IMG/VR virus record: IMGVR_UViG_3300006052_000013
Origin: a virus
DNA: 45,764 nt
Reading direction: 5' to 3' (one strand)
In this document: piece by piece, positions 1-45,764 of the stretch
Layout of the letters: each line of letters opens with the position of its first letter
How positions within the stretch are numbered: the stretch's first letter is position 1
Position numbers and translations under genes: made by a program
The notes under the pieces: generated by a model
Told to the model about the DNA's origin: nothing
Seen by the model: the letters and a program-made list of their open reading frames with translations, nothing else
Database searches by the model: none

Positions 1-336
1 AAGTGTGACGGCTCACGTTGCCGACGTTGAGGCGAAACGTGAACTCATCCACATAGCGATGCAGATGCTTCTTGGAAACTTGATGGTAAACGCCATAGAC
101 TCCACGCTTGAGCACAGCCCAGACGGATTCGATACTGTTCGTGCTGACTCCGTTCTCGGAGTAGATGCCAGCCGTGTGATTGATGGCTTCGTGGCGAAAG
201 AACAGACCGTCAAGACCGACATATCAGGACAGAATGCGCCGTCAGGCCAGAGCCGCGATTCCAGATAAATCCGTGCCGACTCAGGTGTCGGGAACATCTC
301 GAAGAGTTGGAAGGTACTGATTGTGCTTTTGCTCAT
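1..336 (-). pseudogene. IS1595/ISXO2-like transposase remnant (internal deletion, frame change, 3' end beyond window)
   Basis: N-terminus MSKST..FPTPESARIYLESRLWPDGAFCPD. Another frame then gives AINHTAGIYSENGVSTNSIESVWAVLKRGVYGVYHQVSKKHLHRYVDEFTFRLN, the family C-terminal block. The DDE core between them is missing. Confidence 0.6.
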
Positions 337-548
337 CGCAATATACTCCCTTGTAACTGTTTACGCTTGAGCCAATCCAGCGTCTTTAGCCCTAGATCGG
401 TGGCAGGATGCTTGTGAACCCAACGCTTGAGCAGTTGAACCGCGTCCAACAAGTCGGCGTGGTCGCTTATGGGATCACTAAAGCGTTCCGGCTTTTCCTC
501 GTTCCGAAATGGGTAATCAGGGCCGAATCCTGCATTCCGTGGGGTCAT
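333..548 (-). CDS. hypothetical protein
   Basis: Minus ORF abutting its neighbours; no family recognised. Confidence 0.45.
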   Translation of the reverse strand: MTPRNAGFGPDYPFRNEEKPERFSDPISDHADLLDAVQLLKRWVHKHPATDLGLKTLDWLKRKQLQGSILR

Positions 549-551
549 GGG

Positions 552-848
552 CTAGGCTCTCCTCGTAAGTTTGCCGAGTACGCGCTGTGCAGCAACTTGT
601 CGCCGTGGATCGCCTTCCCACCCATTCAAAGCAGTTTCAAGAACACTTTCAACCACGTCTGTCTCAAGCTCCGTGAAGACAAACTGATAACCCTTACGGT
701 AAGTGGGTGTGATTTCTTCGCGGCAGCGACCACATACGGTTATCTCTCGGCCTCCGATATATTCCTTTTTCCGCCCCCATTTAAGCTCATCATGGGTGCA
801 GGGCCTGAGCGGAGGGAAGTCATTAGCTTCGACGAACGTCATGCCCAC
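552..848 (-). CDS. hypothetical protein (CxxC..CxxC-containing)
   Basis: Minus ORF overlapping the upstream gene end by 10 nt; no family recognised. Confidence 0.5.
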   Translation of the reverse strand: MGMTFVEANDFPPLRPCTHDELKWGRKKEYIGGREITVCGRCREEITPTYRKGYQFVFTELETDVVESVLETALNGWEGDPRRQVAAQRVLGKLTRRA

Positions 849-1063
849 TCCTGCCAGTTCACGTTGTCACTAGCGTCGAAGGACTCTGGGAGTCCAATAG
901 CGTCAAGGAGCTTCGTATCGTGAACCAAAGACGGATAGCCCATCCGCTCCAAACCATCAGCGGATTCCTTCGCGGAGGCGCGATTAGGATACCGCTCGCC
1001 TACGCGATTCCACTTGAAGTTTTCCGTTCCGCCTGTGCGATAGATGACTGTGAAGGTTTGCAT
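839..1063 (-). CDS. hypothetical protein
   Basis: ATG preceded by the SD UAAGGAGAACACAAA; first gene after the promoter at 1088-1116. Confidence 0.6.
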   Translation of the reverse strand: MQTFTVIYRTGGTENFKWNRVGERYPNRASAKESADGLERMGYPSLVHDTKLLDAIGLPESFDASDNVNWQEWA

Positions 1064-1087
1064 TTTGTGTTCTCCTTAACTCCATCT

Positions 1088-1116
1088 ATAGTAGATAACT
1101 CGCTGCATTTTGTCAA
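1088..1116 (-). promoter_or_regulatory. sigma70-type promoter candidate (TTGACA-17-TACTAT)
   Basis: Minus-strand sense reads TTGACA AAATGCAGCGAGTTATC TACTAT, about 25 nt upstream of the SD of 839..1063. Confidence 0.5.
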
Positions 1117-1152
1117 GAACTTTAGTCGCTTTGTTCTGAAAGGGTTAGCGAC

Positions 1153-1263
1153 TCATGTATATAATTCCCCTAAAAAGGTAGCATCAAAGTCTTCCATTTT
1201 GTGCATGATGTCCATTAGTTGTTTGCTGTAATGGTCATCGTACAAACGCTGCATATCGTCCAT
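1153..1263 (-). CDS. small hypothetical protein (36 aa, MDDMQRLYDDHYSKQLMDIMHKMEDFDATFLGELYT)
   Basis: Below the ORF-track cutoff; ATG preceded by AAAGGAGAAUAAGCAA. Confidence 0.4.
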   Translation of the reverse strand: MDDMQRLYDDHYSKQLMDIMHKMEDFDATFLGELYT

Positions 1264-1283
1264 TTGCTTATTCTCCTTTTCTT

Positions 1284-1892
1284 TTAAAGTGACTCCCCCA
1301 AGATTTCCGCCAACCGCGGCGGTTGGTAATTAGGACCCTTGCCGCCGACTCCCACCTTCTGGCCATACTTCATTCCCGGAACATTCGATATGGTAGGAAC
1401 GGCCTTGGTCATGTTCGAGCGATGAATCTCGCGGAACACCGCGTCGAATGGGATCGACCAGGCGATCGCCCCGGTTACCAGGGCATTAAACATCGTTCGA
1501 AGACAGATTTCTACTCGATCCAAAGATTCTGGGTCCTCCGGATTGGTACTCATGATCGCCTCATGCACGACACATGAAAGAGTCCCGAGTTGTGCAGACA
1601 AAATATGTATGAGATGGCCCGCGGGAAACATCTCAAAAACATTTGCCGTTCCCCGGTTCATTCCGTAGGCGATCAGCGTTCCCATGATAACATACCCCAG
1701 GTCCCCCATCGCATCCGCGATTTCAAGGCGGTCATCGGCGAGGGTCGCCGCGGCCAACTCTCCCAATTCTTCGGTAATCAACCGAAGACGTAACAGTACC
1801 ACCGTGATGGGAATCGGCCCGCGGTCAGATCGCCGAAATTGATTGTACTTATCCTGAAATTCTTTCAAAAGGTCTTCATAGGATTGATGCAT
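1284..1892 (-). CDS. MazG-like all-alpha nucleoside triphosphate pyrophosphohydrolase
   Basis: LITEELGELAAA...EIADAMGDLGYVIMG acidic-helix motifs. Start reset to the ATG after AAAAAGGAGAAAGAC. Confidence 0.6.
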   Translation of the reverse strand: MHQSYEDLLKEFQDKYNQFRRSDRGPIPITVVLLRLRLITEELGELAAATLADDRLEIADAMGDLGYVIMGTLIAYGMNRGTANVFEMFPAGHLIHILSAQLGTLSCVVHEAIMSTNPEDPESLDRVEICLRTMFNALVTGAIAWSIPFDAVFREIHRSNMTKAVPTISNVPGMKYGQKVGVGGKGPNYQPPRLAEILGESL

Positions 1893-2338
1893 GTCTTTCT
1901 CCTTTTTTGGATTTCCTCCCACAAAATATGAAAGGCCTTGCCCTCGTAGATGGGAAAAGAACTGGTACGGTCGAGATAAATGTTCTCGTCGGCATTACAC
2001 CAGTTCGCCGCCTGAACCCCGGTAAAGATCATCGTGTTCCATCGCCTTAACCGAGTCTGGTGGAAAAAGATGATGTAGAATGACCCCGAACCATGGTAGT
2101 CGGACTTTGCCACAAAACGGAATTGCGGCCCCGGCCAACCCAAGAGTTTTCGCAAGTTAAAGGGATGTGGTTTGAGGTACTTCTCATACTTAACCTCCAC
2201 CCACATGGTAGTATGGCCTCCGACGACTGCCATATCTGGTATGCCGATGGTTGACTGGTCCGATAACTTGGTAATCTCACCCCGGTTTAACGGGGTAAGA
2301 TATGTTACCAAGTCGGCCGTGATCTTGGCCTCATTCAT
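1865..2338 (-). CDS. PD-(D/E)xK nuclease-fold protein (VRR-NUC-like)
   Basis: GIPDMAVV...MWVEVK fits the PD...(D/E)xK pattern. Confidence 0.45.
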   Translation of the reverse strand: MNEAKITADLVTYLTPLNRGEITKLSDQSTIGIPDMAVVGGHTTMWVEVKYEKYLKPHPFNLRKLLGWPGPQFRFVAKSDYHGSGSFYIIFFHQTRLRRWNTMIFTGVQAANWCNADENIYLDRTSSFPIYEGKAFHILWEEIQKRRKTCINPMKTF

Positions 2339-2619
2339 TTTCCCTCTGCGTAGAAACGGTGCTTTACCGTGGGGTCTTGAAGTTCAAAGTAATCCACGTA
2401 AACCCAGTCGGGGCGGCCGGGTACCGGCCGCGAGTTTTGATAGAGACTTCGTGCGCAATCCGGATGCAACCAGGCATTTTTACCGTTAAATCCCGGACCC
2501 ACGTACTCCATCTTCTTCAAAATAATGCCGAGACAGACGGGGCAAAAAGATGCTCGTTCTGCACGACCTTGTGATGGATTAGCCAACAGCATGCGCCGTG
2601 GCTTTTCTTTGTCGCTCAT
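2335..2619 (-). CDS. hypothetical protein
   Basis: 4-nt overlaps with both neighbours; Cys/His pairs (CPVC...HPDC). Confidence 0.5.
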   Translation of the reverse strand: MSDKEKPRRMLLANPSQGRAERASFCPVCLGIILKKMEYVGPGFNGKNAWLHPDCARSLYQNSRPVPGRPDWVYVDYFELQDPTVKHRFYAEGK

Positions 2620-2870
2620 TTATTCTCCTTCCTAAGATATTTTTGAATACATTTTTTGAACCTGTTGACGGCAAGGCCAAACTTGTAATTCAGCCGATCC
2701 AACTGCGCCTTATTCATGGTCTTCGCGCGGTTGTTGAGAATCTCCATCGCCTCGCACATCTTTTCGAGGTCAATGTCGTCCTTGTCGACGGCCTTGGCCA
2801 ACTCGCCACCAGTAAAAATTTTGTCATTTGATCCAAATGCACCAGGAAATGCACCCCATTGCTTATTCAT
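2616..2870 (-). CDS. hypothetical protein
   Basis: Coupled minus ORF; no family recognised. Confidence 0.5.
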   Translation of the reverse strand: MNKQWGAFPGAFGSNDKIFTGGELAKAVDKDDIDLEKMCEAMEILNNRAKTMNKAQLDRLNYKFGLAVNRFKKCIQKYLRKENK

Positions 2871-2882
2871 ATTTAACCTCTT

Positions 2883-3257
2883 TTATAAGGCAGCCGCCGC
2901 CGGTCGCCTTATTGGTATTGGTACGTTTCTTTTCCTTCCTCTTGTAGAGGTGCCATAATGAGGCGTTGTTTCGCCCAACTCTTTGAGAGATGCAGATGTT
3001 TTTAATTTGATACGATCGTCGTCATGGGTCCATCCAGTAAATCTGGAAAGCATCGTTCTAACGTCGTTCATACACACAGCATTCATGTTGCCCCAAAGAA
3101 TTCGAAAGCGAAGTTGACCATCTACAATCGTTTTATCAAAAATTTGACGATTATCCCGTTGCAATTCTTCAATTTCATCCCACCATTTCATCGCCAGTTC
3201 TTCATTGACATCTAATTCGCAATGTACAACAATCGCTAGTTTATCTTTTCCTCTCAC
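2883..3257 (-). CDS. hypothetical protein
   Basis: Start set to the GTG after GAAGGAGG, giving a GTGA overlap with the polymerase stop. Confidence 0.5.
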   Translation of the reverse strand: MRGKDKLAIVVHCELDVNEELAMKWWDEIEELQRDNRQIFDKTIVDGQLRFRILWGNMNAVCMNDVRTMLSRFTGWTHDDDRIKLKTSASLKELGETTPHYGTSTRGRKRNVPIPIRRPAAAAL

Positions 3258-5146
3258 TTTGCCTCCTTCCAATTCGCCCCGGTCTTTGCTTCCCAGAGAA
3301 TTGGAATTCTGAAATTGAAGTCCTGGGTGTTCAGCAACTCGTCCATATTTTTCAGATTCACTGGATCAGGGTCCTGATCACCATCAAACTCATCGTGAAC
3401 TACGAAACGCTCCGTATAATTTAACACCTTTCGCTCGCGGTGAACGATAAAAATTTTCTTTTTCATTACGTCGGCCGCGGTACCCTGGAGGATACGGTTG
3501 AGTGCCGAGTGCGGCTTATAGGCAATCTCCTCCATCAATCTGATCTTGGGGTCCTGACTGGATGGCTTCGTGAATTTCGCCCGCCGTCCCATAAAGGTCT
3601 TTACCCATCCTCGGTTCTCCGCCAGTTTTGTGGCCTGCCGAAGTAGCCTTCCCGCCTCGGGAAACTCGCTTTCGTAAGCATCGACGAACTTATCCGAGAT
3701 GCTTTGCAAAATGCCCAGTTGCAGGGCGATCTTCACCCGTCCGGCCCCGTACACCTTGGAAAAATTGATGGTCTTGGCCGGTTGCCGGTCGAAGTCCGGA
3801 ATCACGAGACGAATCAGGTCCCGAACCATATCATGAAAATCGACCCGCGGATTATCCCCGTATGCCTTATTTAGCTTTGGGGAATTGGCGTAGTGGGCAA
3901 ATAAGCGAAATTCAATCTGTGCCGCGTCGGCGCAGAGCCAAACTTTTCCGGGGGAGGGAATAAATAGTTCCCGGATTAACCAGTCGGGTCCCACGTCTCG
4001 AATCTGATCCTTAGTCCGCATGATCTGTTGGATATTGGCGCCGGGGATACCCTCGCCCGGACTGGCGGAAGAAAAGCGGCCACTGACCGTGCCCTTGTCA
4101 TCATTATTCGCCCGGAGTTGGTGCAGACTATACCGAAGAATATTTTTGTCATCCAGGGCCTTGAGATACTTCTTCAAATACTTAGACAATAATGAGGCGA
4201 TACGACGTGCCTTGACCGCAATTTGAATCTCGGGATTCGGAAGTTTGGCCAGATAGTCTCCCTCAAAACTATCCTGGCCCTTGTCGGTCCGGGGCGGGTC
4301 TATTCCCAAATAACGAAACATTCTTGACATGTCGGTGGAAGCATCGGGATTGACCCGGAATCCGACCCGTCGGTACAGTTCCATAATCAATTTATGGTAG
4401 GCGGCCTCGGCCTCCCGGACCCAACGCTCCAACTTAGGCCGGTCGATGAGCGCGCCGTTCCGTTCCATTGTGACCACGGCAAAAATGATGGAATCTTCCA
4501 AGTCAAGTACTTTATCCAGGTCATCTGACTTGATTGAATTTTTCAGTTTGCTTTCGATTCCATACCGCATTGCCATATCGAGTTGATAGACCCGTTGGGC
4601 ATCTATCTCGGCGTATGGCCCGACCATCGCGGCCGGCATATCGGCAATTTGGGACTTGTCATTTTTCCCGAGTTCCTGATCCTTTCCCACGATGCCCAGG
4701 ACGTCATTACACAAAATCTCTAAATTGAACTTGCGCCGGTATTCATCCAATAATGCCGCCTGGTAAGATACGTCATGGCACCGGTTACCGAGGGCCTCCA
4801 GATCAATACCCCAGTTATGAGTGACGTGGGTATCATACTTGGCATTTAACCAGGATATATCCTTGTCTCGGATTTCGCGTTCAAACCAGCGTTTTACCAG
4901 GCGTTCATCGAGGTTCCCTCCCCCGGCGTGACCAAAGGGAAGATACCATTTGTTTCCATCCTCCGTGTAAAAACTGTAACCCACGGGGCGGGCCGTGAAG
5001 GGATTCTTACTGGTGGCCTCGGAATCGGCCCACAACCACTTATACTTGCTCAGGTCGGGGAGAGACGGGGCGGTCCATTTCACGCCGTCCGATCTTTCCG
5101 CAAACCGAGCAAACATGTTTCCCGGCCTTACCGTGGGTAACTTCAT
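3254..5146 (-). CDS. family A (Pol I-type) DNA polymerase with 3'-5' exonuclease domain
   Basis: ADSEAT (Exo I), DAAQIEFRLFAHYA (motif A), PAKTINFSKVYGAG (motif B), VVHDEF (motif C). Start at MKLPTV forms an ATGA overlap with the upstream stop. Confidence 0.9.
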   Translation of the reverse strand: MKLPTVRPGNMFARFAERSDGVKWTAPSLPDLSKYKWLWADSEATSKNPFTARPVGYSFYTEDGNKWYLPFGHAGGGNLDERLVKRWFEREIRDKDISWLNAKYDTHVTHNWGIDLEALGNRCHDVSYQAALLDEYRRKFNLEILCNDVLGIVGKDQELGKNDKSQIADMPAAMVGPYAEIDAQRVYQLDMAMRYGIESKLKNSIKSDDLDKVLDLEDSIIFAVVTMERNGALIDRPKLERWVREAEAAYHKLIMELYRRVGFRVNPDASTDMSRMFRYLGIDPPRTDKGQDSFEGDYLAKLPNPEIQIAVKARRIASLLSKYLKKYLKALDDKNILRYSLHQLRANNDDKGTVSGRFSSASPGEGIPGANIQQIMRTKDQIRDVGPDWLIRELFIPSPGKVWLCADAAQIEFRLFAHYANSPKLNKAYGDNPRVDFHDMVRDLIRLVIPDFDRQPAKTINFSKVYGAGRVKIALQLGILQSISDKFVDAYESEFPEAGRLLRQATKLAENRGWVKTFMGRRAKFTKPSSQDPKIRLMEEIAYKPHSALNRILQGTAADVMKKKIFIVHRERKVLNYTERFVVHDEFDGDQDPDPVNLKNMDELLNTQDFNFRIPILWEAKTGANWKEAK

Positions 5147-5727
5147 AGAATCGAGTCTTTGCAAGGATACAAATAAAAACAAGCACTATCAATTACTTCC
5201 GTGGCATCTTTTAATGGATCGTGAAAAGCATTGGTAAGAATTCCACCGTTCTCTCTAACCCACAGGGTGTTTCCAATTCTCAATTGCCGGACGTTGTCCG
5301 GAGTCATTGAATGCTTTGGAAAAGATAAAAGAACCAAACCCCGGCGATCTCCGGGGTAATCTTCCAAAGCCACGATTCTTTTAATCGGCGTGTTGACTAT
5401 AGACTTTGCACAATTGAAACATGGAAAATTTGTGCAGTACATCGTCCAGGCTAAGTCTAGGCGATGACACGTAAGAATCGCATTTTGTTCTGCGTGCGTT
5501 GCCCAACAGGCCGTGTTTTCATTGCCAGAATCTCCGGGGGTTCGTTCCCCGGTGCAGGGGCTTCCTTCTGTTCCACAATGCGGTACACCCGAGCCAATTC
5601 CATTATATCCAGAAGATAGGATGGCCCCTCGAAGATCGGTGATAATGGCCCCGGTCTTTCGCCGGACACACGTGGCCCGTTCGGCCACCAATCGAAGGTG
5701 CCGAGTCCAGTATTGATCTATGTTCAT
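5143..5727 (-). CDS. dCMP deaminase
   Basis: HAEQNAI and PCFNCAKSI zinc-binding motifs; ATGA overlaps at both ends. Confidence 0.85.
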   Translation of the reverse strand: MNIDQYWTRHLRLVAERATCVRRKTGAIITDLRGAILSSGYNGIGSGVPHCGTEGSPCTGERTPGDSGNENTACWATHAEQNAILTCHRLDLAWTMYCTNFPCFNCAKSIVNTPIKRIVALEDYPGDRRGLVLLSFPKHSMTPDNVRQLRIGNTLWVRENGGILTNAFHDPLKDATEVIDSACFYLYPCKDSIL

Positions 5728-6557
5728 TTTCTCTCCTTCAAGATTGCAAGACACTTGTCGCTGCTTCCGGAGTGCAAGGCATCGGCGTATGCTTGCCAGG
5801 ATTTTGGCAAATTGGCAATATTGTGTAAAGTAAATTGGGCGTAGTCACGATATCCCAGATCGGGTAACCGCGGACTAATGACCATTTCCCCGGCCGGCGC
5901 CAACGCACAAGCGGCCGCCTCTTCCCAGTTATTTTGGTACAGGTGGGAAGAACCGAGATTCAAAACCAGGCTTCCGGGTTCTATTTTTAACTGCCCCGCC
6001 AGGCCATTAATAATCTGGCAAAAATTGAACACGTCGTGGGGAATTCCCAACCAGGCGTCGCTGGAACGCATATTAAAAATTCCATGTAGGTATTTGTCCC
6101 GAATCAAAAACTGACATGAAATTGTGCATGGAATATCTTTGGATCGACTTGGCATCGGGGTCCATATCGTTGCCACGGCCTGACGTGAGGATTCGTCGTG
6201 TTCTAATTGATGCAGAACGTAGTCCCATTGTTTGTGCAAGCGTGGCCCGTAGGCCCCGGCGAACACCCGGCCGTCATCCGAGTACTTGCAAATTTGCGAA
6301 TTGTACAGGGCCACGGTACCCACGTCTTCCCGGCCCGCGACGATCCATAGCCATTCTGCCAACATAAAGCGGTAGTTCAATTTTCTCATTGGAATATTCA
6401 TCACATTCCGGCGCACGTCGGAGATACCCAGACGAACTCCGATGAGTTCCTTGGTCATCATTTTGACTCGGCCAATCTCTACCATTTTGCCGCGGGTCAA
6501 AATCTCGTGTAACAGTAGGGGGTACAATTGATCGATGCTCGGCGCATTTATTTCCAT
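5724..6557 (-). CDS. ThyA-fold pyrimidine C5-modifying enzyme, predicted dCMP hydroxymethylase or dCMP methylase
   Basis: DIPCTISCQF (catalytic Cys region), MRSSDAWLGIPHDVFNF (RSxD..LG.P, with Asp where ThyA has Asn in PFNI), GSSHLY. Confidence 0.75.
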   Translation of the reverse strand: MEINAPSIDQLYPLLLHEILTRGKMVEIGRVKMMTKELIGVRLGISDVRRNVMNIPMRKLNYRFMLAEWLWIVAGREDVGTVALYNSQICKYSDDGRVFAGAYGPRLHKQWDYVLHQLEHDESSRQAVATIWTPMPSRSKDIPCTISCQFLIRDKYLHGIFNMRSSDAWLGIPHDVFNFCQIINGLAGQLKIEPGSLVLNLGSSHLYQNNWEEAAACALAPAGEMVISPRLPDLGYRDYAQFTLHNIANLPKSWQAYADALHSGSSDKCLAILKERK

Positions 6558-7462
6558 TTGAATTCCCTCACCTCTCTAAGTTTGTTGACAAATTCTGACC
6601 GGCGCTTTTGATGAAACCGGAAGAAACAGGCCGGGCGCATCAAGGATACAAAAGGTATGTCGGCCTTCCGGCAGGCCTCCTGGGCACTTTCTCCGAAGGC
6701 CAGGGCCACGGTCACTCCTCTCAGACGATCTGAGACCTGCCGAATATCCCGCGCATTTCCCTTGCGCGAAAATGTGTTGGTAAACATCAACTCATCTTCG
6801 TGATAGCCCGCCTCCCACAGGGCCTCGTTCAAGAATCGCGACGAATTTTTGGAATTGAAGAAAGGAAAATCTGTCTCGGTCCCATTGGTTCGTTCACCAA
6901 TTATCAGAAATCGGGCCGAGGGACATCCGATGGCCCAGGCCGGAAACGTTTCTTTGTTCATATCTCCCGACTTGAAATAATTCAGATACCAATTTTCAAT
7001 AGATATCTGAGTGTAGTCGAAGGTATGGTGGTAGGCCGATAGTCCCATAAACCGATGGTAACAATCTTTGAACTTACTCGCACTGCGCAGATAATCGTCC
7101 CCGGCCTCAAATTTCTTTTTCCAGTTCTGATAACATATCTCCCACGGCGGAGCGGCGATCACACACCTCACCGCCTGCGACCGGAATACCCGCCGGAACA
7201 TACGCATGCCGTAATAACCAACCCGATCATTATTCCGGGCGATGGGACCATAGATCATTTCCCCCAGATGAAACCGGTCAAAGACCACCGGCGATCGGCT
7301 ATGCATGGCCTTCCATAACTTTGCGGCGTAGTACTCGATCATGTCACCCTCGGCCGGCGGTGGTCCCTCATGAAAATATCTGAATCCCTTTTTAACAAGA
7401 TAGTTACACAAAGTCGTTTTTCCGGCGCCGTCCGGACCCTCAATAATCAATACTGGTGGCAT
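6548..7462 (-). CDS. P-loop dNMP/thymidylate-kinase-like domain fused to a UDG-superfamily-like domain
   Basis: N-terminus: IEGPDGAGKTT and DRF. C-terminus: FLIIGERTNGTETDFPFFNSKNSSRFLNEAL...FTN...ALAFGESA...LMRP, colinear with the family-4 UDG motifs GExPG..PF..G..L, N and HP. Confidence 0.55.
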   Translation of the reverse strand: MPPVLIIEGPDGAGKTTLCNYLVKKGFRYFHEGPPPAEGDMIEYYAAKLWKAMHSRSPVVFDRFHLGEMIYGPIARNNDRVGYYGMRMFRRVFRSQAVRCVIAAPPWEICYQNWKKKFEAGDDYLRSASKFKDCYHRFMGLSAYHHTFDYTQISIENWYLNYFKSGDMNKETFPAWAIGCPSARFLIIGERTNGTETDFPFFNSKNSSRFLNEALWEAGYHEDELMFTNTFSRKGNARDIRQVSDRLRGVTVALAFGESAQEACRKADIPFVSLMRPACFFRFHQKRRSEFVNKLREVREFKWK

Positions 7463-7711
7463 TTACTTATCCTCCTGTGTATGACATATACAAGGACAGT
7501 CTAATTTTGTACACATTTTATGTATGTGCGGGGGATTTTCTTTTTTACAACGAAAACTAAGTTTACCTTGGTAACCACCTTTTCCGCGTGGATTCGCAAC
7601 GCTGGGCAGTTTTGGACCCTGCTCACCCGGGGCATTCCCCTGGTACTTACCCCTTTTCGATGATCGCATATGCGCCAACATAGCAAAGTCTGTTTTAATT
7701 TCTTTGGTCAT
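7463..7711 (-). CDS. small basic Cys-rich protein
   Basis: Overlaps the helicase stop; C-terminal CTKLDCPCICH. Confidence 0.45.
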   Translation of the reverse strand: MTKEIKTDFAMLAHMRSSKRGKYQGNAPGEQGPKLPSVANPRGKGGYQGKLSFRCKKENPPHIHKMCTKLDCPCICHTQEDK

Positions 7712-9216
7712 AGTTCGTATACCAATTGATCATTTGGCATCAAAGTCAATAATTCTTCTTTGGCCCGCGTTATACCCACGTACCAAACACGATGCTCGGA
7801 ATCCTCGTCTCGTACCAAGGATTCAAAACTTTTCCGTAACATGCAAACATCCAGAATAACCCGGTCTGCCTGACCTCCCTTTGACTGATGTATTGACATA
7901 AGCCGGGTGCGGGGATGTAAGAGGGCATCCCAACCATGCGCCGCCACGATTCCCAGGGTATAGTTAATCCCATCGGCCTTCAATACTTTTGCCAATAACC
8001 GGGGCCATTCTTTTCCCTCGGGCATCTTCTGTAATACGGCATCCGGCCGGATCAATTTTTCTTTCAAATTTTTTGCCTCGGGTTTCAGGTTATCTACTCC
8101 GACCAGGGCCGATACGGCGCGGGCCTCGGCCGGAGACCACAAGGCATTCGTAGTTGTTTTATGCCATGCCGTCAATACATTACGCACCTCCGGGCGCGCC
8201 AAGATAGAATGAGGCCCATCAAAAGGTATACCGGCGGCTTCCATTTCCTGGGCTAACAACATGCCGCGATAATGATTGCGAAAGAGCACAAAAGTGGAAG
8301 TGTCAATAAATTCCTTTTTCTCAATCGTATCTATGGCGTGAATTTCTCTTACCTGGCCTTCTTCGTCACGGGGCCGTAACGGCTTTTTGACCCGTGCCCG
8401 TACTTTCTGGATCACCTGTTGCGCCTGGGTAAAAACGCGGCGTGGCAGACGATAAGTAATGTCTAAAAATTGTTGTTCATCATATCTCTCTTTGATGAAT
8501 CTTTCGGGCGAGGCGCCGGCCCACTGAAAGATGGCCTGGTCATCGTCCCCGGCGAGGTACCATCGGGCGGCCTCGGAACCAAGTCGGTGAATCACATCCC
8601 ACTGCAATACTGATAAATCCTGGGCCTCGTCGACGAACATCACGTCGATGGGCAGGGGTTTTCCCACGGCCAGAAAGGTGGTGAGAATATCGGTATAGTC
8701 ATACATGGCCTCGGAATCTTTCCACCTTCGGTAAGAATCGGTAAACCACTTGGCAAAGTAGTGGTCGATATTGATATTGACATCTTGCAGAGATTCTTTT
8801 AGGCCGATACGGCGGTGCCGGCCCCGATGGTTCAACTGCAATAACATGTCGGCCTGGGTTGCCATCGGTTGGTACTCGGGTATCTCCCATTCTTCCGCGG
8901 CCCAGGGGTCGATAGGTAAATGATTGATCTTGATACCGATGGATCGGCCAAATTCTTTTACATCACGGGTCTGGACCATTTGCCCCTGGGCAAAACTCAT
9001 TTGTCGGTAACAAATGGAATGGATAGTTCGCAGGTATGGCAACTCTTCCTGGATCTTACCGCTCCGGCCGAGGGCCTCAAATTTTGCCGACCGAGTGAAG
9101 GTCAAAAAGGCGATCCGGTCCGCGGGAGTATGAACTAACTCCTTTTCAAATAATTCCAACAGAGTACGTGTTTTACCCGTGCCGGGGGGACCGTAAAGTT
9201 TAAGTACCTGAGACAT
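7708..9216 (-). CDS. SF1 (UvrD/Rep-type) DNA helicase
   Basis: GPPGTGKT, FVDEAQD, AGDDDQAIF, ITYRLPR, SIHQSKGGQAD, YVGITRAKEEL. Confidence 0.85.
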   Translation of the reverse strand: MSQVLKLYGPPGTGKTRTLLELFEKELVHTPADRIAFLTFTRSAKFEALGRSGKIQEELPYLRTIHSICYRQMSFAQGQMVQTRDVKEFGRSIGIKINHLPIDPWAAEEWEIPEYQPMATQADMLLQLNHRGRHRRIGLKESLQDVNINIDHYFAKWFTDSYRRWKDSEAMYDYTDILTTFLAVGKPLPIDVMFVDEAQDLSVLQWDVIHRLGSEAARWYLAGDDDQAIFQWAGASPERFIKERYDEQQFLDITYRLPRRVFTQAQQVIQKVRARVKKPLRPRDEEGQVREIHAIDTIEKKEFIDTSTFVLFRNHYRGMLLAQEMEAAGIPFDGPHSILARPEVRNVLTAWHKTTTNALWSPAEARAVSALVGVDNLKPEAKNLKEKLIRPDAVLQKMPEGKEWPRLLAKVLKADGINYTLGIVAAHGWDALLHPRTRLMSIHQSKGGQADRVILDVCMLRKSFESLVRDEDSEHRVWYVGITRAKEELLTLMPNDQLVYEL

Positions 9217-9382
9217 CGTCGATTCCCTTGGCCTTTGCCTGGATGTTTCCTTGAATTTTGGTAAGGCATATTTGGCATATACAAAAAACGTGTTCCCAGC
9301 CCTTTAACTTGAACTCACCCACCAGGCCGGGATTCCCGCATTGTCCACAATATCCGAGAAATGTCCGCATGTGTTCAAGCAT
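9200..9382 (-). CDS. small Zn-ribbon protein
   Basis: CGQC...CICQIC; fills the gap between coupled neighbours. Confidence 0.4.
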   Translation of the reverse strand: MLEHMRTFLGYCGQCGNPGLVGEFKLKGWEHVFCICQICLTKIQGNIQAKAKGIDDVSGT

Positions 9383-9936
9383 CAGAATCCTCCTTCGGTT
9401 CTCACCGGCCGATCTTTCATATACATCTCGATCATTTCAATTGGCCGAGGTTTATACGTTTTGGGGAAAGACCCGATCACGGCGTCCATCCCGACGTCAC
9501 AAGTCCGTTGGCTCATGGGATAGATCAATTTTGATCCGTGGCAGTGACCATGCAAAAGCCACGATCCCCGGCGATCTCCGTCCCATGAAATATGCGGATA
9601 ATGAGAAAGGCAGATTTTGTGATGGTTCCATTTCAATTCGTGGTAATCTTTTACCCACTCAAAAGGAAGGTCTTTGATTCGTTCGGAATGATCGTGGTTT
9701 CCCCGGACTAAATGAACGCGGCCATTCAAAAGGCTCATCACATCACGACGTGTCTCGGGAGTTGAATCAAAAAACATGTCTCCTAGGACATAAACGTCAT
9801 CTATGGGCCGGACGGTTTCGTTCCACAAAGTAACAAGGCCTGAGTTCATTTCTTCGGCCGTCTTCCAAGGTCGATTGCAAAACCCGATGATCTTCTCGTG
9901 GAAGAAATGCGGGTCGCTGTAAAAGAAAATCGACAT
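9382..9936 (-). CDS. calcineurin-like metallophosphoesterase
   Basis: YSDPHFFH, VLGDMFF, VRGNHDH, LHGHCHG. Start reset to the ATG (MSIFFY). Confidence 0.8.
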   Translation of the reverse strand: MSIFFYSDPHFFHEKIIGFCNRPWKTAEEMNSGLVTLWNETVRPIDDVYVLGDMFFDSTPETRRDVMSLLNGRVHLVRGNHDHSERIKDLPFEWVKDYHELKWNHHKICLSHYPHISWDGDRRGSWLLHGHCHGSKLIYPMSQRTCDVGMDAVIGSFPKTYKPRPIEMIEMYMKDRPVRTEGGF

Positions 9937-9938
9937 GT

Positions 9939-10055
9939 TTACCCCCAAAAGTTAGAGTTTGGATTCTTTAAAATAAAAACCAATAGTGCAAGCGCCACGG
10001 CCAACAACACCGCCGACAAAGTGAACGTCAAAACATCATCATAAAATTGTCCCAT
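9939..10055 (-). CDS. small membrane peptide (38 aa)
   Basis: MGQFYDDVLTFTLSAVLLAVALALLVFILKNPNSNFWG; one TM helix; stop lies 2 nt before the next ATG. Confidence 0.3.
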   Translation of the reverse strand: MGQFYDDVLTFTLSAVLLAVALALLVFILKNPNSNFWG

Positions 10056-10108
10056 GACGTAACAAGCAGTCAGTGAGCACATAAATAATTCTTTTTTAGT
10101 CAGAGGTT

Positions 10109-11638
10109 TCACATTTCCTCGCGTATGGCGTTGAACTCGGGGGCGGTATAATCTTCTGTTTGGATATCCAATTTGTCAATGGGATACATCCATACTTTTA
10201 CCGTCCGACCTTTGATCTTCGTTTCTTTGAACTGGGCACCTTGCTTGTAAAGCATGGTATAAAGCACGTTACTATCAATAAACTGTCGACGATGATGTTT
10301 AAGAAAGTTTTGCAGGTCCACGGCCTTAAAGCAAATATACTTCTCCAGCTCTACCGGCGTGCCCATGAGTATGGCCTCCTCACCACGTTGAGAATTCTTG
10401 AACCGAGTCAAGAAATCCATAACACTGTTCATGATGGAACCCTCTTCACTGGCGTCATCCGGGGCCGCGATCACCTCTTGTTTAAGATGCAACTCATGCC
10501 GCATGGCCCGCCAACGATCAGATTTCATGGGTGGAATACAGATATTCATGATGTCTTCGACGCGTTGCATAAGACGGTCGAAATTGTAAAATTCCTCATT
10601 AGTCAGGGTCATCTCCCCGCCGTTAATCTCCACCATAAATTGGGGAGGATCGGTATCAATTTTTCTGAGGTGAGATATCAAGAAATCTCCCAGACTTCCA
10701 CTTTCTTTCCATGGCATGTGGGTATAACCGAATGGCAACGTATGACAAACCGGACGGTCACAATGTGATAAGATCGGTTCTTGTTCACAACGATATTGGT
10801 ACTTGGTGCCTCCGACGGACTTCAATAACCGGACCATTTCTTCTCGCGGGAGGGGCGGTTGACAAAACTTTTCATTGAATTCTAAAAACTTCTCTTCCCA
10901 AACTTTGGGGTGGGCCTTGCGCAAGAAAACTCCAAAATTGAACATACCATCGTTGCGCTTTCCCTCGGGCAACCCATGTTCCGCAAGATACTGAAGACAT
11001 GGCGGCATCACCGGACCCGAGGCCGGCGTGATCTTCGGGGCCTGTCCAATGATTACCAGTTCTTGTTCAGAAACTACCTGGTCATTTCCGTCCCAGTACA
11101 CCACCGAGTTCAAAAACTCTTCCAGTGTCATGGCCCCCTCGGGACCAATGGCATACCGATTGGTGTTGTCTCCATTAAAGTACGGTAAATTGATCCAGTT
11201 GCCCTGCCCGCTCTTATTAACCTGAATCTGTTTGGGAAAAACCTCCGACTTGGGATAACCCAGGATACCGGCCCAACGTTTTAATACGGGGATAATTTTA
11301 GATGGCTTGAAACCTTGCTCAGAAAAAAGATATAGATGTGCCCCGCCGGACTTCGACCGGCAAACCGTCAACGGCATCTTATGTTGAATAACTTTGGTTA
11401 AGAGTTGTCCGTGGTTTATCGTATCCACGTCTATATCAATGGCCGCGAATCGACAGGTACCATCTTTCAAAATCGGTACCAATCCTAAACCTCGCACCCC
11501 GGCGAGGTGTGCCCGGTAATCCTCCGGGGTGGCGGGACCGTCGGCCGTGTGATGATCGACGTTCCCGCCTTCCCGAATGGTTTGGACCCCGTGGGAGTAT
11601 TCGCTGCCCGCAAATAATTCTGCAAACAGTTTTGCCAC
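10109..11638 (-). CDS. bifunctional primase-polymerase (AEP prim-pol) with C-terminal extension
   Basis: FAAIDIDVD (DxD) and SKSGGAHLYLF (sGGxH); GTG start after GAGAGGAU. Confidence 0.7.
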   Translation of the reverse strand: MAKLFAELFAGSEYSHGVQTIREGGNVDHHTADGPATPEDYRAHLAGVRGLGLVPILKDGTCRFAAIDIDVDTINHGQLLTKVIQHKMPLTVCRSKSGGAHLYLFSEQGFKPSKIIPVLKRWAGILGYPKSEVFPKQIQVNKSGQGNWINLPYFNGDNTNRYAIGPEGAMTLEEFLNSVVYWDGNDQVVSEQELVIIGQAPKITPASGPVMPPCLQYLAEHGLPEGKRNDGMFNFGVFLRKAHPKVWEEKFLEFNEKFCQPPLPREEMVRLLKSVGGTKYQYRCEQEPILSHCDRPVCHTLPFGYTHMPWKESGSLGDFLISHLRKIDTDPPQFMVEINGGEMTLTNEEFYNFDRLMQRVEDIMNICIPPMKSDRWRAMRHELHLKQEVIAAPDDASEEGSIMNSVMDFLTRFKNSQRGEEAILMGTPVELEKYICFKAVDLQNFLKHHRRQFIDSNVLYTMLYKQGAQFKETKIKGRTVKVWMYPIDKLDIQTEDYTAPEFNAIREEM

Positions 11639-11650
11639 GCGATCCTCTCG

Positions 11651-12472
11651 TTAGAAGCCGGCACCCGTCTCATCCGGTGCCTCTTCGGTTTCCATACCGG
11701 TCATATCGGCCGTGATGTTGACATCCTTTAGTGAGTCGTAGGCCGTCTTCAGTTGCCGGAAAAGATCGGGCGGCACAAATCCCCGCGGCTTGATCGTCGG
11801 TGCGAACCAGCTCTGTTGTCCCTTGGTAACCTCGGTGGAAATCAATTCATAAACCCGGGCAAACATGGGGGTATTCGGGTTTAACTTTACCAGGGAATTC
11901 CATTGTTTCGACACTTTCAGACCGGTAGATTTGAGCGAGATGATGATCGGAATATCGGCCACCTCGCAAAAGAAGATACCCCCGGAGGCCGGACGGTCAA
12001 TTGGTTTTACGATCGCCGCGGGCCGATTGTGCAATTTGTCACAGGTGGGCCGGTGGTTATCCGAGAATTTGGCATGTTCACAGACCGTCGTTCCGTCCAA
12101 CTCTTCGCATTTGGGAGAAAGGAACCCCCCATCTTTTCCATTGAATGATTGGCACTCGATCCCACCCCCCTCGCTCATGGGATGAAACTTGATGCGCTGC
12201 TTGGAAAAAAGAATAGGAACCACCAAGACAGACTCTCCGTAGATTTCTCCGGTGATCGTGTTAAAGAACTGCCCATCGGTGAGGTTGGGGATGTGGTTGG
12301 CATCCGATTTCTTCTTTTGTGGGGTAAGAGACTGGCACAAACCAAGCCGCGGATAGGTAACATCCTGGCGCTCAATTTGCTCGGTCCCCTCACGACCCGT
12401 GATGTAATCTGGAACGGCCAATTTTCCGGTTACCTGTTCCAGGGCCTTATCTTCTTGTGTTGCTTTCGCCAT
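11651..12472 (-). CDS. hypothetical protein (Cys-cluster, possible DNA-binding or recombination accessory)
   Basis: 273-aa minus ORF in the replication module; no family confidently recognised. Confidence 0.55.
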   Translation of the reverse strand: MAKATQEDKALEQVTGKLAVPDYITGREGTEQIERQDVTYPRLGLCQSLTPQKKKSDANHIPNLTDGQFFNTITGEIYGESVLVVPILFSKQRIKFHPMSEGGGIECQSFNGKDGGFLSPKCEELDGTTVCEHAKFSDNHRPTCDKLHNRPAAIVKPIDRPASGGIFFCEVADIPIIISLKSTGLKVSKQWNSLVKLNPNTPMFARVYELISTEVTKGQQSWFAPTIKPRGFVPPDLFRQLKTAYDSLKDVNITADMTGMETEEAPDETGAGF

Positions 12473-12475
12473 TGT

Positions 12476-12979
12476 TTACTCTCCTTGACTCTCTTTTGCT
12501 TTTCTGCGCTTCAACTTTGTTTTCAGGAAGGCCGCGGCGCCCGGCGGAACTTCCTGACCGGTTTCGAGTCGTTCTTTAACGATCGAGGCCGCGGTCTGGT
12601 AATTTACGGTAAAAACGTCGTTAAGTCCATTTGTTTTCAGCCAGTTATAGAAACTTTCTCGGTCTTGTACCGATACATATACGGCCTGTTCCTGGTAAAA
12701 GGTCCGGCCGTCCGGCAGGGTAAACTTAGTGATACCCTCATCATCGAGAATGTCCACTACCATCTGGGTAATGGCCTCTTGCATAACCGCATTTACCGCC
12801 AGATCATCGTTGAGTTTATCCTCCTCTTTTCTGAGTTCGTCAAAGCGCAGGGCCAACTTTACCTTGTCGGCCAGGCCCTCGTCCCGCAGGTCTGATTTCG
12901 CCCGATCTACCTTTTCCTGATAGGTAGGTTCGTTGCTGTACCGTACCATGTTTTTCTTGTCTATTTTTGATTTTGCCAC
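12476..12979 (-). CDS. hypothetical coiled-coil protein
   Basis: GTG start after AAAGGGUGG; charged helical N-terminus and basic tail. Confidence 0.55.
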   Translation of the reverse strand: MAKSKIDKKNMVRYSNEPTYQEKVDRAKSDLRDEGLADKVKLALRFDELRKEEDKLNDDLAVNAVMQEAITQMVVDILDDEGITKFTLPDGRTFYQEQAVYVSVQDRESFYNWLKTNGLNDVFTVNYQTAASIVKERLETGQEVPPGAAAFLKTKLKRRKAKESQGE

Positions 12980-13209
12980 GGTGCCACCCTTTCATTTGGG
13001 GATGTAATAATCTCTACCGACAATAATGGACAAGTACGGGCGGCCGGTTTTGCGTCCTTCTTTTCATTTGGCTTATAAAACAAATGTGAATTTTCTTGGA
13101 AACAGTCGAGGGCCTGATCGACATCATCTGCCAAGCATTGAAAATTAACGTGAAAAATATAGGTACGAAGATCGCCCGATCCTTTCGTGGCGTTTCTGGC
13201 AATTATCAC
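12961..13209 (-). CDS. hypothetical protein
   Basis: GTG start after GGAGGUG, directly downstream of thyX. Confidence 0.4.
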   Translation of the reverse strand: MIIARNATKGSGDLRTYIFHVNFQCLADDVDQALDCFQENSHLFYKPNEKKDAKPAARTCPLLSVEIITSPNERVAPWQNQK

Positions 13210-13212
13210 TGG

Positions 13213-13920
13213 TCACCTCCCCAACTTCAAATTGTCGATCTGCCGGGACTCGGGTACGATATCGTCATACAAGAGTGGAATCCTTTGTTGAAATTCTTTC
13301 AATAACGGAATCGTGATCTGCCGCATTTGCGGATGGGCCTCTTTGGAAGTACGCATCAAAAAGAAATGCCGCCAACTGCGCAAATTTGCCGTGGTCACGA
13401 TACGCGAGGCCAGGGCATTGGGAAACACGCTCCGGGCCTCCTGCGGACGCCAACCTTTTTTGAGTAACGCGCAATACATATTTTCACAGTTTTGAATTAT
13501 CCATAACCAGTCCCGATTGTATTGACAGAGAGGAAAACCCGGACGATGGTGTATTCCGGATACGGTGGGTTCATCTCCCGTCCGGCAATATTCGCAATCA
13601 ACTCCCGGTATGGGGTAGATAAAGGCCGGCGGCATCTTCTTCTCATAATTGACAAACCTGGTACTCTCCTGGGTATAGGAGGCGAGTCGATGCCGTACCC
13701 ATTCGTGGGTTATACCCCGGTCCATCACGGCATCCACCGAGGCGGTGACGTGTTCTACCACTGACCAATCGCCATGGTCCATGACCACCGTTTTAATAAA
13801 CCGTTCGGTGTTAGGCGAAGCATCCTCCGATCGATGACTGATCCGGGCACACCACTCGATGTGCCGGAGTGGCTCCGGGGTCAGTACCATGATTTTAGCG
13901 TAGGGTTGAATTATTTTCAT
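13213..13920 (-). CDS. thyX: FAD-dependent thymidylate synthase ThyX
   Basis: ThyX signature RHRLASYTQESTRF (RHRxxSxxxxSxR). Confidence 0.9.
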   Translation of the reverse strand: MKIIQPYAKIMVLTPEPLRHIEWCARISHRSEDASPNTERFIKTVVMDHGDWSVVEHVTASVDAVMDRGITHEWVRHRLASYTQESTRFVNYEKKMPPAFIYPIPGVDCEYCRTGDEPTVSGIHHRPGFPLCQYNRDWLWIIQNCENMYCALLKKGWRPQEARSVFPNALASRIVTTANLRSWRHFFLMRTSKEAHPQMRQITIPLLKEFQQRIPLLYDDIVPESRQIDNLKLGR

Positions 13921-14155
13921 TCCTCTCCTTTTCTGCCTCTTTTGCTTCTAGTTCGCCAAGGATCGGGTCCAGGGCCTCACAAGCCGACAGGGCCGCATGA
14001 ACAAAGGCATCGGCCGGTTCGTCCTGCATGTCTTCTACCACTTGTCGTACGGCCGTCCGCGCCCGTCTCACTTTTTCAAGATCACTCAGTTTTCGATCGC
14101 GCCAGGCGAACCACACGTCCCGCATTTTGTCGGTCAGTATTTCCCAATCGAACAT
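13895..14155 (-). CDS. hypothetical protein
   Basis: Start reset to the ATG after GAAGGAGGAACGAC (MFDWEIL...). Confidence 0.5.
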   Translation of the reverse strand: MFDWEILTDKMRDVWFAWRDRKLSDLEKVRRARTAVRQVVEDMQDEPADAFVHAALSACEALDPILGELEAKEAEKERNENNSTLR

Positions 14156-14366
14156 GTCGTTCCTCCTTCTCGATTTCATGACCAAGATACCAGGCGGCCT
14201 TTTTAAGGTCTTCCAACCTACTTCCTTTTTTGCCGGCCCGGGCAATATACTTAACGGTGTTACCCAGGCAAAATCCCAAGTCCCAGGCATCAAGTACTTT
14301 GATGACTTCGTAGGTGGTATCTCCACCATAATGGGCCGGATGATTTACCGCCTCTTTTTGTTTCAT
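14082..14366 (-). CDS. DUF3310 (SaV-like) family protein
   Basis: NHPAHYGG...YEVIKVLDAWDLGFCLGNTVKYIARAGKK...DLKKAAWYL. The 3' end overlaps the next gene and is uncertain. Confidence 0.65.
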   Translation of the reverse strand: MKQKEAVNHPAHYGGDTTYEVIKVLDAWDLGFCLGNTVKYIARAGKKGSRLEDLKKAAWYLGHEIEKEERHVRLGNTDRQNAGRVVRLARSKTE

Positions 14367-14563
14367 GACATCACCCGGTCACTAAGAATTTGTATTGATC
14401 CCGTTCCAATTTTCCACTTTTGGTCCAATCCCCACTCTTGAAGTATAGTTTTGGCCAAGGTTTCATTTTCTGCCATGATGTGGGCGCGAACGGCGAACTT
14501 GAAATTGATCTTAGGATCAATGAACTCGTTCGTCACTATGAACACTTTTTTCTCTGATTGCAT
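14363..14563 (-). CDS. hypothetical protein
   Basis: Start reset to the ATG after GGAGGAAAGCA. Confidence 0.5.
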   Translation of the reverse strand: MQSEKKVFIVTNEFIDPKINFKFAVRAHIMAENETLAKTILQEWGLDQKWKIGTGSIQILSDRVMS

Positions 14564-15218
14564 TGCTTTCCTCCATGGATTTTGCTGCAAAATTTACGGC
14601 CGCCTCGGCCGGGGAACGACCACAACGGGAACAGGTACAACCTTCGGTGTGATTTCCCTCGGTTTGGGTCCAGGTATCCGGCCGGCCGTCTTTGTGTTCC
14701 CGGACCCAGGCCTCAAGATAAATACAAACATTGTGATGCCATTCTTTAACGTCGTCACTGTAACAGTTCAGTTCAAATGAGGCCCTGGCCAATTTCATAT
14801 ATTCGTGTATCTCGCCGGTCAAGTTTACCAGAAAAAGATAAAGCCAACGAGGCGTGATACAAAACGAATATTTGTCGGCGACACAGAGTGTCGAGGTATT
14901 TTGTAAATGTTGTTTGGCCAGGAATCGAGAGTGATAGAGACAGAAATTATACCATGGTTTATAGTGCGGGGGTTTTTCCGGGTCCCACCCATCGAATAAC
15001 GCGCTCACGATCTGGGCACCGAGGTAGGGGTGTTGCTCGCCCTCCGGCCCGTCCATATTAGGTTTTCCAATGTAACCAAGATCATGAAAAAAGAAACAGG
15101 CCCATAACCGTGGGTCCCACGGAAACCCATAGAGTTTATACCAGGCCCGGGCCACAAACCAGGGGTGAATGAAAAAACAGTGGGCACCATAGAGAATGCT
15201 TTTGGTTCCAATTTTCAT
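14517..15218 (-). CDS. HD-domain phosphohydrolase
   Basis: FFFHDLGYIGK; the ATG overlaps the SNF2 stop (TAATG). Confidence 0.65.
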   Translation of the reverse strand: MKIGTKSILYGAHCFFIHPWFVARAWYKLYGFPWDPRLWACFFFHDLGYIGKPNMDGPEGEQHPYLGAQIVSALFDGWDPEKPPHYKPWYNFCLYHSRFLAKQHLQNTSTLCVADKYSFCITPRWLYLFLVNLTGEIHEYMKLARASFELNCYSDDVKEWHHNVCIYLEAWVREHKDGRPDTWTQTEGNHTEGCTCSRCGRSPAEAAVNFAAKSMEESNAIREKSVHSDERVH

Positions 15219-16741
15219 TATTCCTCCAATAGGGCCGACCGCCAACGATCCGTGGTCCAGTCGGCAAGATTTTCTTTGTTGCGAAGGGCCTTAATCACGG
15301 CGTGGTCGATGGTCTTCTGTCCATCTGGCCCGGTGGCAATTACGTCAGTGTACCCAACATTTTGAGTTTGTCCCGGACGATGGACGCGATCTTCGGACTG
15401 GAGGCGAGCGAGGAGTGAATAGTCACTCGAAATATACATGACATTTGGAAGGGTGGTGAGATTGAGTCCCAGACCACCCGCGTGTGGCTGTCCGAGAATA
15501 ATCGCGGGTCCAGTTCCTGCCATACCCTCGCGAACTGCGTCAGTTCTTTCTCTCTTTGATTGTTGTCCTCGGATGCTGTGAAGGTGTACACCAGTTCGCA
15601 TGATATTTTTGCACCCGCGTATTTCGTCATATATTCGATCAAGTTCCGGTCTAAATCGGCACCAGATAATTGTGCGGAAAGCACCGTTTTCGTCGAATCG
15701 TCTTTCGAGCCAATCCATAGTTCCATCCAACTTTTCACGTCCGATTTCCTCCGTTCTGGTTTCGCCCGTCTCTTGCATGATGGGGTCGCCGTCCATAATG
15801 CCATAGAGTGCCCATTCCTCCTGCGACATTTCGGTGATGCCTCCGAGGAACCCGGAGGTAATCTGCCCAAGGCGTAGGGCCTTCACCGGGGCGTGCCGGA
15901 CCATACACGCATCCGACCCGAGCCACACCACCATGTCATCCCGCATGGATTTGTACTTTTTCCAGTTCTCCGGCGTCAGGGCAACGGTCATGTGGGAATA
16001 AGTCTTGGGCGGAAGGTCCAAACAGTCTTCTTTAAGCCGCCGTAGAACATAGGGCGCCGTGAGCCGATTGACCTCCTCCGCGTTTTTGAATCCCACGATC
16101 TGCTTGTTCTTGAACCCTCCCATGATGGCATATCGTGCCCGAAAATGAAAGTAGGACTTACATTGCAGAATCTCGGGACTCAACATCTTAAACTGGCAGT
16201 ACAAATCGAGAAGGTTATTTCCGATGGGGGTGCCATTCAAAAGATAACGCCGCTTGCAATGAAGAGACAATTCATATGTTTGTTTAGTCTGACTGGCCTT
16301 GGGACTCTTCAAAAAAATAGATTCGTCCATGACCAACATCGTTTCCCGTCCACGCAATAATTTGACAAGTATGTTCAGGGGCGGGTCCTGTCGAATCAAT
16401 TCGTAAGAGACCACAATCCAAATGAGTCCCCGGCCGAATCTCAGGTCCCGAGTCTTTCCGTGAAAGTGATGAACAACCGACTCTACCCAGGCATGTTTCT
16501 GGATTTCTCCCAGATCGGGATCAAGCCACACGGTTTTCACCTGGGCAGGACAGGCGATGACCACGGTGTCAATCTCAGAGTTATCAAAAAGTACGCAGGC
16601 GGCGTCGATGGTCTGTTTCGTTTTACCAACGCCCATCTCGTCGAATAAGGCAAAATAGGGGTGTCGCACCAGGGCCGAGGTTCCAACCAACTGGTGCTTA
16701 AACGGTTTCAAGTTAAAACGAGATGGGTCAATTGTGATCAT
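15218..16741 (-). CDS. SNF2-family (SF2) helicase/translocase
   Basis: DEMGVGKT (I), MDESIFLK (II), LQSEDRVHRPGQT (VI). Confidence 0.9.
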   Translation of the reverse strand: MITIDPSRFNLKPFKHQLVGTSALVRHPYFALFDEMGVGKTKQTIDAACVLFDNSEIDTVVIACPAQVKTVWLDPDLGEIQKHAWVESVVHHFHGKTRDLRFGRGLIWIVVSYELIRQDPPLNILVKLLRGRETMLVMDESIFLKSPKASQTKQTYELSLHCKRRYLLNGTPIGNNLLDLYCQFKMLSPEILQCKSYFHFRARYAIMGGFKNKQIVGFKNAEEVNRLTAPYVLRRLKEDCLDLPPKTYSHMTVALTPENWKKYKSMRDDMVVWLGSDACMVRHAPVKALRLGQITSGFLGGITEMSQEEWALYGIMDGDPIMQETGETRTEEIGREKLDGTMDWLERRFDENGAFRTIIWCRFRPELDRIYDEIRGCKNIMRTGVHLHSIRGQQSKRERTDAVREGMAGTGPAIILGQPHAGGLGLNLTTLPNVMYISSDYSLLARLQSEDRVHRPGQTQNVGYTDVIATGPDGQKTIDHAVIKALRNKENLADWTTDRWRSALLEE

Positions 16742-16744
16742 TAT

Positions 16745-16939
16745 TTAATGCAACCCCCGGCAAACAAGGCGTGAGTCTTCCGGATTCATCCGAGTATAGA
16801 TACCACTTTGATGCCGGTCGGCGCAAAAACAACATACCTCGGGTTCGGCATTTGTCAGAACCGGAACTTTACCGGGGTACAAATCAAAATAACATTTCCG
16901 ACAAATCGAGTGAGTCCAGACTATTTTTTTAGTTTCCAT
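16745..16939 (-). CDS. small Zn-ribbon protein
   Basis: CRKC...CCFC. Confidence 0.5.
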   Translation of the reverse strand: METKKIVWTHSICRKCYFDLYPGKVPVLTNAEPEVCCFCADRHQSGIYTRMNPEDSRLVCRGLH

Positions 16940-17187
16940 ATTTCCTTAATATCCTTACCCAACAACTCGGCCAGTTTCATTGCATTTTCCAGGGAGATGG
17001 TACAACCTTTTAGAATCTTTCGCATCGTGACCGGAGTCACGTCAAGGTAGTGCGATATATTGTTGACGGAATAATCGACGCCGAGTTTCTTACGCAACAT
17101 CGCCTCGACCTTTGTTTCAAAAAGACGCGGAGGCCACTCGGCCCCGCGGGTTTCTTTAATACGCTTCATTGCCAGAGCTTGACTCAA
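16921..17187 (-). CDS. helix-turn-helix DNA-binding protein
   Basis: ISHYLDVTPVTMRKILKG...ENAMKLAELLG, an HTH-like segment. Confidence 0.55.
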   Translation of the reverse strand: MSQALAMKRIKETRGAEWPPRLFETKVEAMLRKKLGVDYSVNNISHYLDVTPVTMRKILKGCTISLENAMKLAELLGKDIKEIWKLKK

Positions 17188-17227
17188 TGTTGTTTCTCCT
17201 TGATTTAATATTGATTTTTATTTGGCC

Positions 17228-17260
17228 CTAAAATAGCCCGGCGGATTGCTCCGCCGGGGC
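17228..17260 (-). terminator. intrinsic terminator
   Basis: RNA sense CCCGGCGGAGCAAUCCGCCGGG followed by CUAUUUUAG, just after the stop at 17266. Confidence 0.6.
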
Positions 17261-17265
17261 CTTTG

Positions 17266-17835
17266 TTAGTTTAATCTGGTGTGGTTGGCCAGTTGATTAA
17301 AGGCCGCCTCGTCGGTATGAAGCGCCAGAAACTGGGCAAGGACATTGTCGGCATCGGGAAGAGACGGCACGGGATGGGCGCAAAGTTTGTCTACCTCTTT
17401 GCCGTTCTCGATCTTCCGTACGTTACCGGCCCGACCCTTGTACAGACGGTATTGTTTATCGTTCACCTCCGTGTCAAAGTAACCCTTTTCTTTGTACATC
17501 TTCTGTTGTTCCGGGGTCAGGAACAAAAACAAAAGTTCTTCCGCTCGGGCCTGGGCCTTCTTGTCATGTTCCGCGGCCTCGGCCAGTCGAACTCGTTCGG
17601 CCTCTCGTTCTGCCGTAATTCGCGCCCGTTGTTGTTTGGTTGTTTCTTGGTAGGCGTTATTCCATACTTGCCACTGATAAATAACGTTCCCGGTTGCGCC
17701 GGTTGCGACCGTACTTGCTCCGGAATAAAAATAATTCCAGGCATCCCAAGTTACCGAGTTTCCAGTGGCACCGGTTGCATAGTTGCACTGTACCCAAAAT
17801 GGGTCCGGATAACAAACCGCATAGGTCATCGCCAT
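17266..17835 (-). CDS. hypothetical protein with ATGATGN repeats and a coiled coil
   Basis: Start reset to MAMTYAV after GGGAGGUUAGC; the upstream part of the track ORF overlaps the neighbouring gene. Confidence 0.55.
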   Translation of the reverse strand: MAMTYAVCYPDPFWVQCNYATGATGNSVTWDAWNYFYSGASTVATGATGNVIYQWQVWNNAYQETTKQQRARITAEREAERVRLAEAAEHDKKAQARAEELLFLFLTPEQQKMYKEKGYFDTEVNDKQYRLYKGRAGNVRKIENGKEVDKLCAHPVPSLPDADNVLAQFLALHTDEAAFNQLANHTRLN

Positions 17836-17836
17836 G

Positions 17837-18094
17837 CTAACCTCCCACCTGGGGTGGCACCATGATAATGCGTTCGGCCTCGGGATCAAATTTCTGCAAT
17901 ACTTCTCCCTTGCGGCCGTCTTTTCCCTCGGCCTTATAACCAATGTACCGTTTTCCCTTGAGGTCTTCAAACATCCTCCGGGCCGCGGCCGTTTCATCTG
18001 CACTTCCAGAGTCCCATATCGACCGGGTATCTCCGGTATTATCCAAAGTATGGATAATATGTTTTCCCGCCGGTACTTCCATGACATCTTGCAT
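17837..18094 (-). CDS. hypothetical protein
   Basis: ATG after AAGGAGAGACAC. Confidence 0.6.
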   Translation of the reverse strand: MQDVMEVPAGKHIIHTLDNTGDTRSIWDSGSADETAAARRMFEDLKGKRYIGYKAEGKDGRKGEVLQKFDPEAERIIMVPPQVGG

Positions 18095-18148
18095 GTGTCT
18101 CTCCTTGAATTAAGATGGGGACCGGATTTCTCCGGTCCCTTGTTTGGG

Positions 18149-27010: not shown

Positions 27011-27097
27011 TTTGCTGTATGACACGGGAACAACCCCGTGTCTGTTCGGAGAGGAACAACAGCAAAATCATAGTACACCGATTACGGTCTGGTGTAC
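27011..27097 (-). ncRNA. candidate structured small RNA or 3' trailer with an anti-SD loop
   Basis: No ORF with an SD. Hairpin GUACACC..GGUGUAC, then a 3-way junction UUGCUGU/ACAGCAA enclosing UGUUC-CUCUCC-GAACA and GACACGGG..CCCGUGUC. Bounded by JH copy 1 and the terminator. Confidence 0.3.
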
Positions 27098-27126
27098 ATT
27101 ACCACGGGTTTACCCGTGGCCCTCTG
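27098..27126 (-). repeat. junction hairpin (JH) motif copy 1
   Basis: RNA sense CAGAGGGCCACGGGUAAACCCGUGGUAAU; abuts the UAA of 27127..27636. Confidence 0.8.
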
Positions 27127-27636
27127 TTATTCTCCGGTTTGTTCAAAGTGCCGGATACGTTCTTTGGTAATATTGACATACTCGGTAGTCCCCGGGGTGG
27201 CATCCCGAAGTCTTCTTTCAAAAGTTTCTGGCCAGTGACCTCGGCCGTAGTTGCGATAACCCCTTAAAAGAAACAAGCGTGCCGCGGCACTCTTATCTAT
27301 GCCAAGCCATTCCGCGGCGCGGTCGGGGGTATCCGTGTGAAAGATAAAATAAGATACGTCTGTTTCTTCATCTTTAATCGGTTTAACCTGTCCCGTCATT
27401 ACCAGAATATTTCCCGCCAGGCATCCCACCGTATTACAGGGGGGAACATCATCGGCCGTCGGCGAAAATTCTGATAATATTTGAGACACTCTTTTTTTCA
27501 AAACATCGCCTTCTTTGGCCGTTACTCCCCACAAACCCATGTTGAACCGAAGTGGTTCTTTCTCGATGTACTCAATTAACTGCTCGAGTTTCGCCACGGT
27601 TTCCGGGGATGGCTTTTCGTATTGTTGGTTTTCCAA
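27127..27636 (-). CDS. hypothetical protein
   Basis: TTG start after AAGGAGAGGAA; JH copy 2 lies upstream. Confidence 0.55.
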   Translation of the reverse strand: MENQQYEKPSPETVAKLEQLIEYIEKEPLRFNMGLWGVTAKEGDVLKKRVSQILSEFSPTADDVPPCNTVGCLAGNILVMTGQVKPIKDEETDVSYFIFHTDTPDRAAEWLGIDKSAAARLFLLRGYRNYGRGHWPETFERRLRDATPGTTEYVNITKERIRHFEQTGE

Positions 27637-27665
27637 ATTCCTCTCCTTGATAACGGAAGATATCC

Positions 27666-27694
27666 GTTACACCGGGTTTCCCCGGTGCCCTCTG
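27666..27694 (-). repeat. JH motif copy 2
   Basis: CAGAGGGCACCGGGGAAACCCGGUGUAAC; 2 nt after the UAA of 27697..28209. Confidence 0.75.
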
Positions 27695-27696
27695 GT

Positions 27697-28209
27697 TTAT
27701 GCCGCCTTCTTTTTGTTGGCATTCCGGACTTTGACGCGACGTTGCATCTCGGCCGAACGTTCTTCCGGAGACATTTTGTCCCAGTAACTTTTCGCCCCGA
27801 TGGCAACTTTTGATTTTCTTTTGGTTTTCGCCCATCGCAATCGCTGGGCCTGGGCAATCCGGTTCCGTGCCGACTTGGACAGACGACGTTTCAATGGTTT
27901 GTCATCATGTGAACGAACATGAATCGTCGTCGTGCCAGGGGCGATTTCATTCCCTTGGTCGGTTGCTCCCCGCATCTGGGGCAAATGTTGGGTACCGTCC
28001 AATAACTCCCCGCGCGTCTCGGCGAGAAGAAGCGTTCCCACCCAATGGGCAGCGTCGGGCGGAGTGATCGCTCCGCCTGTCTCTGCTCCGAGGGCGTTAA
28101 GCTGCGCTTTGATATCCCGGTAAAGGTAACCGAGCCGGAATGCCGCAGTTTGGAAAATGGAATGACTTTCCTTAGTGCTCCCATACTGTTTTCCTCTCCT
28201 TGGTTTCAT
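27697..28209 (-). CDS. hypothetical basic protein
   Basis: ATG after GAGGAUAAAAAC; C-terminus RLRWAKTKRKSK...NANKKKAA. Confidence 0.55.
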   Translation of the reverse strand: MKPRRGKQYGSTKESHSIFQTAAFRLGYLYRDIKAQLNALGAETGGAITPPDAAHWVGTLLLAETRGELLDGTQHLPQMRGATDQGNEIAPGTTTIHVRSHDDKPLKRRLSKSARNRIAQAQRLRWAKTKRKSKVAIGAKSYWDKMSPEERSAEMQRRVKVRNANKKKAA

Positions 28210-28238
28210 GTTTTTATCCTCATAACGGACAGTAGTCC

Positions 28239-28268
28239 GTTACCGTGGGTTTACCCCACGGCCCTCTG
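28239..28268 (-). repeat. JH motif copy 3
   Basis: CAGAGGGCCGUGGGGUAAACCCACGGUAAC; abuts a UAA. Confidence 0.8.
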
Positions 28269-28676
28269 TTACGCGAGTTCATTCATTGCACTAGCTTGTT
28301 CAAAATCCGACAACGTTCCCTCGAATGTTGCTCCGCAACTGCACGAAACTTTGTAGTCTAGAGAAAAACCATAGAACATTTTCGTTCCTCTTCCCTTGCC
28401 CTCGCTTTTTGTGGCCGGTTCTAAATCTGAACCATTACCATTGACGGAGAGGTCGTGTTCATCGCCCTCGTGGTCTTCGGGTACATACCCAGGAATATCC
28501 TGAGTTGCGCTGATATTTGCATCTTTCAATTCTTCGCCGCATTCGCCGCATTTCAATATTACTCGAACATCGGCCCGGACCTCGGCCGCGATGAGGTCCA
28601 CTTCCAAATCACCTTCTAACTCAACTTCATGGGGGTCTTCATAGGGAACAAACTTATTGCAACTTGGACAACGCAT
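28269..28676 (-). CDS. Zn-ribbon protein
   Basis: Start reset to the ATG after AGGAGAGGAAA (the track ORF reads through the UTR as MLPYQERK). CPSC...CGEC. Confidence 0.55.
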   Translation of the reverse strand: MRCPSCNKFVPYEDPHEVELEGDLEVDLIAAEVRADVRVILKCGECGEELKDANISATQDIPGYVPEDHEGDEHDLSVNGNGSDLEPATKSEGKGRGTKMFYGFSLDYKVSCSCGATFEGTLSDFEQASAMNELA

Positions 28677-28741
28677 TTTCCTCTCCTGATATGGCAACAA
28701 ATAAGCCGTTGGCTTATTTGTTGAGGTTTCCCCTCATTGCC
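28677..28741 (-). promoter_or_regulatory. Y-shaped 5'-UTR element copy A
   Basis: AUGGCAA-U-GAGGGGAAACCUC-A-ACAAAUAAGCCAACGGCUUAUUUGU-UGCCAU-AUC-AGGAGAGG. Confidence 0.6.
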
Positions 28742-28768
28742 ATTACCGGCCCGTGGGCCGGCCCTCTG
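28742..28768 (-). repeat. JH motif copy 4
   Basis: CAGAGGGCCGGCCCACGGGCCGGUAAU; abuts a UAA. Confidence 0.8.
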
Positions 28769-28987
28769 TTACTGAATACCCCGCGCCGGTGGTACGTGGT
28801 GTGCGTCCGGACGCAATACCCCCGGCGGAACTTCCATATCGGGCGGCGGCGCACATCGGTTCTGAGATAGAAGCGCCTGTTGCATAATCTCCCAGGCCTT
28901 TTCCTGTCGCCGGGCCAAAGAGAATACATACCATAGGTACAATACTCCCAGTAAAATTAACGCCAAACTTGCCAAACCTTCATTCAT
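28769..28987 (-). CDS. small single-pass membrane protein
   Basis: Start reset to MNEGLASLALILLGVLYLWYVF after GGUAAGGAGGGAACAACA. Confidence 0.5.
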   Translation of the reverse strand: MNEGLASLALILLGVLYLWYVFSLARRQEKAWEIMQQALLSQNRCAPPPDMEVPPGVLRPDAHHVPPARGIQ

Positions 28988-28999
28988 TGTTGTTCCCTC

Positions 29000-29029
29000 C
29001 TTACCACGGGTATTACCCCGCGGCCCTCG
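29000..29029 (-). repeat. JH motif copy 5
   Basis: CGAGGGCCGCGGGGUAAUACCCGUGGUAAG; has a G-U pair; the sigma ORF stop UAA lies in the loop. Confidence 0.8.
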
Positions 29030-30362
29030 GTTGTTCTTCGGTGACCGGCGCCATCCAGTGCAGTTTTCCATCCGATTCCAGGATTAATTCTTTATCTTGG
29101 CATCGACGGATGATCGAATAGGCCTGACCATTTGTGGTACCCGCGGTCATCATCTTCTGAACTAATTCGTTCTTAGGAAGAGGCCCATCGGCGAGTATCT
29201 GTTTTAAGACCGGTTCCCAATATCCTCGTGGTGAACGAGTCTGCGGGGCATTTCCATTGACCTCATCATGGGCCGTCGCATTAATCGACTTCTTTCCCGT
29301 GATAATATCGTGGGCACTTGTCAGTTGTTCAATCACCGCGGTCCACTTACGGGCCTCGGCCTCGGATTCCGCGGCCTGCCGGGTATAAAACTGTACCTTG
29401 CGATGGGCATCAGATATCAAAGACTCGATGGTCGGTGGTGATCCACTTGGTATTTGTTCCATTGTTTTCTCTCCTTGTTGTTTTAGTTGAAAGAGATAGT
29501 TTTGATGAACAATCTCTTCCTGGGTATACTGCCGAACCGGCCCCGGTGCTGTGACCGTCCGGGGGGGACGGAGATTCACGGGGGTTTTTGCCAGAAGTCC
29601 GTGCGACGTAAATATTTGATTCGGGGCACGAGGGTCGCGTCCGCTCAGATGGTAATAACTACCCAGTTCCGTTTCATTGAATCTGGACGCCCCCGCATTC
29701 CGTGAACTTCGTATTTGCGTCGGTGGTGGACTCCCGATGTGTTCCCGGGCGGCCGCGGCGACCAGTTTTTCGCGCCGCAACCTTCGTTTTTTCTTGCTCA
29801 TTGATTTGCTCATTGATTTGCTCTCCCACAACACTCGAAGATCACTCAAACCGTGTGATTGATAGGCCTTTACGGCCCCGACGGACAAATTTAAAATTCC
29901 GGCGGTTTCTTCCAAAGTTTTTTCTTCCAGAAATCTAAGAAACAACACGCGGCGCCGGCTCCTATTCAAATACGGTAACAAGCGCAAAAAATGCTCACGT
30001 GTGATCCAGGAATCTATGGTTTTATCCGGAGTATCCGGCAAATCCAGGGTGTTTCCATCTTCATTGATGGGATTATCCAAGGATACTTCTGAAAGATTGT
30101 TCTTTCTTCGTAGGTACATCAAAAATTCCCGGTGCGCAATTTGATGCAACCAGGAACTTAATTTGGCCTCACCTCGAAAATCGCCGATGGCCAGAAAGGC
30201 CTTCGTAAAGGTCACCTGGGCCAGTTCTTCCACGGCGTCTTCATTCAGTTGCCAATATTTGCGCAAAGTTTTTTTTACCCGCGATAACTGGTCACGATAT
30301 ATTTGGGAGAACGCGTCTTGATCGCCGGATTTTGCACGATCTAATAATTCTTTTTCTTCCAC
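29013..30362 (-). CDS. ECF-like sigma-70 family factor with a ~270-aa C-terminal extension
   Basis: Region 2: DAFSQIYRD...SWLHQIAHREFLMYLRRK. Region 4: RRRVLFLRFLEEKTLEETAGILNLSVGAVKAYQSHGL. GTG start after AAAGGAGAACGUAA. Confidence 0.8.
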   Translation of the reverse strand: MEEKELLDRAKSGDQDAFSQIYRDQLSRVKKTLRKYWQLNEDAVEELAQVTFTKAFLAIGDFRGEAKLSSWLHQIAHREFLMYLRRKNNLSEVSLDNPINEDGNTLDLPDTPDKTIDSWITREHFLRLLPYLNRSRRRVLFLRFLEEKTLEETAGILNLSVGAVKAYQSHGLSDLRVLWESKSMSKSMSKKKRRLRREKLVAAAAREHIGSPPPTQIRSSRNAGASRFNETELGSYYHLSGRDPRAPNQIFTSHGLLAKTPVNLRPPRTVTAPGPVRQYTQEEIVHQNYLFQLKQQGEKTMEQIPSGSPPTIESLISDAHRKVQFYTRQAAESEAEARKWTAVIEQLTSAHDIITGKKSINATAHDEVNGNAPQTRSPRGYWEPVLKQILADGPLPKNELVQKMMTAGTTNGQAYSIIRRCQDKELILESDGKLHWMAPVTEEQPRAAG

Positions 30363-30384
30363 TTACGTTCTCCTTTGATATTTA

Positions 30385-30415
30385 CTTACCGGGGAAATAT
30401 ATCCCCCGGCCCTCG
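30385..30415 (-). repeat. JH motif copy 6
   Basis: CGAGGGCCGGGGGAUAUAUUUCCCCGGUAAG. Confidence 0.8.
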
Positions 30416-30430
30416 TTTTTACCACTACTT

Positions 30431-30601
30431 TTACACTTTCAAAACGGGATTTTCGTCCATCACCGCACGCTCGGCCAGAAACCCCGCCGCGGTGGCGGTG
30501 ATTTCTATCTCGCGGTGCCGATCCCGCACGGTGATTGTGCGGCCATTTAATAATTCTCGCAATTCTTTTTCTCCGAGTTCTACTTTAATTGGCTCTTTCA
30601 T
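30431..30601 (-). CDS. small hypothetical protein (56 aa)
   Basis: Start reset to MKEPIKV after AGGAGAGGAAC. Confidence 0.5.
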   Translation of the reverse strand: MKEPIKVELGEKELRELLNGRTITVRDRHREIEITATAAGFLAERAVMDENPVLKV

Positions 30602-30665
30602 GTTCCTCTCCTGGTATGGCAAACATTGCGGCGAAGCCGCATGTTTGAGGTTTCCCCTCATTGCC
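30602..30665 (-). promoter_or_regulatory. Y-shaped 5'-UTR element copy B
   Basis: AUGGCAA-U-GAGGGGAAACCUC-A-AACAUGCGGCUUCGCCGCAAUGUU-UGCCAU-ACC-AGGAGAGGAAC-AUG. Confidence 0.6.
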
Positions 30666-30694
30666 ATTACCGTGGATTTACCCACGGCCCTCTG
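30666..30694 (-). repeat. JH motif copy 7
   Basis: CAGAGGGCCGUGGGUAAAUCCACGGUAAU. Confidence 0.8.
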
Positions 30695-30714
30695 AGTTAC
30701 TAGGAATGGGCTTA

Positions 30715-30906
30715 TTAGGCAAACTGATAATCACTTTTTTTTGCTCGAAAGCCCTTTTTCTTGAGAAGACTGGCATCCCACCCCGTGATATCCTTCACGT
30801 CCTTTACGGCATACTCCCAGGCCTCGCTGGCAGATGTTCCGGGGCGATGATACAAAACTACCCCTTCTCGATCTACCAACATCCAAACCCGATCTAATTC
30901 TGGCAT
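30715..30906 (-). CDS. small hypothetical protein (63 aa)
   Basis: Start reset to MPELDRVW after AGGAGGGAAAGC. Confidence 0.5.
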   Translation of the reverse strand: MPELDRVWMLVDREGVVLYHRPGTSASEAWEYAVKDVKDITGWDASLLKKKGFRAKKSDYQFA

Positions 30907-30922
30907 GCTTTCCCTCCTGTTC

Positions 30923-30953
30923 ATTAACGCGGCAGGTTCGCCGCGTCCCTCTG
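30923..30953 (-). repeat. JH motif copy 8 (variant)
   Basis: CAGAGGGACGCGGCGAACCUGCCGCGUUAAU; abuts a UAA. Confidence 0.7.
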
Positions 30954-32057
30954 TTATTGTTTGACCAAATAACTTGTATCAACATCTACGTCTTCCCCGT
31001 TTCTCGACAACCGAGTTTGGTGCGAAATCAAGGAAAGATTTTCTTGAAAACTTGCAAGTTTGGGAACCGCCGTCCGTCCGATCATTGCAATGTAACCCCG
31101 ACCCCGCCAGGGTGGCATGTGATTTCTGGACAAACGTTCGACGATGGTTCGATAGTACAACATGCGATTGGTAAAGGACTCCGGGGCACCGGGTACGGGC
31201 GGCGTAAAGCTGATCTGAATATAATCAGTCCAACTTTTATCTGCGCCCGAGGCCCGCAGTTTGTACCGGGCCAGGGCGCCCGCGAAGTACCGCGCCAACT
31301 TGACATTGGCCGCGAACTCCGTAATGCCCGGTTCCCAGGCCCGATACCGTCGACGGTAATACTCCCGTTGCTCCGTGGGAATTTCCCCAGACCAACCCAA
31401 GTCCTGCAATTTTGCCCAAGACTTGGATTTATTCCGGTCATAACCCGGTTGGTCACTATCCACCAGATACTCGTACATGGCATCTTGTATCTGGTCGGCC
31501 AGGGCAAAGTAGGCCTCATAGGTAGTCAGATGTTTTTCCCGGACCGGATTCACAAAATGAAGATTTAGAATCCGAACCAAGGCCGACAAACCCTGTGAGT
31601 ACTCTTCCACCATTTCTGCTCCGACTGGGCCATCTTCTTGGTAGAGATACTCCGCGTTGATATCTTCAACACGAAGATTAAACTGGATAGATGGTGTGAA
31701 GACTTCCCGAACCTGCCGGTAAAGGCAGGCGAGTTGTTTCAGTGCCATGACCTCGGCCACATCCAGAATGGCCCCCGTCTTGGCCTTTCGGCCGCCCCAG
31801 GGAACCAGCACCGGAATTGCCTTACCCAGTTCGAGACTCTGCCGGATGACCGCCCGAATTGTCACCAGTGCCTCGGGTTTCGGGATCGGACCATAACGAT
31901 TCTGGTTCGTTCCCAAGAGAATACCGGTGATAATCTCGAGCAATGATTGTTTTGGAGGAGCCGCGGCGACGGGAAACTCCCGCCACAGAAACTCATCAAT
32001 CAAAGACGAGTAGGGATCGTCCACGGGTGATGTAACTTGGTACGTTGCTGTACTCAT
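30954..32057 (-). CDS. hypothetical protein (367 aa)
   Basis: Start reset to MSTATYQ after AGGAGAGGAAC; no family assigned with confidence. Confidence 0.6.
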   Translation of the reverse strand: MSTATYQVTSPVDDPYSSLIDEFLWREFPVAAAPPKQSLLEIITGILLGTNQNRYGPIPKPEALVTIRAVIRQSLELGKAIPVLVPWGGRKAKTGAILDVAEVMALKQLACLYRQVREVFTPSIQFNLRVEDINAEYLYQEDGPVGAEMVEEYSQGLSALVRILNLHFVNPVREKHLTTYEAYFALADQIQDAMYEYLVDSDQPGYDRNKSKSWAKLQDLGWSGEIPTEQREYYRRRYRAWEPGITEFAANVKLARYFAGALARYKLRASGADKSWTDYIQISFTPPVPGAPESFTNRMLYYRTIVERLSRNHMPPWRGRGYIAMIGRTAVPKLASFQENLSLISHQTRLSRNGEDVDVDTSYLVKQ

Positions 32058-32127
32058 GTTCCTCTCCTGGTATGGCAAACCAAGAGACGAAGTCTCTTGG
32101 TTCTGAGGTTTCCCCTCATTAACCATA
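32058..32127 (-). promoter_or_regulatory. Y-shaped 5'-UTR element copy C
   Basis: GUAUGGUUA-AUGAGGGGAAACCUCA-GAACCAAGAGACUUCGUCUCUUGGUU-UGCCAUAC-C-AGGAGAGGAAC-AUG. Confidence 0.6.
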
Positions 32128-32153
32128 CTTACCGTGGTTTCCCACGGCCCTCG
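32128..32153 (-). repeat. JH motif copy 9
   Basis: CGAGGGCCGUGGGAAACCACGGUAAG. Confidence 0.8.
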
Positions 32154-32156
32154 TCA

Positions 32157-32220
32157 TATCTCTAAATCTTGGAATGGCATTACATGAATATCTCTAAATC
32201 TTGGAATGGCATTACATGAA
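32157..32220. repeat. 32-bp tandem duplication (2 copies) at a gene 3' end / JH junction
   Basis: tatctctaaatcttggaatggcattacatgaa occurs twice and shifts the stop codon of 32180..32419. Confidence 0.85.
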
Positions 32221-32419
32221 TACCTCCCTGGAAGTGACCCATGAACACGATGGAATGATGAAACGGGTACTTAACCTTTAACAAATTTCTGTACCGTTCA
32301 ATTTTTGTTCCGATGGTCATTCCACTTTCAGAGGCGTCGTCCGGTCCTACTTCGACGATTGCCAGATTGTTCATGTAATCTTCATTGGAATGGTGGTTGA
32401 TAACGTAGATTAGTTTCAT
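32180..32419 (-). CDS. small hypothetical protein (79 aa)
   Basis: Start reset to MKLIYVINHH after AGGAGAGGAAC; C-terminus altered by the 32-bp duplication. Confidence 0.5.
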   Translation of the reverse strand: MKLIYVINHHSNEDYMNNLAIVEVGPDDASESGMTIGTKIERYRNLLKVKYPFHHSIVFMGHFQGGIHVMPFQDLEIFM

Positions 32420-32486
32420 GTTCCTCTCCTGGTACAGCAACAAGAGACGGTTTAAGTTTCTTGTTTGGGATTTTTTCCCGGCTGTA
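32420..32486 (-). promoter_or_regulatory. Y-shaped 5'-UTR element copy D
   Basis: GUACAGC-C-GGGAAAAAAUCCC-A-AACAAGAAACUUAAACCGUCUCUUGUU-GCUGUAC-C-AGGAGAGGAAC-AUG. Confidence 0.6.
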
Positions 32487-32514
32487 CTTACCGCGGGTTT
32501 CCCCGCGGCCCTCG
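32487..32514 (-). repeat. JH motif copy 10
   Basis: CGAGGGCCGCGGGGAAACCCGCGGUAAG. Confidence 0.8.
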
Positions 32515-32550
32515 TATCACTGCGAGAATCGCAGAGATATGTTTTTATTT

Positions 32551-32709
32551 TTACTGCGCCGCCACGGCGCTCGCCGCACTTGAAAAAACGTTATTGGAAT
32601 TGCTTCCAATCAGGCGAACCGTACCGACGACGATTACCAGAATTACCGCCAGCATCACGGCGTATTCTGCGATATCTTGCCCTTCTTCGGACTTCCACAG
32701 TGTTTTCAT
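32551..32709 (-). CDS. Flp/Fap-family (type IVb, Tad) pilin-like peptide
   Basis: MKTLWKSEEGQDIAEYAVMLAVILVIVVGTVRLIGSN...; G-x4-EY processing-type motif plus a hydrophobic helix. Start reset after AAAGGAGAAAACA. Confidence 0.6.
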   Translation of the reverse strand: MKTLWKSEEGQDIAEYAVMLAVILVIVVGTVRLIGSNSNNVFSSAASAVAAQ

Positions 32710-32720
32710 TGTTTTCTCCT

Positions 32721-32828
32721 TTAGTGAACTTGCCGATACAACAACCACAACAAAAAAAACCACGCGGTTGCGGAGATATCAAACCAGGTAAACCCCATGA
32801 AGACGGGGTGCAAGTTAAATGGCCACAT
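32721..32828 (-). CDS. small hydrophobic peptide (35 aa)
   Basis: MWPFNLHPVFMGFTWFDISATAWFFLLWLLYRQVH; ATG after GAAAGGAGGACGCGCGAU; below the track cutoff. Confidence 0.35.
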   Translation of the reverse strand: MWPFNLHPVFMGFTWFDISATAWFFLLWLLYRQVH

Positions 32829-32865
32829 ATCGCGCGTCCTCCTTTCAAGTCAATGGGGAGATTGA

Positions 32866-32891
32866 CTTACCGTGGTTTCCCACGGCCCTCG
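32866..32891 (-). repeat. JH motif copy 11
   Basis: CGAGGGCCGUGGGAAACCACGGUAAG; abuts a UAA. Confidence 0.8.
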
Positions 32892-33014
32892 TTAACGAAC
32901 CACGCTATAAACCAGATTAACATTGTCGCCGATTAGGTGGCGACTGCCGATGATAATGATTACGACGACCGCCAGTACTACTACGTACTCTCCGAGTTGT
33001 TTAAGTTTGTTCAT
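32892..33014 (-). CDS. Flp-pilin-like small peptide (40 aa)
   Basis: MNKLKQLGEYVVVLAVVVIIIIGSRHLIGDNVNLVYSVVR; ATG after CCGGAGGAAACA; below the track cutoff. Confidence 0.4.
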   Translation of the reverse strand: MNKLKQLGEYVVVLAVVVIIIIGSRHLIGDNVNLVYSVVR

Positions 33015-33028
33015 TGTTTCCTCCGGTA

Positions 33029-33056
33029 CTTACCGGCCCAGATGGGCCGGCCCTCG
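33029..33056 (-). repeat. JH motif copy 12
   Basis: CGAGGGCCGGCCCAUCUGGGCCGGUAAG; abuts a UGA. Confidence 0.8.
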
Positions 33057-33272
33057 TCACGCAGTAATAGGTTCCAGGGTAACCTTGAAACCCTTGAGGT
33101 CCCCGAGTTCAGAGATACCCAGTTCTTTCATCGCCTCCAGACGGTTGACGTAGATGTTGGTGAGTACGCCGGACTGATCCTTGGGAAGGCTGTATTTGAC
33201 TGCTCCCTTCTTGGGATCAACCACGCGCAGCTCTACGGTTACCGTCTTGGCCTTTGGTTTTTCGGGTGCCAT
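33057..33272 (-). CDS. small hypothetical protein (71 aa)
   Basis: Start reset to MAPEKPKAK after GUGGAGAGGAAAAAU. Confidence 0.5.
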   Translation of the reverse strand: MAPEKPKAKTVTVELRVVDPKKGAVKYSLPKDQSGVLTNIYVNRLEAMKELGISELGDLKGFKVTLEPITA

Positions 33273-33326
33273 ATTTTTCCTCTCCACTTTTAAGGTCACC
33301 GCCGGATTCGTGCCCCCGGCTTGTGC

Positions 33327-33354
33327 CTTACCGTGGGTTTCCCCACGGCCCTCG
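33327..33354 (-). repeat. JH motif copy 13
   Basis: CGAGGGCCGUGGGGAAACCCACGGUAAG. Confidence 0.8.
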
Positions 33355-33391
33355 TATCACTGCGATAATCGCAGAGATATGTTTTGAGTTT

Positions 33392-33604
33392 CTATTCACC
33401 ACCGTTGAAAGCACCGTCGGCGAGTAAATCGCAGGCGATGTCCATCGACTTGACGACGACCGCGGTCAGTGTTAATGCCTCGTGTCGCAAAAGAAAAGCG
33501 GCCACGATCAAAATCACTAACACGATCAGTTTAAACCACATACTGTGGTAAACCCGCCAAAATCTATTCTTGGCCCGGAGACGGCTTTGTCGTCTTCGGT
33601 TCAT
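33392..33604 (-). CDS. small membrane protein (70 aa)
   Basis: MNRRRQSRL...WFKLIVLVILIVAAFLL; the ATG lies 4 nt after the upstream stop (coupled). Confidence 0.4.
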   Translation of the reverse strand: MNRRRQSRLRAKNRFWRVYHSMWFKLIVLVILIVAAFLLRHEALTLTAVVVKSMDIACDLLADGAFNGGE

Positions 33605-33608
33605 TGAT

Positions 33609-33749
33609 TTATACTCGTGCGCCGCCGGCGATGGCAACTGATGCCACCCCACCCAGAAACGCAAGTTCAATCAGCAACCGATACACGTCATGAGAAACAT
33701 ACCACATGATCGCGTCTTGCAGACGTTTGACCACTTTGTCTCGGGACAT
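33609..33749 (-). CDS. small membrane peptide (46 aa)
   Basis: MSRDKVVKRLQDAIMWYVSHDVYRLLIELAFLGGVASVAIAGGARV; ATG after UAGGAGAGGAACAAU; below the track cutoff. Confidence 0.4.
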   Translation of the reverse strand: MSRDKVVKRLQDAIMWYVSHDVYRLLIELAFLGGVASVAIAGGARV

Positions 33750-33803
33750 ATTGTTCCTCTCCTAATAAGGCTCACTCCGGTTTTCGTGCCCCCGGATGGT
33801 GGC

Positions 33804-33833
33804 CTTACGGGTCACCGGAGTGACCCGCCTTCG
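33804..33833 (-). repeat. JH motif copy 14 (variant, GAAGGC flank)
   Basis: CGAAGGCGGGUCACUCCGGUGACCCGUAAG. Confidence 0.65.
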
Positions 33834-33843
33834 GGGAAACAAC

Positions 33844-34059
33844 TTAGGCGGCCTGGTTCAAATCGTACCGGGCCAAATCATGCTGGTTTGCATGGTGAAC
33901 CTTTTCGGCCCACTTTACGGCGACGGCCGAGGTTAGATAGTTGGTTTCTTCGACCGATCCGTCTGAGTGTTCCAGAATAATACGATCGGCGGCCTCGATG
34001 GCCTTGTTGATTGCTTCTTGACGACGCATATCGCGATTGTTGATACTATCCGTGATCAT
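33844..34059 (-). CDS. small hypothetical protein (71 aa)
   Basis: ATG after UAAGGAGAGGAAA. Confidence 0.5.
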   Translation of the reverse strand: MITDSINNRDMRRQEAINKAIEAADRIILEHSDGSVEETNYLTSAVAVKWAEKVHHANQHDLARYDLNQAA

Positions 34060-34093
34060 TTTCCTCTCCTTACAAGGCTCACTCTATTGTGGC

Positions 34094-34122
34094 CTTACCG
34101 TGGGTTTTCCCCACGGCCCTCG
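34094..34122 (-). repeat. JH motif copy 15
   Basis: CGAGGGCCGUGGGGAAAACCCACGGUAAG; abuts a UAA. Confidence 0.8.
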
Positions 34123-34380
34123 TTATATTTGTAGTGGTTTATTTTCGTTGAGACTGCGAGTAACCGCCGCCCAGGAAAATTCCAGACGCATTTCCCGTAC
34201 CTGGGGCACGTCCAGATTCATATGGGAGTAAACGGAAACTACGCAATAATCTAACATTCGACCAGAAGTAACGGCAGTAAGAATGACCCGTGGGCCAACC
34301 TGGAGTTTGACCATGGGTAATTCTTTTTTGACCTTTTCCTCGGTCCATTCCGGATTGGGTGTCGATTTTGCTTTTTTCAT
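34123..34380 (-). CDS. small hypothetical protein (85 aa)
   Basis: ATGA overlap with the upstream gene. Confidence 0.5.
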   Translation of the reverse strand: MKKAKSTPNPEWTEEKVKKELPMVKLQVGPRVILTAVTSGRMLDYCVVSVYSHMNLDVPQVREMRLEFSWAAVTRSLNENKPLQI

Positions 34381-34601
34381 ACCTTTACCATTCCTCCCCA
34401 AGACCGTTGATAAAATACCCGGAACCCGGCGGTTTGAACATCGATCACCGCGCGACGCCTCGCGGTCTCACCCGGAAAGATGAGGTACTTAAACGGCCCC
34501 GCCTCGGTGGTACCGTACGTAATCGTCGGATGAATCACCCGTCGTATTTCGTCGAATTCGCTCTTTTTGACGGCGAACTCAGGCTGATTTGGTCTTGGCA
34601 T
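34377..34601 (-). CDS. small hypothetical protein (74 aa)
   Basis: Start reset to MPRPNQ after AGGAGGCCCGGU. Confidence 0.5.
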   Translation of the reverse strand: MPRPNQPEFAVKKSEFDEIRRVIHPTITYGTTEAGPFKYLIFPGETARRRAVIDVQTAGFRVFYQRSWGGMVKV

Positions 34602-34797
34602 ACCGGGCCTCCTGAATGGTCCCATTTTCGATGACCTTTTTGATCAGACTAGTTTCAAATCCACTTAACTGGAAGCCAAATGGATTGGGCGCCGAACCCT
34701 TTTGTCCGGTCAGTAACCATGTACGATATGCCCTCGCATACCGCCGTTGATTACAAGGTAATCGATGAATGTAATCATCAATAATTTTGTTTTGCAT
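34579..34797 (-). CDS. small hypothetical protein (72 aa)
   Basis: Start reset to MQNKIIDDY after AGGAGAGGAAU. Confidence 0.5.
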   Translation of the reverse strand: MQNKIIDDYIHRLPCNQRRYARAYRTWLLTGQKGSAPNPFGFQLSGFETSLIKKVIENGTIQEARYAKTKSA

Positions 34798-34864
34798 ATT
34801 CCTCTCCTGGTATGGCAGTGTCGACGGCGGAGGCCGTCGCACTCTGAGGTTTCCCTCTGCCACA
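34798..34864 (-). promoter_or_regulatory. Y-shaped 5'-UTR element copy E
   Basis: GUGUGGCAG-A-GAGGGAAACCUC-A-GAGUGCGACGGCCUCCGCCGUCGACACU-GCCAUAC-C-AGGAGAGGAAU-AUG. Confidence 0.55.
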
Positions 34865-34894
34865 CTTACCGTGGAAGTTATCCCACGGCCCTCG
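34865..34894 (-). repeat. JH motif copy 16
   Basis: CGAGGGCCGUGGGAUAACUUCCACGGUAAG. Confidence 0.8.
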
Positions 34895-34895
34895 T

Positions 34896-35123
34896 TCAAA
34901 TACGTTCTACCAGAAAAGGTTCGCCCAAAAACTGGCCATCCTCGAAGGGCGCCACGTTAAATTCAGAACCACACTTAGAACATTTTATGTTTTGACTTAA
35001 CCCACCCCGTCGTCCTTGAAAAAATGTGTCGTTATTACAGTCTGGACAAACGTGACGGTTGGCAATGGCATCAAAAACTGGATCAACAACGGGTGCTTTT
35101 TTCTTACGAAATGGGTTCCACAT
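34896..35123 (-). CDS. Zn-ribbon protein
   Basis: CPDC...CSKC; ATG after AAAGGAGAACGACAAAG. Confidence 0.55.
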   Translation of the reverse strand: MWNPFRKKKAPVVDPVFDAIANRHVCPDCNNDTFFQGRRGGLSQNIKCSKCGSEFNVAPFEDGQFLGEPFLVERI

Positions 35124-35143
35124 CTTTGTCGTTCTCCTTTGTA

Positions 35144-35172
35144 CTTACCACGGGTTACCCCCGTGGCCCTCG
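35144..35172 (-). repeat. JH motif copy 17
   Basis: CGAGGGCCACGGGGGUAACCCGUGGUAAG; abuts a UAA. Confidence 0.8.
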
Positions 35173-35298
35173 TTAGTGACGCGTTATAAACCATTGAACC
35201 ATCAAGATGACCCCGGTAATCGAAAACCCAACGATTACCGCCCCAATCATCGTGGCGATCCAACCATGTTGAGGCTCCTCTTCGTCATTGTTTTTCAT
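35173..35298 (-). CDS. small membrane peptide (41 aa)
   Basis: MKNNDEEEPQHGWIATMIGAVIVGFSITGVILMVQWFITRH; the start overlaps the upstream gene end. Confidence 0.35.
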   Translation of the reverse strand: MKNNDEEEPQHGWIATMIGAVIVGFSITGVILMVQWFITRH

Positions 35299-35467
35299 CT
35301 CTGGTCGCCTTATGATAGGCGCGAACCCGAACAGAATGAACAAAATTTGACATCGGTTCTTTTTTAGAATCTGTTTGGCGAAAGCAAAATTCATTAGACC
35401 CGGCCCGGCAACGAGGGCAGGGGATTAAAATAATGCGATCCCGACTGGCGGGTTTTACTCTTGGCAT
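35285..35467 (-). CDS. small Zn-binding protein (60 aa)
   Basis: Start reset to MPRVKPAS after AAAGGAGAAAACA; CPRC motif. Confidence 0.5.
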   Translation of the reverse strand: MPRVKPASRDRIILIPCPRCRAGSNEFCFRQTDSKKEPMSNFVHSVRVRAYHKATRDEKQ

Positions 35468-35483
35468 TGTTTTCTCCTTTGTA

Positions 35484-35513
35484 CTTACCGGCCCATGACT
35501 GGGCCGGCCCTCG
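35484..35513 (-). repeat. JH motif copy 18
   Basis: CGAGGGCCGGCCCAGUCAUGGGCCGGUAAG. Confidence 0.8.
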
Positions 35514-35533
35514 TTTACCACATTATGAATTAT

Positions 35534-35824
35534 TCATGCCGCCCGCTTTGGCATGACTTTTAAGACTCCCCGCCGTTTGGCAAGATCGAACAGTTGGTAG
35601 TGAATTGCCTGTTCGACGGGCATCGTCGTCGCCAATTTACCCTGGCGTTTAACCTCGGCGATGACCTCGCCACTCGTGGCCTTTTTGAGTTTCTTAATGG
35701 CCAATACGGTGGCGCCGGCGTGGGTATGGGGTTTTAATTTGGTGATATCCACCTTCGGTTTTGCAACCAGCGCGTAAAACTGTCGTCCCGTTGCAGACTG
35801 CACGGGCTTCTTTTGACTTTTCAT
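35534..35824 (-). CDS. DNA-binding-like protein, paralogue of the globular part of 25754..26164
   Basis: Shared pattern R.(L/F)Y.LVA..K.D......H.GA.V.A..KL...T...VI.EV..QGK..T.M; start reset after AUAGGAGAGAUUCAA. Confidence 0.55.
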   Translation of the reverse strand: MKSQKKPVQSATGRQFYALVAKPKVDITKLKPHTHAGATVLAIKKLKKATSGEVIAEVKRQGKLATTMPVEQAIHYQLFDLAKRRGVLKVMPKRAA

Positions 35825-35884
35825 TTGAATCTCTCCTATCACGAACAAATTTGCTTCCAACGCACGGCCTGGAGGGACGAGTGC

Positions 35885-35911
35885 GTTACCACGGTTTCCC
35901 GTGGCCCTCTG
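35885..35911 (-). repeat. JH motif copy 19
   Basis: CAGAGGGCCACGGGAAACCGUGGUAAC; abuts a UAA. Confidence 0.8.
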
Positions 35912-36178
35912 TTATTGAACAGTAATCGGAATAAACCCCGCCGATCGTAGGCAGGACGCACAACTGACCGAGAAGTGATATATTTGTCTTTTTGGGTCGG
36001 TTTCTTCAGGACAACTCTTGCAACTGATTACGCCCATGGAAGTTTCGGTGGCCGGCTCAAAAAACTCCACGTCGCCGGGGTTACCGACATGTTCACATAC
36101 CAAATAACCTGCTTCCCGAACCTCCGGATATTTTTCACATCCGACGATCGGGTATACATCAATATTATCTACTGTCAT
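35912..36178 (-). CDS. Cys-rich hypothetical protein
   Basis: ATG after UAAAGGAGAAACA. Confidence 0.55.
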   Translation of the reverse strand: MTVDNIDVYPIVGCEKYPEVREAGYLVCEHVGNPGDVEFFEPATETSMGVISCKSCPEETDPKRQIYHFSVSCASCLRSAGFIPITVQ

Positions 36179-36197
36179 TGTTTCTCCTTTATTTGGT

Positions 36198-36228
36198 CGT
36201 AACGCCGGGGATCACCCGGCGCCCTCTG
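36198..36228 (-). repeat. JH motif copy 20 (variant)
   Basis: CAGAGGGCGCCGGGUGAUCCCCGGCGUUACG; the upstream ORF stop UGA lies in the loop. Confidence 0.7.
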
Positions 36229-36388
36229 AATATTCTTCCTCTGTCATCTCTTCATCAAGATCAATAAACTCGACGGTGTATTTCATCCCTTTAGAATATT
36301 TCTCTGGAATTAAAGACTCCGCCAAAAGAACCGCCTGGGTGCGGTTTTCTGCCTCCAGTACAGTTTCGTACTTGACCCGCCATCTCAT
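36212..36388 (-). CDS. small acidic protein (58 aa)
   Basis: MRWRVKYETVLEAENR...EEYSEGAG; ATGA overlap with the KTSC gene; below the track cutoff. Confidence 0.4.
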   Translation of the reverse strand: MRWRVKYETVLEAENRTQAVLLAESLIPEKYSKGMKYTVEFIDLDEEMTEEEYSEGAG

Positions 36389-36627
36389 GCCACCCTCCGG
36401 CCGTTTTCCACCAATTCATACTTGTAACGATATCGAACGAACTGGTAGAAAAAACGACCCTTGGAATGTGCCCGTTGAAAGCGGCCGAAGGTCAGGGGAC
36501 CTACGCCAAAGTAACGATACATGCGGCCGGTCAGGAATCTTACGTACAGAATCCGCCGCAGCACGTCATATCCGATACTTTGGATATTGGTCGAATCTAC
36601 CTCGATCATTCCCACTTGTGTTGTCAT
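36385..36627 (-). CDS. KTSC-domain protein
   Basis: VDSTNIQSIGYD...LYVRFLTGRMYRYFGVGPLTFGRFQRAHSKGRFFYQFVR. Confidence 0.65.
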   Translation of the reverse strand: MTTQVGMIEVDSTNIQSIGYDVLRRILYVRFLTGRMYRYFGVGPLTFGRFQRAHSKGRFFYQFVRYRYKYELVENGRRVA

Positions 36628-36636
36628 ATTTCCCTC

Positions 36637-36665
36637 CTTAAACCCCCTCAGAGGGGGTTCCCTCG
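36637..36665 (-). repeat. JH motif copy 21 (variant)
   Basis: CGAGGGAACCCCCUCUGAGGGGGUUUAAG; the upstream ORF stop UGA lies in the loop. Confidence 0.65.
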
Positions 36666-36884
36666 CCTTTCCATCTTGATCATTCCGTACATAATCATCG
36701 CCAGTCCCATGGCCACGACTTCCTCCGGCCGGGGGTAACTTTCAACATGTTTCACCATGGCCGTGGTGAGCGGTATATTCGGCGACACACCCTTTTTAGC
36801 CAGGCGTGTGCGCAGTTCATTTAGGGAGATGACTCCTAGTTCTTCCAATCTTTTCTTGGTTTTTTCTACATTTTGTCGGTTCAT
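36648..36884 (-). CDS. small hypothetical protein (78 aa)
   Basis: Start reset to MNRQNVEK after ACAAGGAGAGAAUUUCAA. Confidence 0.5.
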   Translation of the reverse strand: MNRQNVEKTKKRLEELGVISLNELRTRLAKKGVSPNIPLTTAMVKHVESYPRPEEVVAMGLAMIMYGMIKMERRGNPL

Positions 36885-36903
36885 TTGAAATTCTCTCCTT
36901 GTA

Positions 36904-36931
36904 CTTACCACGGATTTCTCCGTGGCCCTCG
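36904..36931 (-). repeat. JH motif copy 22
   Basis: CGAGGGCCACGGAGAAAUCCGUGGUAAG. Confidence 0.8.
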
Positions 36932-36953
36932 TTATCAGGGACACTACATCTTG

Positions 36954-37364
36954 TTAAATGGGTTCGATTTTATTGACCTCATCCCATTTCAGGCCCAAAA
37001 CGTGAAAGGCCATCCGGGCGTGATAACCAAAATGGTTATCCCCCGTGGTGACTATCCGTTTGCGGAGTTCCAGCTTATCTGCCGTATCGGAGGTACTAGA
37101 TAAACAACTGGCCTGATTACCGTTCTCCCATAGGCCAAGACGGCCTCGGATTACCTCGGTCGTCGCCCATTTGGCATCATGGTCGCTGATGCCATTTTGC
37201 GAGTTCTGTTCATCCGGACCGCGCAACGCCGAAAGAACCCACCATAGGGCCTTCCCCTGTGATATTTTGTAGAGATTGTCGCCACCCCGGTCTAGTACAT
37301 CCGTCGGTGACGAATTTTTGTTGATTTCTTTGGCAATCTCCCGCAGCAATTCAATCCATTTCAT
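36954..37364 (-). CDS. hypothetical protein (136 aa)
   Basis: ATG after UAGGAGAGGAAUUAAC. Confidence 0.55.
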   Translation of the reverse strand: MKWIELLREIAKEINKNSSPTDVLDRGGDNLYKISQGKALWWVLSALRGPDEQNSQNGISDHDAKWATTEVIRGRLGLWENGNQASCLSSTSDTADKLELRKRIVTTGDNHFGYHARMAFHVLGLKWDEVNKIEPI

Positions 37365-37398
37365 GTTAATTCCTCTCCTATTTAAAGATTTGATTGGT

Positions 37399-37428
37399 CT
37401 TACGGGTCACCGAAGTGACCCACCCTCG
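37399..37428 (-). repeat. JH motif copy 23
   Basis: CGAGGGUGGGUCACUUCGGUGACCCGUAAG; UUCG loop; abuts a UAA. Confidence 0.8.
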
Positions 37429-38991
37429 TTAGTCGTTCTGTTTTTCTTTGTACTCCATAGACCGCACGATGACCCCGAACAACAGGTCGCCCAGGCGGTG
37501 CAACATACCCGGAATCACGATCGCGTTGGGGTTGTGGGAGGTTCCCAGAAGGGCGCCAAACCCAAAGTAACCTTTGTGCAACCGGAGTTCCGGGTCGGCC
37601 AGTCCGGGAGACTTTTGAATTTCTCCGTCGTAGTCGTATTGCATTTCATTGTGCCGGAAACTGCAACCGAAGTTCACCAGATCGTCGGGGCGATTCTCAT
37701 AACCGGTCAGGTTATAAAACTCATCCACTTTGGTTTCGGTCTGGGAACGACCCCGCCGGATCACAAAGTCTTTTATGATCCGGTCCCACCCGGTGACATC
37801 TGACACGATGCGCCCCGTCCGCAGTGCCCGGTAGTAATCGGCCCGGTTCTGGGGAAGATCGCCCTCGTAATCTACCAGGTTCGAGGCAGAAAGATCACGA
37901 AATACCCGGTACTTCGTGTTTTTTTGGATGATGTAATCATCCGGATTAAATACGGAGTCCTTGGGATAGTGGGTCAATACCGAATAATCGGTATCAATTC
38001 CTCGATCCTGGGCATCGTGAAGTTGCCGGAGCATCTCGGCGGTAGAGTTTCCCAGGCCAATAAAGAGAAATTTCTTTCCCTTAATTTGCGGGTAAGTGAG
38101 GCGCTTTTGCCAACGGTTACCGGCGTGGGTGACCTCCGCAGATGTCACCATACGGTGGCGATCCGAGAGGTTTTTCGGTTTTCCCAGTCCCAGGCAGTTG
38201 ATGACGATGGGGTACTCCTTAAAACTTTGACCACGGTCATAAACCCCGTGGGCAAGATTGTTCGGAGTAACCGTGGTGACGTCGTTGGTGATAACGTTTA
38301 ATGAATTGGCGTTCTGGATATTTTGCAGAAAATCCCGTACCTCCGATCCTTCGCCGGGCGCCGGTTCCAGGGCATACTCGCCCAGGACCAATCTACGAGG
38401 ATTGTTTCGACTCCCGCCTTTGATATCTTCCCGTGACCAGATTCCAAATGGTTTGCCCTTTTCATAAAGAGTTACATTTTTAAATCCGGTGCGACTCAGG
38501 CCATATCGTACAATTTGGCCCGCCGCCCCACCACCGATGATGGCAATGGGTGTGTTCCCAATGTCCAAATTGATCACGTTATAAAACGTGGACAAACGTC
38601 CGGCGATACCACTCCCAAAAAAATTATTGGAAGTATTTACCGGAGAGACGGCCAAGGCGCGATCAATTACTTGATTTTGCTCGGGCGTTCCCCGGTAAGT
38701 AACACAGTCGGCGGGTTTCGAGAACAACGAAACTTCACCCAAATAATCCAACACCGGAAATTTTTGGTATATTTCATCTCCGGAAACATTACGCAAGACG
38801 TAACTTCCCAGAAACTTTCCCAGCATTTTCCGACGGCCCATTTCAACAATGGCCTGGTTACTCCAACCTTTATCGCGCGTCATACGTTTTAACACGGATA
38901 TCGGATTGGATAACATTATTGGACTAACGACGTTGTACGACTTCATCGCTTCAACTGCCAAGAACGACTTCAACATTTCTTGGTGATTCAT
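37429..38991 (-). CDS. two-dinucleotide-binding-domain flavoprotein (FAD/NAD(P)-dependent oxidoreductase or monooxygenase-like)
   Basis: IAIIGGGAAGQIVRYGL (GxGxxG) and FLFIGLGNSTAEMLRQL (a second Rossmann motif); start reset to MNHQEML after ACAGGAGAAGAACAA. Confidence 0.7.
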   Translation of the reverse strand: MNHQEMLKSFLAVEAMKSYNVVSPIMLSNPISVLKRMTRDKGWSNQAIVEMGRRKMLGKFLGSYVLRNVSGDEIYQKFPVLDYLGEVSLFSKPADCVTYRGTPEQNQVIDRALAVSPVNTSNNFFGSGIAGRLSTFYNVINLDIGNTPIAIIGGGAAGQIVRYGLSRTGFKNVTLYEKGKPFGIWSREDIKGGSRNNPRRLVLGEYALEPAPGEGSEVRDFLQNIQNANSLNVITNDVTTVTPNNLAHGVYDRGQSFKEYPIVINCLGLGKPKNLSDRHRMVTSAEVTHAGNRWQKRLTYPQIKGKKFLFIGLGNSTAEMLRQLHDAQDRGIDTDYSVLTHYPKDSVFNPDDYIIQKNTKYRVFRDLSASNLVDYEGDLPQNRADYYRALRTGRIVSDVTGWDRIIKDFVIRRGRSQTETKVDEFYNLTGYENRPDDLVNFGCSFRHNEMQYDYDGEIQKSPGLADPELRLHKGYFGFGALLGTSHNPNAIVIPGMLHRLGDLLFGVIVRSMEYKEKQND

Positions 38992-39025
38992 TTGTTCTTC
39001 TCCTGTATAAGCCCGATTCATCGGA

Positions 39026-39055
39026 CTTACACCCCCGTTTCCGGGGATGCCCTCG
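39026..39055 (-). repeat. JH motif copy 24
   Basis: CGAGGGCAUCCCCGGAAACGGGGGUGUAAG; has a U-G pair. Confidence 0.75.
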
Positions 39056-39060
39056 TATCA

Positions 39061-39303
39061 CTAAGGAACAAACTGGTACCAAAGAAGTGTCCCCGGTGGA
39101 TAGGGAACCTCCTCGTGTTTTTGTTTCGTGAACCAGATGGCAACCCGTTCCAGATCGGCGTCTGATGCGAGTGCCTCGGTATACTTGGTCTCACCGTCCG
39201 ATTGCAGATTTTCCTTTACAAAGTTATACTGCCGGATATCTGCGAGGGAGGCCTCGACCAGGGCGGTTTCTTTGTCGCCTTTGATAATCAATCGTATTGA
39301 CAT
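39061..39303 (-). CDS. small hypothetical protein (80 aa)
   Basis: ATG after CGAGAGGAUAAC, 1 nt after the upstream stop. Confidence 0.5.
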   Translation of the reverse strand: MSIRLIIKGDKETALVEASLADIRQYNFVKENLQSDGETKYTEALASDADLERVAIWFTKQKHEEVPYPPGTLLWYQFVP

Positions 39304-39304
39304 G

Positions 39305-39499
39305 TTATCCTCTCGTTTTTACCGGTTTGTGCGGGAAGTGAGAGTGACCGTGAGTACTTTTTGGCCAACTTGCCACCGCCGAACGGTGATGTCCCCTGCT
39401 ACCGCGGGAGGACGCCTCGGCGGGACGCGCAAGCCACGAAAAAAGTAGCAACAGTAACAGCAGCGGCCAAAGTGGCGCCAAATTCCTTACGATGTTCAT
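39305..39499 (-). CDS. small secreted-type His/Arg-rich peptide
   Basis: Signal-like LAPLWPLLLLLLLFSWLARPAEA, then SSRGSRGHHRS..THGHSHFPHKP. Confidence 0.45.
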   Translation of the reverse strand: MNIVRNLAPLWPLLLLLLLFSWLARPAEASSRGSRGHHRSAVASWPKSTHGHSHFPHKPVKTRG

Positions 39500-39565
39500 A
39501 TGTTCCTCTCCTGGTATGGCAAACTGAACGGGTACCGTTCAGTTCTGAGGTTTTCCCTCATTGCC
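39500..39565 (-). promoter_or_regulatory. Y-shaped 5'-UTR element copy F
   Basis: AUGGCAA-U-GAGGGAAAACCUC-A-GAACUGAACGGUACCCGUUCAGUU-UGCCAU-ACC-AGGAGAGGAAC. Confidence 0.6.
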
Positions 39566-39593
39566 ATTACCGGACTTATCGTCCGACCCTCTG
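39566..39593 (-). repeat. JH motif copy 25
   Basis: CAGAGGGUCGGACGAUAAGUCCGGUAAU. Confidence 0.75.
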
Positions 39594-39595
39594 TG

Positions 39596-39928
39596 CTACC
39601 GTGTTAAACCCACGGAAGAGTTTTTATTTAGGTGAAAAGCCCGAAGGCAATCTTCCAAGGTTTGTCTCAAACCATCATAGGCGGCCTTTTTGAGCGTCTC
39701 ATCATACGTCTTGATAAAATCCCGGTACTCATCCTCGGTCCACCCAGTCCAGTTGTCGACCGCCTCGTCAAGAACCCCTTCCATATCTTCCTGGTTGTAG
39801 TTCATACGGTGTGACCAAACGAGAGTTTCAGACATGGCCTGCGTTGCCGAGATGGCCCCGATGAAGGCCTCATCCCGGTCAGTTAATTGATCCAAAATGT
39901 TTACTGTCTCGTCAGTCAATACCGACAT
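39596..39928 (-). CDS. acidic hypothetical protein (110 aa)
   Basis: ATG after AAAAGGAGAACAAU. Confidence 0.55.
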   Translation of the reverse strand: MSVLTDETVNILDQLTDRDEAFIGAISATQAMSETLVWSHRMNYNQEDMEGVLDEAVDNWTGWTEDEYRDFIKTYDETLKKAAYDGLRQTLEDCLRAFHLNKNSSVGLTR

Positions 39929-39956
39929 ATTGTTCTCCTTTTAGTCCATATTTGGA

Positions 39957-39983
39957 CTTACCGCCCAAGGTGGGCGGCCCTCA
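39957..39983 (-). repeat. JH motif copy 26
   Basis: UGAGGGCCGCCCACCUUGGGCGGUAAG. Confidence 0.75.
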
Positions 39984-39987
39984 TTGC

Positions 39988-40113
39988 TTACTGCCCCGGC
40001 CCCGACGGAATCGTCAACGCGGCCTCCAGGATGATGAATACACCGGCCATTGCCGCGATAAACAACGCCGTCCAGATATGTTTACGGAACGTCCGCCAAA
40101 TTTGTTTACGCAT
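39988..40113 (-). CDS. small membrane peptide (41 aa)
   Basis: MRKQIWRTFRKHIWTALFIAAMAGVFIILEAALTIPSGPGQ; the start overlaps the upstream stop; below the track cutoff. Confidence 0.35.
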   Translation of the reverse strand: MRKQIWRTFRKHIWTALFIAAMAGVFIILEAALTIPSGPGQ

Positions 40114-40315
40114 GGGCATTCTCCACTTGTTCGGCGGTTAGATCGAGAAGAAGATCAATTTCTGTGGTGGAAAGAGAAGTGTCATTAATTTCAAGAAAAC
40201 TCTTGAGACCTTCTCGGCCACCCCGGCGATATTCTTCCAGGTCAATTTTCTCGAGATTTTCTGCGACTTCGGGGGTGTACATCTTTGCCAATGCTTCTCG
40301 AAGTGAAAGTTTCAT
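40106..40315 (-). CDS. small hypothetical protein (69 aa)
   Basis: ATG after UAAGGAGAACCA. Confidence 0.5.
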   Translation of the reverse strand: MKLSLREALAKMYTPEVAENLEKIDLEEYRRGGREGLKSFLEINDTSLSTTEIDLLLDLTAEQVENAHA

Positions 40316-40340
40316 TGGTTCTCCTTAGTCCATATTTGGA

Positions 40341-40368
40341 CTTACCACTCCTCACGGAATGGCCCTCG
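40341..40368 (-). repeat. JH motif copy 27
   Basis: CGAGGGCCAUUCCGUGAGGAGUGGUAAG; GUGA loop holds the upstream stop; has a U-G pair. Confidence 0.8.
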
Positions 40369-40633
40369 TAAAAAATCCATTTGTTTTAAGTTTGACCAAC
40401 ATATCGGCCAGAATTGAGTATGACCCGATCCAAATATGTCGACCTGCCCTTTTACCGTTGTCGATGTAACGAATTCCGGCGGTGCCCTCGTCCTGGGAAT
40501 ACCATATAATCATCGCGGTGCGGTCACTTGCCTCGCCACGAAAATATCTGGTATCACCCTCGGATTTTCTGGGATATGTTTGTACAAACCCCAATTCTTT
40601 TAAGATATCGTCGGGGTGATCTTTTTCAGTCAT
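40352..40633 (-). CDS. hypothetical protein (93 aa)
   Basis: Start reset to MTEKDHPDD after CAAAGGAGAUAACG. Confidence 0.5.
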   Translation of the reverse strand: MTEKDHPDDILKELGFVQTYPRKSEGDTRYFRGEASDRTAMIIWYSQDEGTAGIRYIDNGKRAGRHIWIGSYSILADMLVKLKTNGFFTRAIP

Positions 40634-40649
40634 CGTTATCTCCTTTGCA

Positions 40650-40677
40650 CTTACGGCCACCGAAGTGACCGCCCTCG
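40650..40677 (-). repeat. JH motif copy 28
   Basis: CGAGGGCGGUCACUUCGGUGGCCGUAAG; UUCG loop; has a U-G pair. Confidence 0.8.
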
Positions 40678-40679
40678 TA

Positions 40680-40916
40680 CTACTGTTTAAAGTGTTGCCC
40701 CGCGGGGAAGGTGATACCCTTCCCAAACTTCCATTCCATGTTTGTCATATCGCCGCCGTCGGTGATAATGACCCGCACGGTGGTGCCCAGGCGGGCGCCC
40801 ACCGAATGGGTATAGTGTTGGAACGCCTTCACCGCCTCTTCCGGCCCCACAAATCGTCTCACATATTCATAGGCGCCATCCGGAAAAAATTGGCAAACAG
40901 AAAATTCATTTTCCAT
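40680..40916 (-). CDS. small hypothetical protein (78 aa)
   Basis: ATG after ACAGGAGAAAAAC. Confidence 0.55.
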   Translation of the reverse strand: MENEFSVCQFFPDGAYEYVRRFVGPEEAVKAFQHYTHSVGARLGTTVRVIITDGGDMTNMEWKFGKGITFPAGQHFKQ

Positions 40917-40930
40917 GTTTTTCTCCTGTA

Positions 40931-40957
40931 CTTACCGGGTTTTCAACCCGGCCCTCG
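40931..40957 (-). repeat. JH motif copy 29
   Basis: CGAGGGCCGGGUUGAAAACCCGGUAAG. Confidence 0.8.
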
Positions 40958-40958
40958 T

Positions 40959-41234
40959 TTATTTTTCAACTCCCATTCTTCCAAGCAACTGCATGACCGA
41001 CTTTGTCCGAAACGGAGACAACTGCCGGGGTATGGTGTGCATCAGATGCACACCGACCCCGACTTCCAGTAAGGCCGAGTCGATATGATTTAACACCGCC
41101 GATTCTGACTTTGCCTCCCCGGCTCTTTGCAGGGCCGCGATCGCCAATTCCAAAGCATCTCGATAATTGACCCCGGTGGCCCGTTTTGCGGCCTCTTGTT
41201 CTTTGTGAAAGTCGTCGACATTTGTTTCAAACAT
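40959..41234 (-). CDS. hypothetical protein (91 aa)
   Basis: Start reset to MFETNVDD after CAAAGGAGAACAAA. Confidence 0.5.
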   Translation of the reverse strand: MFETNVDDFHKEQEAAKRATGVNYRDALELAIAALQRAGEAKSESAVLNHIDSALLEVGVGVHLMHTIPRQLSPFRTKSVMQLLGRMGVEK

Positions 41235-41250
41235 TTTGTTCTCCTTTGTA

Positions 41251-41278
41251 CTTACGGTCACCGGGGTGACCGCCCTCG
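41251..41278 (-). repeat. JH motif copy 30
   Basis: CGAGGGCGGUCACCCCGGUGACCGUAAG. Confidence 0.8.
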
Positions 41279-41279
41279 T

Positions 41280-41522
41280 TCAATCTTGATGATAACCACC
41301 GTCCGGATTGGGCGGCAGTAACTCATCATAGGGATTACCGTCGAACAACTTTGCCAACGGAATAATCTCAATTTCTTTCCCGACTATGTTCAACGCCGCC
41401 ACGACGGCCACCGACTTTCCGGTGGACTTATCCTGGCAGTCGATTAAACAAAGTCGGTCGTTGTGATTGGCGTTCGACAATGTTCGGAAGTTGGCGATCT
41501 GACCCTTCGAAAGTTTTGGCAT
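41280..41522 (-). CDS. small hypothetical protein (80 aa)
   Basis: ATG after ACAAGGAGCGUAAU. Confidence 0.55.
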   Translation of the reverse strand: MPKLSKGQIANFRTLSNANHNDRLCLIDCQDKSTGKSVAVVAALNIVGKEIEIIPLAKLFDGNPYDELLPPNPDGGYHQD

Positions 41523-41537
41523 ATTACGCTCCTTGTA

Positions 41538-41567
41538 CTTACCGACTCATTTTTGAGTCGGCCCTCG
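41538..41567 (-). repeat. JH motif copy 31
   Basis: CGAGGGCCGACUCAAAAAUGAGUCGGUAAG. Confidence 0.8.
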
Positions 41568-41570
41568 TTT

Positions 41571-41590
41571 TGGCCATCAGGCGGCCCTCG
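41571..41590 (-). repeat. truncated JH 5' half directly upstream of copy 31
   Basis: CGAGGGCCGCCUGAUGGCCA matches the 5' half of copy 33 (CGAGGGCCGCCUGAG...) but lacks the 3' arm and GGUAAG. Confidence 0.6.
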
Positions 41591-41888
41591 TTGCTTTTTT
41601 GAGCTTGGCCCGGATTGCCCCGGTATCCACCCCATCCAACAGTTCCTCGACGGCCTGCGCCCATTCCAAAACATCCTCGGCCAGGTTATAAGCCCGTTTG
41701 TTTTTCGGGGACAGTGCCTCGGGATCATTGTCCAGGGCCGTGGTCTGGTCCTCGGCAATGATACTGAGACTCATCGCCTCACCATGGGCGACTTCGACCG
41801 CATTGATAACCTTTGCCAATTGCGCCTCGATCTTTTGACGAAAGAGACGTTCCGGAAGTACAATCAACTTTTTTCTTTTGTAAGTCAT
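41577..41888 (-). CDS. hypothetical protein (103 aa)
   Basis: Start reset to MTYKRKKL after CCAAGGAGAGGAACAAA; the C-terminus ..TRAA reads into the truncated JH. Confidence 0.5.
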   Translation of the reverse strand: MTYKRKKLIVLPERLFRQKIEAQLAKVINAVEVAHGEAMSLSIIAEDQTTALDNDPEALSPKNKRAYNLAEDVLEWAQAVEELLDGVDTGAIRAKLKKATRAA

Positions 41889-41976
41889 TTTGTTCCTCTC
41901 CTTGGTAAGTGACGGATCGACGTCATCCTTGCAACTGGCCGTTCGAAGGGGACTCAACAAACACACACCCTTACTA

Positions 41977-42003
41977 GGCGCGGGCGAGTGGAATCGAACC
42001 GAC
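41977..42003 (-). other. tRNA 3'-end-like fragment (T-loop plus acceptor 3' strand) inside a 5' UTR
   Basis: RNA sense GGUUCGAUUCCACUCGCCCGCGCC; no matching 5' half, D arm or anticodon arm. Confidence 0.3.
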
Positions 42004-42009
42004 CCGTCA

Positions 42010-42035
42010 CTTACCGCCCGACCGGGCGGCCCTCG
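42010..42035 (-). repeat. JH motif copy 32
   Basis: CGAGGGCCGCCCGGUCGGGCGGUAAG; abuts a UAA. Confidence 0.8.
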
Positions 42036-42239
42036 TTAGTGTTCCAACTCCACCAAACCAACCTCATCATCAACGCAGGTTTCATGACCCTGTTTCCACA
42101 GTTCCTCGGCCAACAATAGAACCTCTCCCCGATTTTGGAAGTTCTTTTTGGTATATTTCACGATCTGCGGAGACAGGCAATCAACATCCGTTGTGAATTT
42201 AATTCGCCCACCTTTTTCCTGTCCTATGTGATATATCAT
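42036..42239 (-). CDS. small hypothetical protein (67 aa)
   Basis: Start reset to MIYHIGQEKGG after AAAGAGAGGAACA. Confidence 0.5.
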   Translation of the reverse strand: MIYHIGQEKGGRIKFTTDVDCLSPQIVKYTKKNFQNRGEVLLLAEELWKQGHETCVDDEVGLVELEH

Positions 42240-42334
42240 TGTTCCTCTCTTTTTGAAGTACCGGGCCGCACGCGCTCGGAGTCTCGTCATGGACTACTCA
42301 ACCATGATCTTGTCGTCTTGGGTGAGACCCGGTA

Positions 42335-42360
42335 CTTACCGCCTTCTCAGGCGGCCCTCG
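42335..42360 (-). repeat. JH motif copy 33
   Basis: CGAGGGCCGCCUGAGAAGGCGGUAAG; the upstream ORF stop UGA lies in the loop. Confidence 0.8.
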
Positions 42361-42637
42361 TAAGGTTCTGGTAAAGTGATTTCAGGTCTTTGCCCCCACC
42401 CAAATCGCGGTAGGGCACGGTATAGTCACCAAACGGTTCACGGGTGAACCGCTTCCGTTCCCACACCTGAAAGTCTTCGGCGACGAACAGGAATTCCAAC
42501 GGATCAGACCGCCGCCGGAGTATCCAGGTATCATCGACGATTCGCAAAATCGGTCTCATATAAATAGACCAACCCTGTTCTTTCAGATCGAGCAACAACT
42601 TGGTGAATTCTTTGCTTTGTTCGTGGTTCTTTTTCAT
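42347..42637 (-). CDS. hypothetical protein (96 aa)
   Basis: Start reset to MKKNHEQSK after AUGGAGAGAAAACA. Confidence 0.5.
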   Translation of the reverse strand: MKKNHEQSKEFTKLLLDLKEQGWSIYMRPILRIVDDTWILRRRSDPLEFLFVAEDFQVWERKRFTREPFGDYTVPYRDLGGGKDLKSLYQNLTRAA

Positions 42638-42652
42638 TGTTTTCTCTCCATA

Positions 42653-42678
42653 CTTACCACCCCGTGGGGTGGCCCTCG
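42653..42678 (-). repeat. JH motif copy 34
   Basis: CGAGGGCCACCCCACGGGGUGGUAAG; abuts a UGA. Confidence 0.8.
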
Positions 42679-42942
42679 TCAACCAATATCGTTATTGAAC
42701 CAGTTAGTAGTGTCCTGGTCTTTTTGGTGAAGTTCAGGAAATGCGTCGACCAGTTTGTCGGCGATGTTTTCGGCGACGTGATGACTCTCACTGGCCACGG
42801 CCGTGTATTCCCGTTCATAATCGGTACTGCCCGGCCCGACGTACTCCCAGGTTCCTTTGTTGGTCTTTTCGAACGTCTGGGCCTCTACTCGTACGGTCGT
42901 GACATAGACGGTGCGTTGTTCTTTTTGCAAAGTTCTTGCCAT
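42679..42942 (-). CDS. hypothetical protein (87 aa)
   Basis: Start reset to MARTLQKEQ after AGGAGAGGAAU. Confidence 0.5.
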   Translation of the reverse strand: MARTLQKEQRTVYVTTVRVEAQTFEKTNKGTWEYVGPGSTDYEREYTAVASESHHVAENIADKLVDAFPELHQKDQDTTNWFNNDIG

Positions 42943-43006
42943 ATTCCTCTCCTGGTACAGCAACAAGAGATGTAATCTCTTGTTGGGATTTCCTCCCTTA
43001 ACTGTA
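42943..43006 (-). promoter_or_regulatory. Y-shaped 5'-UTR element copy G
   Basis: GUACAGU-UAA-GGGAGGAAAUCCC-A-ACAAGAGAUUACAUCUCUUGU-UGCUGUAC-C-AGGAGAGGAAU-AUG. Confidence 0.6.
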
Positions 43007-43034
43007 CTTACCGCGGAGTGATCCGCGGCCCTCG
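43007..43034 (-). repeat. JH motif copy 35
   Basis: CGAGGGCCGCGGAUCACUCCGCGGUAAG. Confidence 0.8.
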
Positions 43035-43035
43035 T

Positions 43036-43443
43036 TCAGGCAATCTTTTTCATATCCGTGAAGTAAACCTCACGGATACCGTCATGGTCATCCGCATCCC
43101 AGAACTCTTTATCAAGTTCTACGATGAACATTCCCCCACGTTCCGCCTCGACGATCTTGCCGACCTGCCGTGGATTATATTCATCCGCGGACAGTTCGAC
43201 TCGATCACCCTCTTTAAAGCCGCCGTAACTTGGCACGGTGGCCTCAACCGGGGGTGTCTTGGGTTTGGGAACGTACTCTTTCCTCAGCTTCATCGCCGAC
43301 CGAATCCGAACGCCGCGGTTGGTCCGAAGATTGGTTCCATTCCAACCTCCGTAGGAGGAAACGGAATCCAATCGGACGGGAACCAGTTTGTTACTGACTT
43401 TGACGACGTACGTCTTACCAACTTCTACCTCATTCTTTTTCAT
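43036..43443 (-). CDS. hypothetical protein (135 aa)
   Basis: ATG after CAAGGAGAGGAACA. Confidence 0.6.
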   Translation of the reverse strand: MKKNEVEVGKTYVVKVSNKLVPVRLDSVSSYGGWNGTNLRTNRGVRIRSAMKLRKEYVPKPKTPPVEATVPSYGGFKEGDRVELSADEYNPRQVGKIVEAERGGMFIVELDKEFWDADDHDGIREVYFTDMKKIA

Positions 43444-43675
43444 TGTTCCTCTCCTTGAAATCCGAAATCACGCCGCGCGGGGAGGGATGGTTAGTTCCGG
43501 GGTCCAGTTGGCCTGGGCGCGGTTAGTTGGCTGATGTTCCGAACCGGGTGGTTGAAAAGGTGATTAACTAGTACTCACCTTTTGACCATCTCGGCCCACT
43601 TAGGCAACGTTGGCCCTGACGGCGAATGGGAAAGACCAGGATAACTCATACATCCCCGCCCGATGTAATCTCGGA

Positions 43676-43703
43676 CTTACCACCTCAGATGAGGTGGCCC
43701 TCG
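43676..43703 (-). repeat. JH motif copy 36
   Basis: CGAGGGCCACCUCAUCUGAGGUGGUAAG; abuts a UAA. Confidence 0.8.
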
Positions 43704-43976
43704 TTAATCAACAACCCAACCATCTTTCACGATGTCCTCGAAACTGCGATAGGCCAACTGTTCCGCGTCCCTTAGATTTTTCAGGGCCTCCGTGTCAAAC
43801 ACATTGACTATGAAAAGAGTGAAGGGAAATTCTTTTGACTCCGCCAGGACGGCATAATCAGGCTTCTGTCCATTACGCCGGACCAGGGGCAGAAAAGGCC
43901 AACGTGGCCAGGAGTTCGGGTCTTTCAGGAAGTTCATCGTGATTTCTTCGAGACTAACCTTAACCAGTTTTTTCAT
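43704..43976 (-). CDS. hypothetical protein (90 aa), first ORF of the array
   Basis: Start reset to MKKLVKVS after CAAGGAGAGGAACACA. Confidence 0.55.
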   Translation of the reverse strand: MKKLVKVSLEEITMNFLKDPNSWPRWPFLPLVRRNGQKPDYAVLAESKEFPFTLFIVNVFDTEALKNLRDAEQLAYRSFEDIVKDGWVVD

Positions 43977-45265
43977 TGTGTTCCTCTCCTTGTTCCCGGT
44001 GCTCTTATCCAGGCTTGGGACTGGCGTGGCTTGGTATGGCAATCTGAGAGGTTTTATTCTCAGATTGGATTTTCCGCCCCACGGCGCATTAACGACTGTA
44101 TTCAGGAGGAGAGTCCCTACTAACAGTCGCCCCTCTGCATGACCTTACGGTCATACACAGCGATTACCATCGGGAGGAGAGTCCCTTGGTAATCTATGGA
44201 CTATACAATTGTCTCAGTAATCTTGGAAACCATCCCAACTCCGATATAAATTGTGCACCGGAGTTATTTAGGCATTCTGTTCCAAAAGGTTTCATCTTTC
44301 TAGTTGATCCGGGGCGCATAACGCCGCTCAACTGTTTGGGAATGTACCGTCCGCGATGGGCACTCTGACATTCTTACTTGGGTCGTAGATCGTTGACAAC
44401 CGTCCGTCTTTCGGTTCGCTTTTCGTGGGGTTTAGCAACCAGTCTAACTGGGATCACCACTTTAAGAACCAGGTTTATCGAAACACCTGATTCTCGCGAC
44501 TCCTACTCGCAAGGCCCTCTGTGTCAATAGATTCTCCCGATTGCCGGGAGTTTGAACCTAGATTTTGCCACTACTCTTTATAACCTACATGCTCAGGACT
44601 TGGGACCTGATTCGGTCGTAGTGGACTTCACGCCTGGCTTTATCGCATTTCGCTTATTCCGGCGTGACCAGATAAAATCGGTACGTCCTATCCGGCGGTC
44701 AGAATACTAATCGCGCCATCCGGGACTTCCCGAAGACCGTGAGGTACGACCTGTGAACTCCACTGTGGGGTTTGGCCCACGCCTTAAATCTTCTAAAGCC
44801 AACTGGGATGTCAACATATTCTTACCTCCCGCCCGCCGTTGGAACCGTTCCAAACTCTTACGAGTTTTCAATGGACTCTCCGTCCCCGGTAGGGTCTGAG
44901 GTTGGCCCGAGTGTCTCTAATCTCGGATTTTTCTGAAGATTGGCAGATATTACAGTAATCGCCCTTCGTGCTTCTGGATTTCTCTTACGATCTCTGATGA
45001 CGGGAGTTTCCTCGGTCCCAGGGTTTAGATTCTCTCGAATCTCACGGGTGTCCGTCAAGTAGAGGTTTAATCGGCCGTTCATTCTGAGAAGGTACTCAGT
45101 TTTTCCCTATTCCCTTTTCCCAGACCGTCCCGTGACAGGCGCTTTGCTGGGTACTCGGACTCAGTTCCGAACTACCGAATCTAGATTTCAATGATCCACA
45201 AGGTCACCAGGTAGGGCTCCTATTGGTCTTCCCTGGTGCCTTAACCATAATCCGTTAGATTGGAC
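43977..45265 (-). ncRNA. candidate large structured non-coding RNA or long leader (~1.3 kb, ORF-free)
   Basis: No SD-preceded ORF in any frame. Dense hairpins, several with GNRA loops, and G-U pairs that work only in the minus sense. Starts just downstream of the promoter at 45272-45300. Confidence 0.35.
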
Positions 45266-45271
45266 ATATCC

Positions 45272-45300
45272 ATTATAACCTAGTTATGCCTTGATGAAAA
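45272..45300 (-). promoter_or_regulatory. sigma70-type promoter candidate (TTTTCA-17-TATAAT)
   Basis: Minus sense TTTTCA TCAAGGCATAACTAGGT TATAAT in an AT-rich region; a perfect -10 hexamer. Confidence 0.55.
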
Positions 45301-45327
45301 AAAATATTTTTTCACTCATTTTTCAAC

Positions 45328-45343
45328 TGTCTAAATTTAGACA
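45328..45343. promoter_or_regulatory. 16-bp perfect palindrome (operator-like) upstream of the promoter
   Basis: TGTCTAAATTTAGACA, about 30 bp upstream of the -35 hexamer. Confidence 0.45.
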
Positions 45344-45405
45344 CACTGAGATACTAAAAATGGGAAGACAGTCTACGGATTTCGGTAGGATCGGATCGGG
45401 CGGTT

Positions 45406-45609
45406 CTACACTGAGGTAGGGTCGAAAGGCCCGGAGTCTTTAGACCCCACTGGGCCTTCGTATAGTTCCGAGTCTGGACATTGCTTATTGGGGCAATACC
45501 AATGTTCTTCCATGTCTTCATAGATATTATCGCCGAAGACGAGTTCCGTGCCACAGATCACGCAAAGGCCCAGGAACCAACTTCGCAATTTCCAGAATAA
45601 GTCTTTCAT
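45406..45609 (-). CDS. small Zn-ribbon protein
   Basis: CVICG...CPNKQC; ATGA overlap with the upstream partial ORF. Confidence 0.5.
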   Translation of the reverse strand: MKDLFWKLRSWFLGLCVICGTELVFGDNIYEDMEEHWYCPNKQCPDSELYEGPVGSKDSGPFDPTSV

Positions 45610-45764
45610 GATTTCTTCTCCAACATCATCCGCGCCTCTTCCACCGCGCGGTGCAAATCATCCCAATCATCCTCCCCAAATATCATCGTGGCGTTGGCCG
45701 AGAGGTCGACCTCCCGTGGCCCCGGCGCGGTTGCCCCGGCGCGGTTGCCCCGGCGCGGTTGCCC
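45606..45764 (-). CDS. partial ORF running off the right edge (start uncertain)
   Basis: The frame is open from the window edge to a TGA overlapping the next ATG. Its 5' part coincides with a 14-bp tandem repeat, so the true start may be the internal MIFGEDDW. Confidence 0.25.
   Translation of the reverse strand, partial: GQPRRGNRAGATAPGPREVDLSANATMIFGEDDWDDLHRAVEEARMMLEKKS
45721..45764. repeat. 14-bp tandem repeat (3+ copies) truncated by the window edge
   Basis: cccggcgcggttgc occurs 3 times and is followed by cc. Confidence 0.8.

Follow-up and report, generated by a model that had tools for sequence, protein, structure and literature searches.

Described enzymes and cassettes

DNA that carries 5-hydroxymethylcytosine (5hmC) is a known anti-restriction strategy. 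In ThyA homologues, residue 177 (E. coli numbering) is the established switch between dUMP and dCMP, according to the passage of PMC8670742 that cites Hardy & Nalivaika 1992, Liu & Santi 1992 and Graves 1992. In a comparison of viral contigs with and without cytosine modification it ranked first among the residues that differ (PMC8670742), and earlier publications already use the change from Asn to Asp in a ThyA homologue as a mark of cytosine-modified phage DNA. An acidic residue at position 143 goes with hydroxymethyl products, as in T4 gp42 and MilA (PMC13326640), a rule that is a correlation from few characterised enzymes. D169N is a mark of 5-hydroxy-dCMP synthases (PMC13326640). In MilA, Ala176 and Lys133 set the preference for ribose or deoxyribose, and an A176S/K133R mutant prefers dCMP (PMC5175136).

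A cassette of an N177D thymidylate synthase homologue (TS(N177D)), a dCMP deaminase, a PRA-PH protein and PolA has been described for cytosine-modified metaviromes (MetaGPA, PMC8670742; bioRxiv 10.1101/2024.12.05.627091). When TS(N177D) genes adjoining a deaminase were tested, five out of seven made 5-methyl-dCMP (5mdCMP), not 5-hydroxymethyl-dCMP (5hmdCMP). The tested cassette deaminases preferred 5-substituted cytosine, and deaminases in cis with TS(N177D) made 5hmdU from the 5hmdC pool in vivo; in structure, the 5mC-selective deaminase is nearest to PBCV-1 7FH4 (all bioRxiv 10.1101/2024.12.05.627091). The DNA of Stenotrophomonas phage AXL3 was cut by two of 37 restriction enzymes, namely the two with A/T-only sites (PMC7504290).

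Gene set of the window

We analysed a 45,764-nucleotide stretch of viral DNA (IMG/VR record IMGVR_UViG_3300006052_000013), called the window below. An earlier note, made from the sequence alone, had placed a ThyA-fold enzyme with Asp at the Asn177 position inside a T4-like gene set for cytosine-modified DNA. The genes concerned are as follows.

1284 to 1892 (1922), minus strand: MazG/PRA-PH-type all-alpha NTP pyrophosphohydrolase (PF01503, 2.9e-10; phrog_671)
3254 to 5116, minus strand: family A DNA polymerase, PolA (PF00476, 1.1e-46; DNA_pol_A_exo1)
5143 to 5727, minus strand: dCMP deaminase family protein (PF00383, 7.5e-15; MafB19-deam; phrog_174)
5724 to 6557, minus strand: ThyA-fold enzyme, predicted dCMP C5-hydroxymethylase (5hmdCMP synthase; PF00303, alignments, AF2 model, Foldseek)
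6548 to 7462, minus strand: fusion of a P-loop (d)NMP-kinase-like domain and a family-4/UdgX-like UDG-fold domain (Thymidylate_kin P-loop; PF03167; phrog_761)
13213 to 13920, minus strand: ThyX, flavin-dependent thymidylate synthase (PF02511, 1.4e-39; TIGR02170, 100.5 bits against a cutoff of 87.9)
23815 to 24987, minus strand: divergent C5 cytosine-methyltransferase-like protein (PF00145, 7.7e-16)

The deaminase, the MazG-like protein and the separate ThyX named in the earlier note are thus borne out by their profile matches. Against PDB sequences the deaminase matches 2HVV (9e-11) and T4 cd (1VQ2, 4.6e-9) with its HAE/PCxxC zinc motifs aligned, and it may act on 5-substituted cytosine nucleotides. 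The MazG-like protein has no PDB sequence match at 0.01. The protein at 6548-7462 had been read as a dNMP kinase. It does contain a P-loop kinase, but it is not a single-domain protein: a kinase domain (approximately residues 1-170, with a Thymidylate_kin P-loop match) is followed by a UDG-fold domain (approximately residues 178-304; PF03167 at 4.7e-5), which keeps the Asn that reads uracil-type bases. Many of its 73 homologues contain both Pfam domains. Its AF2 model has a pLDDT of 95.5 and retrieves UdgX, the T. maritima and T. thermophilus UDGs and dNK/TMPK kinases in Foldseek, and its sequence search of the PDB gave P-loop noise only. The stop codon of this fusion gene overlaps the start of the ThyA-fold gene by 10 nt, and the ATG of the deaminase overlaps the stop codon of the ThyA-fold gene (ATGA). 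From these overlapping start and stop codons, the three genes are predicted to be translationally coupled.

Four T-even-type companions are all present as domain types, namely a dNMP kinase, a dCTP pyrophosphatase-type protein, a dCMP deaminase and a separate thymidylate synthase. Among the 64 ORFs of the window, Pfam and PHROGs searches found no DHFR and no glucosyltransferase/glycosyltransferase, carbamoyltransferase, TET/JBP, HMUDK or aGPT-Pplase. Nucleases specific for cytosine-containing DNA likewise gave no Pfam or PHROG match in these 64 ORFs, several of which encode proteins of 240-530 aa without a family. Long ORFs are absent from 32-37 kb and 39-45.7 kb. Stop-codon reassignment was rejected here, as recoding of TAG, TGA or TAA gave no coherent long minus-strand ORFs; these regions are simply clusters of small genes. 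Approximately 10 kb past the right end of the window, followed through a related contig, we found small ORFs only, without recognised function. A Megablast search with 25 kb of the window had no match among 50,697 phage records.

We then compared related phages and contigs. AXL3 encodes a deaminase (gp27), a TS homologue (gp28), a kinase fusion (gp29), an NTP-PPase (gp30) and ThyX (gp50). AXL3 gp28 is 39% identical to the query, and the fusion at 6548-7462 is homologous to gp29 over both domains. In AXL3, in Pseudoxanthomonas phage PW916 and in the related contigs L014, L015, L016 and L017, the kinase-UDG fusion immediately precedes the TS homologue. The gene order of the window also occurs in L014 and L015, PolA adjoins the deaminase or the TS homologue in all five related contigs, and a PRA-PH/MazG-like gene is kept a few genes past PolA in L014-L017. 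In two more distant relatives, which have no deaminase within 10 kb, an HMUDK_hel (5-hydroxymethyl-pyrimidine DNA kinase) domain is encoded upstream of the TS homologue, at a distance of four to five genes. We counted this domain in favour of a hydroxymethyl product, because such an enzyme needs a hydroxymethyl group in DNA. The gene set of the window is an instance of the already described cassette type. The earlier term 'T4-like' holds for the logic of the pathway, but less so for descent, which points to the cassette of TS(N177D), deaminase, PRA-PH and PolA.

Predicted substrate and product of the ThyA-fold enzyme

The ORF at 5724-6557 begins with ATG and encodes 277 aa. Its product matches Pfam Thymidylat_synt (PF00303) with an E-value of 3.3e-21 and 76 bits (cutoff 24.3). 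The motif SRSKDIPCTISCQF, which surrounds Cys144, and the motif MRSSDAWLGIPHDV are both present as the earlier note had quoted them, in agreement with a ThyA fold that retains its catalytic Cys. The catalytic set is intact: Cys144, Glu68, Tyr103, Arg125, Arg164, His205 and Tyr207 cover E. coli C146, Glu58 and Tyr94, the Arg166/Arg126 phosphate clamp and His207/Tyr209, and these PF00303 catalytic residues are invariant within the query family. The other key residues are Asp141 (codon 6135-6137), Thr145, Ser165, Asp167 (codon 6057-6059) and Asp175 (codon 6033-6035); Cys144 is encoded at 6126-6128. In HMMER pairwise alignments with several solved thymidylate synthases, 'RSSDAWLGIPHDV' falls on 'RSGDVGLGVPFNI' and its equivalents. 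Two MAFFT alignments with E. coli ThyA give the same pairing of Asp175 and Asn177, and every alignment, including a panel with ThyA, T4 gp42 and the M6 and SP10 dUMP hydroxymethylases, agrees with the Asp that had been proposed for this position. Asp175 is equivalent to Asp179 of T4 gp42 and Asp186 of MilA. Asp141, Thr145 and Asp167 correspond to E. coli L143, H147 and D169, where L143 is defined as three residues before the catalytic Cys, since MAFFT --auto shifts the E. coli L143 column by one. The residues at positions 143/146/147/169/177 compare as follows.

Query: D-C-T-D-D
T4 gp42: D-C-T-D-D
RB69 gp48 (5hoC): E-C-T-N-D
M6 and SP10 dUMP hydroxymethylases: D-C-N-D-N
PaMx74 (Xp12 group, 5mC): N-C-P-D-D
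E. coli ThyA: L-C-H-D-N

The AF2 model of the product (pLDDT 96.7) has Foldseek matches confined to the thymidylate synthase/pyrimidine hydroxymethylase superfamily. The top match is MilA (TM 0.81-0.85 over approximately 300 columns, including the helical C-terminal region), compared with 0.64-0.74 for thymidylate synthases. MilA is also the best PDB match by sequence (3.5e-25; next best 1.8e-13) and scores 91.7 bits against the query by phmmer, a method other than the BLASTP used for the phage enzymes. The C-terminus of the query aligns with the helical C-terminal region of MilA and not with the ThyA tail. A query-family profile scores the dUMP hydroxymethylases at 160 and 108 bits, E. coli ThyA at 98, PaMx74 at 89 and T4 gp42 at 57. 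Thus, dUMP hydroxymethylases of the SPO1/SP10/M6 type form the nearest branch among phage enzymes, and the PaMx74 enzyme is nearest to ThyA, not to the query. Orthology to T4 gp42 was rejected, as gp42 reaches 51 bits in BLASTP compared with 79 for SP10 and 64-66 for M6.

The D-C-T-D-D signature is found in 119 of 119 closest homologues and in 139 of 144 further cluster representatives, and the four variable marker residues are kept in 258 of the 263 relatives with database ids. At E<=1e-30, which is loose enough to let in related hydroxymethylases as well, a profile search recovered 3,869 cluster representatives. Hence a very large family usually annotated just as 'thymidylate synthase' gains a functional call, with D-C-T-D-D checked in more than 250 sequences. 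From these residues, we are confident that the family is cytosine-specific, and it probably hydroxymethylates.

The query combines Asp at E. coli Asn177, an acidic residue at Leu143, Ser at 167 and Arg at 126, as expected for a dCMP hydroxymethylase. Ser165 and Arg125 occupy the Ala176 and Lys133 positions of MilA, so the deoxyribose determinants are present. The enzyme is probably a folate-dependent deoxycytidylate C5-hydroxymethylase that feeds a pathway to 5hmC virion DNA. The fold, the catalytic and specificity residues with their conservation in the family, the gene order and the AXL3 cassette are observed; the chemistry of the product, what the kinase, MazG-like protein and deaminase act on, and the extent of cytosine replacement are what we infer here. 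In the proposed reaction, Cys144 would add to C6 of dCMP, and Asp175, substituting for the Asn that reads uracil, would read the N3/N4 face of cytosine. C5 would receive the one-carbon unit of 5,10-methylene-THF, and the exocyclic methylene intermediate would be hydrated, not reduced, to give 5hmdCMP and THF. The kinase domain of the upstream fusion would phosphorylate 5hmdCMP, as T4 gp1 does, and host NDP kinase would yield 5hmdCTP. The phage PolA, which must accept the modified dCTP, would put it into DNA, while the MazG-like pyrophosphatase would clear dCTP (and dUTP) analogously to T4 gp56. The coupled deaminase would convert dCMP to dUMP and ThyX would convert dUMP to dTMP, a supply independent of the ThyA-fold enzyme. 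This division of labour, with a cytosine-specific ThyA homologue for modified dCTP and ThyX for dTMP, had been proposed in the earlier note, and it fits all the evidence gathered. In the virion, 5hmC may stand in for most or all of the cytosine, perhaps with further decoration by enzymes that escaped recognition here, and such DNA would be shielded from host nucleases.

Alternatively, the enzyme might be a dCMP methyltransferase, that is, a 5mdCMP synthase of the Xp12/PaMx74 type. Cytosine would then be replaced by 5mC, and a 5mC-selective deaminase would turn part of the 5mdC pool into dT nucleotides. This is the strongest competitor, yet an unlikely one. It can draw on the Asp177 common to the query and the PaMx74 enzyme, on the five of seven synthases that made 5mdCMP in the same gene arrangement, on the preference of the cassette deaminases for 5-substituted cytosine and on the AXL3 restriction pattern, which is like that of Xp12-like phages. 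However, positions 143/147 are Asp/Thr in the query as in hydroxymethylases, compared with Asn/Pro in PaMx74, and MilA and the dUMP hydroxymethylases are the nearer relatives of the query family. A DHFR is present in all eight Pamexvirus phages, and that of PaMx74 adjoins its single annotated thymidylate synthase, thyA (no second one is annotated in the 50 kb examined), whereas the window has no DHFR. ThyX is kept here, although the 5mdC-deamination route would make it unnecessary. In addition, the deaminase at 5143-5727 resembles classical dCMP deaminases more than PBCV-1 7FH4 in sequence. The acidic 143, Thr147 and the near relatives, together with the separate ThyX and the missing DHFR, lead us to favour a hydroxymethyl product over a methyl one, which narrows the earlier '5-hydroxymethyl- or 5-methyl-dCTP' while leaving its cytosine modification in place.

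Another scenario accepts hydroxymethylation of dCMP but sends much of the product through deamination to 5-hydroxymethyl-dUMP, so that the DNA would contain 5hmU, or 5hmC and 5hmU, as a base for further modification. The in vivo formation of 5hmdU by cassette deaminases, the overlap between the hydroxymethylase and deaminase genes, the Asn in the fused UDG-fold domain and the two relatives with HMUDK_hel kinases, which are known from 5hmU pathways, are all in keeping with it. We nevertheless consider it improbable. Those two relatives are the ones without a nearby deaminase, the window encodes no HMUDK or aGPT-Pplase homologue, ThyX is available for ordinary dTMP, and cleavage of AXL3 DNA at A/T-only sites argues against heavy replacement of thymine.

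Existing annotations imply an enzyme specific for dUMP, which would be an ordinary thymidylate synthase according to JGI, PHROG and AXL3 and a dUMP hydroxymethylase according to PW916. Database names and PHROG families say thymidylate synthase, the nearest phage records are annotated as thymidylate synthase or deoxyuridylate hydroxymethyltransferase, and the adjoining dCMP deaminase would supply dUMP. Even so, dUMP specificity is very improbable. The query and 258 of 263 relatives have Asp177 where M6, SP10 and E. coli ThyA have Asn, and the element has its own ThyX. A canonical ThyA was rejected on the replacement of Asn177, Leu143 and His147, on a C-terminus that does not align with the ThyA tail, and on NCBIfam thymidylate synthase equivalog scores far under their cutoffs (64 bits at best, compared with 327). 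The SPO1/SP10/M6 type was rejected because Asp175 and Thr145 replace its Asn177 and Asn147. A 5-hydroxy-dCMP synthase (RB69 gp48/DLP3 gp80) was also rejected, as Asp167, not Asn, is kept in the query and all 119 closest homologues. Finally, a ribonucleotide (CMP) hydroxymethylase like MilA/BcmA, feeding a nucleoside secondary metabolite or RNA modification instead of DNA, is barely credible even with MilA as the nearest solved structure by sequence and fold, given that Ser165 and Arg125 replace the ribose residues as in deoxyribose-specific enzymes and that its gene belongs to a phage replication operon, where it lies between the kinase and dCMP deaminase genes and next to PolA.

Returning to dCMP hydroxymethylation, we count against it the 5mdCMP made by five of the seven cassette synthases, the lack of a recognised hmC-decorating enzyme, the conserved C5-methyltransferase homologue and the rejected gp42 orthology. 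On the predicted residues and pathway, this virus very probably builds its DNA with 5hmC. AXL3 is cultured, has the same cassette and resists cleavage at G/C-containing sites, and its DNA is predicted to contain 5hmC or a derivative. Such phages would be refractory to many restriction enzymes and to some of the chemistries used in library preparation or sequencing. Tools for epigenetic sequencing might be developed from their enzymes, among them the deaminase and the kinase fusion.

C5-methyltransferase-like protein and comparison with known systems

The C5 methyltransferase at 23815-24987 had been regarded as a tension, being redundant if cytosine were fully replaced; complete replacement would leave it nothing to act on in the phage genome. 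The gene itself is real, and its product matches M.HhaI in a profile search (6.8e-12), but it is not peculiar to this element: homologues and the TS(N177D) family recur together on many contigs, implying that the two are compatible in some way. A tblastn search against the 50,697 phage records, AXL3 included, gave no match at E<=1e-10. The family keeps the cytosine-activating Cys, Glu and Arg machinery, and its AdoMet motif I, FxGxGG, is replaced by an invariant [ST]-Y-[AG]-G-S-L. In vitro, C5 methyltransferases swap the 5hmC hydroxyl for other nucleophiles. As a long shot, the protein might be a post-replicative enzyme acting on 5hmC or residual cytosine of the phage DNA instead of a redundant methylase. 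If so, a natural 5hmC-exchanging C5 methyltransferase-like enzyme would represent a new route to hypermodified cytosine.

T4 gp42 (1B5E) has the same diagnostic residues (Asp143, Cys146, Thr147, Asp169 and Asp177) and the same predicted reaction, but at approximately 51 bits it belongs to another clade and lacks the MilA-like helical C-terminal region. The T-even pathway shares with this locus the common logic of a dNMP kinase, a dCTP-clearing all-alpha pyrophosphatase, a dCMP deaminase and a separate thymidylate synthase. However, the latter is Td in T-even phages and ThyX here, the kinase here is fused to a UDG-fold domain, and the T-even glucosyltransferases and cytosine-DNA nucleases have no counterpart found in the window. 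MilA, the CMP 5-hydroxymethylase of Streptomyces rimofaciens (5JNH, 5B6D, 5JP9), is the nearest solved relative at 27-28% identity and shares Asp at 143 and 177 and the extra helical C-terminal region. MilA prefers ribo-CMP (Ala176, Lys133), whereas the query has the Ser/Arg deoxyribose signature in a phage DNA-replication operon. The Xp12/PaMx74 5mdCMP synthase has the ThyA fold, Asp177 and an adjoining deaminase in common with the query and differs in Asn143, Pro147, its closeness to canonical ThyA and the DHFR alongside.

AXL3 and PW916 have TS homologues that are 39-44% identical to the query with the same signature. AXL3 is a 47.5-kb siphovirus of a lineage other than that of the query phage. 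Its published annotation lists no C5 methyltransferase, and it has a non-C5 methyltransferase, gp31 (PMC7504290), of which no homologue was found in the window. In the MetaGPA cassettes, the same Pfam domains co-localise as here, and Asp177 is shared. The members tested are mostly 5mdCMP makers that resemble Xp12/PaMx74, whereas the query combines hydroxymethylase-type residues with ThyX and a kinase-UDG fusion.

Active site and relatives of the thymidylate synthase homologue

The genes in the window form a phage early and replication set, nearly all on the minus strand, and the window is a section of a 99.5-kb metagenomic contig. The gene studied here (the query) lies in a cassette:

5724-6557, minus: thymidylate synthase (TS) homologue, 277 aa; Pfam Thymidylat_synt, E 3.3e-21
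6548-7462, minus: kinase fusion
5143-5727, minus: deaminase
3254-5116, minus: PolA
1284-1892, minus: PRA-PH/MazG-like pyrophosphatase
13213-13920, minus: ThyX

Four PHROG families named 'thymidylate synthase' match the query as well, and its scores with all curated NCBIfam thymidylate synthase models lie far below cutoff (best 64 bits, cutoff 327). The motifs cited for it in the earlier note are found in the translated protein, and Asp175 falls on E. coli Asn177 both in HMMER alignments to solved thymidylate synthases and in two MAFFT alignments with E. coli ThyA. The reading as a cytosine-directed ThyA homologue was essentially right; the principle, the TS N177D switch, and the gene cassette were both published earlier.

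Position 177 decides between uracil and cytosine, and positions 177 and 147 are the top residues distinguishing cytosine-modified from unmodified viral contigs (PMC8670742). Hydroxymethyl products go with an acidic position 143, and flavin-dependent 5-hydroxy-dCMP synthases are marked by D169N (PMC13326640). We compared these positions in a reference panel built from annotated records, with position 143 fixed as three residues before the catalytic Cys, where one automatic alignment was one column off.

Residues at E. coli ThyA positions 143, 146, 147, 169 and 177
Query: D, C, T, D, D
T4 gp42 (5hmC): D, C, T, D, D
RB69 gp48 (5hoC): E, C, T, N, D
M6 and SP10 (dUMP hydroxymethylases): D, C, N, D, N
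PaMx74 (Xp12 genus, 5mC): N, C, P, D, D
E. coli ThyA: L, C, H, D, N

Deoxyribose and ribose preference are distinguished by Ser167 and Arg126 versus Ala and Lys (PMC5175136); Ser165 and Arg125 are also present in the query.

A search of 5.8 billion proteins gave 1,413 homologues at E<=1e-10, and the D-C-T-D-D signature is found in all of the 119 closest. Among 1.84 billion cluster representatives, a profile search found 3,869 matches at E<=1e-30, a threshold that lets in related hydroxymethylases too; 139 of 144 further top representatives carry the signature. The nearest solved protein is the CMP hydroxymethylase MilA (3.5e-25; runner-up 1.8e-13). The AF2 model of the query (pLDDT 96.7) aligns with MilA across about 300 columns, the helical C-terminal region among them, at a TM score of 0.81-0.85; for thymidylate synthases the score is only 0.64-0.74. 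The family profile scores the dUMP hydroxymethylases SP10 and M6 at 160 and 108 bits, followed by E. coli ThyA (98), PaMx74 (89), RB69 gp48 (75) and T4 gp42 (57), and the nearest relative of the PaMx74 enzyme itself is ThyA. Within the superfamily, the query therefore falls on the side of the hydroxymethylases and carries the cytosine switch. Although T4 gp42 has the same diagnostic residues, the query is not its orthologue. Judged from sequence, the query is predicted to act on dCMP, to prefer deoxyribose and to form a hydroxymethyl product. These comparisons bring to light a large MilA-like phage clade, most members of which are mis-annotated.

Gene neighbourhood and the choice between methyl and hydroxymethyl

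The end of the kinase gene runs 10 nt into the gene for the TS homologue, whose stop codon in turn shares bases with the start codon of the deaminase gene (ATGA); a Shine-Dalgarno-like sequence stands before each start. The window also holds the PolA, PRA-PH/MazG-like and ThyX genes. Two related contigs (L014 and L015) have the order kinase, TS homologue, deaminase, PolA and then PRA-PH; two others (L016 and L017) have the same order without the deaminase. The same Pfam domains are reported to occur together on cytosine-modified viral contigs (PMC8670742; bioRxiv 10.1101/2024.12.05.627091).

The product of 6548-7462, previously read as a dNMP kinase, is kinase-like in its N-terminal half, which resembles deoxynucleoside and thymidylate kinases in the AF2 model (pLDDT 95.5). 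By the same model and structural similarity, it is a two-domain fusion whose C-terminal half has a UDG fold, similar to UdgX and family-4 uracil-DNA glycosylases. More than 50 homologues share this architecture. At least 90% of the family have a His in motif B, where the window copy has Arg. The small family-4/UdgX-like domain has no obvious Fe-S cysteines. A glycosylase fold joined to a kinase of a modified-base pathway is an unexplained companion of the query.

The main uncertainty in calling the query is methyl versus hydroxymethyl. We regard a hydroxymethyl product as fairly probable and 5-methyl-dCMP as unlikely. In the sole experimental sample of TS(N177D) genes adjoining deaminases, five of seven made 5mdCMP, and the sampled deaminases favoured 5-substituted cytosine and supplied dT nucleotides, a route said to dispense with a second thymidylate synthase (bioRxiv 10.1101/2024.12.05.627091). 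Six points speak against this route for the query. Its phage keeps a separate ThyX, and the sequence of the phage deaminase resembles classical dCMP deaminases more than it does PBCV-1 7FH4, which is structurally the nearest relative of the 5mC-selective deaminase (bioRxiv 10.1101/2024.12.05.627091). At positions 143 and 147 the query has hydroxymethylase-type residues, whereas PaMx74 has Asn and Pro there, and the similarity ranking by MilA sequence and fold and by family profile groups the query with hydroxymethylases. All Pamexvirus phages have DHFR, but none was found in the window. HMUDK_hel kinases, which require hydroxymethyl in DNA, stand beside the TS homologue in L016 and L017.

A methyltransferase-like protein and other genes in the window

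Further genes are as follows:

23815-24987, minus: C5 cytosine-methyltransferase-like protein; catalytic motifs kept, AdoMet motif I altered
18149-20704, minus: vault-like protein, 851 aa; Major Vault Protein shoulder domain PF11978 (1.5e-26), weak vault repeat match
29013-30362, minus: sigma-like protein, 449 aa; N-terminal sigma-70 regions 2 and 4, then about 270 residues without assigned function
22670-23818, minus: T4 Rnl1-like RNA ligase
20914-21519 and 9382-9948, minus: calcineurin-like metallophosphoesterases
10109-12979, minus: AEP-TOTE-type primase-polymerase (509 aa), then Pam3 gp34-like and gp33-like (DUF7307) proteins

The C5-methyltransferase-like gene had been seen as a tension with cytosine replacement. 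This tension is not special to the window, since homologues share contigs with the TS family, but the role of the protein is still unexplained. The best-120 lists of the two families have 16 apparent shared contigs of at least 5 kb, matched by an identical length of the longest contig, and in L014, L016 and L017 the kinase-TS pair has a homologue two genes upstream. The family (120 homologues) retains the PPC Cys, the Glu of ENV (ESV here), QxRxR and the motif II Glu, while in place of AdoMet motif I FxGxGG it has an invariant [ST]-Y-[AG]-G-S-L, and its motif X is different as well. A tblastn search of 50,697 deposited phage genomes gave no match at E<=1e-10. The protein may methylate residual cytosine or that of the host, and replacement would then be incomplete; action on 5hmC is the less probable option. 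This variant is a second unexplained companion of the query.

L016 and L017 carry more distant relatives of the TS homologue. Both contigs also have a 5-hydroxymethyl-pyrimidine DNA kinase helical domain (HMUDK_hel) and a Vsr endonuclease (L016 5918-7365, L017 5570-6939). These genes stand shortly upstream of the C5-methyltransferase-like gene, at a distance of two to four genes, and also upstream of the kinase-TS pair; no deaminase is close by. Such an arrangement hints at hypermodification of 5hmC after replication in these phages.

The vault-like protein matches no PHROG family and is unusual for a phage. The sigma-like protein is probably a phage-encoded sigma factor, and the ligase and two metallophosphoesterases may together serve in RNA or tRNA repair. 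The primase-polymerase, gp34-like and gp33-like trio is also kept in L015. Every ORF in 32100-37400 and 39000-45764 is at most about 170 aa; stop-codon reassignment there was tested and rejected, as no coherent long ORFs resulted. One related contig likewise has many small genes without assigned function. The proteins of 30954-32126, 37429-39021, 17266-18087 and 14517-15245 (all minus; 390, 530, 273 and 242 aa) have no Pfam or PHROG match, and a DNA-modifying enzyme that escaped recognition could be among them.

Cultured counterparts

Phage PW916 has the same genes as AXL3, described below, and its TS homologue is annotated 'deoxyuridylate hydroxymethyltransferase'; the uracil part of this name is unlikely because the Asp residue is present. 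The D-C-T-D-D residues of the proteins of PW916 (L003 3280-4098), AXL3 (L006 5947-6756) and HTVC119P (L007 5863-6711) are at odds with the names 'deoxyuridylate hydroxymethyltransferase' and 'thymidylate synthase'. By their residues, these proteins are probably cytosine-specific too, two Pelagibacter podoviruses included.

In the Stenotrophomonas phage AXL3, gp28 is a TS homologue (39% identity, D-C-T-D-D), and gp29, directly upstream, is a homologue of the kinase fusion aligned over both domains. AXL3 further encodes a dCMP deaminase, an NTP pyrophosphatase and ThyX. Its DNA is cut by 2 of 37 restriction enzymes, only those with A/T-only sites; the authors' conclusion was that G/C bases carry a modification, with the base not named (PMC7504290). 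AXL3 offers a ready experimental test of the predicted modification.

Follow-up and report, generated by a model that had tools for sequence, protein, structure and literature searches.

A phage gene fusing a YorR-like nucleotide kinase to a compact uracil-DNA glycosylase-fold domain beside a predicted cytosine-modifying enzyme

The uracil-DNA glycosylases (UDGs) closest to the domain considered here are those of family 4 (Thermus UDGA, 1ui0; Thermotoga, 1l9g/1vk2) and UdgX (6ail), which comprise about 200 residues; the family-4 enzymes contain a four-Cys 4Fe-4S cluster and a motif A of the form GE(A/G)PG, and UdgX has a cross-linking His loop. In phages, UDG domains have been described as fusions to A-family DNA polymerases (SPO1-, SP15/YerA41/phiLo- and N4-like) in genomes with thymine modification, and dU excision has been demonstrated for the polymerase-UDGs of YerA41 and phiLo (bioRxiv 10.1101/2025.03.26.645540). 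On the kinase side, the YorR-like kinases, among them YorR of the B. subtilis phage SPbeta (2axp/3kb2), are single-domain proteins of about 170-180 aa with a putative role; the genes of DLP3 gp78, RB69p045 and RL38J1_214 adjoin N177D-type thymidylate synthase (TS) homologues that make 5-hydroxy-dCMP (D169N) (PMC13326640). The dNMP kinase gp1 of T4 phosphorylates 5-substituted dCMP from the phage TS homologue. The 5-HMUDKs, which are also P-loop kinases of phage base-modification clusters near a TS homologue, act on DNA and have the HMUDK_hel domain.

The window, that is, the whole stretch of 45,764 nucleotides analysed here (IMG/VR virus record IMGVR_UViG_3300006052_000013), encodes on its minus strand a 304-aa protein (6548..7462 in the ORF list, stop codon counted) in which a kinase is joined to a UDG-like domain, the partner being a nucleotide kinase and not, as in the phage fusions above, a polymerase. 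The preliminary description had claimed such a fusion, and it is real: the identical protein was found on 6 contigs from independent samples, its AF2 model has a pLDDT of 95.5 and a pTM of 0.92, the latter predicting rigid packing of the kinase against the UDG-like domain, and 56 homologues could be aligned. A database search for the same architecture revealed that the fusion is common in environmental phages, where it is carried under the label "thymidylate kinase", as in the entries for AXL3, phage G and DSL-LC01; its UDG subfamily comprises more than 1,000 sequence clusters (2,260 domain representatives), with domains of about 130 residues lacking an Fe-S cluster. By contrast with family 4, no complete stand-alone form of this UDG occurred among the best 150 matches, the seven short matches fetched (of about a dozen from an exhaustive search) were all N-truncated fusion fragments, and none of 85 loci had the subfamily as an ORF of its own. 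Since a stand-alone form would be expected for a generic repair UDG, its absence suggests a kinase-dependent function. At the nucleotide level, megablast of this region found no counterpart among cultured phages, relatives being visible at the protein level only, and a scan of 185,579 species genomes for a cellular or prophage origin yielded, among the matches listed, four weak ones restricted to the P-loop.

The UDG-superfamily domain occupies the C-terminal residues 176-304 (6551..6937, minus strand, as for all features below). Its relationship to family 4, proposed earlier from the order of motifs over residues ~175-300, was recovered by the family profile, which aligns to 1ui0 with an E-value of 2.9e-6, and by the model, in which the C-terminal half forms a four-stranded parallel sheet within an alpha/beta fold that can be superposed on solved UDGs. 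The extension is a conserved UDG domain that is confidently folded in the prediction. Pfam PF03167 scored 23.9 bits against the window protein, just below the cutoff of 24.3 (E 4.7e-5), and matched 32/56 homologues at E<=1e-3 (best 1.4e-9). A profile, not a single sequence, was required for PDB matches to the fusion protein; single-sequence phmmer against the PDB returned only P-loop matches and spurious annexin ones. Compared with family 4, the domain is compact and without the cluster: a conserved Cys column is absent, and the median is 1 Cys per domain in the 56 homologues. The UdgX His loop is also absent, and Asp198 is specific to the fusion family with respect to both family 4 and UdgX. 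The missing Fe-S lobe and about 60 missing family-4 residues, together with a net charge that is only mildly positive, may count against the putative DNA binding.

Most residues expected in a UDG pocket are nevertheless retained across the family, even where the window protein departs from it. In the motif A region FLIIGERTNG (residues 185-194, 6881..6910; HMM alignment to 1ui0), which lies after strand 1, Glu190 is the equivalent of Glu41 of Tth UDGA and the motif A Pro is replaced by Thr192, so that RTN comes after GE in the window protein; the family as a whole has GE(Q/R/K)(P/A/G)N, or GE(Q/R/K)xN in general form, rather than the family-4 sequence. An acid (E or D) is found at this motif in 54/56 homologues and Pro in 24/56. 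By alignment to Tth UDGA, Phe201 of PFF (residues 200-202, 6857..6865) corresponds to the base-stacking Phe54, and Asn229 of the FTN motif (6776..6778) to the uracil-recognising Asn80, each position being kept in 54/56. The family motif B, HP(Q/S/A)(Y/F)WKR, aligns with HPAYLLR of 1ui0, and in the corresponding region of the window protein (RPACFFRF, residues 276-283, 6614..6637) the sequence RPACFFR retains Arg282, equivalent to the family-4 wedge Arg161, while the His, which in UDGs stabilises the leaving base, is gone; among the homologues, the His is present in 53/56 and the wedge Arg in 54/56. P0012 and AXL3 gp29 are examples of relatives with the His. Thus, the altered signatures that had been pointed out (GERTN and RP) correspond to Thr192 in place of Pro and Arg276 in place of His.

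The N-terminal half, residues 1-168 (6959..7462), is a YorR/TMPK-like P-loop nucleotide kinase domain, in agreement with the thymidylate/dNMP kinase assignment previously given to residues 1-170. It contains a Walker A motif, GPDGAGKT (residues 9-16, 7415..7438), with the TMPK-type Asp11, and a DRF motif (residues 62-64, 7271..7279) equivalent to TMPK DR(Y/F/H); the P-loop of thymidylate kinases, E-G-x-D-G-x-GK-T/S with Asp, is therefore present as EGPDGAGKTT. GPDGAGKT and the residues E8, D11, K15, D62 and R63 are invariant in the 56-homologue alignment, and D62/R63 align with the DR of YorR and RB69p045. YorR is a full-length match to the kinase half in both sequence and structure, and the YorR-like kinases share with it the fold, the P-loop GPD.AGKTT and DR...VYG, whereas no sequence similarity to T4 gp1 (1dek) was detected. 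That the protein is simply a thymidylate kinase whose C-terminal extension is of no importance, as the annotations of AXL3, phage G and DSL-LC01 and the Pfam Thymidylate_kin match at the P-loop would have it, is extremely doubtful: the match (PF02223) stays below the cutoff of 27 bits, at 25.7, and extends over no more than 19 residues (7-25), the folded and conserved UDG domain already contradicts the claim about the extension, and the gene's partner in translational coupling is a TS homologue of the cytosine type rather than the thymidylate synthase of the phage.

This TS homologue (5724..6557), a predicted 5-hydroxymethyl-dCMP synthase, lies downstream of the fusion and is translationally coupled to it, which is consistent with the adjacency to a predicted dCMP-modifying enzyme noted before; the fusion is always accompanied by such a neighbour. 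Its best PDB match is MilA (E 3.5e-25). The diagnostics of dCMP hydroxymethylases are the catalytic Cys, N177D, L143D/E and a retained D169 in E. coli ThyA numbering (PMC13326640); the homologue has D, C, D and D at the L143/C146/D169/N177 equivalents, as do 72/75 adjacent homologues; the controls have Asn177 in M6 gp58 and Asn169 in RB69 gp48. On the basis of three residues, the product is predicted to be 5-hm-dCMP, the retained Asp169 setting the enzyme apart from the D169N homologues beside other YorR-like kinases. A separate ThyX (13213..13920; PF02511, E 1.4e-39) is the true thymidylate synthase of the phage and leaves the TS homologue at liberty to act on cytosine. Next downstream are a dCMP deaminase (5143..5754; PF00383 E 7.5e-15, PHROG 174 E 1e-34) and an A-family DNA polymerase (3254..5182; PF00476) without a UDG domain of its own, in a gene order common to AXL3, DSL-LC01 and most IMG/VR loci. 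In addition, a MazG/PRA-PH-type NTP pyrophosphohydrolase (1284..1922; PF01503, E 2.9e-10), which has homologues in 37/85 loci, is the candidate dCTPase of the pathway. Genomic context thus argues for 5-hm-dCMP, over dTMP, as the kinase substrate.

The two folds, the residue conservation, the obligate-looking fusion and the tie to a cytosine-type TS homologue are established here. The best explanation, to which we assign a probability of roughly 0.45, is a bifunctional fusion of a 5-modified-dCMP kinase with a UDG domain that is probably active in most members, operating in a pathway by which phage cytosine would be replaced by 5-hydroxymethylcytosine, either as such or in a further derivatised form. 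Judging from family membership and context, the MazG-type pyrophosphatase and the TS homologue would convert dCTP/dCMP to 5-hm-dCMP, which the YorR/TMPK-like domain would phosphorylate to the diphosphate, the task of gp1 in T4, to whose lineage this kinase is unrelated; the modified base would then be brought into DNA by host NDP kinase followed by the phage PolA. RB69 uses a T4-type dNMPK to phosphorylate 5-modified dCMP, which counts against this role of a YorR-like kinase. The C-terminal domain, in view of its conserved residues and of precedent, may be a minimal, Fe-S-free descendant of family 4 into whose Glu190/Phe201/Asn229 pocket, completed in most relatives by the motif-B His, a uracil-like base would be flipped from DNA, Arg282 acting as wedge. 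For the majority of members, excision of the flipped base is probable, removing dU from phage DNA as UDG domains do on SPO1- and SP15-like phage polymerases; this fusion, known from sequence and model, would belong to a pathway predicted to act on cytosine instead of thymine. Entry of dU is proposed because the route through the phage dCMP deaminase and pyrophosphatase would raise the dUMP/dUTP pool. As to a possible complementarity between dUTPase and the UDG domain, dUTPase genes numbered 5 in the small sample of 15 kinase-only loci (families listed), and no dUTPase family with at least two members was among the families listed for the similarly small set of 14 fusion loci. Further points against the best explanation are the absence of a stand-alone form, the missing motif-B His and motif-A Pro in the window protein, and the lack of a separate UDG within +/-7 kb of kinase-only relatives that lie beside the same TS homologue.

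The conserved pocket also bears on the suggestion, which we regard as rather less than probable, that the UDG-like domain is a non-catalytic module binding free pyrimidine nucleotide, DNA or polymerase. In one variant the old base pocket would serve regulation or hand-over from the TS homologue to the kinase, and a crystal of UdgX with free dUMP (6ajp) provides a parallel; in another it would tether modified-nucleotide synthesis to the replication fork, as in the T4 dNTP-synthetase complex. The obligate-looking fusion, the rigid predicted packing, the translational coupling to a metabolic enzyme, the catalytically dead UDG domains on N4-like polymerases and the survival of the domain in members short of pocket residues all fit such a module. 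Simple tethering, however, would not need catalytic residues, so the retention of the motif A acid, the motif-B His and the wedge Arg, which are catalytic or DNA-intercalating and which dead UDG domains elsewhere drop, counts against it. An active glycosylase with another target tied to the modified genome, either unmodified C (host or misincorporated) or 5-hmU/T arising by deamination of 5-hmC/5-mC, appears improbable, given that the counterpart of the Asn by which families 1 and 4 specify uracil is so widely kept; engineering of UNG for cytosine excision requires an Asn-to-Asp change.

It has also been considered whether the UDG-like half flips 5-hmC/5-hmU for a 5-HMUDK-like kinase that would phosphorylate the hydroxymethyl group in DNA and start hypermodification. 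5-HMUDKs, too, are kinases with a P-loop and have genes close to those of TS homologues, a base-flipping fold joined to a kinase is suggestive, and AXL3 DNA is heavily modified. Such a role is nonetheless very unlikely. All homologues keep the P-loop Asp of the TMPK type, a residue in contact with the free 3'-OH of a mononucleotide, and no aGPT-Pplase or other transferase genes are found among the most frequent neighbour families. Identity with 5-HMUDK was rejected, as the HMUDK helical domain (PF18723) had no match at E<=1 in the window protein, hhalign to M6 gp54 aligned 23 P-loop residues and nothing more, and a kinase-only homologue coexists with a separate HMUDK_hel gene.

New enzymology and epigenetic sequencing tools come from the pathways by which phages modify their DNA, and these pathways determine the way in which restriction is evaded. 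The fusion marks a large environmental phage group and, among candidates for phage therapy, at least AXL3, predicted cytosine replacers in which the 5-modified dCMP kinase step would run via a YorR-like lineage and not the T4 gp1 type, and "thymidylate kinase" annotations are incomplete for hundreds of entries. If the domain is active, the emerging theme of uracil surveillance built into the replication and nucleotide machinery of modified-base phages would be extended; if inactive, a repair fold would have been reused for metabolism. A speculative and on balance unlikely view holds that the UDG-like half is a new, kinase-dependent functional class of the fold not devoted to uracil repair. It may read or excise unmodified C or a 5-substituted pyrimidine and so enforce full base replacement, or it may be a device docking to DNA or polymerase that couples modified dNTP synthesis with the replication fork. 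In both cases the domain would represent a seventh UDG family, restricted to viruses, for making modified genomes rather than for repair.

The homologues P0008 and P0026 have lost the Phe, Asn and His of the pocket, the domain still being present. The window protein alone among the 56 homologues has Arg at the motif B His position, encoded by CGC (vs CAC for His), and an assembly error was ruled out because six contigs, which come from different samples and were built with different assemblers, encode the identical protein. The His-to-Arg and Pro-to-Thr changes have probably weakened or altered catalysis and left binding intact; P0002, which is 78% identical to the window protein, keeps the motif B His.

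The combination of a P-loop dNMP kinase with a uracil-DNA glycosylase (UDG)-like domain, proposed in the preliminary description, proved to be well supported and widespread when the same architecture was searched for. A word-indexed search returned 73 homologues, approximately 55 of which were full-length fusions, the others being kinase-only proteins of ~170 aa. An exhaustive HMMER search of 1.84 billion cluster representatives with a UDG-domain-only profile yielded 2,260 matches with E<=1e-3 (1,066 with E<=1e-10); ~137 of the best 150 of these 2,260 were 280-330 aa long with the domain at ~165-305, and all seven of the shorter matches fetched bear a kinase-domain tail, indicating truncated fusions. 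Among 85 loci (the window, four earlier loci from cultured phages or metagenomic contigs, and 80 from IMG/VR), the fusion was present in 69 and the kinase alone in 16, and no separate ORF of this UDG subfamily was detected. Cultured phages with the fusion include Stenotrophomonas phage AXL3 (gp29), Pseudoxanthomonas phage PW916, Bacillus phage G (gp315), and Actinomycetia phage DSL-LC01, in which it is annotated as 'thymidylate kinase' or lacks annotation. A scan of 185,579 prokaryotic species (one genome each) gave four weak P-loop-only matches among the matches listed, and the fusion family thus looks virus-restricted. No description of a kinase-UDG fusion was found in the full text of open-access papers and bioRxiv; the nearest literature, a preprint on PolA-UDG fusions and a paper on 5-hydroxycytosine, does not contain this architecture.

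The window is part of a phage genome and has nearly every gene on the minus strand, including those for PolA, helicases, an AEP primase, ThyX, a sigma factor, and an RNA ligase. The fusion ORF (6548..7462, minus strand, 304 residues in the ORF list), in which all previously quoted motifs were found in place, follows an AGGAGG ribosome-binding site and overlaps the beginning of the next gene by its final 10 nt. Directly upstream, with its stop codon adjoining the start codon of the fusion, lies an ORF of 82 aa (7463-7711, minus strand), whose basic, Cys/His-rich product ends in ...CTKLDCPCICHTQEDK and had no match in Pfam or PHROG. This small ORF was also called on two independent contigs (L085 and L086) and may encode a small protein that binds zinc and belongs to this operon.

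The C-terminal half almost certainly adopts a UDG-superfamily fold (probability above 0.95). Pfam UDG (PF03167) matched residues 179-295 with an E-value of 4.7e-5 (23.9 bits, cutoff 24.3), and 32 of the 56 aligned homologues matched it individually (best E 1.4e-9). The Thermus family-4 UDG 1ui0 was matched by the UDG-domain-only profile at 2.9e-6, in an alignment spanning every motif, and UdgX at ~4e-4. The AlphaFold2 model based on the 56-homologue alignment was very confident (pLDDT 95.5), and its pTM of 0.92 implies a fixed mutual arrangement of the two domains. Foldseek comparison with the PDB gave UdgX (E 3e-6, prob 1.00), together with family-4 and family-5 UDGs and YorR, TMPK, and dNK kinases; full-length structural twins in BFVD (TMq 0.75-0.78) had uninformative names. 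The suspected UDG relationship was thus upheld by both profile (PF03167, 1ui0) and structure (Foldseek) searches. Although fold and profile make it a member of the UDG superfamily, the domain differs from family 4: it has ~130 rather than ~200 residues and lacks conserved cysteines such as the Fe-S cysteines of family 4, and therefore carries no Fe-S cluster. Moreover, motif A reads GE(Q/R/K)(P/A/G)N instead of GE(A/G)PG, and a near-invariant Asp198 is particular to the fusion family, unlike canonical family 4. The domain is most aptly viewed as a new virus-only offshoot of the family-4/UdgX branch that does without the Fe-S cluster.

Window residues were assigned Tth UDGA numbers through the profile alignment to 1ui0, and conservation was counted over the 56 homologues. 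At the positions whose roles are established for family-4 UDGs, the family retains the motif A acid (Glu190, Tth Glu41; 47 Glu and 7 Asp), the base-stacking Phe201 (Phe54; 54/56), the uracil-recognizing Asn229 (Asn80; 54/56), the motif B His (Arg276 in the window, His155; His in 53/56), and the wedge Arg282 (Arg161; 54/56). The window protein alone has Arg at the motif B position. A homologue 78% identical to it (P0002) keeps His, and the Arg276 codon, CGC, is one transition away from CAC; since an identical protein is encoded on six contigs from independent samples, the change is real. The earlier label 'degenerate' therefore suits the window lineage and not the family. The alteration of both catalytic motifs in the window protein (Pro to Thr in motif A, His to Arg in motif B) was confirmed and suggests reduced or altered catalysis. 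In two full-length fusions (P0008 and P0026), Phe, Asn, and His are jointly gone and the domain is kept, which looks like correlated inactivation; the pocket appears to behave as one functional unit, mostly kept and sometimes lost, with the domain staying. Mean pairwise identity is 39% in the UDG half versus 42% in the kinase half, and the two halves co-diverge (r = 0.60). One protein of the kinase family, 318 aa long (L041:6920-7876, plus strand), has a C-terminal region starting with ...VIGN..SPQVLI..., in which the GE, PFF, Asn, and HP motifs were not found and which the domain HMM did not match; this region has the appearance of a UDG-like domain that has decayed.

The N-terminal half is very probably a nucleotide kinase, as its initial likening to thymidylate/dNMP kinases had indicated. 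PHROG 761 ('thymidylate kinase') matched residues 1-156 (E 7e-13), Pfam Thymidylate_kin matched the P-loop only and below cutoff, and YorR of the SPbeta prophage (2axp/3kb2) was matched full length by the profile of the 56 homologues (E 6.8e-10). In this alignment, the P-loop is of the TMPK type (E-G-x-D-G-x-G-K-T-T); its Asp11 is invariant, as is the DRF motif further along the sequence. The equivalent Asp of thymidylate kinases touches the free 3'-OH of the mononucleotide, which argues for a free dNMP as the substrate. RB69p045 aligned to the profile over ~100 residues including DR...VYG (Prob 93%). YorR-like 'nucleotide kinases' of RB69 (RB69p045), DLP3, and RL38J1 are listed beside cytosine-specific thymidylate synthase (TS) homologues, and phosphorylation of 5-hydroxy-dCMP in RB69 has been shown for a T4-type dNMPK (PMC13326640). 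Within the TMPK-like kinases, the fusion kinase falls into the YorR-like branch, a lineage different from that of T4 gp1.

The genomic context points to cytosine modification. In 67 of the 69 loci with the fusion, the gene directly downstream encodes a TS homologue and mostly overlaps the fusion gene, and dCMP deaminase, PolA, and MazG-type pyrophosphatase are frequent neighbours in the 85-locus set. The TS homologue of the window most resembles MilA, a CMP 5-hydroxymethylase (E 3.5e-25; ~1e-13 for true thymidylate synthases). Asp occupies position 177 (E. coli ThyA numbering) in all 75 adjacent TS homologues, and 72, including that of the window, have D, C, D, D at L143, C146, D169, and N177; two controls gave the expected residues, with Asn at 177 in the M6 dUMP hydroxymethylase and at 169 in the RB69 5-hydroxy-dCMP synthase. 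An experimentally grounded study of 2026 assigned N177D to dCMP as substrate, L143D/E to a non-methyl, hydroxymethyl-type product, and D169N to 5-hydroxy-dCMP synthases (PMC13326640). Based on the signature and the closeness to MilA, the neighbour, already suspected to modify dCMP, is predicted to make 5-hydroxymethyl-dCMP (5-hm-dCMP). Only the fusion and the UvrD helicase have a classic Walker A motif in the window. The most economical reading is that the fusion would phosphorylate 5-hm-dCMP, the role that T4 gp1 plays, and 5-hm-dCMP is somewhat favoured as its main substrate. The window also encodes a dCMP deaminase (5143-5754), a MazG/PRA-PH pyrophosphatase (1284-1922), and ThyX (13213-13920), all on the minus strand, and ThyX makes dTMP synthesis independent of the TS homologue. 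AXL3 has the same module with ThyX and a MazG-type enzyme. Its DNA resisted 35 of 37 restriction enzymes, including every tested enzyme with G/C in its site, and was cut at A/T-only sites only (PMC7504290), a pattern consistent with cytosine being modified and thymine being normal.

A role as a 5-hmdU DNA kinase was rejected: the HMUDK_hel domain, the marker of such kinases, is absent from the fusion protein (Pfam), the alignment with M6 gp54 covers the P-loop only, and a separate HMUDK_hel gene coexists with a kinase-only homologue (L003:7336-8133, plus strand), lying between a TS homologue with Asp at the N177 position and a dCMP deaminase. The same pattern was seen at two other loci, one kinase-only and one with the fusion. 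Such a gene possibly encodes a DNA kinase acting on 5-hydroxymethylcytosine, i.e., cytosine hypermodification via the route known for thymidine.

For the UDG-like domain, an active or at least base-binding DNA glycosylase-type function in most of the family is favoured by the conservation of the motif A acid, Phe, Asn, motif B His, and wedge Arg, by a constraint comparable to that of the kinase, and by analogy with phage UDGs fused to PolA. A-family polymerases of SPO1- and SP15-like phages carry type-IV UDG domains that excise dU ahead of the polymerase in modified-pyrimidine phages, and N4-like polymerases contain dead copies (bioRxiv 10.1101/2025.03.26.645540). The window's PolA lacks a UDG domain; here the same operon encodes the UDG-like domain. 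The phage's own dCMP deaminase would lift dUMP, providing a reason for uracil surveillance. That most members actively excise a uracil-like base is given slightly less than an even chance, and the window protein itself a lower one. A role that is non-catalytic or dependent on the kinase is a substantial alternative, since the fusion is apparently obligate (short matches fetched, best 150 of 2,260), the domains are packed rigidly in the prediction, the gene is translationally coupled to that of a metabolic enzyme, and the domain persists in members without pocket residues. The domain is mildly basic, and the function of the fusion is testable.

No separate UDG was found within +/-7 kb of kinase-only genes. 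Five dUTPase genes (PF00692 or PF08761) occurred within +/-7 kb at the 15 kinase-only loci scanned, and no dUTPase family with at least two members was among the families listed for 14 fusion loci; dUTPase and the UDG-like domain could be alternative uracil-exclusion routes, although these small numbers give only a hint.

Several additional genes were observed around these clusters. Class-I SAM methyltransferase genes recur near the MazG/fusion/TS-homologue cluster, in AXL3 (L001, 4602-5426) and in the scanned fusion loci. Among the loci scanned, 5 of the 14 with the fusion and 7 of the 15 with the kinase alone contain C5-cytosine DNA methylase genes, which is odd if cytosine is replaced as predicted, and may reflect further modification chemistry. 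One fusion-adjacent TS homologue of 454 aa (L028:7861-9225, plus strand) bears an extra domain and has the signature V, C, D, D, with Val at the L143 position; this enzyme may methylate dCMP instead of hydroxymethylating it. In the replication/early region of the window, two calcineurin-like metallophosphoesterases (9382-9948 and 20914-21519) and an RNA ligase with a T4 Rnl1-like PHROG (22670-23818), all on the minus strand, possibly serve nucleic-acid end-processing or repair and could act on abasic-site products.

Follow-up and report, generated by a model that had tools for sequence, protein, structure and literature searches.

Twister-like heads without P4/L4 punctuate an early operon of a phage and may be cleaved in trans

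The window, i.e. the whole stretch of viral DNA that was analysed (45,764 nt), carries on its minus strand an early operon of ~18.3 kb (promoter at ~45.28 kb, terminator at 26.99 kb), in which short hairpins, termed heads in the following, are placed after the genes. The presumed operon start is the best sigma-70-like promoter recovered by motif match (TTTTCA-17-TATAAT; 45272..45300, minus strand) and the presumed end is a canonical intrinsic terminator with a 10-bp GC stem and a U-run (26977..27009, minus strand). The array of heads is bracketed by these two elements, the latter being the sole strong intrinsic terminator of the coding strand; ordinary U-tract terminators are used elsewhere by the same phage. 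The ORFs of the operon are mostly ORFans.

A covariance model was built from 12 equal-length copies and, with filters off, applied to the full window. It recovered 35 matches (E ≤ 0.04, 13.5-48.4 bits), all of them minus-strand and confined to 27095-43704, plus one extra weak variant head (36665-36637, 9.3 bits), whereas comparable matches were absent from 1-27000 and from 43800-45764. An earlier note on this DNA had reported 36 copies and their absence from the first 27 kb, and both statements hold. On the minus strand of the window the string GAGGGC is present 44 times, on the plus strand 7 times.

The individual heads, all on the minus strand and given with their covariance model scores in bits, are: head 1 (43673..43704, 40.9; AC-GAGGG-P1-UAA-GU), 2 (43004..43035, 43.9; followed by a three-way-junction 5'UTR), 3 (42650..42679, 31.6), 4 (42332..42361, 32.4; stop codon of the upstream gene in the P1 loop), 5 (42007..42036, 34.9), 6 (41535..41568, 33.5), 7 (41248..41279, 38.7), 8 (40928..40958, 34.4), 9 (40647..40678, 39.6), 10 (40338..40369, 39.1; stop in the P1 loop), 11 (39954..39984, 28.9), 12 (39563..39593, 18.2; CA..UG type, L2 = GC, three-way-junction 5'UTR after it), 13 (39023..39056, 29.1), 14 (37396..37429, 13.5) and 15 (36901..36932, 46.3). 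Then follow the weak variant (36637..36665, 9.3 and a fold; CGAGGG-AACCCCC-UCUGA-GGGGGUU-UAAGG, stop in the loop) and head 16 (36196..36228, 23.4; stop in the loop), which is possibly inactive because UUA replaces UAA. The remainder comprises heads 17 (35882..35911, 29.2; CA type), 18 (35481..35514, 34.1), 19 (35141..35173, 39.2), 20 (34862..34895, 32.3; three-way-junction 5'UTR after it), 21 (34091..34123, 36.4), 22 (33801..33834, 21.9; GAAGG variant), 23 (33324..33355, 42.1), 24 (33026..33057, 41.3), 25 (32863..32892, 32.9), 26 (32484..32515, 48.4), 27 (32125..32154, 31.5; three-way-junction 5'UTR after it), 28 (30920..30953, 26.3, and in the Rfam alignment; CA type), 29 (30663..30694, 41.7; CA type, L2 = GC, three-way-junction 5'UTR after it), 30 (30382..30416, 33.1), 31 (28997..29030, 29.6; stop of the sigma-factor gene in the P1 loop), 32 (28739..28768, 30.8; CA type, L2 = GC, three-way-junction 5'UTR after it), 33 (28236..28268, 34.6; CA type), 34 (27663..27694, 38.2; CA type) and 35 (27095..27126, 41.9, and 29.7 bits with RF02684), the last one, just 5' of the operon terminator.

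Standard pairs make up 97.7% of the 309 pair cells in the array heads, versus 59.4% in shuffled controls, none of which (0/500) was as high as the real heads; when the stem partners were slid by 1-3 columns, pairing dropped to 23-43%. Both sides have changed in all modelled pairs (9/9), and the stems are fully turned over while the nucleotides of GAGGG and UAA, each intact in 34/35 heads, stayed constant. The covariation supports the view of the earlier note that structure was selected and that the copies are not the product of copy-paste. The two flank subfamilies described there, AC..GU and CA..UG, exist as well and form a covarying 2-bp helix (AU 21 / CG 11, CG 25 / AU 5). The nine G-U wobble cells pair in the minus-sense RNA only, in line with an element that works at the RNA level, and as a U-tract is absent after the hairpins they are indeed not intrinsic terminators. 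A stop codon lies 1-2 nt 5' of GAGGG in 17/35 heads and within 6 nt in 22/35, and it falls within the P1 hairpin loop in four of the 35 heads and in the weak variant; the proximity to stop codons and the occurrence of stops in loops therefore stand, but at lower counts than the ~25 copies and six genes claimed before.

Twister is the self-cleaving ribozyme reportedly described by Roth et al. in 2014. By their sequence, the array hairpins are the P2-L1-P1 "head" of this ribozyme in the type-P5 order, (AC|CA)-GAGGG-[P1 hairpin]-U|AA-(GU|UG), in which GAGGG and U|AA constitute the L1 internal loop, the variable stem is P1 and the flank subfamilies are P2. The Rfam model RF02684 (Twister-P5) aligns at seven places with 22.9-30 bits, all under the gathering score of 37.6, and these places include a complete twister that lies within this operon; no ribozyme families other than twister were found in an Rfam search of the array. 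The alignment to the heads covers P2, GAGGG, P1, UAA and the L2 dinucleotide, and in head 26 it shows 5 nt in place of the 20-nt P4/L4 block. Heads and type-P5 twisters share the order P2-GAGGG-P1 hairpin-U|AA-P2-L2, the consensus L1 and the covarying P1 and P2, but P2 has 3-4 bp in twister and 2 bp in the heads, whose P1 exceeds the usual length and stability (-8.5 to -18.7 kcal/mol, G+C-rich, with GNRA or UUCG loops). The L1 of the heads includes both catalytic residues, namely the G that opens GAGGG and the A that follows the scissile bond, and the composition of L1 and L4 and the T1/T2 roles described for twister match the heads and the leader L4 (PMC5408937). In the earlier note the motif had not been recognised as a known family; the family is known, yet the heads come without its defining P4/L4.

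The P4/L4 loop (GUCCCAAGCC) was missing from all 35 heads in a search of the window, and therefore the T1 and T2 pseudoknots are impossible in cis. Within the ~66 kb examined (the window and 10 kb on each side; further L4 donors could lie in another ~34 kb of the longest contig), only two L4 loops were found, against 35 heads, and both are located in the 1.3-kb operon leader. One belongs to the complete type-P5 twister (44009..44139, minus strand; RF02684 30 bits, full model 1-58, E 0.001 over 2.4 kb, and a manual parse), which from 44139 to 44009 reads UGCA-GAGGG-P1 (8 bp, 23-nt loop)-U|AA-UGCG-C-P3 (with insert)-P4 CCAG/CUGG, with L4 UCCCAAGC matching the L4 consensus at 10/10 positions and a predicted cut between 44091 and 44090. 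The other lies in a headless twister body (44568..44628, minus strand; RF02684 22.9 bits), a candidate donor of L4 in trans, which from 44628 to 44568 reads AAGU-CCACUAC-GACCGAAU-CAGG UCCCAAGU CCUG-...AUAAAGA-GUAGUGG; P2, P4 and L4 are present, an adjacent GAGGG/P1 is absent, and because P2 is closed this body could supply the loop only. A possible degenerate head in the leader (44490..44522, minus strand; ACA-GAGGG-C-CUUGCGA..UCGCGAG-AAU) was recovered by manual parse and not picked up by the head covariance model.

Downstream of the heads two arrangements were found. Fifteen heads have only 6-13 nt from UAA to the SD, and where the spacer measures at least 18 nt (~20 heads) the next helix almost always begins within the first four nucleotides of the predicted 3' product (the head at 37429 has a long spacer and no downstream helix). 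For roughly half of the long-spacer heads, U-1 and AA can be paired within this helix as well, which would then compete with the active fold. Seven copies show the succession UAA, 5-7-bp helix, AAU, hairpin, hairpin and closing strand. The L2 dinucleotide is AC or GC in 15/35 heads (18/35 when wobble partners are counted); AC..GU heads mostly have AC, fitting the GU-type L4 at 44.6 kb, and CA..UG heads with a three-way junction have GC, fitting the GC-type L4 at 44.0 kb, which suggests a partial match between head types and L4 types.

Twelve complete intergenic twisters were found in other phage contigs (IMG/VR). Like the heads, they directly follow a stop codon and precede SD-AUG, but each has its own L4, 9-70 nt downstream, with T2 covarying (GC:GC, GU:AC, CU:GG/AG, GG:CC), and the short heads read like such twisters minus the P4 hairpin. 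All contigs of this phage share 100% identity with one another, so that strain variation or cassette gain and loss could not be seen. In relatives at ~50-55% protein identity the motif is absent and tRNA arrays are found instead (in L009 and L014 tRNAs lie among small ORFs at the equivalent genome region). These, like the tRNAs that punctuate polycistronic transcripts in general, resemble the heads in placing after each small gene a structured RNA that can act as a processing signal, but there RNase P and RNase Z, i.e. RNA and protein enzymes, act on tRNA shape, whereas the heads represent a ribozyme core within mRNA. Intergenic ribozymes of the hammerhead and twister types were proposed to process polycistronic mRNAs of bacteria and phages into pieces of differing stability (Perreault et al. 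2011, PMC3088659; PMC6765202). Those lie between phage genes as well, but they are complete, self-sufficient and single or in small clusters, unlike 35 incomplete copies in one operon.

The best explanation, tentative and a little short of probable, is that the heads are cleavage sites at which the early polycistronic transcript would be split, one gene per mRNA, with L4 given in trans; mRNA processing is also the best supported among the roles listed in the earlier note. As L4 was found only twice, in the leader, one RNA element may cut many sites. The leader L4 would dock onto a head by pairing of its CCCA with AGGG (T1) and, where the sequence permits, of its GU or GC with AC or GC (T2), and would thereby complete the active site, after which the cut would fall between U and AA (aligned start+6 | start+5). 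A highly stable P1 hairpin carrying a 2',3'-cyclic phosphate would form the end of the upstream mRNA, and the downstream mRNA would begin with 5'-OH-AA, followed by a short SD leader or by a hairpin or three-way junction flush with the new 5' end. One long transcript would yield ~36 stable single-gene mRNAs, dependent on the leader RNA. The conservation of the L1 nucleotides while P1 and P2 covary, the full twister in the same leader, the shared placement with complete phage twisters that keep their own L4, the single transcription unit implied by promoter and terminator, the downstream helices consistent with a U|A cut and the partial fit of head to L4 types all argue for cleavage in trans. 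On the other hand, the contact would rest on ~3 G-C pairs and 0-2 T2 pairs, next to a P2 of just 2 bp, an L2 of AC or GC in only 15/35 heads, a U-1/AA that is often pairable downstream and a headless body that offers the loop alone. The Varkud satellite (VS) ribozyme, which recognises a hairpin substrate by a kissing loop, is a precedent for such a short loop-loop contact, but has another fold and is not one enzyme with many substrates. A small ribozyme built from separated segments is exemplified by the discontinuous hammerhead in mammalian CLEC2 3'UTRs, reportedly described by Martick et al. 2008 (cited in PMC6765202); it is one pair of halves, stem-joined in cis, and not one enzyme with many substrates.

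The main rival, rather unlikely but deserving attention, is that the heads are exapted relics of complete intergenic twisters, catalytically dead and kept as stable stop-proximal RNA hairpins, which could stop 3' exonucleases once host RNases have processed the transcript, shield neighbouring cistrons from one another or bind a phage or host protein that recognises the GAGGG/UAA loop. The absence from 35/35 heads of L4, which is called key for the active structure (PMC5408937), fits relics, as do the long, stable P1 stems expected of stabiliser hairpins and the frequent burial of UAA in the next helix. A purely structural hairpin, however, needs no eight invariant unpaired nucleotides equal to the catalytic loop of twister, and these were retained while the stems were wholly replaced; moreover, none of the operon ORFs was recognised as encoding an RNA-binding protein or a nuclease. 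The intercistronic CUUCGG hairpins of T4 and REP elements, which stabilise mRNA 3' ends, are likewise very stable hairpins (tetraloop-capped) just 3' of stop codons inside operons, but lack conserved unpaired flanks that match a ribozyme active site.

We consider it improbable that the head, either alone or together with the hairpin or three-way junction that follows it, cuts itself in cis by another tertiary contact in place of T1/T2, for example through the conserved AAU-GAGG-GNRA-like-CCUC hairpin at the P4 position in the seven copies. Their helix order does mirror the twister order UAA, P2a, L2, P4, P5, P2b, and the complete leader twister has a second P2b-like GCA downstream, after AUAAGA. 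Nevertheless, the 15 heads with a short UAA-to-SD distance leave no room for a partner, the substitute loops (GAAA, GGAAA, GAAAA) are unable to pair with GGG, and Rfam detected no other ribozyme family there.

It is very doubtful that the palindromes are DNA-level recombination or mobility sites that shuffle cassettes of small genes (cf. integron attC, T4 PeSL, REP/RAYT), a role the earlier note had put forward: one element per small, mostly ORFan ORF and conserved flanks around a variable palindrome would suit it, but the polarity is strictly one-stranded, the wobbles are A-C mismatches on the opposite strand, the flanks equal twister L1 and are not mutually complementary, unlike attC R''/R', and a Pfam scan of 30 ORFs revealed neither an integrase nor a transposase. 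Just as improbable are factor-dependent terminators or attenuators, or the previously suggested termination-reinitiation couplers, since, although the hairpins directly follow stop codons and 4 nt of the anti-SD are complementary to GAGG, the U-tract of the canonical terminators of this phage is absent, GAGGG lies ~32 nt or more 5' of a next start that owns a strong SD, and with 35 terminators in a single operon distal genes, for example that of the sigma factor, would be silenced.

To our knowledge, no natural small nucleolytic ribozyme cuts many sites in trans. If cleavage of the heads in trans is true, one RNA element would cut many sites, which would be new for a small ribozyme in nature.

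A regular-expression pass over the minus strand recovered about 32 copies of the arrangement (stop)-aC/caGAGGGCC-stem-loop-stem-GGUAA-g/u/c. A covariance model, built on 12 equal-length copies and run over the whole window with filters off, matched 35 (E <= 0.04) and one weak variant (36665-36637); the 35 all lie within 27095-43704 of the minus strand, and the rest of the window gave no match above noise on either strand, in agreement with the position and polarity claimed in an earlier note. In the model-guided alignment 97.7% of the pair cells hold standard pairs, against 59.4% with shuffled columns (0/500 reach the observed value) and 23-43% with slid partners, and both-sided changes occur in 9/9 modelled pairs. 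The 7-bp modelled P1 is 100% paired in 35/35 copies with each pair varying on both sides, just as had been noticed for a stem that changes and stays complementary, and GAGGG and UAA are each present in 34/35. The stems are 7-10 bp long (predicted P1 stability -8.5 to -18.7 kcal/mol), and the nine wobble cells are confined to the minus-sense strand, as first described. The conserved structured hairpin array is thus a real and strong finding. Its link to stop codons holds as proximity: GAGGG follows the upstream stop codon at 1-2 nt in 17/35 heads (the unit of a 2-bp P2, the loop L1 with GAGGG and UAA, and the closed P1 hairpin) and at no more than 6 nt in 22/35; a stop inside the hairpin loop was found in 4/35, fewer than the six of the note. 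The identical sequence (100%) recurs in contigs from several metagenomes, the longest being 99.5 kb; the 100% identity among these same-phage contigs (four samples) leaves no microevolutionary signal, so that the covariation evidence lies solely between paralogous copies within one genome.

At gathering thresholds Rfam returned no match (the RF02684 threshold is 37.6 bits), and standard annotation therefore misses the array entirely. In E-value mode, the Rfam comparison proposed in the earlier note yielded seven sub-threshold matches, every one to RF02684, the type-P5 twister, with best scores of 30.0 bits (a complete copy in the leader) and 29.7 bits (a head); the family that the note did not recognise is a known one. 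The RF02684 consensus reads cGCA-GAGgG-[P1 hairpin]-UAA-UGCg-GC...-cCG GUCcCAAGCC CGg, and the heads match it column for column over P2, GAGGG, P1, UAA, P2 and the next dinucleotide, after which the 20-nt P4/L4 block is skipped. By this alignment the conserved flanks correspond to the twister L1 loop, the variable stem to P1, and the two flank subfamilies observed earlier, AC..GU and CA..UG, to a covarying 2-bp P2. The head P1 adjoins the cleavage-site loop, as twister (RF02684, clan CL00120) requires, and an L1 with GAGGG opposite N↓AA (arrow, scissile bond) aligns to the conserved columns of the model. P2 is only 2 bp long in the heads versus about 4 bp in twister; AC/GU and CA/UG covary, 90% of the cells are paired, and a third pair is without support. 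In twister, at least ten invariant nucleotides are spread over L1 and L4 (the loop capping P4), cleavage takes place at a U↓A bond of L1, the catalytic residues are an L1 guanine and the cleavage-site adenine, L4 contributes CCCA to pseudoknot T1 with L1 and a dinucleotide to T2 with the conserved L2 GC, and the L4-P4/L1-T1 architecture has been called key for the active structure (PMC5408937). Judged by sequence and covarying pairs, the motif is part of the twister ribozyme family. Twister-sister (RF02681) was rejected, its L1 GCAAG opposite GCUC↓AU being unlike GAGGG/UAA and its cleavage lying on the strand opposite to that of twister (PMC5660989). The candidates K-turn, loop E and UAA/GAN were dropped as readings of the flanks once the twister alignment appeared.

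What the heads lack is L4. No CCCA-bearing L4-like hairpin loop was found systematically near the 35 heads examined, and T1 (L1 GGG with L4 CCC) and T2 (L2 with L4 dinucleotides) cannot form in cis. A P4 hairpin with the L4 loop GUCCCAAGCC in the same molecule occurs only at 44024-44009 and 44609-44594; the window has no L4-type loops besides these two, which lie on its minus strand within the non-coding leader that precedes the first gene, and the 10 kb flanking the window on each side contain neither further heads nor L4 loops. One of the two loops, at 44024-44009, is part of a complete twister (44139-44009, minus), UGCA-GAGGG-P1-U↓AA-UGCG-C-P3-CCAG UCCCAAGC CUGG, which matches the whole Rfam model; a 23-nt P1 loop and a P3 insert of about 50 nt alone keep its score under the threshold. 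The other lies in a headless body (44628-44568, minus), in which a 7-bp helix CCACUAC/GUAGUGG surrounds, in this order, GACCGAAU, a hairpin CAGG UCCCAAGU CCUG and ...AUAAAGA; this body resembles the P2a-L2-P4/L4-J-P2b part of twister and has no adjoining GAGGG or P1. Folding this body together with a possible degenerate head at 44490-44522 as one permuted twister gave no convincing P1.

The exceptional character of the heads appears from a comparison with complete phage twisters. A pattern scan of IMG/VR (GCAGAGGG..TAATGC) retrieved twelve genuine type-P5 twisters from unrelated phage contigs, and 12/12 carry their own P4/L4 9-70 nt downstream, so that L4-less copies number 0/12 elsewhere versus 35/35 here. 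Where flanks are readable, an SD and a start codon follow these twisters closely, and in contig L185 one copy comes directly after a stop codon. An L185 unit, UAAUGC-AC-A-[AGCAGGUCCCAAGUCCUGCU]-AAUAAAAUUAAAGGAGA, differs from the short heads of the array, UAAGU-AC-A-AAGGAGA, by its P4 hairpin, which the latter lack. The T2 pairing rule, checked on the 12 natural twisters, is seen as covariation of L4 and L2: ..AAGC with GC, ..AAGU with AC, ..AACU with GG or AG, and ..AAGG with CC. Two phage contigs carry at least two complete type-P5 twisters flanking single genes, L094 at 3465-3560 and 4530-4625 and L185 with two copies about 1.25 kb apart on the minus strand; L094 has an unusual L4 (GGUCCCAACUCC) with a compensating L2, and both contigs are natural controls for T2 covariation.

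The best sigma-70-like promoter match of a sequence scan of the coding strand lies at 45300-45272 (minus), and the sole strong intrinsic terminator of that strand at 27009-26986 (minus), 90 nt past the last head. As these bracket the array, the heads would punctuate one transcript of about 18.3 kb, of which the first 1.3 kb form the leader with its two L4 loops. Upstream of the window, heads are absent, and the promoters and U-tract terminators there are of the ordinary kind. The leader (45270-43977, minus; about 1.3 kb from promoter to first gene) contains no convincing ORF and many stable hairpins besides the twister parts, and is probably a processed non-coding RNA. Two of its hairpin loops, at 44185-44173 and 44117-44105 (minus), expose GGGACUCUCCUCC, which imitates an extended anti-Shine-Dalgarno sequence and is complementary to AGGAGAG; the complete twister has the latter as its 23-nt P1 loop. 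Until self-cleavage the two loops could keep the ribosome binding site (RBS) of the first gene masked; alternatively, they could pair with RBSs in trans.

Further structures were observed in the untranslated regions of the array. In seven 5'UTRs a three-way junction directly follows the UAA of the head (43009-42954, 39568-39513, 34867-34809, 32489-32431, 32130-32069, 30668-30613 and 28744-28688, all minus); its closing helix is GUAUGGC/GCCAUAC or GUACAG/CUGUAC, covarying, within it lie a conserved hairpin, AAU-GAGG-(GAAA/GGAAA/GAAAA)-CCUC, and a variable one of 10-12 bp, and all seven are followed by the identical strong RBS, UACC-AGGAGAGGAAC-AUG. The conserved one of the two hairpins stands where twister has P4, with a GNRA-like loop in place of L4. 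The junction matches no Rfam family; an RNAalifold prediction on the MAFFT-aligned junctions suffered from poor alignment and is not used as evidence. Two exceptionally long and highly structured spacers, at 42010-41961 and 43676-43444 (minus), come after heads; they measure 110-220 nt, with predicted folds of -44 and -88 kcal/mol, and the former contains a tRNA T-arm-like GGUUCGAUUCC that ARAGORN does not call as a tRNA. Of the RBS core GGAGAGGAA, the array has 16 copies and the rest of the window just one. In the 3'UTR between last head and terminator (27100-26977, minus), GUUCCUCUCC at 27057-27048 is the exact complement of the RBS GGAGAGGAAC, and a cut at the last head would free a terminator-ended anti-RBS RNA of about 125 nt, possibly a feedback repressor.

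The heads thus combine a complete catalytic loop, invariant under selection despite the turnover of the stem, with the absence of an L4 that is present twice in the same RNA. Going by base complementarity, T1 could form in trans on all heads, and T2 on 15/35 (L2 = AC or GC), or 18/35 if wobble is allowed. We tentatively propose, at rather less than even odds, a 'one body, many heads' system in which a multiple-turnover trans cofactor, either the leader RNA processed to 1.2 kb or its L4 hairpins, completes some 36 L4-less sites along the 18-kb transcript. The leader twister would cut itself between 44091 and 44090, yielding a leader RNA of about 1.2 kb that carries the headless body; L4 would dock on the heads in trans, through T1 on every head and through T2 where L2 permits, and the heads would be cleaved at U↓AA. 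Pairing of the GGGACUCUCCUCC loops with the shared RBS AGGAGAGG might tether the leader near the heads. Head types appear partly to match L4 types: the AC..GU heads mostly have L2 = AC, fitting the GU-type L4 at 44.6 kb, and the CA..UG heads with a three-way junction have L2 = GC, fitting the GC-type L4 at 44.0 kb. Of the heads with an SD spacer of at least 18 nt (about 20), nearly all are followed by a helix that sets in at nt 1-4 of the 3' product expected from cleavage (AAG...CUU), so that a cut would leave a flush 5' hairpin or three-way junction; the exception is head 37429, with no downstream helix. The very stable P1 would suit a 3'-terminal protective hairpin. Against cleavage in trans stand the short contact, the 2-bp P2 and an AC or GC L2 in only 15 of the heads. 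For several heads, pairing in the downstream helix can extend to U-1 and AA.

As the main alternative, the heads would be twister relics that have lost activity and are retained as stabiliser hairpins or protein-binding sites; this explains the missing L4 and leaves the invariance of the catalytic loop unexplained. A self-sufficient variant that cleaves in cis is unlikely for the 15 short-spacer heads, which have just 6-13 nt from UAA to SD. DNA-level cassette sites of the integron attC or REP-RAYT type, the latter marked by a GTAG head, are contradicted by the strictly one-strand polarity and the strand-specific wobble pairs, and the GAGGG and UAAG flanks are not mutually complementary, unlike attC R''/R'; neither an attC integrase nor a Y1 transposase was found among the proteins scanned, a subset of the ORFs. 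Intrinsic termination is contradicted too, since AAGUAC... and no U-run follows the heads, as already seen in the earlier note, and the phage uses canonical terminators: the scan of the coding strand listed none of the heads, yet detected the terminator at 27009-26986. A reinitiation signal is contradicted by the distance to the next start codon. A T7-like RNase III site, with about 20 bp or more of near-continuous duplex, was also rejected, the head stems being far shorter.

All predicted genes of the 45.8-kb window are on the minus strand. Among the replication and nucleotide-metabolism proteins encoded at 0-27 kb are PolA, a UvrD-like helicase, an AEP primase, a C5 methylase and a T4 Rnl1-like RNA ligase (22670-23818, minus), the latter beside an ORF with an Acb2/Tad1-hairpin Pfam match in the contig annotation (22283-22573) and a metallophosphoesterase (20914-21519). 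The run of about 40 small ORFs at 27-44 kb is nearly devoid of family assignments, the exceptions being a 449-aa sigma-70-like protein, a KTSC protein and a DUF6117 protein; Pfam searches of 20 array ORFs gave KTSC and DUF6117 matches only. An 851-aa protein (18149-20704, minus) has major-vault-protein shoulder and repeat domains, and its relatives in phage databases come from uncultured huge phages only. Its homologues number thousands, on metagenomic contigs of up to 894 kb and often labelled 'major vault protein' by JGI, and it appears to be a widespread huge-phage gene. ARAGORN called no tRNA in the window. In two distant relatives, tRNA arrays mixed with small ORFs lie up- or downstream of the vault-like gene (L014, 4.7-8.3 kb and elsewhere; L009, 13.2-15.1 kb); at the place of the twister heads here, these may represent an alternative transcript punctuation.

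Pattern, protein and relative-genome searches revealed no counterpart of the array in other genomes. Megablast of the array against phage records gave no match, the sigma factor and a 520-aa array ORF had no IMG/VR relatives and retrieved only themselves from a set of 5.8 billion proteins, and huge-phage-like contigs about 50-55% identical in the vault-like protein are without the head motif. The wider search envisaged in the earlier note, carried out as pattern scans (ACGAGGGCC..GGTAAGTAC), gave 6 viral-contig loci and 57 metagenome loci with one match each and thus no arrays; the viral matches, on reading, are non-hairpin and apparently coding sequence.

To our knowledge, the combination of 35 L4-less heads and two L4 donors (the leader loops at about 44.0 and 44.6 kb) in one operon is an undescribed architecture, and we know of no natural trans-cleaving ribozyme apart from RNase P. 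Our literature search returned only complete cis-acting intergenic ribozymes, with natural trans-cleaving small ribozymes described as still sought. The biological role of bacterial and phage twisters is still undefined (PMC6765202), and searches for genomic trans-cleaving RNAs are among the work cited there. The operon offers a concrete and simply testable system, with 35 sites that hold the full catalytic loop and exactly two copies of the absent loop upstream. If the sites are cut, a giant phage operon would be punctuated by ribozymes, and a split ribozyme would act in trans; 'one body, many heads', if true, would be the first case in nature of small nucleolytic ribozymes that cleave in trans, and also a switch by which the maturation of all early mRNAs hinges on one RNA. 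If they are not cut, one half of a ribozyme would have been exapted on a large scale, as a module with a structural or protein-binding role.

Follow-up and report, generated by a model that had tools for sequence, protein, structure and literature searches.

In a 45,764-nt stretch of phage DNA (the window), seven genes carry in their 5' leaders a Y-shaped RNA element that, on alignment, evidently descends from the P2(5')-L2-P3 part of a type-P5 twister ribozyme in the same operon. We consider it about an even bet (probability roughly 0.5) that this element is a twister-derived, remodelled P3 domain, specific to its lineage, which provides the mRNA downstream of it with a structured 5' end. The initial annotation had described a three-helix fold in these seven 5' UTRs, which was borne out, and had taken it for an independent new element between a "junction hairpin" and the Shine-Dalgarno (SD) sequence, which was not. 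It had also matched the element to no known riboswitch or ribozyme class; this holds for curated Rfam families but is wrong for ancestry and context, since the junction hairpin is twister P1 and the element is collinear with the twister.

Twister-type modules and the origin of the element

Judged by its sequence, the hairpin before each element represents the P2-L1-P1 core of a twister ribozyme of type P5 (xAC-GAGGG-hairpin-U|AA-GU), its consensus being equal to twister P2(3')-GAGGG-P1-UAA-P2(5'). Such modules form a long array (Table 1): a regular expression had 35 strict matches on the minus strand, compared with 0 on the plus strand, and a covariance model of the module (R2) gave 33 matches. 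All 9 modelled pairs covary, with 97.9% of cells paired, and the flanking dinucleotides also covary (AC/GU x20, CA/UG x6). Rfam Twister-P5 matched repeatedly at the junctions, on one strand only. About 12 plain junctions carry no insert.

The first module (44139-44009) is a candidate for a complete twister, in which all conserved positions of RF02684 are matched, L4 (UCCCAAGC) is canonical, and T1 (GGG/CCC) and T2 (GC/GC) are complementary. It is the only module to keep the catalytic P4/L4 pseudoknot loop; P4/L4 is absent from the seven Y cassettes and from about 27 other junctions, and a search for guide-like complementarity by which the leader could supply L4 in trans found none. The minus strand holds only two canonical L4 hairpins, one of them in a second, incomplete unit in the leader. 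Because twister catalysis depends on two L4 pseudoknots (PMC6154101), canonical self-cleavage is not expected where P4/L4 is missing.

In alignment A5 each of the seven Y cassettes follows the complete twister collinearly, except for a 42-nt segment (P3-3'/P4/L4) flanked by the short repeats CCAAG/CAAGG. As they lack these 42 nt, which hold P4/L4, the cassettes fell outside the class in a twister membership test. The insert in P3 of the complete twister is homologous to the Y elements in sequence (GGAAAAUCC, a 9-10 bp hairpin, GAUUGCCAUACCAAG); its own fold is not Y-shaped. The supposed degenerate eighth copy at 44029-44095 is this P3 domain and has no Y fold. The closing helix of the element (P1y) is absent from the twister and occurs in three sequence versions with compensatory changes.

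Fold and covariation of the Y element

The Y-shaped three-way junction (P1/P2/P3) was the minimum free energy (MFE) structure of all seven copies, each folded alone, with energies of -20.5 to -33.8 kcal/mol (z = -3.3 to -5.3 against dinucleotide shuffles) and linkers of 1, 1-2 and 0 nt. All copies lie on the minus strand in one orientation, in intervals that the initial annotation had located to within a few nucleotides. The matches to a degenerate two-part pattern were exactly these seven sites (expected 0). A covariance model, a check proposed with that annotation, was built from three copies (R1) and recovered exactly the seven (E = 6e-9 to 8e-23); the next-best matches scored 18-20 bits and lacked the Y shape.

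The annotated compensatory changes in all three helices were found, both sides having changed in 12 of the 20 modelled pairs. Paired cells made up 91% of the alignment, as opposed to 33-45% when the 3' partners were slid, the covariation score was reached by 0 of 500 shuffles, and in the orientation of the copies there are 4 G-U pairs versus 1 A-C. The P1y variants (AUGGCAA/UUGCCAU, GUACAGC/GCUGUAC and GUGUGGCAG/CUGCCAUAC) and the P2y stems (GAGG/CCUC and GGGA/UCCC) are as first reported. The second form of P2y is limited to two related copies (c32420 and c42943) and so probably reflects a single event; the loops vary (GGAAA, GAAAA, GAAA, AAAAA), and in all copies CCUC or UCCC precedes A(A/G). 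P3y is a near-perfect stem of 9-12 bp that differs in each copy, yet three copies have a CAAGAGA/UCUCUUG core in common. P2y and the tail are nearly invariant in sequence, and P3y is saturated with compensatory change. Read from the sequence, UUGCCAUACCAGGAGAGGAACAUG encodes the peptide LPYQERNM.

These comparisons are among paralogues of one genome, the strain variants being 100% identical, and a search for homologues outside this phage found none. An Rfam scan, likewise proposed earlier, gave no curated family match for the element and Twister-P5 matches for the junctions; the hammerhead core is absent, as had been noted.

Table 1. Features of the window, all on the minus strand.
Feature	Position	Score	Details
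Complete type-P5-like twister candidate	44009..44139	RF02684 30 bits, E = 3e-4 (801-nt search)	
Twister P2	44139-44136 + 44088-44086		UGCA with UGC
Twister L1	44135-44131		GAGGG
Twister P1	44130-44123 + 44099-44092		GCGACUGU/ACAGUCGU
Twister U|AA	44091-44089		
Twister L2	44085-44084		GC
Twister P3 stem	44083-44079 + 44029-44025		CGUGG/CCACG
Twister P4 and L4	44024-44009		CCAG/CUGG with L4 UCCCAAGC
P3 insert of twister	44025..44083		alignment A5
Second twister-like unit, incomplete, in leader	44594..44632	Rfam 22.9 bits	P2 CGU/ACG, AC, P4 CAGG/CCUG, L4 UCCCAAGU; without GAGGG/P1/UAA
Junction array	27095..44139		33-35 modules of GAGGG + covarying hairpin + UAA; precede almost every small ORF
Degenerate junction copy	~33835		GAAGG; counted as 37th
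Best sigma70-like promoter match, coding strand	45272..45300		TTTTCA-17-TATAAT
Strong intrinsic-terminator-like hairpin	26986..27009		10 bp stem, 9 G-C, then T tract
Junction before c28677	28743..28768		CA-GAGGG-P1 hairpin-U|AA; putative cleavage 28745/28744
Y copy c28677	28691..28744	3WJ MFE -25.0 kcal/mol, z = -5.05; R1 88.7 bits	P1y AUGGCA(A)/UUGCCAU, P2y GAGG-GGAAA-CCUC, P3y 11 bp; SD 28678-28687, AUG 28674-28676, 135-aa ORF
Junction before c30602	30667..30694	Twister-P5 23 bits; R2 41.4 bits	putative cleavage 30669/30668
Y copy c30602	30616..30668	MFE fold; R1 91.4 bits	SD 30603-30612, AUG 30599-30601, 56-aa ORF
Junction before c32058	32129..32154		putative cleavage 32131/32130
Y copy c32058	32070..32130	MFE fold; R1 67.7 bits	P1y GUAUGGU/GCCAUAC, P3y 12 bp; SD 32059-32068, AUG 32055-32057, 367-aa ORF
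Junction before c32420	32488..32515	Twister-P5 23.9 bits; R2 49.3 bits	putative cleavage 32490/32489
Y copy c32420	32432..32489	MFE fold; R1 41.4 bits	P1y GUACAGC/GCUGUAC, P2y GGGA-AAAAA-UCCC; SD 32421-32430, AUG 32417-32419, 79-aa ORF
Junction before c34798	34866..34895		putative cleavage 34868/34867
Y copy c34798	34810..34867	MFE fold; R1 41.3 bits	P1y GUGUGGCAG/CUGCCAUAC, P2y GAGG-GAAA-CCUC; SD 34799-34808, AUG 34795-34797, 72-aa ORF
Junction before c39500	39567..39593	R2 17.9 bits (weakest copy)	putative cleavage 39569/39568
Y copy c39500	39516..39568	MFE fold; R1 79.5 bits	P2y loop GAAAA; SD 39503-39512, AUG 39497-39499, 64-aa ORF
Junction before c42943	43008..43035		putative cleavage 43010/43009
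Y copy c42943	42955..43009	MFE fold; R1 46.7 bits	P1y GUACAGU/GCUGUAC, P2y GGGA-GGAAA-UCCC; SD 42944-42953, AUG 42940-42942, 87-aa ORF

Leader geometry and transcription unit

In 7/7 copies P1y starts 1-2 nt past the twister-type putative cut site U|AA and ends 1-3 nt 5' of AGGAG, so that the close spacing to the SD in the initial annotation holds with a slightly different range (0-3 nt had been given). The layout after P1y is AGGAGAGG-N3-5-AUG, with AGGAGAGG 1-3 nt downstream, and the register of the element relative to U|AA and SD is identical throughout. The inserts of other cassettes are unrelated, closed hairpins or domains, and the helix that closes them likewise starts at about -1 to +2 of U|AA. 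Within its local MFE fold the element leaves the SD unpaired, the copies have no SD-sequestering alternative fold in common, and deletion of the element in silico shifted the predicted SD accessibility in no consistent direction, so that folding lends no support to the earlier suggestion that the fold gates ribosome access.

The element is carried by 7 of ~36 cassettes; the ORFs that follow are unrelated, which makes its leader a portable module, and in other phages the homologues of the 367-aa gene are without it. The array is bracketed by one promoter-like site, followed by a roughly 1.3-kb ORF-free leader, and one strong terminator-like hairpin directly after the last junction, the putative operon end.

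Possible role and alternative explanations

Under the reading that we prefer, an early transcription unit of ~18 kb on the minus strand would begin at the ~45300 promoter and stop at the ~26990 terminator, with a twister-type P2/L1/P1 module ahead of nearly every ORF. Seven cassettes lack the P3 3' strand and P4/L4, and what is left of them has been reshaped into a closed three-way junction. Cleavage of the RNA would take place at U|AA or close to it; twister chemistry may serve for the first unit, and the P4-less junctions would need a further partner or else a nuclease with specificity for the conserved L1/P1 motif. After the cut, the released mRNA would begin with the Y domain as a compact, base-paired terminus, in which P1y would prevail over the 2-bp P2, sequester the newly made 5' end and shield the message, the outcome being a defined, context-independent leader before a strong SD. 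A tertiary or protein contact may come in addition from the P2y hairpin (GAGG-GGAAA-CCUC), which is conserved in sequence. The sequence conservation of P2y and UACCAGGAGAGGAA exceeds the needs of a mere end-cap, which counts against this reading, as do the loss of P4/L4 from the junctions and the lack of a consistent gain in predicted SD accessibility.

That conservation leads to a rather unlikely alternative, a translational operator in which P2y and the invariant UACCAGGAGAGGAA tail bind a phage or host protein or a small RNA that co-regulates translation or stability of the seven early genes as a regulon. The A-rich, GNRA-like or boxB-like P2y loop, the position next to the SD, the restriction to few cassettes before unrelated ORFs, and the combination of a nearly invariant P2y and tail with a saturated P3y, a pattern that sequence-specific recognition combined with a structural spacer would typically give, would all suit an operator. 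However, the analysis yielded no candidate for the binding protein, Y-less cassettes also have the AGGAGAGGAA tail, and an operator would leave unexplained why the element is collinear with the twister unit; since the P2y stem covaries and its loop varies, recognition cannot be strictly sequence-specific. It is unlikely that the junction and the element together self-cleave at U|AA as a non-canonical, P4-less twister-like ribozyme, the element supplying the missing tertiary contacts; for example, its CCUC/UCCC-AA could pair with the junction GAGGG as a substitute for T1, in competition with the local P2y stem, and cleavage would possibly be switchable. Every junction keeps L1 (GAGGG/UAA), P1 and P2, as would be expected if the architecture of the active site were important, the CCUC/UCCC + A(A/G) motif resembles L4 CCC-AA, two other inserts have C-rich loops complementary to GAGGG (CUCCCC after 32890, CCCUC after 35909), and Rfam places P2y of c30602 at the P4 position. 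Against this, P2y covariation fits a local hairpin and not a pseudoknot, A5 aligns P2y with the twister P3 domain and not L4, a T2 equivalent is absent, and a general mechanism cannot depend on the element given the insert-free junctions; moreover, searches for non-circular twister rearrangements found none (PMC10085705).

The collinearity, the short repeats around the 42-nt difference, the unrelated ORFs and the 367-aa gene homologues without the element would also fit a functionless relic or selfish repeat, in which decayed copies of the first twister leader spread by recombination among junctions, much as in PeSL cassette shuffling; in T4-type phages, recombination is known to use repeated intergenic motifs as substrates (PMC2839356, PMC4122927). 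This reading is improbable, as a new closing helix has been built and maintained by compensatory changes in three versions, orientation and register are identical in 7/7, and P3y has wholly diverged yet keeps its stem in each copy, the mark of purifying selection for structure. Riboswitches are often built on three-way junctions, and the element lies in the 5' UTR beside the SD; a metabolite-binding riboswitch or RNA thermometer gating the SD is nevertheless very improbable, because the short linkers leave no conserved pocket, the SD is free in the local MFE fold with no shared sequestering alternative, an Rfam match is absent and the downstream genes are unrelated orphans. Just as improbable is a tRNA-like processing signal, in which P1y (7 bp) on P3y together with ACCA would mimic an acceptor/T arm and RNase P would cut 5' of P1y. 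A 7-bp P1y is followed by A-CCA in three copies (A-UCA in c28677), P3y stacks directly on P1y through the 0-nt linker, and another insert, after junction 42034, has a T-arm-like GGUUCGAUUCC; but ARAGORN detected neither a tRNA nor a tRNA-like gene, four copies have a displaced helix end that puts the CCA out of register, a T-loop is absent, and the conservation of GAGGG would remain unexplained.

For bacterial and phage ribozymes, a role in processing polycistronic RNA has been proposed, not shown (PMC6765202). As a structured mRNA 5' end, the reading favoured here, the Y leader would be a natural counterpart of insulators of the ribozyme-plus-hairpin kind, for instance RiboJ, in which a ribozyme and then a hairpin before the ribosome-binding site raise transcript and protein levels (PMC6206723).

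A three-way-junction element in seven 5' leaders

The seven intervals singled out in the initial annotation share one minus-strand unit, the Y element, in a region whose genes also lie on the minus strand. The unit reads GG-UAA-[P1y 5' strand]-U-[P2y hairpin]-A(A/G)-[P3y hairpin]-[P1y 3' strand]-(A)C(C)-AGGAGAGGAAY-AUG and is a three-way junction of 52-59 nt. The Y-shaped three-helix fold proposed for it was recovered as the MFE structure of each isolated copy (7/7; -20.5 to -33.8 kcal/mol; z = -3.3 to -5.3 against dinucleotide-preserving shuffles). A two-part degenerate pattern matched exactly the seven Y sites, with 0 matches expected by chance, and a covariance model built from only three copies recovered 7/7 with E-values of 6e-9 to 8e-23. 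The next-best matches of this model scored 18-20 bits and have in common the Shine-Dalgarno (SD) tail and an unrelated hairpin. The intervals 27637-27686, 34060-34121 and 33753-33807 were rejected as Y elements because their weak covariance-model scores stem from the SD tail and unrelated hairpins.

The compensatory changes claimed for the helices were likewise confirmed. In a model-based alignment of the seven copies, which was itself fitted to the structure, both partners change in 12 of 20 pairs, pairing extends to 91% of cells (33-45% with the 3' partners slid), and the observed covariation score was reached by 0 of 500 shuffles. The P1y helix occurs in three sequence versions with pairing preserved in each, P3y is a near-perfect stem of 9-12 bp with a different sequence in every copy, and P2y and the tail UACCAGGAGAGGAA are almost invariant. 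The P2y version GGGA/UCCC is found in two related copies only and thus probably reflects one event. As read from the sequences, the combined pattern of P1y, P3y and P2y/tail argues for long-term selection on the fold and not for recent copying. The Y structure is real and well supported.

Pattern scans (exact and degenerate) of IMG/VR, JGI metagenomes and GTDB genomes yielded chance matches only. Those inspected lay inside coding sequence without a P3 hairpin or had no curated twister match, and the remaining ones (GTDB scan) were single and scattered over unrelated taxa; since scans of such large collections find exact matches only, diverged homologues would be missed. The 367-aa protein encoded behind Y copy c32058 has 55 relatives (at most 52% identity) in other uncultured phages, and four contigs examined among these (L059, L060, L062, L063) contain neither junctions nor Y elements. 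Homologues of the Y element were found by neither pattern nor protein-anchored scans, and since the related genes lack a preceding junction or Y, the leader is a portable module that this lineage has acquired. In four other samples, strain variants were 100% identical, and blastn against deposited phages gave no match; the comparative evidence for Y elements and junctions comes from paralogues of one phage genome.

Junction array and twister ancestry

Each Y element is preceded by a member of a much larger family of junctions of the form (stop codon)-xAC-GAGGG-[6-9 bp hairpin, variable sequence]-UAA-GU(AC); in about 12 cassettes UAAGUAC runs straight into the SD with no insert. A strict search found 35 copies, all on the minus strand from 44135 to 27124, with 0 on the plus strand and 0 in the 10 kb upstream. 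In a covariance model of 33 copies all nine modelled pairs change on both sides (P1 covaries at 7/7 pairs), and 97.9% of cells are paired vs 23-44% when slid. The dinucleotide preceding GAGGG covaries with that following UAA (AC/GU in 20 cases, CA/UG in 6, CC/GG in 1).

Rfam gave no match at curated (gathering) thresholds. In E-value mode, the sole family with repeated matches at junctions on this strand was the type-P5 twister RF02684 (clan CL00120; consensus cGCA-GAGgG-[P1 hairpin]-UAA-UGCg-GCAagac-[P4: CGG-UCcCAAGC-CCG]), and no family, RAGATH families included, matched the Y element at E <= 5. The earlier statement that the element belongs to no known class thus holds at curated thresholds and fails for its ancestry, which is that of a type-P5 twister (RF02684, E-value mode). 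Twisters have the architecture P1-L1-P2-L2-P4-L4 with the pseudoknots T1 (L4 with L1) and T2 (L4 with L2), and the optional stems P3 and P5 are present in 78% and 1% of the members, respectively (PMC6154101). According to the Rfam alignments, the junction corresponds to the twister module P2(3')-L1-P1-U|AA-P2(5'), including the scissile-site trinucleotide. A cis P4/L4 was absent both upstream and downstream of the junctions, and the 1.3-kb leader, considered as a source of L4 in trans, showed no guide-like complementarity to the conserved junction flanks. The invariant GAGGG/UAA and the covarying P1 and P2 in about 35 copies argue for a motif under selection, whose role could be that of a minimal or assisted ribozyme or of a site for a nuclease or other protein.

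One unit in the leader is a complete twister candidate (see table for its parts). Its E-values were 3e-4 in a local search and 0.008 in a search of 19.8 kb, and its pseudoknot strands are complementary (T1 GGG/CCC, T2 GC/GC). It remains below the Rfam gathering score of 37.6 bits, a shortfall caused by its P1 loop of 23 nt and by an insert of 59 nt where the optional P3 would lie. This insert is Y-related; it had been listed as an eighth, degenerate copy of the Y element, an assignment that we withdraw because it lacks the Y fold. Canonical L4 hairpins occur at only two places on the minus strand (44609-44594 and 44024-44009), both in the leader. In the unit at 44594-44632 (minus), P2 is CGU/ACG, P4 is CAGG/CCUG, and the L2 'AC' matches the L4 'GU' (UCCCAAGU), with GAAGUCCACU in place of GAGGG-P1-UAA; T2 seems to have covaried (GC/GC to AC/GU) despite the loss of L1/P1.

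In an alignment with the complete twister, the seven Y cassettes (junction plus Y element) are collinear with it through CAGAGGG, P1 and UAAUG.GC, through an A-rich hairpin region (GGAAAAUCC against GAGGGGAAACCUC), and through a variable hairpin followed by GAUUGCCAUACCAAG against UUGCCAUACCAGG. A segment of 42 nt (CCACG-CCAGUCCCAAGCCUGG-AUAAGAGCACCGGGAACAAGG) is present only in the twister and missing from 7/7 cassettes; it comprises the P3 3' strand, P4/L4 and a linker, and two short repeats, CCAAG and CAAGG, mark its borders. Beyond it the sequences meet again at AGAGGAAC..AUG. The part of the twister to which the Y element corresponds in this alignment is the P2(5')/L2/P3 segment, and the closing helix P1y is present in the cassettes and absent from the twister. 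Judged by this alignment, the Y cassettes are clearly derived from the twister unit. We have high confidence in the identity of the Y element and in its twister ancestry: it is a twister-derived variant within an array of twister-type modules and not an independent new class.

The cassettes retain GAGGG and UAA in 7/7 cases, and P1 adjoins an internal loop L1 that has the scissile N|A-A on its 5' strand and GAGGG on its 3' strand. Of P2 only 2 bp are present (AC/GU or CA/UG); these covary, and their nucleotides also lie within the much stronger P1y. P4 with L4 UCCCAAGC is lacking in all seven, the 42 nt that bear L4 being missing, and with it T1 (L4 CCC/L1 GGG) and T2 (L4 GC/L2 GC), so that both pseudoknots that build the active site are absent. 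The P2y strands CCUC/UCCC could pair with GAGGG, but they are held in a covarying local stem, and a T2 partner is absent. The junctions of copies c30602 and c32420 match RF02684 at 23-23.9 bits, below the gathering score. The cassettes are therefore not members of the twister family, since P4, L4, T1, T2 and a score above the threshold are all wanting.

The P1y helix starts 1-2 nt after U|AA, and its other strand ends 1-3 nt before AGGAG. The GU or UG dinucleotide that pairs with the upstream AC or CA to give the 2-bp P2 is also part of P1y, which makes P1y and P2 mutually exclusive; P1y has 7-9 bp and is far more stable than P2. The initial annotation had suggested that the fold could control access of the ribosome; this was not supported by folding calculations, as the local MFE structure of the Y element leaves the SD unpaired, and deletion of the element in silico (partition-function folding with and without Y, cleaved and uncleaved) led to no consistent change in predicted SD accessibility.

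Operon context and other 5' domains

Between the best promoter match and the terminator-like hairpin (see table), nothing comparable was found on the coding strand, which fits a single long early transcript of about 18 kb that is punctuated by junctions. The region comprises a single putative promoter and a single putative terminator, one complete twister, and about 34 half-modules of twister origin, each located precisely between a stop codon and a ribosome-binding site. The ORFs that follow the seven Y elements and the twister have no mutual similarity, and the proteins downstream of the seven Y elements gave nothing significant with Pfam and PHROGs. Duplication of whole cassettes is ruled out because the ORFs are unrelated. 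Junction-junction recombination, as proposed for PeSL (PMC2839356, PMC4122927), may well explain by analogy why one leader precedes unrelated genes; such an origin is compatible with a function at the RNA level.

Features of the early operon and its twister-type modules (part assignments of the complete twister from the Rfam alignment)
Feature	Position	Strand	Sequence	Remarks
Best sigma70-like promoter match	45300-45272	coding (minus)		followed by ~1.3 kb without ORFs
Incomplete twister-like unit	44632-44594	minus		second canonical L4; without GAGGG/P1/UAA
Complete twister candidate	44139-44009	minus		best RF02684 match, 30.0 bits; every conserved consensus position matched
P2 of complete twister		minus	UGCA/UGC
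L1 of complete twister		minus	GAGGG
P1 of complete twister		minus	GCGACUGU/ACAGUCGU
U|AA of complete twister	44091-44089	minus	UAA
L2 of complete twister		minus	GC
P4/L4 of complete twister		minus	CCAG/CUGG	L4 UCCCAAGC
Strong terminator-like hairpin	27009-26986	coding (minus)		just past the last junction
Closed domain after junction			AAGUCAAU...AUUGACUU
Closed domain after junction			AGUCCA...UGGACU
Closed domain after junction			AAGUACCGGG...CCCGGUACUU	~75 nt
Closed domain after junction			UAAGUGACGG...CCGUCACUUA	~110 nt
Closed domain after junction			AAGGC...GCCUU	small family

Other cassettes carry different closed domains, whose closing helix starts within about 1-2 nt of U|AA. With several such families after U|AA, the Y element is the largest family of a 'first structure after the cut site'. 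The insert of about 75 nt after junction 42359 (42236-42364, minus) contains an L4-like ACCCAAGAC. The family AAGGC..CCGGGGGCACGAA(U/A)..CCGG..GCCUU follows junction 33353 (33269-33358, minus); the same family is also found in the gap 33843-33750 (minus) after a degenerate GAAGG junction, and a shorter AAGGC..GCCUU hairpin follows junction 34121 (34060-34125, minus). In the closed insert of about 110 nt after junction 42034 (41885-42039, minus), GGUCGGUUCGAUUCCACUCGCCCGCGCC resembles a T-arm/acceptor fragment of tRNA; ARAGORN detected no tRNA there, and the 3' end is a Y-like tail, CUUACCAAGGAGAGGAAC. Two hairpins directly after U|AA have loops complementary to the junction GAGGG, namely CUCCCC after 32890 (32863-32894, minus) and a loop containing CCCUC after 35909 (35821-35913, minus); these are possible minimal T1-like partners.

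The leader (43977-45270, minus) is about 1.3 kb long, ORF-free and highly structured by MFE, with one complete and one incomplete twister; it matched no other Rfam family at E <= 5. A direct repeat, GGGACUCUCCUCC, lies at 44171-44183 and 44105-44117 (minus), and its second copy forms the loop of P1 in the complete twister. Within the repeat, CUCCUG is complementary to CAGGAG of the conserved SD tail and could represent an anti-SD-like sequence.

Within the array, 29013-30362 (minus) encodes a 449-aa protein of the sigma-70 family (regions 2 and 4), which had no homologue except itself among 5.8 billion proteins in a word-seeded search. An 851-aa protein (18149-20704, minus) matches the shoulder domain of Major Vault Protein (PF11978, E = 1.5e-26) and, weakly, the vault repeat, which is unusual for a phage. 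Downstream of the array (about 22670-24690; L057 17071-19775) are genes for a DNA methylase, a T4 Rnl1-type RNA ligase and an Acb2/Tad1-like protein; the ligase is notable among so many ribozyme-type cut sites because the products of such cleavage would carry 2',3'-cP and 5'-OH ends. Tandem copies of GGGGCAACCGCGCC are located at the window edge (45700-45764, minus). An 86-bp repeat with 95% identity, present at 22650-22735 and at 2295-2379 of contig L066 (about 5 kb past the right edge of the window), connects sequence that lies upstream of the early operon with the surroundings of 22.7 kb; it is an inverted repeat, since L066 otherwise matches the window in reverse orientation and this match runs the opposite way.

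Function, alternatives and known systems

We assign a probability of roughly 0.5 to a function of the Y element in end-capping and processing. The RNA would be cut at or near U|AA, and the Y domain would become the base-paired 5' end of the released mRNA. By replacing P2, P1y would trap the product and protect its 5' end, and the element would provide a context-independent leader in front of a strong SD. Cleavage is the weakest link of this model: canonical twister catalysis requires the L4 pseudoknots (PMC6154101), which about 34 junctions lack, and a search for rearranged twisters yielded none (PMC10085705). A more far-reaching version, which we consider improbable, is that the whole early operon of about 18 kb is divided into some 35 mRNAs of one gene each, with site-specific cleavage directed by twister-derived modules without P4/L4, which might act alone, with downstream domains such as Y, or with a shared RNA or protein in trans, and that Y is a new accessory or 5'-capping domain. 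If true, the modules would establish a functional class of twister-type RNA not seen before, minimal or completed in trans, and would give arrays of small-ribozyme motifs their first clear biological role in phage gene expression.

A less probable reading is an operator at which a hypothetical protein partner would regulate translation; it fits the conservation of P2y and the tail in sequence. In another, the Y element would belong to a non-canonical ribozyme as one of its integral parts, CCUC/UCCC-AA serving as a surrogate for T1; the local covariation of P2y and the plain junctions that have no insert speak against it. That it is a functionless relic is countered by the pairing maintained in diverged stems and by P1y, which was newly built. 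A hammerhead was rejected: as stated in the initial annotation, the core (CUGANGA...GAAA...UH) is absent, the linkers of the Y junction being 1, 1-2 and 0 nt, and Rfam gave no hammerhead match at E <= 5.

A three-way-junction riboswitch is an unlikely reading, since both a ligand pocket and an expression platform are absent and Rfam gave no match; almost no junction nucleotide is unpaired, the SD is not sequestered, and the copies share no alternative fold. Equally unlikely is a tRNA-like signal for RNase P, given that ARAGORN found 0 genes in the window. P1y can be read as the terminal inverted repeats of a MITE or another small mobile repeat acting at the DNA level, but these 'repeats' covary in three versions, the flanks show no consistent duplication, and 7/7 copies have one orientation and one register relative to UAA and SD; G-U pairs also exceed A-C by 4 to 1 in the strand test, counts too few to be decisive. 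Such a mobile repeat is therefore an unlikely explanation. A PeSL-type promoter/terminator cassette was discarded, as no promoter-like or terminator-like site on the coding strand coincides with junctions or Y elements.

The biological role of the small self-cleaving ribozymes encoded in bacteria and phages is largely obscure; processing of polycistronic RNA has been suggested and not shown (PMC6765202). This phage is an unusually clean test case. If the junctions are cut, operon expression would rely on a 'punctuation plus insulator' system of the ribozyme type that arose in nature, perhaps with a twister that is minimal or completed in trans. Uncut junctions would instead exemplify the exaptation of ribozyme parts as RNA signals of another kind. 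In both cases the Y element adds a new motif to the structured RNAs, one backed by solid covariation, and as a portable natural leader it could interest synthetic biology.

The closest known relative is the type-P5 twister. Directly 5' of each Y element, the parts of the module follow one another as in twisters, P2(3')-GAGGG-P1 hairpin-U|AA-P2(5'), with covarying P1 and P2, and the distal hairpin of Y is variable in sequence, like the twister P3. In contrast to type-P5 twisters, the cassettes score 23-24 bits or less (gathering score 37.6), lack P4/L4, T1 and T2, and have a P2 cut to 2 bp and a competing P1y that creates a three-way junction unseen in twisters. An array of about 35 twister-type modules in one operon is not described in the twister literature cited here.

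Between the early genes of phage T7 lie RNase III sites, long irregular duplexes that are cut by a host protein. These are also repeated, structured intercistronic signals that turn a long early polycistronic RNA into defined mRNAs whose ends are structured; unlike the junctions, they have no GAGGG/UAA loop and no relation to ribozymes. Weinberg et al. (2015, 2017) reportedly described RAGATH-type and other structured RNAs beside twister and hammerhead ribozymes in phage-like contexts. The Y element is likewise a structured RNA physically associated with a twister-type ribozyme in a phage, but it is fused in register to the cleavage site and not merely nearby. Context for RAGATH-type motifs is found in PMC10085705 and PMC5737381.

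The PeSL cassettes of T4-type phages (PMC2839356, PMC4122927) likewise place short stem-loop motifs between many small ORFan genes, and share with the present array a hyperplastic early region, one leader in front of unrelated genes and plausible cassette shuffling. PeSL combine a sigma70 promoter with a terminator hairpin and act at the level of DNA and transcription (PMC2839356, PMC4122927), whereas the junctions have no promoter-like or terminator-like sites, their conserved single-stranded motifs are those of twister L1, and their stems covary as RNA. The order of parts is the same as in RiboJ-type insulators, in which a ribozyme-type site is followed by a stable structure at the new 5' end and the RBS. 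RiboJ is an engineered sTRSV hammerhead with a simple 23-nt hairpin and raises transcript and protein levels (PMC6206723); in the phage, the module is twister-like and mostly without the catalytic loop, its cleavage is putative, and the structure behind it is a three-way junction of 52-59 nt.

Follow-up and report, generated by a model that had tools for sequence, protein, structure and literature searches.

What is the long C-terminal extension of a phage-encoded sigma factor, and what might such a fused protein do during infection? About 13% of reference phage genomes encode a sigma factor (PMC9429907), and phage ECFs are explicitly not captured by the ECF classification (PMC7826278). Here we analyse a stretch of 45,764 nucleotides from IMG/VR virus record IMGVR_UViG_3300006052_000013, referred to throughout as the window, which comes from an uncultivated phage whose genome is about 100 kb long. 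The viral context is given by phage replication genes in the window and by a lysozyme that the parent contig adds on a convergent arm. The sigma gene and the domains of its core lie as follows.

29013-30362, minus strand: sigma-fusion ORF, complete, 449 aa, with an ECF-type sigma core and a winged-helix family module
30099-30299, minus strand: sigma region 2, aa 22-88 (Pfam PF04542)
29835-29990, minus strand: sigma region 4, aa 125-176 (Pfam PF08281 and PF04545)

Residues 1 to ~180 are an intact ECF-type (group 4) sigma factor, with sigma2 and sigma4 and without sigma3. The preliminary description had placed regions 2 and 4 of a virus-encoded, ECF-style sigma factor in the first ~180 aa, and the profiles for both regions indeed match above their cut-offs. 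Sigma70_r2 (PF04542) covers aa 22-88 with E 9.2e-11 (41.8 bits, Pfam cut-off 24), Sigma70_r4_2 (PF08281) covers aa 125-172 with E 2.5e-8 (33.8 bits, cut-off 25.7) and Sigma70_r4 (PF04545) covers aa 132-176 with 31.3 bits (cut-off 24.1); neither region 1 nor region 3 has a Pfam match at E<=1 in the 449-aa protein. The linker between sigma2 and sigma4 is a short one of 36 aa (aa 89-124), which is the ECF-style layout. The NCBIfam model TIGR02937 (sigma70-ECF) is passed with 76 bits against a cut-off of 42.9, PHROG 1740 ('RNA polymerase sigma factor') matches at E 3.6e-18, and the best solved relatives of aa 3-176, RpoE (PDB 1or7, E 2.8e-11) and SigW (PDB 5wuq, E 9.8e-11), align over both domains. 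None of the NCBIfam equivalog or subfamily models reaches its cut-off, and because the best of them, SigY, scores 83 bits against 194, the protein falls into no named subfamily. The ORF opens with a GTG start preceded by AAGGAG 7 nt upstream, and an identical protein (P0001) is present on 3 public contigs. Searches for homologs by shared words recovered little but the protein itself, whether started from the full sequence or from the family alignment, and searching IMG/VR for related loci with the single protein found none. When 50,697 phage records were searched by tblastn, matches were confined to the sigma core (aa 1 to ~175) at 25–37% identity.

After aa 185 the protein continues into a second part, for which the family alignment and AF2 models delimit four segments.

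29736-29801, minus strand: Arg/Lys-rich helix, aa 188-209, module residues 3-24 in the AF2 model, at the start of the module
29484-29522, minus strand: short conserved helix, aa 281-293, with the motif Y[ST]xExIAHxNYL (family alignment and AF2)
29298-29429, minus strand: 44-residue helix, aa 312-355 (AF2 pLDDT 90-94)
29055-29219, minus strand: predicted winged-helix domain, aa 382-436 (AF2 pLDDT 95-97)

An exhaustive HMMER search with aa 186-449 gave 42 matches at E<=1e-3, and about 38 of these are standalone proteins of 139-359 aa. The Arg/Lys-rich helix aligns to the N-termini of two of them, P0005 and P0025, whose first residues (MSKSKQKK... and MSNKRRKK...) both align to M188 of the sigma fusion (MSKKKRR...). 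Long multi-stretch matches (P0003, P0013 and P0016) were set aside; P0016 was inspected and is a low-complexity repeat protein, and P0003 and P0013 were presumed to be of that kind as well. No Pfam or PHROG family is matched by any member in the module part. Judged from these alignments, the extension reproduces, at full length, an undescribed family of phage proteins that otherwise stand alone. In the five contexts examined, the standalone members adjoin no sigma gene, which points to a sigma-independent function of the family. At one locus (L005) a 181-aa gene overlapping a standalone homolog was considered as a split-off sigma and rejected, with no Pfam match and a BLASTP E of 4.2. The preliminary description had seen a fused regulatory domain of ~250 residues ending in a winged-helix-like segment: the fusion and the winged helix stand, the length is corrected to ~265 aa (>50 aa), and the word 'regulatory' gives way to a complete copy of an otherwise standalone family, without anti-sigma features, whose role we can only infer. 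Through the sigma fusion, an undescribed family of about 40 clusters becomes linked to transcription.

The AF2 model of the module, built on a 25-sequence family alignment, has a mean pLDDT of 74, with values >90 in the long helix and 95-97 in the winged helix. The basic helix region carries a net charge of +8 over aa 186-212 and is followed by a disordered basic linker of ~70 aa that leads to the short conserved helix. The 44-residue helix holds the family-invariant A134, K137 and W155 (module numbering). For aa 382-436 the modelled topology is H1-beta1-H2-H3-beta2-beta3, the order of a winged helix-turn-helix, and Foldseek against PDB and BFVD returned winged-helix domains only, over ~55-62 residues at ~2 A with probabilities of 0.9-1.0, all at E-values >= 0.025 such that no individual match is significant. 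The top matches were DtxR, MarR/ZitR, YodB, PadR, Z-alpha and small phage winged-helix proteins. The C-terminal domain is thus confidently predicted to be a winged helix. Its net charge is 0 in the sigma fusion and on average +2 in the family, and its recognition helix varies among family members; because it is mildly basic with a variable recognition helix, it could bind protein instead of DNA.

Only one other protein has the same sigma-module fusion, namely P0002 (440 aa), encoded at locus L003. The two proteins are collinear over 447 columns with 31% identity (E 2e-54), and this collinearity over the whole length at such identity argues that the fusion is old and selected. The occurrence of the fusion in a second, distant phage had not been part of the preliminary description.

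The gene belongs to an early operon of ~18 kb, in which it stands fifth from the 3' end; two features bound the operon.

45272-45300, minus strand: best sigma70-like promoter, TTTTCA-17-TATAAT, at the operon head (consensus match only)
26986-27067, minus strand: end of the early operon, with a conserved block, structured RNA and an intrinsic terminator (fold z = -7.6)

The intrinsic terminator itself lies at 27009-26986. The conserved block measures 23 nt at 27043-27065 by exact search and 25 nt (TTTTGCTGTTGTTCCTCTCCGAACA) when identity in the alignment with L003 is counted, and in both phages the block and a terminator lie downstream of the fusion gene. The late arm is presumed to be on the opposite strand, outside the window. 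A dedicated promoter class elsewhere in the genome, as proposed earlier, is plausible, but none was found in the window and ~16 kb of added flanks: neither the ECF patterns GGAAC/GAAC-N15-18-CGT/CGTC nor 10-mers enriched after the terminator gave an excess or a coherent set. Next to the early promoter stands a palindrome, GTCTAAATTTAGAC, that might have served the winged helix as an operator, but it was rejected because it turns up once in 61.6 kb.

We favour, with modest confidence, the reading that the fusion is a two-part transcription protein, in which the sigma part redirects host RNA polymerase and the module is a built-in co-activator or tether. The host holoenzyme would transcribe the early operon, and the sigma part would then bind host core RNA polymerase and redirect it to phage middle or late promoters, with candidate sites directly beyond the terminator and in the opposite-strand lysis and structural arm. 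The fused module would add another contact, with nucleic acid or else with a partner protein, and would act as a co-activator or tether and not as an anti-sigma factor. The extension has no transmembrane segment, no HxxxCxxC motif and no helical bundle, contains one Cys and reaches a maximum hydropathy of 0.77.

The most serious alternative, which we nevertheless regard as unlikely, is that the extension is an autoinhibitory or signal-responsive domain that folds back on sigma2, sigma4 or the linker, as in ECF groups 41 and 42. C-terminal extensions are the second most common form of ECF regulation, usually without an anti-sigma gene (PMC7826278). No recognisable anti-sigma gene adjoins the sigma fusion either (the 72-aa membrane protein downstream and the other neighbours have no Pfam match), and the long disordered linker would let the module fold back. 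However, the extension is a complete, independent family in contexts without a sigma gene, which argues for a function of its own. Furthermore, it has no Pfam match and fits none of the SnoaL-like, TPR, Cys-rich, DUF1835 or multi-TM extension types, and no interdomain contact could be derived from the full-length single-sequence AF2 model, which is poor (pLDDT 47).

A built-in co-activator or tether could also be made in a second, free form, and the sequence at the fusion joint bears on this.

29794-29823, minus strand: 12-bp tandem repeat x2.5, AGCAAATCAATG in gene sense, with 100% identical copies, encoding SKSMSKSMSK
29821-29827, minus strand: SD-like GGGAGAG, 7 nt upstream of ATG codon 184 (29811-29813)

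The SKSM repeat arising from a 12-bp duplication (period 12) and the basic stretch directly after it (KKKRRLRREK) had both been noticed before and are present. The repeat marks the joint and duplicates an in-frame ATG (codons 184 and 188); it is absent from the homologous fusion P0002. That the fusion joint coincides exactly with the SKSM repeat, and that an SD-like sequence and an ATG are kept there, are additional observations. In the L003 fusion, GGAG stands 6 nt before its own joint ATG, and the residues encoded there differ (W-E-S versus I-G-A). Since both fusion genes keep GGAG before an in-frame joint ATG, the joint ATG is a candidate internal start from which a free C-terminal product is possible, an idea based on two sequences. 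A further RBS-like sequence, AAGGAGAG, before Met301 was discarded as an internal start: protein conservation accounts for it, as the conserved KGEKxM motif of the family is encoded there.

If the joint SD-like sequence and ATG do yield free module, one gene might give both the fusion and the free module, which would interact with each other via the invariant long helix, and the winged-helix protein in its free form might then time or tune a sigma-driven early-to-middle switch. The Arg-rich helix might read the twister-like RNAs described below and the terminator-proximal element. This extended scheme is speculative and we hold it to be rather improbable; were it true, the locus would encode a self-contained sigma and partner of a new type. 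Still more doubtful is the notion that the ORF is functionally two genes, that is, a free winged-helix protein and a sigma factor with an incidental tail left after the loss of an ancestral stop codon. The GGGAGAG before codon 184 and the analogous GGAG at the L003 joint would suit two genes, as would the duplication of the ATG by the repeat and the fact that standalone members start exactly at the joint. However, one would expect an incidental fusion to come apart or decay, whereas this one has been kept in frame at 31% identity with no stop in either gene, and in the contexts seen the standalone members do not lie beside sigma genes.

The remaining readings turn on the hairpins that punctuate the operon, two of which flank the sigma gene.

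29001-29028, minus strand: junction hairpin (GAGGG-P1-UAA) at the gene end, overlapping the last 5 codons, flank variant CC...GG
30386-30414, minus strand: junction hairpin upstream of the sigma gene, with its UAA 23 nt before the GTG start

The junction motif occurs in 34 copies on the minus strand of the window and in none on the plus strand. A stricter pattern finds 29 minus-strand copies against 0.3 on average and at most 2 in 200 shuffles, which is not chance. Copies begin 4-9 nt after upstream stop codons, and the motif precedes the sigma gene itself as well as ~30 genes upstream in the same operon. The distance from AGGG to TAAG is 16-21 nt, not the 15-19 nt given earlier. The sigma gene ends CCG AGG GCC GCG GGG TAA, with the stop TAA in the loop of the hairpin at 29001-29028 as previously reported, and in both fusion genes the end falls within a junction hairpin whose flanks are of the CC...GG variant. 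The P1 stem covaries (33 distinct stems in 34 copies), and the flanks covary as a 2-bp helix, P2, which is AC/GU in 20 copies and CA/UG in 5, with CC/GG also present. Loops are often GAAA or UUCG, with GAAA in 9 of the 34. This arrangement fits the P2(5')-GAGGG-P1 hairpin-UAA-P2(3') part of the type-P5 twister (Rfam RF02684), a likeness that the preliminary description did not contain. The twister-P5 model has 7 same-strand matches of 23-30 bits, the best at 30.0 and all below the gathering score of 37.6. Twister catalysis requires the P4 hairpin and pseudoknot half, which is absent from ~33 of the junction copies; the copy at 44139-44009 alone additionally carries the CCAGUCCCAAGCCUGG P4 hairpin, with the GUCCCAAGCC loop (T1 and T2 pseudoknots) at 44012-44021, and a near-copy of this loop stands at 44597-44606. 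By their covariation and strand bias, the junction hairpins are best described as strand-specific RNA elements, twister-ribozyme-like and not promoters of this sigma factor. An IMG/VR probe, ACGAGGGCC-N10-22-GGTAAGTACA, hit 5 loci, none with a hairpin or homolog, and was dismissed as giving chance matches; tRNA-like T-arm fragments were likewise dismissed, since ARAGORN detected no tRNA either in the window or at the loci. If the junctions are cleaved, this operon would provide a direct example of a phage polycistronic mRNA processed in ribozyme fashion, a role that reviews still call only suggested (PMC6765202).

Only this phage and L003 combine the sigma fusion with the junction motif and the conserved 25-mer. 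This co-occurrence would be in line with a module that binds RNA, the Arg-rich helix, alone or jointly with the winged helix, reading the junction hairpins or the 25-nt element on the nascent transcript and thereby coupling the polymerase to processing or antitermination, by analogy with lambda N-boxB. The +8 Arg/Lys helix at the start of the module, the GAAA loops in 9 of the 34 hairpins and the intrinsic terminator between the sigma gene and the next module also fit such a role. However, loops and stems are highly variable, making loop-specific recognition unlikely, standalone members with the same basic N-terminus occur on contigs without the motif, and the module resembles N proteins in neither sequence nor fold; we therefore rate RNA binding as quite improbable. 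Host RNA polymerase is a common phage target early in infection, and the gene sits in the early operon, hence the protein might not initiate transcription at all but shut it off in the host, sequestering the core RNA polymerase or an anti-sigma factor of the host as a decoy or hijacker; this is very unlikely, since the region 2 and region 4 helix-turn-helix parts are intact and above family cut-offs, and a decoy would need neither. Finally, the idea that this sigma factor has its -35 and -10 elements in the junction flanks GAGGG...GGTAAG, giving each small gene its own promoter, is scarcely credible. It had rightly been rejected before because of the variable spacing, and the reasons against it are now stronger. 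The motif is bipartite, strand-specific and upstream of gene starts, and its 16-21 nt spacing overlaps the promoter spacer range, but the 'spacer' is a hairpin maintained by compensatory changes with RNA-stabilising tetraloops, the flanks pair with each other and are unlike the -35 AAC and -10 CGT of ECF promoters, the twister-P5 RNA model matches the motif at 7 sites, the motif precedes the sigma gene itself and ~30 upstream genes of one operon, and a start 7 nt after GGTAAG would fall at or inside the SD.

Taken as a built-in co-activator or tether, the module makes the sigma fusion a simple test case for whether a sigma factor can carry its own activator or tether, and the protein may lend itself to synthetic orthogonal transcription as a compact part. 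Like the bacterial ECFs with a C-terminal extension, it has a sigma2-sigma4 core with >50 aa fused to it and no recognisable anti-sigma gene adjacent (PMC7826278). The known extensions are SnoaL-like in ECF41, ECF56, ECF294 and ECF295, TPR in ECF42, Cys-rich in ECF238, ECF287 and ECF288, DUF1835 in ECF264 and multi-TM in ECF263, whereas the combination found here, of a basic helix, a long helix and a winged helix, matches no described type. In contrast to the bacterial extensions, this one is a complete copy of a standalone phage family and is phage-encoded. E. coli RpoE and B. subtilis SigW, both of ~190 aa, are controlled by separate membrane anti-sigma factors, unlike the sigma fusion. Among phages, sigma factors for middle or late transcription are known (PHROG 1740 and 351), for example gp28 and gp33/34 of Bacillus phage SPO1; the sigma fusion is likewise of the sigma70 family, lies in an early region and is expected to retarget host core polymerase. 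None of the described phage sigma factors has this fused module (tblastn, 50,697 phage records). With T4 MotA/AsiA, in which a phage DNA-binding activator and sigma region 4 lead to a new promoter class, there is a functional analogy only: sequence homology is lacking, and the MotA activation-domain model ranked 15th in the structure search with an insignificant E of 0.24. Here, both activities would sit in one polypeptide. A sigma factor permanently joined to a phage winged-helix protein that is independent elsewhere differs in kind from the known extensions.

The sigma gene (29013-30362, minus strand) encodes 449 aa from a GTG start with AAGGAG 7 nt upstream, and profiles from Pfam, NCBIfam and PHROG identify the first ~180 residues as an ECF-type sigma factor. 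The ECF-style regions 2 and 4 claimed in the preliminary description are present: both are matched above Pfam gathering scores, as is Sigma70_r4, and TIGR02937 (NCBIfam) passes its cut-off of 42.9 with 76 bits.

Sigma regions of the fusion protein (Pfam)
aa 22-88, Sigma70_r2, E 9e-11, above gathering score
aa 125-172, Sigma70_r4_2, E 2.5e-8, above gathering score

Pfam gave no match to sigma region 1 or 3 in this protein, and none of the named NCBIfam sigma subfamilies reached its cut-off (top SigY, 83 bits vs 194). Among PHROG families, 1740 'sigma factor' is matched (E 3.6e-18), and the closest solved structures are RpoE (1or7) and SigW (5wuq). The sequence features first described behind the sigma core also hold, namely a 12-bp tandem duplication (29794-29823, 2.5 copies, 100% identity) encoding SKSMSKSMSK, the basic stretch KKKRRLRREK that follows it, and a gene end, ...PRAAG-TAA, with the TAA inside a hairpin loop.

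An exhaustive HMMER search with the fused module (aa 186-449) against 1.84 billion representative proteins (E<=1e-3) returned 42 matches: three long proteins matched in multiple stretches (P0016, low-complexity on inspection, and P0003 and P0013, presumed to be of the same kind), one further sigma fusion (P0002, 440 aa) and ~38 standalone proteins of 139–359 aa that align across the entire extension. Two of the latter, P0005 (MSKSKQKKFSK...) and P0025 (MSNKRRKKRRL...), begin exactly at M188-SKKKRRLRREK of our protein. Given these whole-length alignments starting at M188, the extension represents an entire independent protein that has been attached to the sigma at the SKSM repeat. Neither Pfam nor PHROG has a model for this family, sequence searches give it no significant relative of solved structure, and the five readable standalone contexts (loci L004, L005, L006, L012 and L013) hold neither a sigma gene nor a junction hairpin. 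P0002, encoded at locus L003 of another phage, is collinear with our protein across 447 columns and both halves (31% identity, E 2e-54); the fusion is old and under selection. The SKSM repeat is absent from P0002, so in our phage it arose recently by slippage.

AlphaFold2 with a 25-sequence family alignment (mean pLDDT 74) predicts the following order of elements in the module.

Predicted elements of the fused module (AlphaFold2)
aa 188-209, basic helix, first element
following the basic helix, disordered basic linker
following the linker, short helix with Y[ST]xExIAHxNYL
aa 312-355, 44-residue helix bearing the family's invariant A, K and W (pLDDT above 90)
aa 382-436, winged helix (pLDDT 95-97)

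Foldseek against PDB and BFVD returned only winged-helix domains (DtxR, MarR/ZitR, YodB, PadR, Z-alpha and small phage proteins), superposing at ~2 A across 55–62 residues with high probability and non-significant E-values. Neither a TM segment nor an HxxxCxxC motif occurs in the protein, which contains one Cys, so the module is not a classical anti-sigma domain.

The window is phage DNA with every gene on the minus strand. Just to its left on the 99.5-kb parent contig lies a convergent arm on the opposite strand (phage lysozyme and proteins of 598, 356 and 1190 aa), and to its right ~6 kb more of small minus-strand genes, grouped into short units that have sigma70-like promoters and strong terminators, with a divergence point beyond them. 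Immediate-early units upstream of the array (~1745, ~2795 and ~4205 on locus L016; window-equivalent ~49.2-51.7 kb) have in common an A/T-rich promoter block, AAAAATAATTTTAAATTTGaCTA, and all of them close with a strong intrinsic terminator. At the head of the hairpin-punctuated run stands the best sigma70-like site, TTTTCA-17-TATAAT (45300-45272, minus strand); directly 5' of this site lies a perfect 14-bp palindrome, GTCTAAATTTAGAC (45329-45342, once in 61.6 kb), which may be an operator. Between this promoter and the first array gene, an ORF-poor stretch of ~1.2 kb (~44043-45270, minus strand), with no convincing ORF and no Rfam matches beyond twister-like ones, could represent a lengthy structured leader or a non-coding RNA. 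At the right edge (45719-45764), the window contains at least 3.3 copies of a 14-nt tandem repeat, GGGCAACCGCGCCG, vs 2 in ERZ28007521 k141_4332039, so its copy number differs between samples.

The run comprises ~45 small genes and ends in a structured RNA (fold z = -7.6) closed by an intrinsic terminator (27009-26986). The sigma gene is fifth from its end, and in L003 no gene separates it from the same terminal element; lying just 5' of the terminator that splits the early genes from the next module, it is placed as for classical phage sigmas, which are made early. Within this strongly structured RNA, a block ahead of the terminator (26986-27067, minus strand; L003 1368-1460) is identical over 23 nt by exact search (27043-27065) and over 25 bases by alignment of both phages, TTTTGCTGTTGTTCCTCTCCGAACA, in a phage whose sigma shows just 31% identity. 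Part of the block, CCUCUCC, is complementary to the GGAGAGG ribosome-binding sites of the phage. The first gene past the terminator is seemingly homologous in the two phages, judged by eye from the first codons, and an (ATCAGT)x7 repeat lies just past a terminator at 25639-25681.

We lean slightly towards a reading in which host RNA polymerase would produce the sigma fusion early, the sigma half would redirect the core enzyme to middle or late promoters, and the fused module would supply a second contact as a built-in co-activator or tether, perhaps being made alone as well. Searches past the terminator for ECF-type bipartite patterns and k-mer enrichment gave nothing coherent, and the 165-nt region there has no clear common motif with L003; the palindrome beside the early promoter is a single occurrence. 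An autoinhibitory extension, as in ECF41/42, appears unlikely. In both fusion genes a Shine-Dalgarno-like GGAG lies 6–7 nt 5' of the in-frame joint ATG, encoding differing residues (W-E-S vs I-G-A), which in these two sequences suggests that a free module may also be translated from this ATG. That the ORF is functionally two genes is improbable. An RBS-like site 5' of Met301 was rejected as a second internal start, being accounted for by the conserved protein motif KGEKxM. The N-terminal segment of the module is strongly basic across the family (mean charge +7); the winged helix, at +2 on average and 0 in our protein, is only mildly basic. Binding of junction or terminator RNA by the module is a rather remote prospect, and a decoy role for a sigma that keeps regions 2 and 4 is more doubtful still.

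That the junction motif (GAGGG, hairpin P1, TAA) is the promoter of the sigma fusion can practically be dismissed; the preliminary description had judged it unlikely from the variable spacing. The junction hairpins are elements of the RNA and do not serve as promoters. The loose motif occurs 34 times on the minus strand and never on the plus strand (27096-43702), and a stricter pattern averages 0.3 copies in shuffled sequence. Compensatory change maintains the P1 stems (33 distinct stems in 34 copies), loops are frequently GAAA or UUCG, and covariation of the flanks marks a 2-bp helix (AC/GU, n=20; CA/UG, n=5; CC/GG for the sigma gene of both phages). Most copies begin 4–9 nt past the upstream stop codon; only four genes, the sigma gene included, reach into the hairpin before stopping. 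A permissive Rfam scan gave a single family, type-P5 twister (RF02684), with seven same-strand matches of 23–30 bits (gathering score 37.6), to which the motif aligns as P2-GAGGG-P1-UAA-P2. Such strand-specific, covarying, twister-like RNA removes the promoter reading more firmly than spacing did.

One copy (44139-44009, minus strand; 30 bits, E 6e-4 in a 1.5-kb search), adjoining the first array gene on its 5' side, also has the canonical CCAGUCCCAAGCCUGG hairpin, the exact GUCCCAAGCC loop and large insertions, making it by sequence a candidate complete twister ribozyme; the other copies lack the P4/pseudoknot half. Cleavage of a junction at U^A, should it occur, would leave a hairpin at the 3' end of the upstream mRNA and give a downstream mRNA beginning AAGUACAAAGGAGA. 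The leader holds an orphan P4-like hairpin, UCAGG-UCCCAAGU-CCUGA (44593-44610, minus strand), whose loop ends in GU, the complement of the AC that about one junction in three has after GGUAAGU; leader hairpin and junctions could conceivably form a trans-acting split twister. Five or six compound junctions have ~100 nt in common:

28673-28768, compound junction
30598-30696, compound junction
32054-32152, compound junction
34794-34893, compound junction
39498-39591, compound junction

Each runs from a CA/UG-type motif through GGUAAUGGCAAUGAGGGGAAACCUCAA and a variable hairpin to UUGCCAUACCAGGAGAGGAACAUG, with UGGCAA and UUGCCA able to pair across both inner hairpins, and may be a larger structured RNA. 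A 32-nt tandem repeat (32156-32226, 2.2 copies, 97% identity) abuts a junction hairpin. The twister-like array is more surprising than the sigma fusion it surrounds.

Downstream of the sigma gene lies a cluster whose ligase and phosphoesterase could process the 2',3'-cyclic phosphate and 5'-OH ends that ribozyme cleavage would leave.

23815-24987, minus strand, DNA methylase
22670-23818, minus strand, T4 Rnl1-type RNA ligase
22283-22669, minus strand, Acb2/Tad1-like sponge
20914-21519, minus strand, metallophosphoesterase

In an 851-aa phage protein (18149-20704, minus strand), which has no PHROG match, a Major Vault Protein shoulder domain (E 1.5e-26) is accompanied by a vault repeat. A dense nucleotide-metabolism set (1284-1892, 5143-7462 and 13213-13920, minus strand, and the L014 gene table), with ThyA-like, ThyX, dCMP deaminase, dTMP-kinase fused to a UDG-like domain and PRA-PH (MazG-like), may point to the phage DNA carrying a modified base.

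We found no description of a sigma-winged-helix fusion in the literature, and the words 'winged' and 'DNA-binding' do not occur in the searched text of the ECF classification paper, which leaves phage ECFs outside its classification (PMC7826278). Sigma factors are encoded in ~13% of reference phage genomes (PMC9429907). C-terminal extensions are known from 19 ECF groups, with SnoaL-like, TPR, Cys-rich, DUF1835 and multi-TM among the types named (PMC7826278).

Follow-up and report, generated by a model that had tools for sequence, protein, structure and literature searches.

The window analysed here, the whole 45,764-nucleotide stretch of IMG/VR virus record IMGVR_UViG_3300006052_000013, carries two pilin-type genes, flp-P1 and flp-P2 (products P1 and P2), separated by a short hydrophobic open reading frame (ORF) and set between hairpin elements (Table 1) in a part of the window where all genes lie on the minus strand. 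The coordinates and translations of both pilin-type ORFs, as put forward in the original prediction made from the sequence letters, proved correct.

Table 1. Features of the flp region (positions are those of the whole window).
Feature	Position	Strand	Description	Basis
Hairpin element	32487..32515	minus	closes the flp-P1 cassette	
flp-P1	32551..32709	minus	complete Flp (type IVc/Tad) prepilin, 52 aa, MKTLWKSEEGQDIAEYAVMLAVILVIVVGTVRLIGSNSNNVFSSAASAVAAQ	homology and motif
Shine-Dalgarno of flp-P1	32716..32721	minus	AAGGAG	read from sequence
35-aa ORF (putative gene)	32721..32828	minus	Trp/Phe-rich hydrophobic peptide, MWPFNLHPVFMGFTWFDISATAWFFLLWLLYRQVH	own Shine-Dalgarno; predicted as a gene in 2 of 3 independent contigs
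Hairpin element	32866..32892	minus	between flp-P2 and the 35-aa ORF/flp-P1 cassette	
flp-P2	32892..33014	minus	leaderless Flp-derived peptide, 40 aa, MNKLKQLGEYVVVLAVVVIIIIGSRHLIGDNVNLVYSVVR	host-Flp HMM
Shine-Dalgarno of flp-P2	33020..33024	minus	GGAGG, 5 nt from the ATG	read from sequence
Hairpin element	33029..33057	minus	ACGAGGG-hairpin-GGTAAG, dG -18.0, directly upstream of flp-P2	

Among the proteins encoded in the window are a family-A DNA polymerase, two helicases and a primase, together with an RNA ligase, a DNA methylase, a sigma factor, ThyA and ThyX; over positions 22551..42709 a 71.7 kb ENA contig matches it at 100% identity. In a 99.5 kb contig of a different sample, a window protein and the window's replication genes are followed, outside the window, by an endolysin and a tail protein, a combination from which a bona fide phage genome can be recognised: the window is part of a tailed-phage contig of 72–100 kb, and the viral context assumed in the original prediction is thereby borne out. 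An assembly chimera of the flp region was ruled out, the sequence being identical across three independent assemblies and several samples.

Scans of the larger ORFs and a precomputed Pfam list for 22551..42709 revealed neither an integrase nor a repressor in the window, and likewise no T2SSE, T2SSF, secretin, RcpC or A24 peptidase. The observation in the original prediction that Tad secretion genes are absent thus holds for the window, which is devoid of co-encoded tad/cpa assembly genes (CpaB/RcpC, secretin, CpaE, CpaF/TadA, TadB and TadC), so that any pilus-related action must make use of the TadV/CpaA peptidase and Tad assembly platform of the host. No Rfam families or tRNAs were found in the window. 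A search of IMG/VR by way of the sigma factor and the 367-aa neighbour of the flp region yielded no related phages: homologues of the 367-aa protein occur on three long contigs (L019–L021) that have in common with the window that gene, plus one more ORF match in L021, and that are without the hairpin element and without flp within 10 kb of the 367-aa gene. No match was returned from 50,697 deposited phage genomes by blastn of positions 30000..36000, nor by tblastn of P1 or of Caulobacter PilA (an approximate query sequence), the low-complexity filter in these searches being one that may hide hydrophobic matches.

Flp prepilins enter the inner membrane, are cut after a glycine residue by TadV/CpaA, and are then polymerised by the Tad platform. 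P1 has the layout of such a protein, being a small prepilin (within the range of about 45–90 aa) with a short charged leader. That leader, MKTLWKSEEG, comprises 10 aa and ends in G10, a length seen also in 5 of 119 host homologues and placed at the short end of the host range; it leads directly into the prepilin-peptidase motif G-x4-EY (G10|QDIAE15Y16) and a hydrophobic helix, AVMLAVILVIVVGTV, which aligned without gaps to an HMM of those 119 host sequences (the host-Flp HMM), against which P1 scored 114.7 bits.

When searched against a 5.8-billion-protein database, the best matches to P1 were 78–89% identical (E about 1e-18), all 8000 scored candidates lay at E ≤ 0.01, and many bore the titles 'Flp pilus assembly pilin Flp' or 'Flp family type IVb pilin' and came from Acidobacteria/Terriglobales. 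Names belonging to the Acidobacteriota (Terriglobia, Acidobacteriaceae, Sulfotelmatobacter and the like) were attached to nearly all of the best 80 species-representative genome matches. Two homologues, P0016 (80% identical to P1) and P0112 (84%), are the first genes of operons ordered flp-RcpC/CpaB-secretin-CpaE-like ATPase-T2SSE ATPase-T2SSF-T2SSF, the canonical tad/cpa layout. P1 is therefore a homologue of a host pilus subunit, and the pilin, taken by itself, points to Terriglobia (Acidobacteriota) as the probable host clade, one in which the tad/cpa loci that the original prediction had proposed to look for are indeed present. Another homologue, P0013, stands as an orphan in a Terriglobales genome of 4.7 Mb, and extra orphan flp copies apart from tad operons are frequent in host genomes.

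The original prediction had also named a search with the Pfam profile Flp_Fap (PF04964) as a check, and the outcome of that search was nominally adverse: P1 scored 16.0 bits over profile positions 2–45 of 46, under the gathering threshold of 32.2 bits, and P2 gave no match. However, four host pilins were likewise under threshold (P0016 at 20.7 and P0112 at 16.0 bits, both heading tad operons, P0013 at 14.9 and P0033 at 20.6), and because operon-encoded host pilins score only 15–21 bits, the low score reflects a model insensitive to this clade, for which the check is invalid. Pfam, NCBIfam and PHROG scans, which for the two peptides and six neighbouring ORFs yielded nothing above threshold, were accordingly dropped as a membership test, operon-encoded host pilins scoring the same as P1 in Pfam. 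A profile containing P1 matched the solved Tad pilins 8u2b (E 0.025) and 8u1k (E 0.088) at values equalled by unrelated membrane proteins; in these marginal matches profile positions 15–49 fell on chain residues 5–39, the register to be expected, placing E15 on mature residue 5. On the strength of homology and motif together, P1 can be classed as a bona fide Flp/Tad prepilin, near-identical to the Terriglobia pilins that head tad operons, which upholds what the original prediction had claimed for this ORF.

Comparison of P1 with the 119 host sequences placed every one of its residues within host variation. The segment GQDIAEY is intact, and is invariant among the hosts save for the isoleucine (117/119); all pilin-specific positions are kept (the leader W, EEG/QD, E5-Y6 and the tail), and P1 departs from the host consensus nowhere but in its leader and its C-terminal tail (SSAASAVAAQ vs SSVASSIQ). 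Since P1 has no atypical residue, its sequence gives no hint of a dominant-negative or receptor-masking change; masking would depend on its C-terminal tail differing from that of the true host, and unless the tails do differ, the active agent would more likely be P2 or sheer dosage.

At the DNA level, the 34-codon core of flp-P1 differs from host genes at 18–24 of 102 nucleotides, nearly all of the changes being synonymous (0–3 amino-acid changes; 20 synonymous and no non-synonymous codon differences in the comparison with L004), and this distance is as large as that between the host genes themselves. The GC3 value of flp-P1 (0.58) falls among those of phage genes (0.48–0.63) as opposed to host flp genes (0.67–0.70). 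Synonymous core changes combined with phage-like GC3 suggest a maintained coding function as opposed to fresh debris, and the gene appears from this pattern to have been kept under pilin-like constraint, be it in a host, in the phage or in both. A very recent capture from a sampled host was ruled out, given that, of 100 genes compared, even the nearest has 18 differences in the 102 core nucleotides.

The product of the second gene is both shorter and more diverged. P2 aligned without gaps to positions 17–49 of the host-Flp HMM with a score of 33.6 bits, a value reached by none of 2000 shuffles of P2 (mean -0.3, sd 2.1, maximum 13.9). It keeps the E-Y pair, the hydrophobic helix (VVVLAVVVIIIIGS, gap-free against the HMM) and the conserved G/N/S core positions; it has no leader comparable to that of P1, its residue in the cleavage-Gly column is Leu, so that the G/xxxxEY site is not formed, and the C-terminal tail is gone. 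In a multiple alignment P2 reads as P1 minus six residues (WKSEEG), which are exactly the leader end and peptidase site. A missing G-x4-EY was encountered in just 1 of 85 Flp matches from 80 host loci, and the state of P2 is thus unusual. From the profile match and its shuffled controls, P2 is assigned as a true, diverged or degenerate, Flp paralogue, and the description of it in the original prediction as a shorter relative of P1 stands.

No match to P2 was found in Pfam or NCBIfam, and PHROG gave a weak one (phrog_32755, E 0.0097), while word-indexed and exhaustive searches of libraries of 5.8 billion and 1.84 billion proteins recovered no relative beyond P2 itself. P2 is known from a single phage genotype and may be a duplicate that is undergoing decay.

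The ORFs at 32721..32828 and 33392..33749, pointed out in the original prediction as small hydrophobic neighbours, do exist and are hydrophobic; as candidate Flp relatives they were ruled out, there being no match to the host-Flp HMM. The larger ORF within 33392..33749 has no Shine-Dalgarno sequence and was not called by gene finders. The 35-aa ORF gave no Pfam, NCBIfam, PHROG or Flp-HMM match; its ATG is preceded at 8 nt by a strong Shine-Dalgarno sequence (AAGGAGGA), and its TAA stop (32721..32723) is overlapped by one base by the AAGGAG of flp-P1, to which it is probably translationally coupled within the same hairpin-delimited cassette.

The hairpins themselves belong to an element of the form ACGAGG(G)-hairpin-(G)TAAG, of which 23 copies, every one on the minus strand, lie between 30385 and 43704, where chance would give 0.26. 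With stems of 7–9 bp, dG values from -12.6 to -19.8 and 22 different sequences, it is the structure and not the sequence that is conserved. The first A of the element is often the last base of the preceding stop codon, as it is for flp-P2 at the hairpin that follows that gene, and a Shine-Dalgarno sequence and start codon come 14–37 nt after the element in about two-thirds of cases and about 55–120 nt after it in most others. A 36-nt block, repeated at 33356..33391, precedes the hairpin that closes the flp-P1 cassette. In IMG/VR the element pattern gave five single matches, all non-hairpin and attributable to chance, and a scan of the array for sigma-70 promoters and intrinsic terminators gave no signal above shuffled controls. 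Since flp-P2 forms one hairpin-delimited cassette and the 35-aa ORF/flp-P1 pair another, the flp genes are part of the architecture that the phage itself uses for gene expression; an 'early' timing of the array would follow from gene order only. Taken together, the window almost certainly derives from a tailed Terriglobia phage that carries, in an early-type array of small genes, an intact host-derived flp and a diverged paralogue lacking the leader end and cleavage Gly.

Nor is this phage alone in possessing such a gene. Terriglobia-type flp, at 62–73% identity, was located in seven IMG/VR contigs (L012–L018) that have no other gene in common with the window. Phage hallmark genes flank flp in six of the seven: a terminase and/or portal in L013, L014, L016 and L018, a tail protein and helicase in L015, and an Erf recombinase in L012; for L017, taken from a 463 kb contig, viral status is not confirmed. 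L014 carries two flp copies, and the Flp of L015 has Ala for Gly at -1. The presence of flp in six or seven unrelated viral contigs suggests repeated capture, which argues for a selective benefit. A literature search for a phage-encoded Flp pilin returned no paper.

What that benefit might be is suggested by analogy with the phage-borne FimU and PilA homologues of type IVa pili considered below: our tentative preference, held with rather less than even confidence, is that P1 and P2 change the Tad pilin pool or the pili of the host and so bring about superinfection exclusion. Soon after infection, both peptides would insert in the inner membrane. P1 would be cut by the host peptidase and enter the host pilin pool; P2, being uncleavable, may remain there as a mimic of the pilin helix that cannot polymerise or that blocks the chain. 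Acting together they would alter or shut down the Tad pili of the infected cell, with the result that phages dependent on those pili, be they rivals or progeny of the same phage, would fail to adsorb productively. Exclusion of this kind is the role demonstrated for prophage FimU and put forward for full-length and truncated phage PilA in type IVa pili. The proposals in the original prediction that such a pilin could poison or remodel Tad pili, exclude superinfection or mask a receptor are, on the same analogy, plausible, although the lack of any atypical residue in P1 counts against simple receptor masking and against a dominant-negative full-length pilin. A more elaborate reading, in which a processable Flp and an evolved, non-cleavable, leaderless P2, possibly with the coupled 35-aa peptide, would constitute a two-part anti-pilus device, P2 serving either to poison TadV or the Tad platform or to imitate the signal given by retracted pilin, seems rather unlikely.

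Among explanations that dispense with exclusion, one treats flp-P1 as a moron, akin to an auxiliary metabolic gene, and P2 as incidental: an extra functional pilin would raise the number of Tad pili, and the infected or lysogenised cell would stay attached, in biofilm or on soil particles, near susceptible neighbours. By sequence P1 is indistinguishable from functional host pilins, flp lies 1–5 kb from the terminase in four other viral contigs, the typical moron position in temperate phages, and the frequency of orphan flp copies away from tad operons in host genomes is compatible with such a role. However, the window, without integrase or repressor, has the look of a virulent phage's replication and early region, a lytic infection would leave little time to gain from more pili, and the retention of a leaderless derivative would go unexplained; we consider this role doubtful.

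Membrane-inserted helices, of processed P1 or of the already leaderless P2, might instead mimic the signal of retracted pili and act on a host sensor kinase, thereby reprogramming c-di-GMP or the cell cycle and turning off pili only secondarily. This would be hijacking of pilin-pool signalling, a proposal built purely on analogy, and we know of no PleC-type pathway in Terriglobia. In Caulobacter, an inner-membrane pool of the Flp-type pilin PilA is sensed through its N-terminal helix, and CIP, a 17-residue synthetic peptide of that helix, lowers susceptibility to phage phiCbK by 77% and attachment by 71% by way of PleC (Del Medico et al., PNAS 2020, PMC7196804). P2 consists in essence of this helix and a few further residues; but leaderless cytosolic PilA gave no signal in Caulobacter (PMC7196804), which implies that a leaderless peptide may not insert correctly, and on balance a signalling role is unlikely.

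It is similarly improbable, perhaps slightly more so, that the two genes are neutral passengers with no phage function, flp having been gained by illegitimate recombination and duplicated, with one copy now decaying. Phages that have the 367-aa gene and are without flp within 10 kb of it would fit that history, as would the orphan status of P2 and its deletion across the processing site. Against it, P1 is intact, with 0–3 amino-acid against 18–24 nucleotide changes in its core and phage-like GC3; each copy has a strong ribosome-binding site and lies within the phage cassette architecture; six or seven unrelated viral contigs gained flp independently; and useless DNA is quickly purged from phage genomes. 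Generic membrane peptides unrelated to pili, of a holin/antiholin-like, depolarising or transporter-inhibiting kind and acting with the neighbouring hydrophobic ORFs, are very improbable: the flp genes do lie within a cluster of small hydrophobic ORFs, and P2 has lost the pilin-specific processing site, but P1 keeps every pilin-specific position, which a generic transmembrane peptide would not need, and the endolysin is placed in another module, beyond the window.

Few soil bacteria are as abundant as the Acidobacteriota, and to our knowledge their phages and phage receptors are almost unknown. A Tad pilin copy directly links a soil phage of 72–100 kb, which would otherwise be unassignable, to Terriglobia as hosts, and points to Tad pili as a structure of concern to Acidobacteriota phages. 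Tad pili matter in the adhesion and biofilm formation of many bacteria, pathogens included, and P2 is a ready candidate for a small peptide that inhibits these pili or mimics their signal. Were superinfection exclusion by P1 and P2 to prove true, phage pilins would be exclusion devices for the Tad/Flp class as well as for the type IVa pili of Pseudomonas; were the two-part anti-pilus device to be correct, P2 as a signal mimic would be the first natural counterpart of synthetic CIP, for which we know of no phage-encoded equivalent, and the recurrent capture of flp would mark Tad pili as a major, contested receptor in soil Acidobacteriota. If the genes do no more than add pilin, this is a commonplace case of an accessory gene taken from the host.

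As a protein, P1 is another Flp pilin; it is the system, a phage-borne Tad pilin together with a leaderless derivative, with the same Terriglobia-type pilin recurring in unrelated viral contigs, that is new. The Flp/Fap major pilins of Tad (type IVc, also IVb) pili, which correspond to PF04964 and COG3847 and include Aggregatibacter Flp1 and Caulobacter PilA (solved filaments 8u1k and 8u2b), are matched by P1 in size, in a leader ending in Gly, in the G/xxxxEY motif, in a single hydrophobic helix and in a glutamate at mature position 5. They differ from the present case in that here the pilin is phage-encoded with no tad genes in the window, and P2 is devoid of the cleavage site and C-terminal tail.

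Phage inhibitors of type IV pili that serve superinfection exclusion include Tip (D3112), Aqs1 (DMS3) and PfsE (Pf), which act on PilB or PilC. The outcome proposed here, loss or change of pili on the infected cell, is the same, whereas those are non-pilin inhibitors of the motor or platform and the agents here are pilin homologues. With CIP the likeness lies in the capacity of a short Flp-type helix alone to lower pilus function and susceptibility to pilus phages, P2 resembling such a helix-only peptide; CIP, however, is a synthetic fragment acting through PleC, and P2 is phage-encoded.

The closest parallel is provided by pilin homologues of phages that concern type IVa pili. Prophage FimU homologues (P-FimU) of Pseudomonas F10-like phages join type IVa pili and block the adsorption of tip-binding phages, full-length PilA homologues are present in Xylella prophages (P-PilA) and in virulent phages, and a family of N-terminal-only PilA proteins in six Pseudomonas phages has been suggested either to enter the pilus lacking the sites that phages bind or to block its assembly (Sztanko et al., Cell Rep 2026, PMC12952977); that paper makes no mention of Flp or Tad. 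Both there and here a phage copy of a host pilus subunit is involved, full-length and truncated helix-only forms are found, and the proposed logic is to join or block the pilus and so exclude pilus-dependent phages; virulent phages are among the carriers there too. The phage FimU and PilA proteins are about 50% diverged from those of the host, whereas P1 is almost identical to host pilins, and truncation has taken a different course: phage PilA has lost its C-terminal globular domain, which Flp pilins do not have, and P2 has lost the leader and cleavage site. Phage-encoded pilins having become known only recently, and for the type IVa class, their extension to the Tad/Flp class of Acidobacteriota, served by a TadV peptidase without methylation, and accompanied here by a leaderless derivative, is new.

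The minus strand of the window between 30385 and 43704 was found to contain, in intergenic positions, 23 copies of an element consisting of ACGAGG(G), a hairpin of 7-9 bp and (G)TAAG, as compared with an expected 0.26. Conservation was of structure rather than of sequence, 22 different hairpin sequences being represented among the 23 elements. Often the preceding stop codon ended on the first A of the element, and most copies were followed, within about 15-40 nt, by an SD sequence and a start codon. Searches of Rfam returned no match to the element, equivalent arrays were not found in IMG/VR, and none of the elements was present in L019-L021, the long contigs that encode a homologue of the 367-aa protein and lack flp within 10 kb of its gene. 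The element could serve as an RNA processing or stabilising site, as an attenuator or as a cassette boundary.

Two further types of repeat were recorded around the flp cluster. A 36-nt block, AAAACATATCTCTGCGATT[C/A]TCGCAGTGAT, itself containing a 6-bp hairpin, was present on the minus strand as two copies (32516..32551 and 33356..33391), each directly upstream of a hairpin element, and one of them immediately past the stop codon of the complete prepilin gene flp-P1. A 32-nt unit, atatctctaaatcttggaatggcattacatga, was perfectly duplicated in tandem at 32158..32221, where it lies at the 3' end of a 79-87 aa gene downstream of flp; alignment offsets suggest that L002, an independent contig, has one copy fewer.

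Features of the window and of other viral and host loci
Feature	Position	Strand	Remark
ThyA-type and ThyX-type thymidylate synthases	5724..6557 and 13213..13920	-	both in phage
dNMP-kinase/UDG-like fusion protein	6548..7462		
851-aa phage protein	18149..20704	-	Pfam Major Vault Protein shoulder domain
128-aa gene	22283..22669	-	Pfam Acb2_Tad1_hairpin in precomputed annotation
Phage sigma-factor gene	29013..30362		shortly downstream of last hairpin element
367-aa protein gene	30957..32057	-	adjoins flp cluster
Hairpin element, example sites	32128..32154, 33029..33057, 35484..35514	-	array member
Two full-length flp copies	L014:922-1221 and 4385-4573		
flp copy	L015:10001-10150		Ala in place of cleavage-site Gly
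Diverged Flp-like ORF	L096:8157-8315	+	

The 367-aa protein falls in a family of 56 proteins, mostly of metagenomic origin, and two members of that family matched PF05141 (DIT1_PvcA, isonitrile/dityrosine synthesis). The protein is common to L019-L021, large phage-like contigs otherwise unrelated to the window. The shoulder-domain match of the 851-aa protein scored 93 bits, above the Pfam threshold, with a sub-threshold Vault_3 repeat match and no match in PHROG. The domain listed for the 128-aa gene, an anti-CBASS/anti-Thoeris sponge fold, was not reproduced by hmmscan at E <= 0.1. Locus annotation also placed a dCMP deaminase gene in the phage.

In four unrelated IMG/VR contigs (L013, L014, L016 and L018), a distance of 1-5 kb separated flp from the gene for the large terminase subunit; the copy in L015, another unrelated IMG/VR contig, adjoins a gene for a 1943-aa tail protein. 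Among the 85 Flp matches in host genomes, the prepilin-peptidase motif G-x4-EY was missing only from the ORF in host locus L096, a diverged copy that follows the main flp match after about 10 nt and may be a pseudopilin or the host counterpart of flp-P2, the leaderless phage paralogue.
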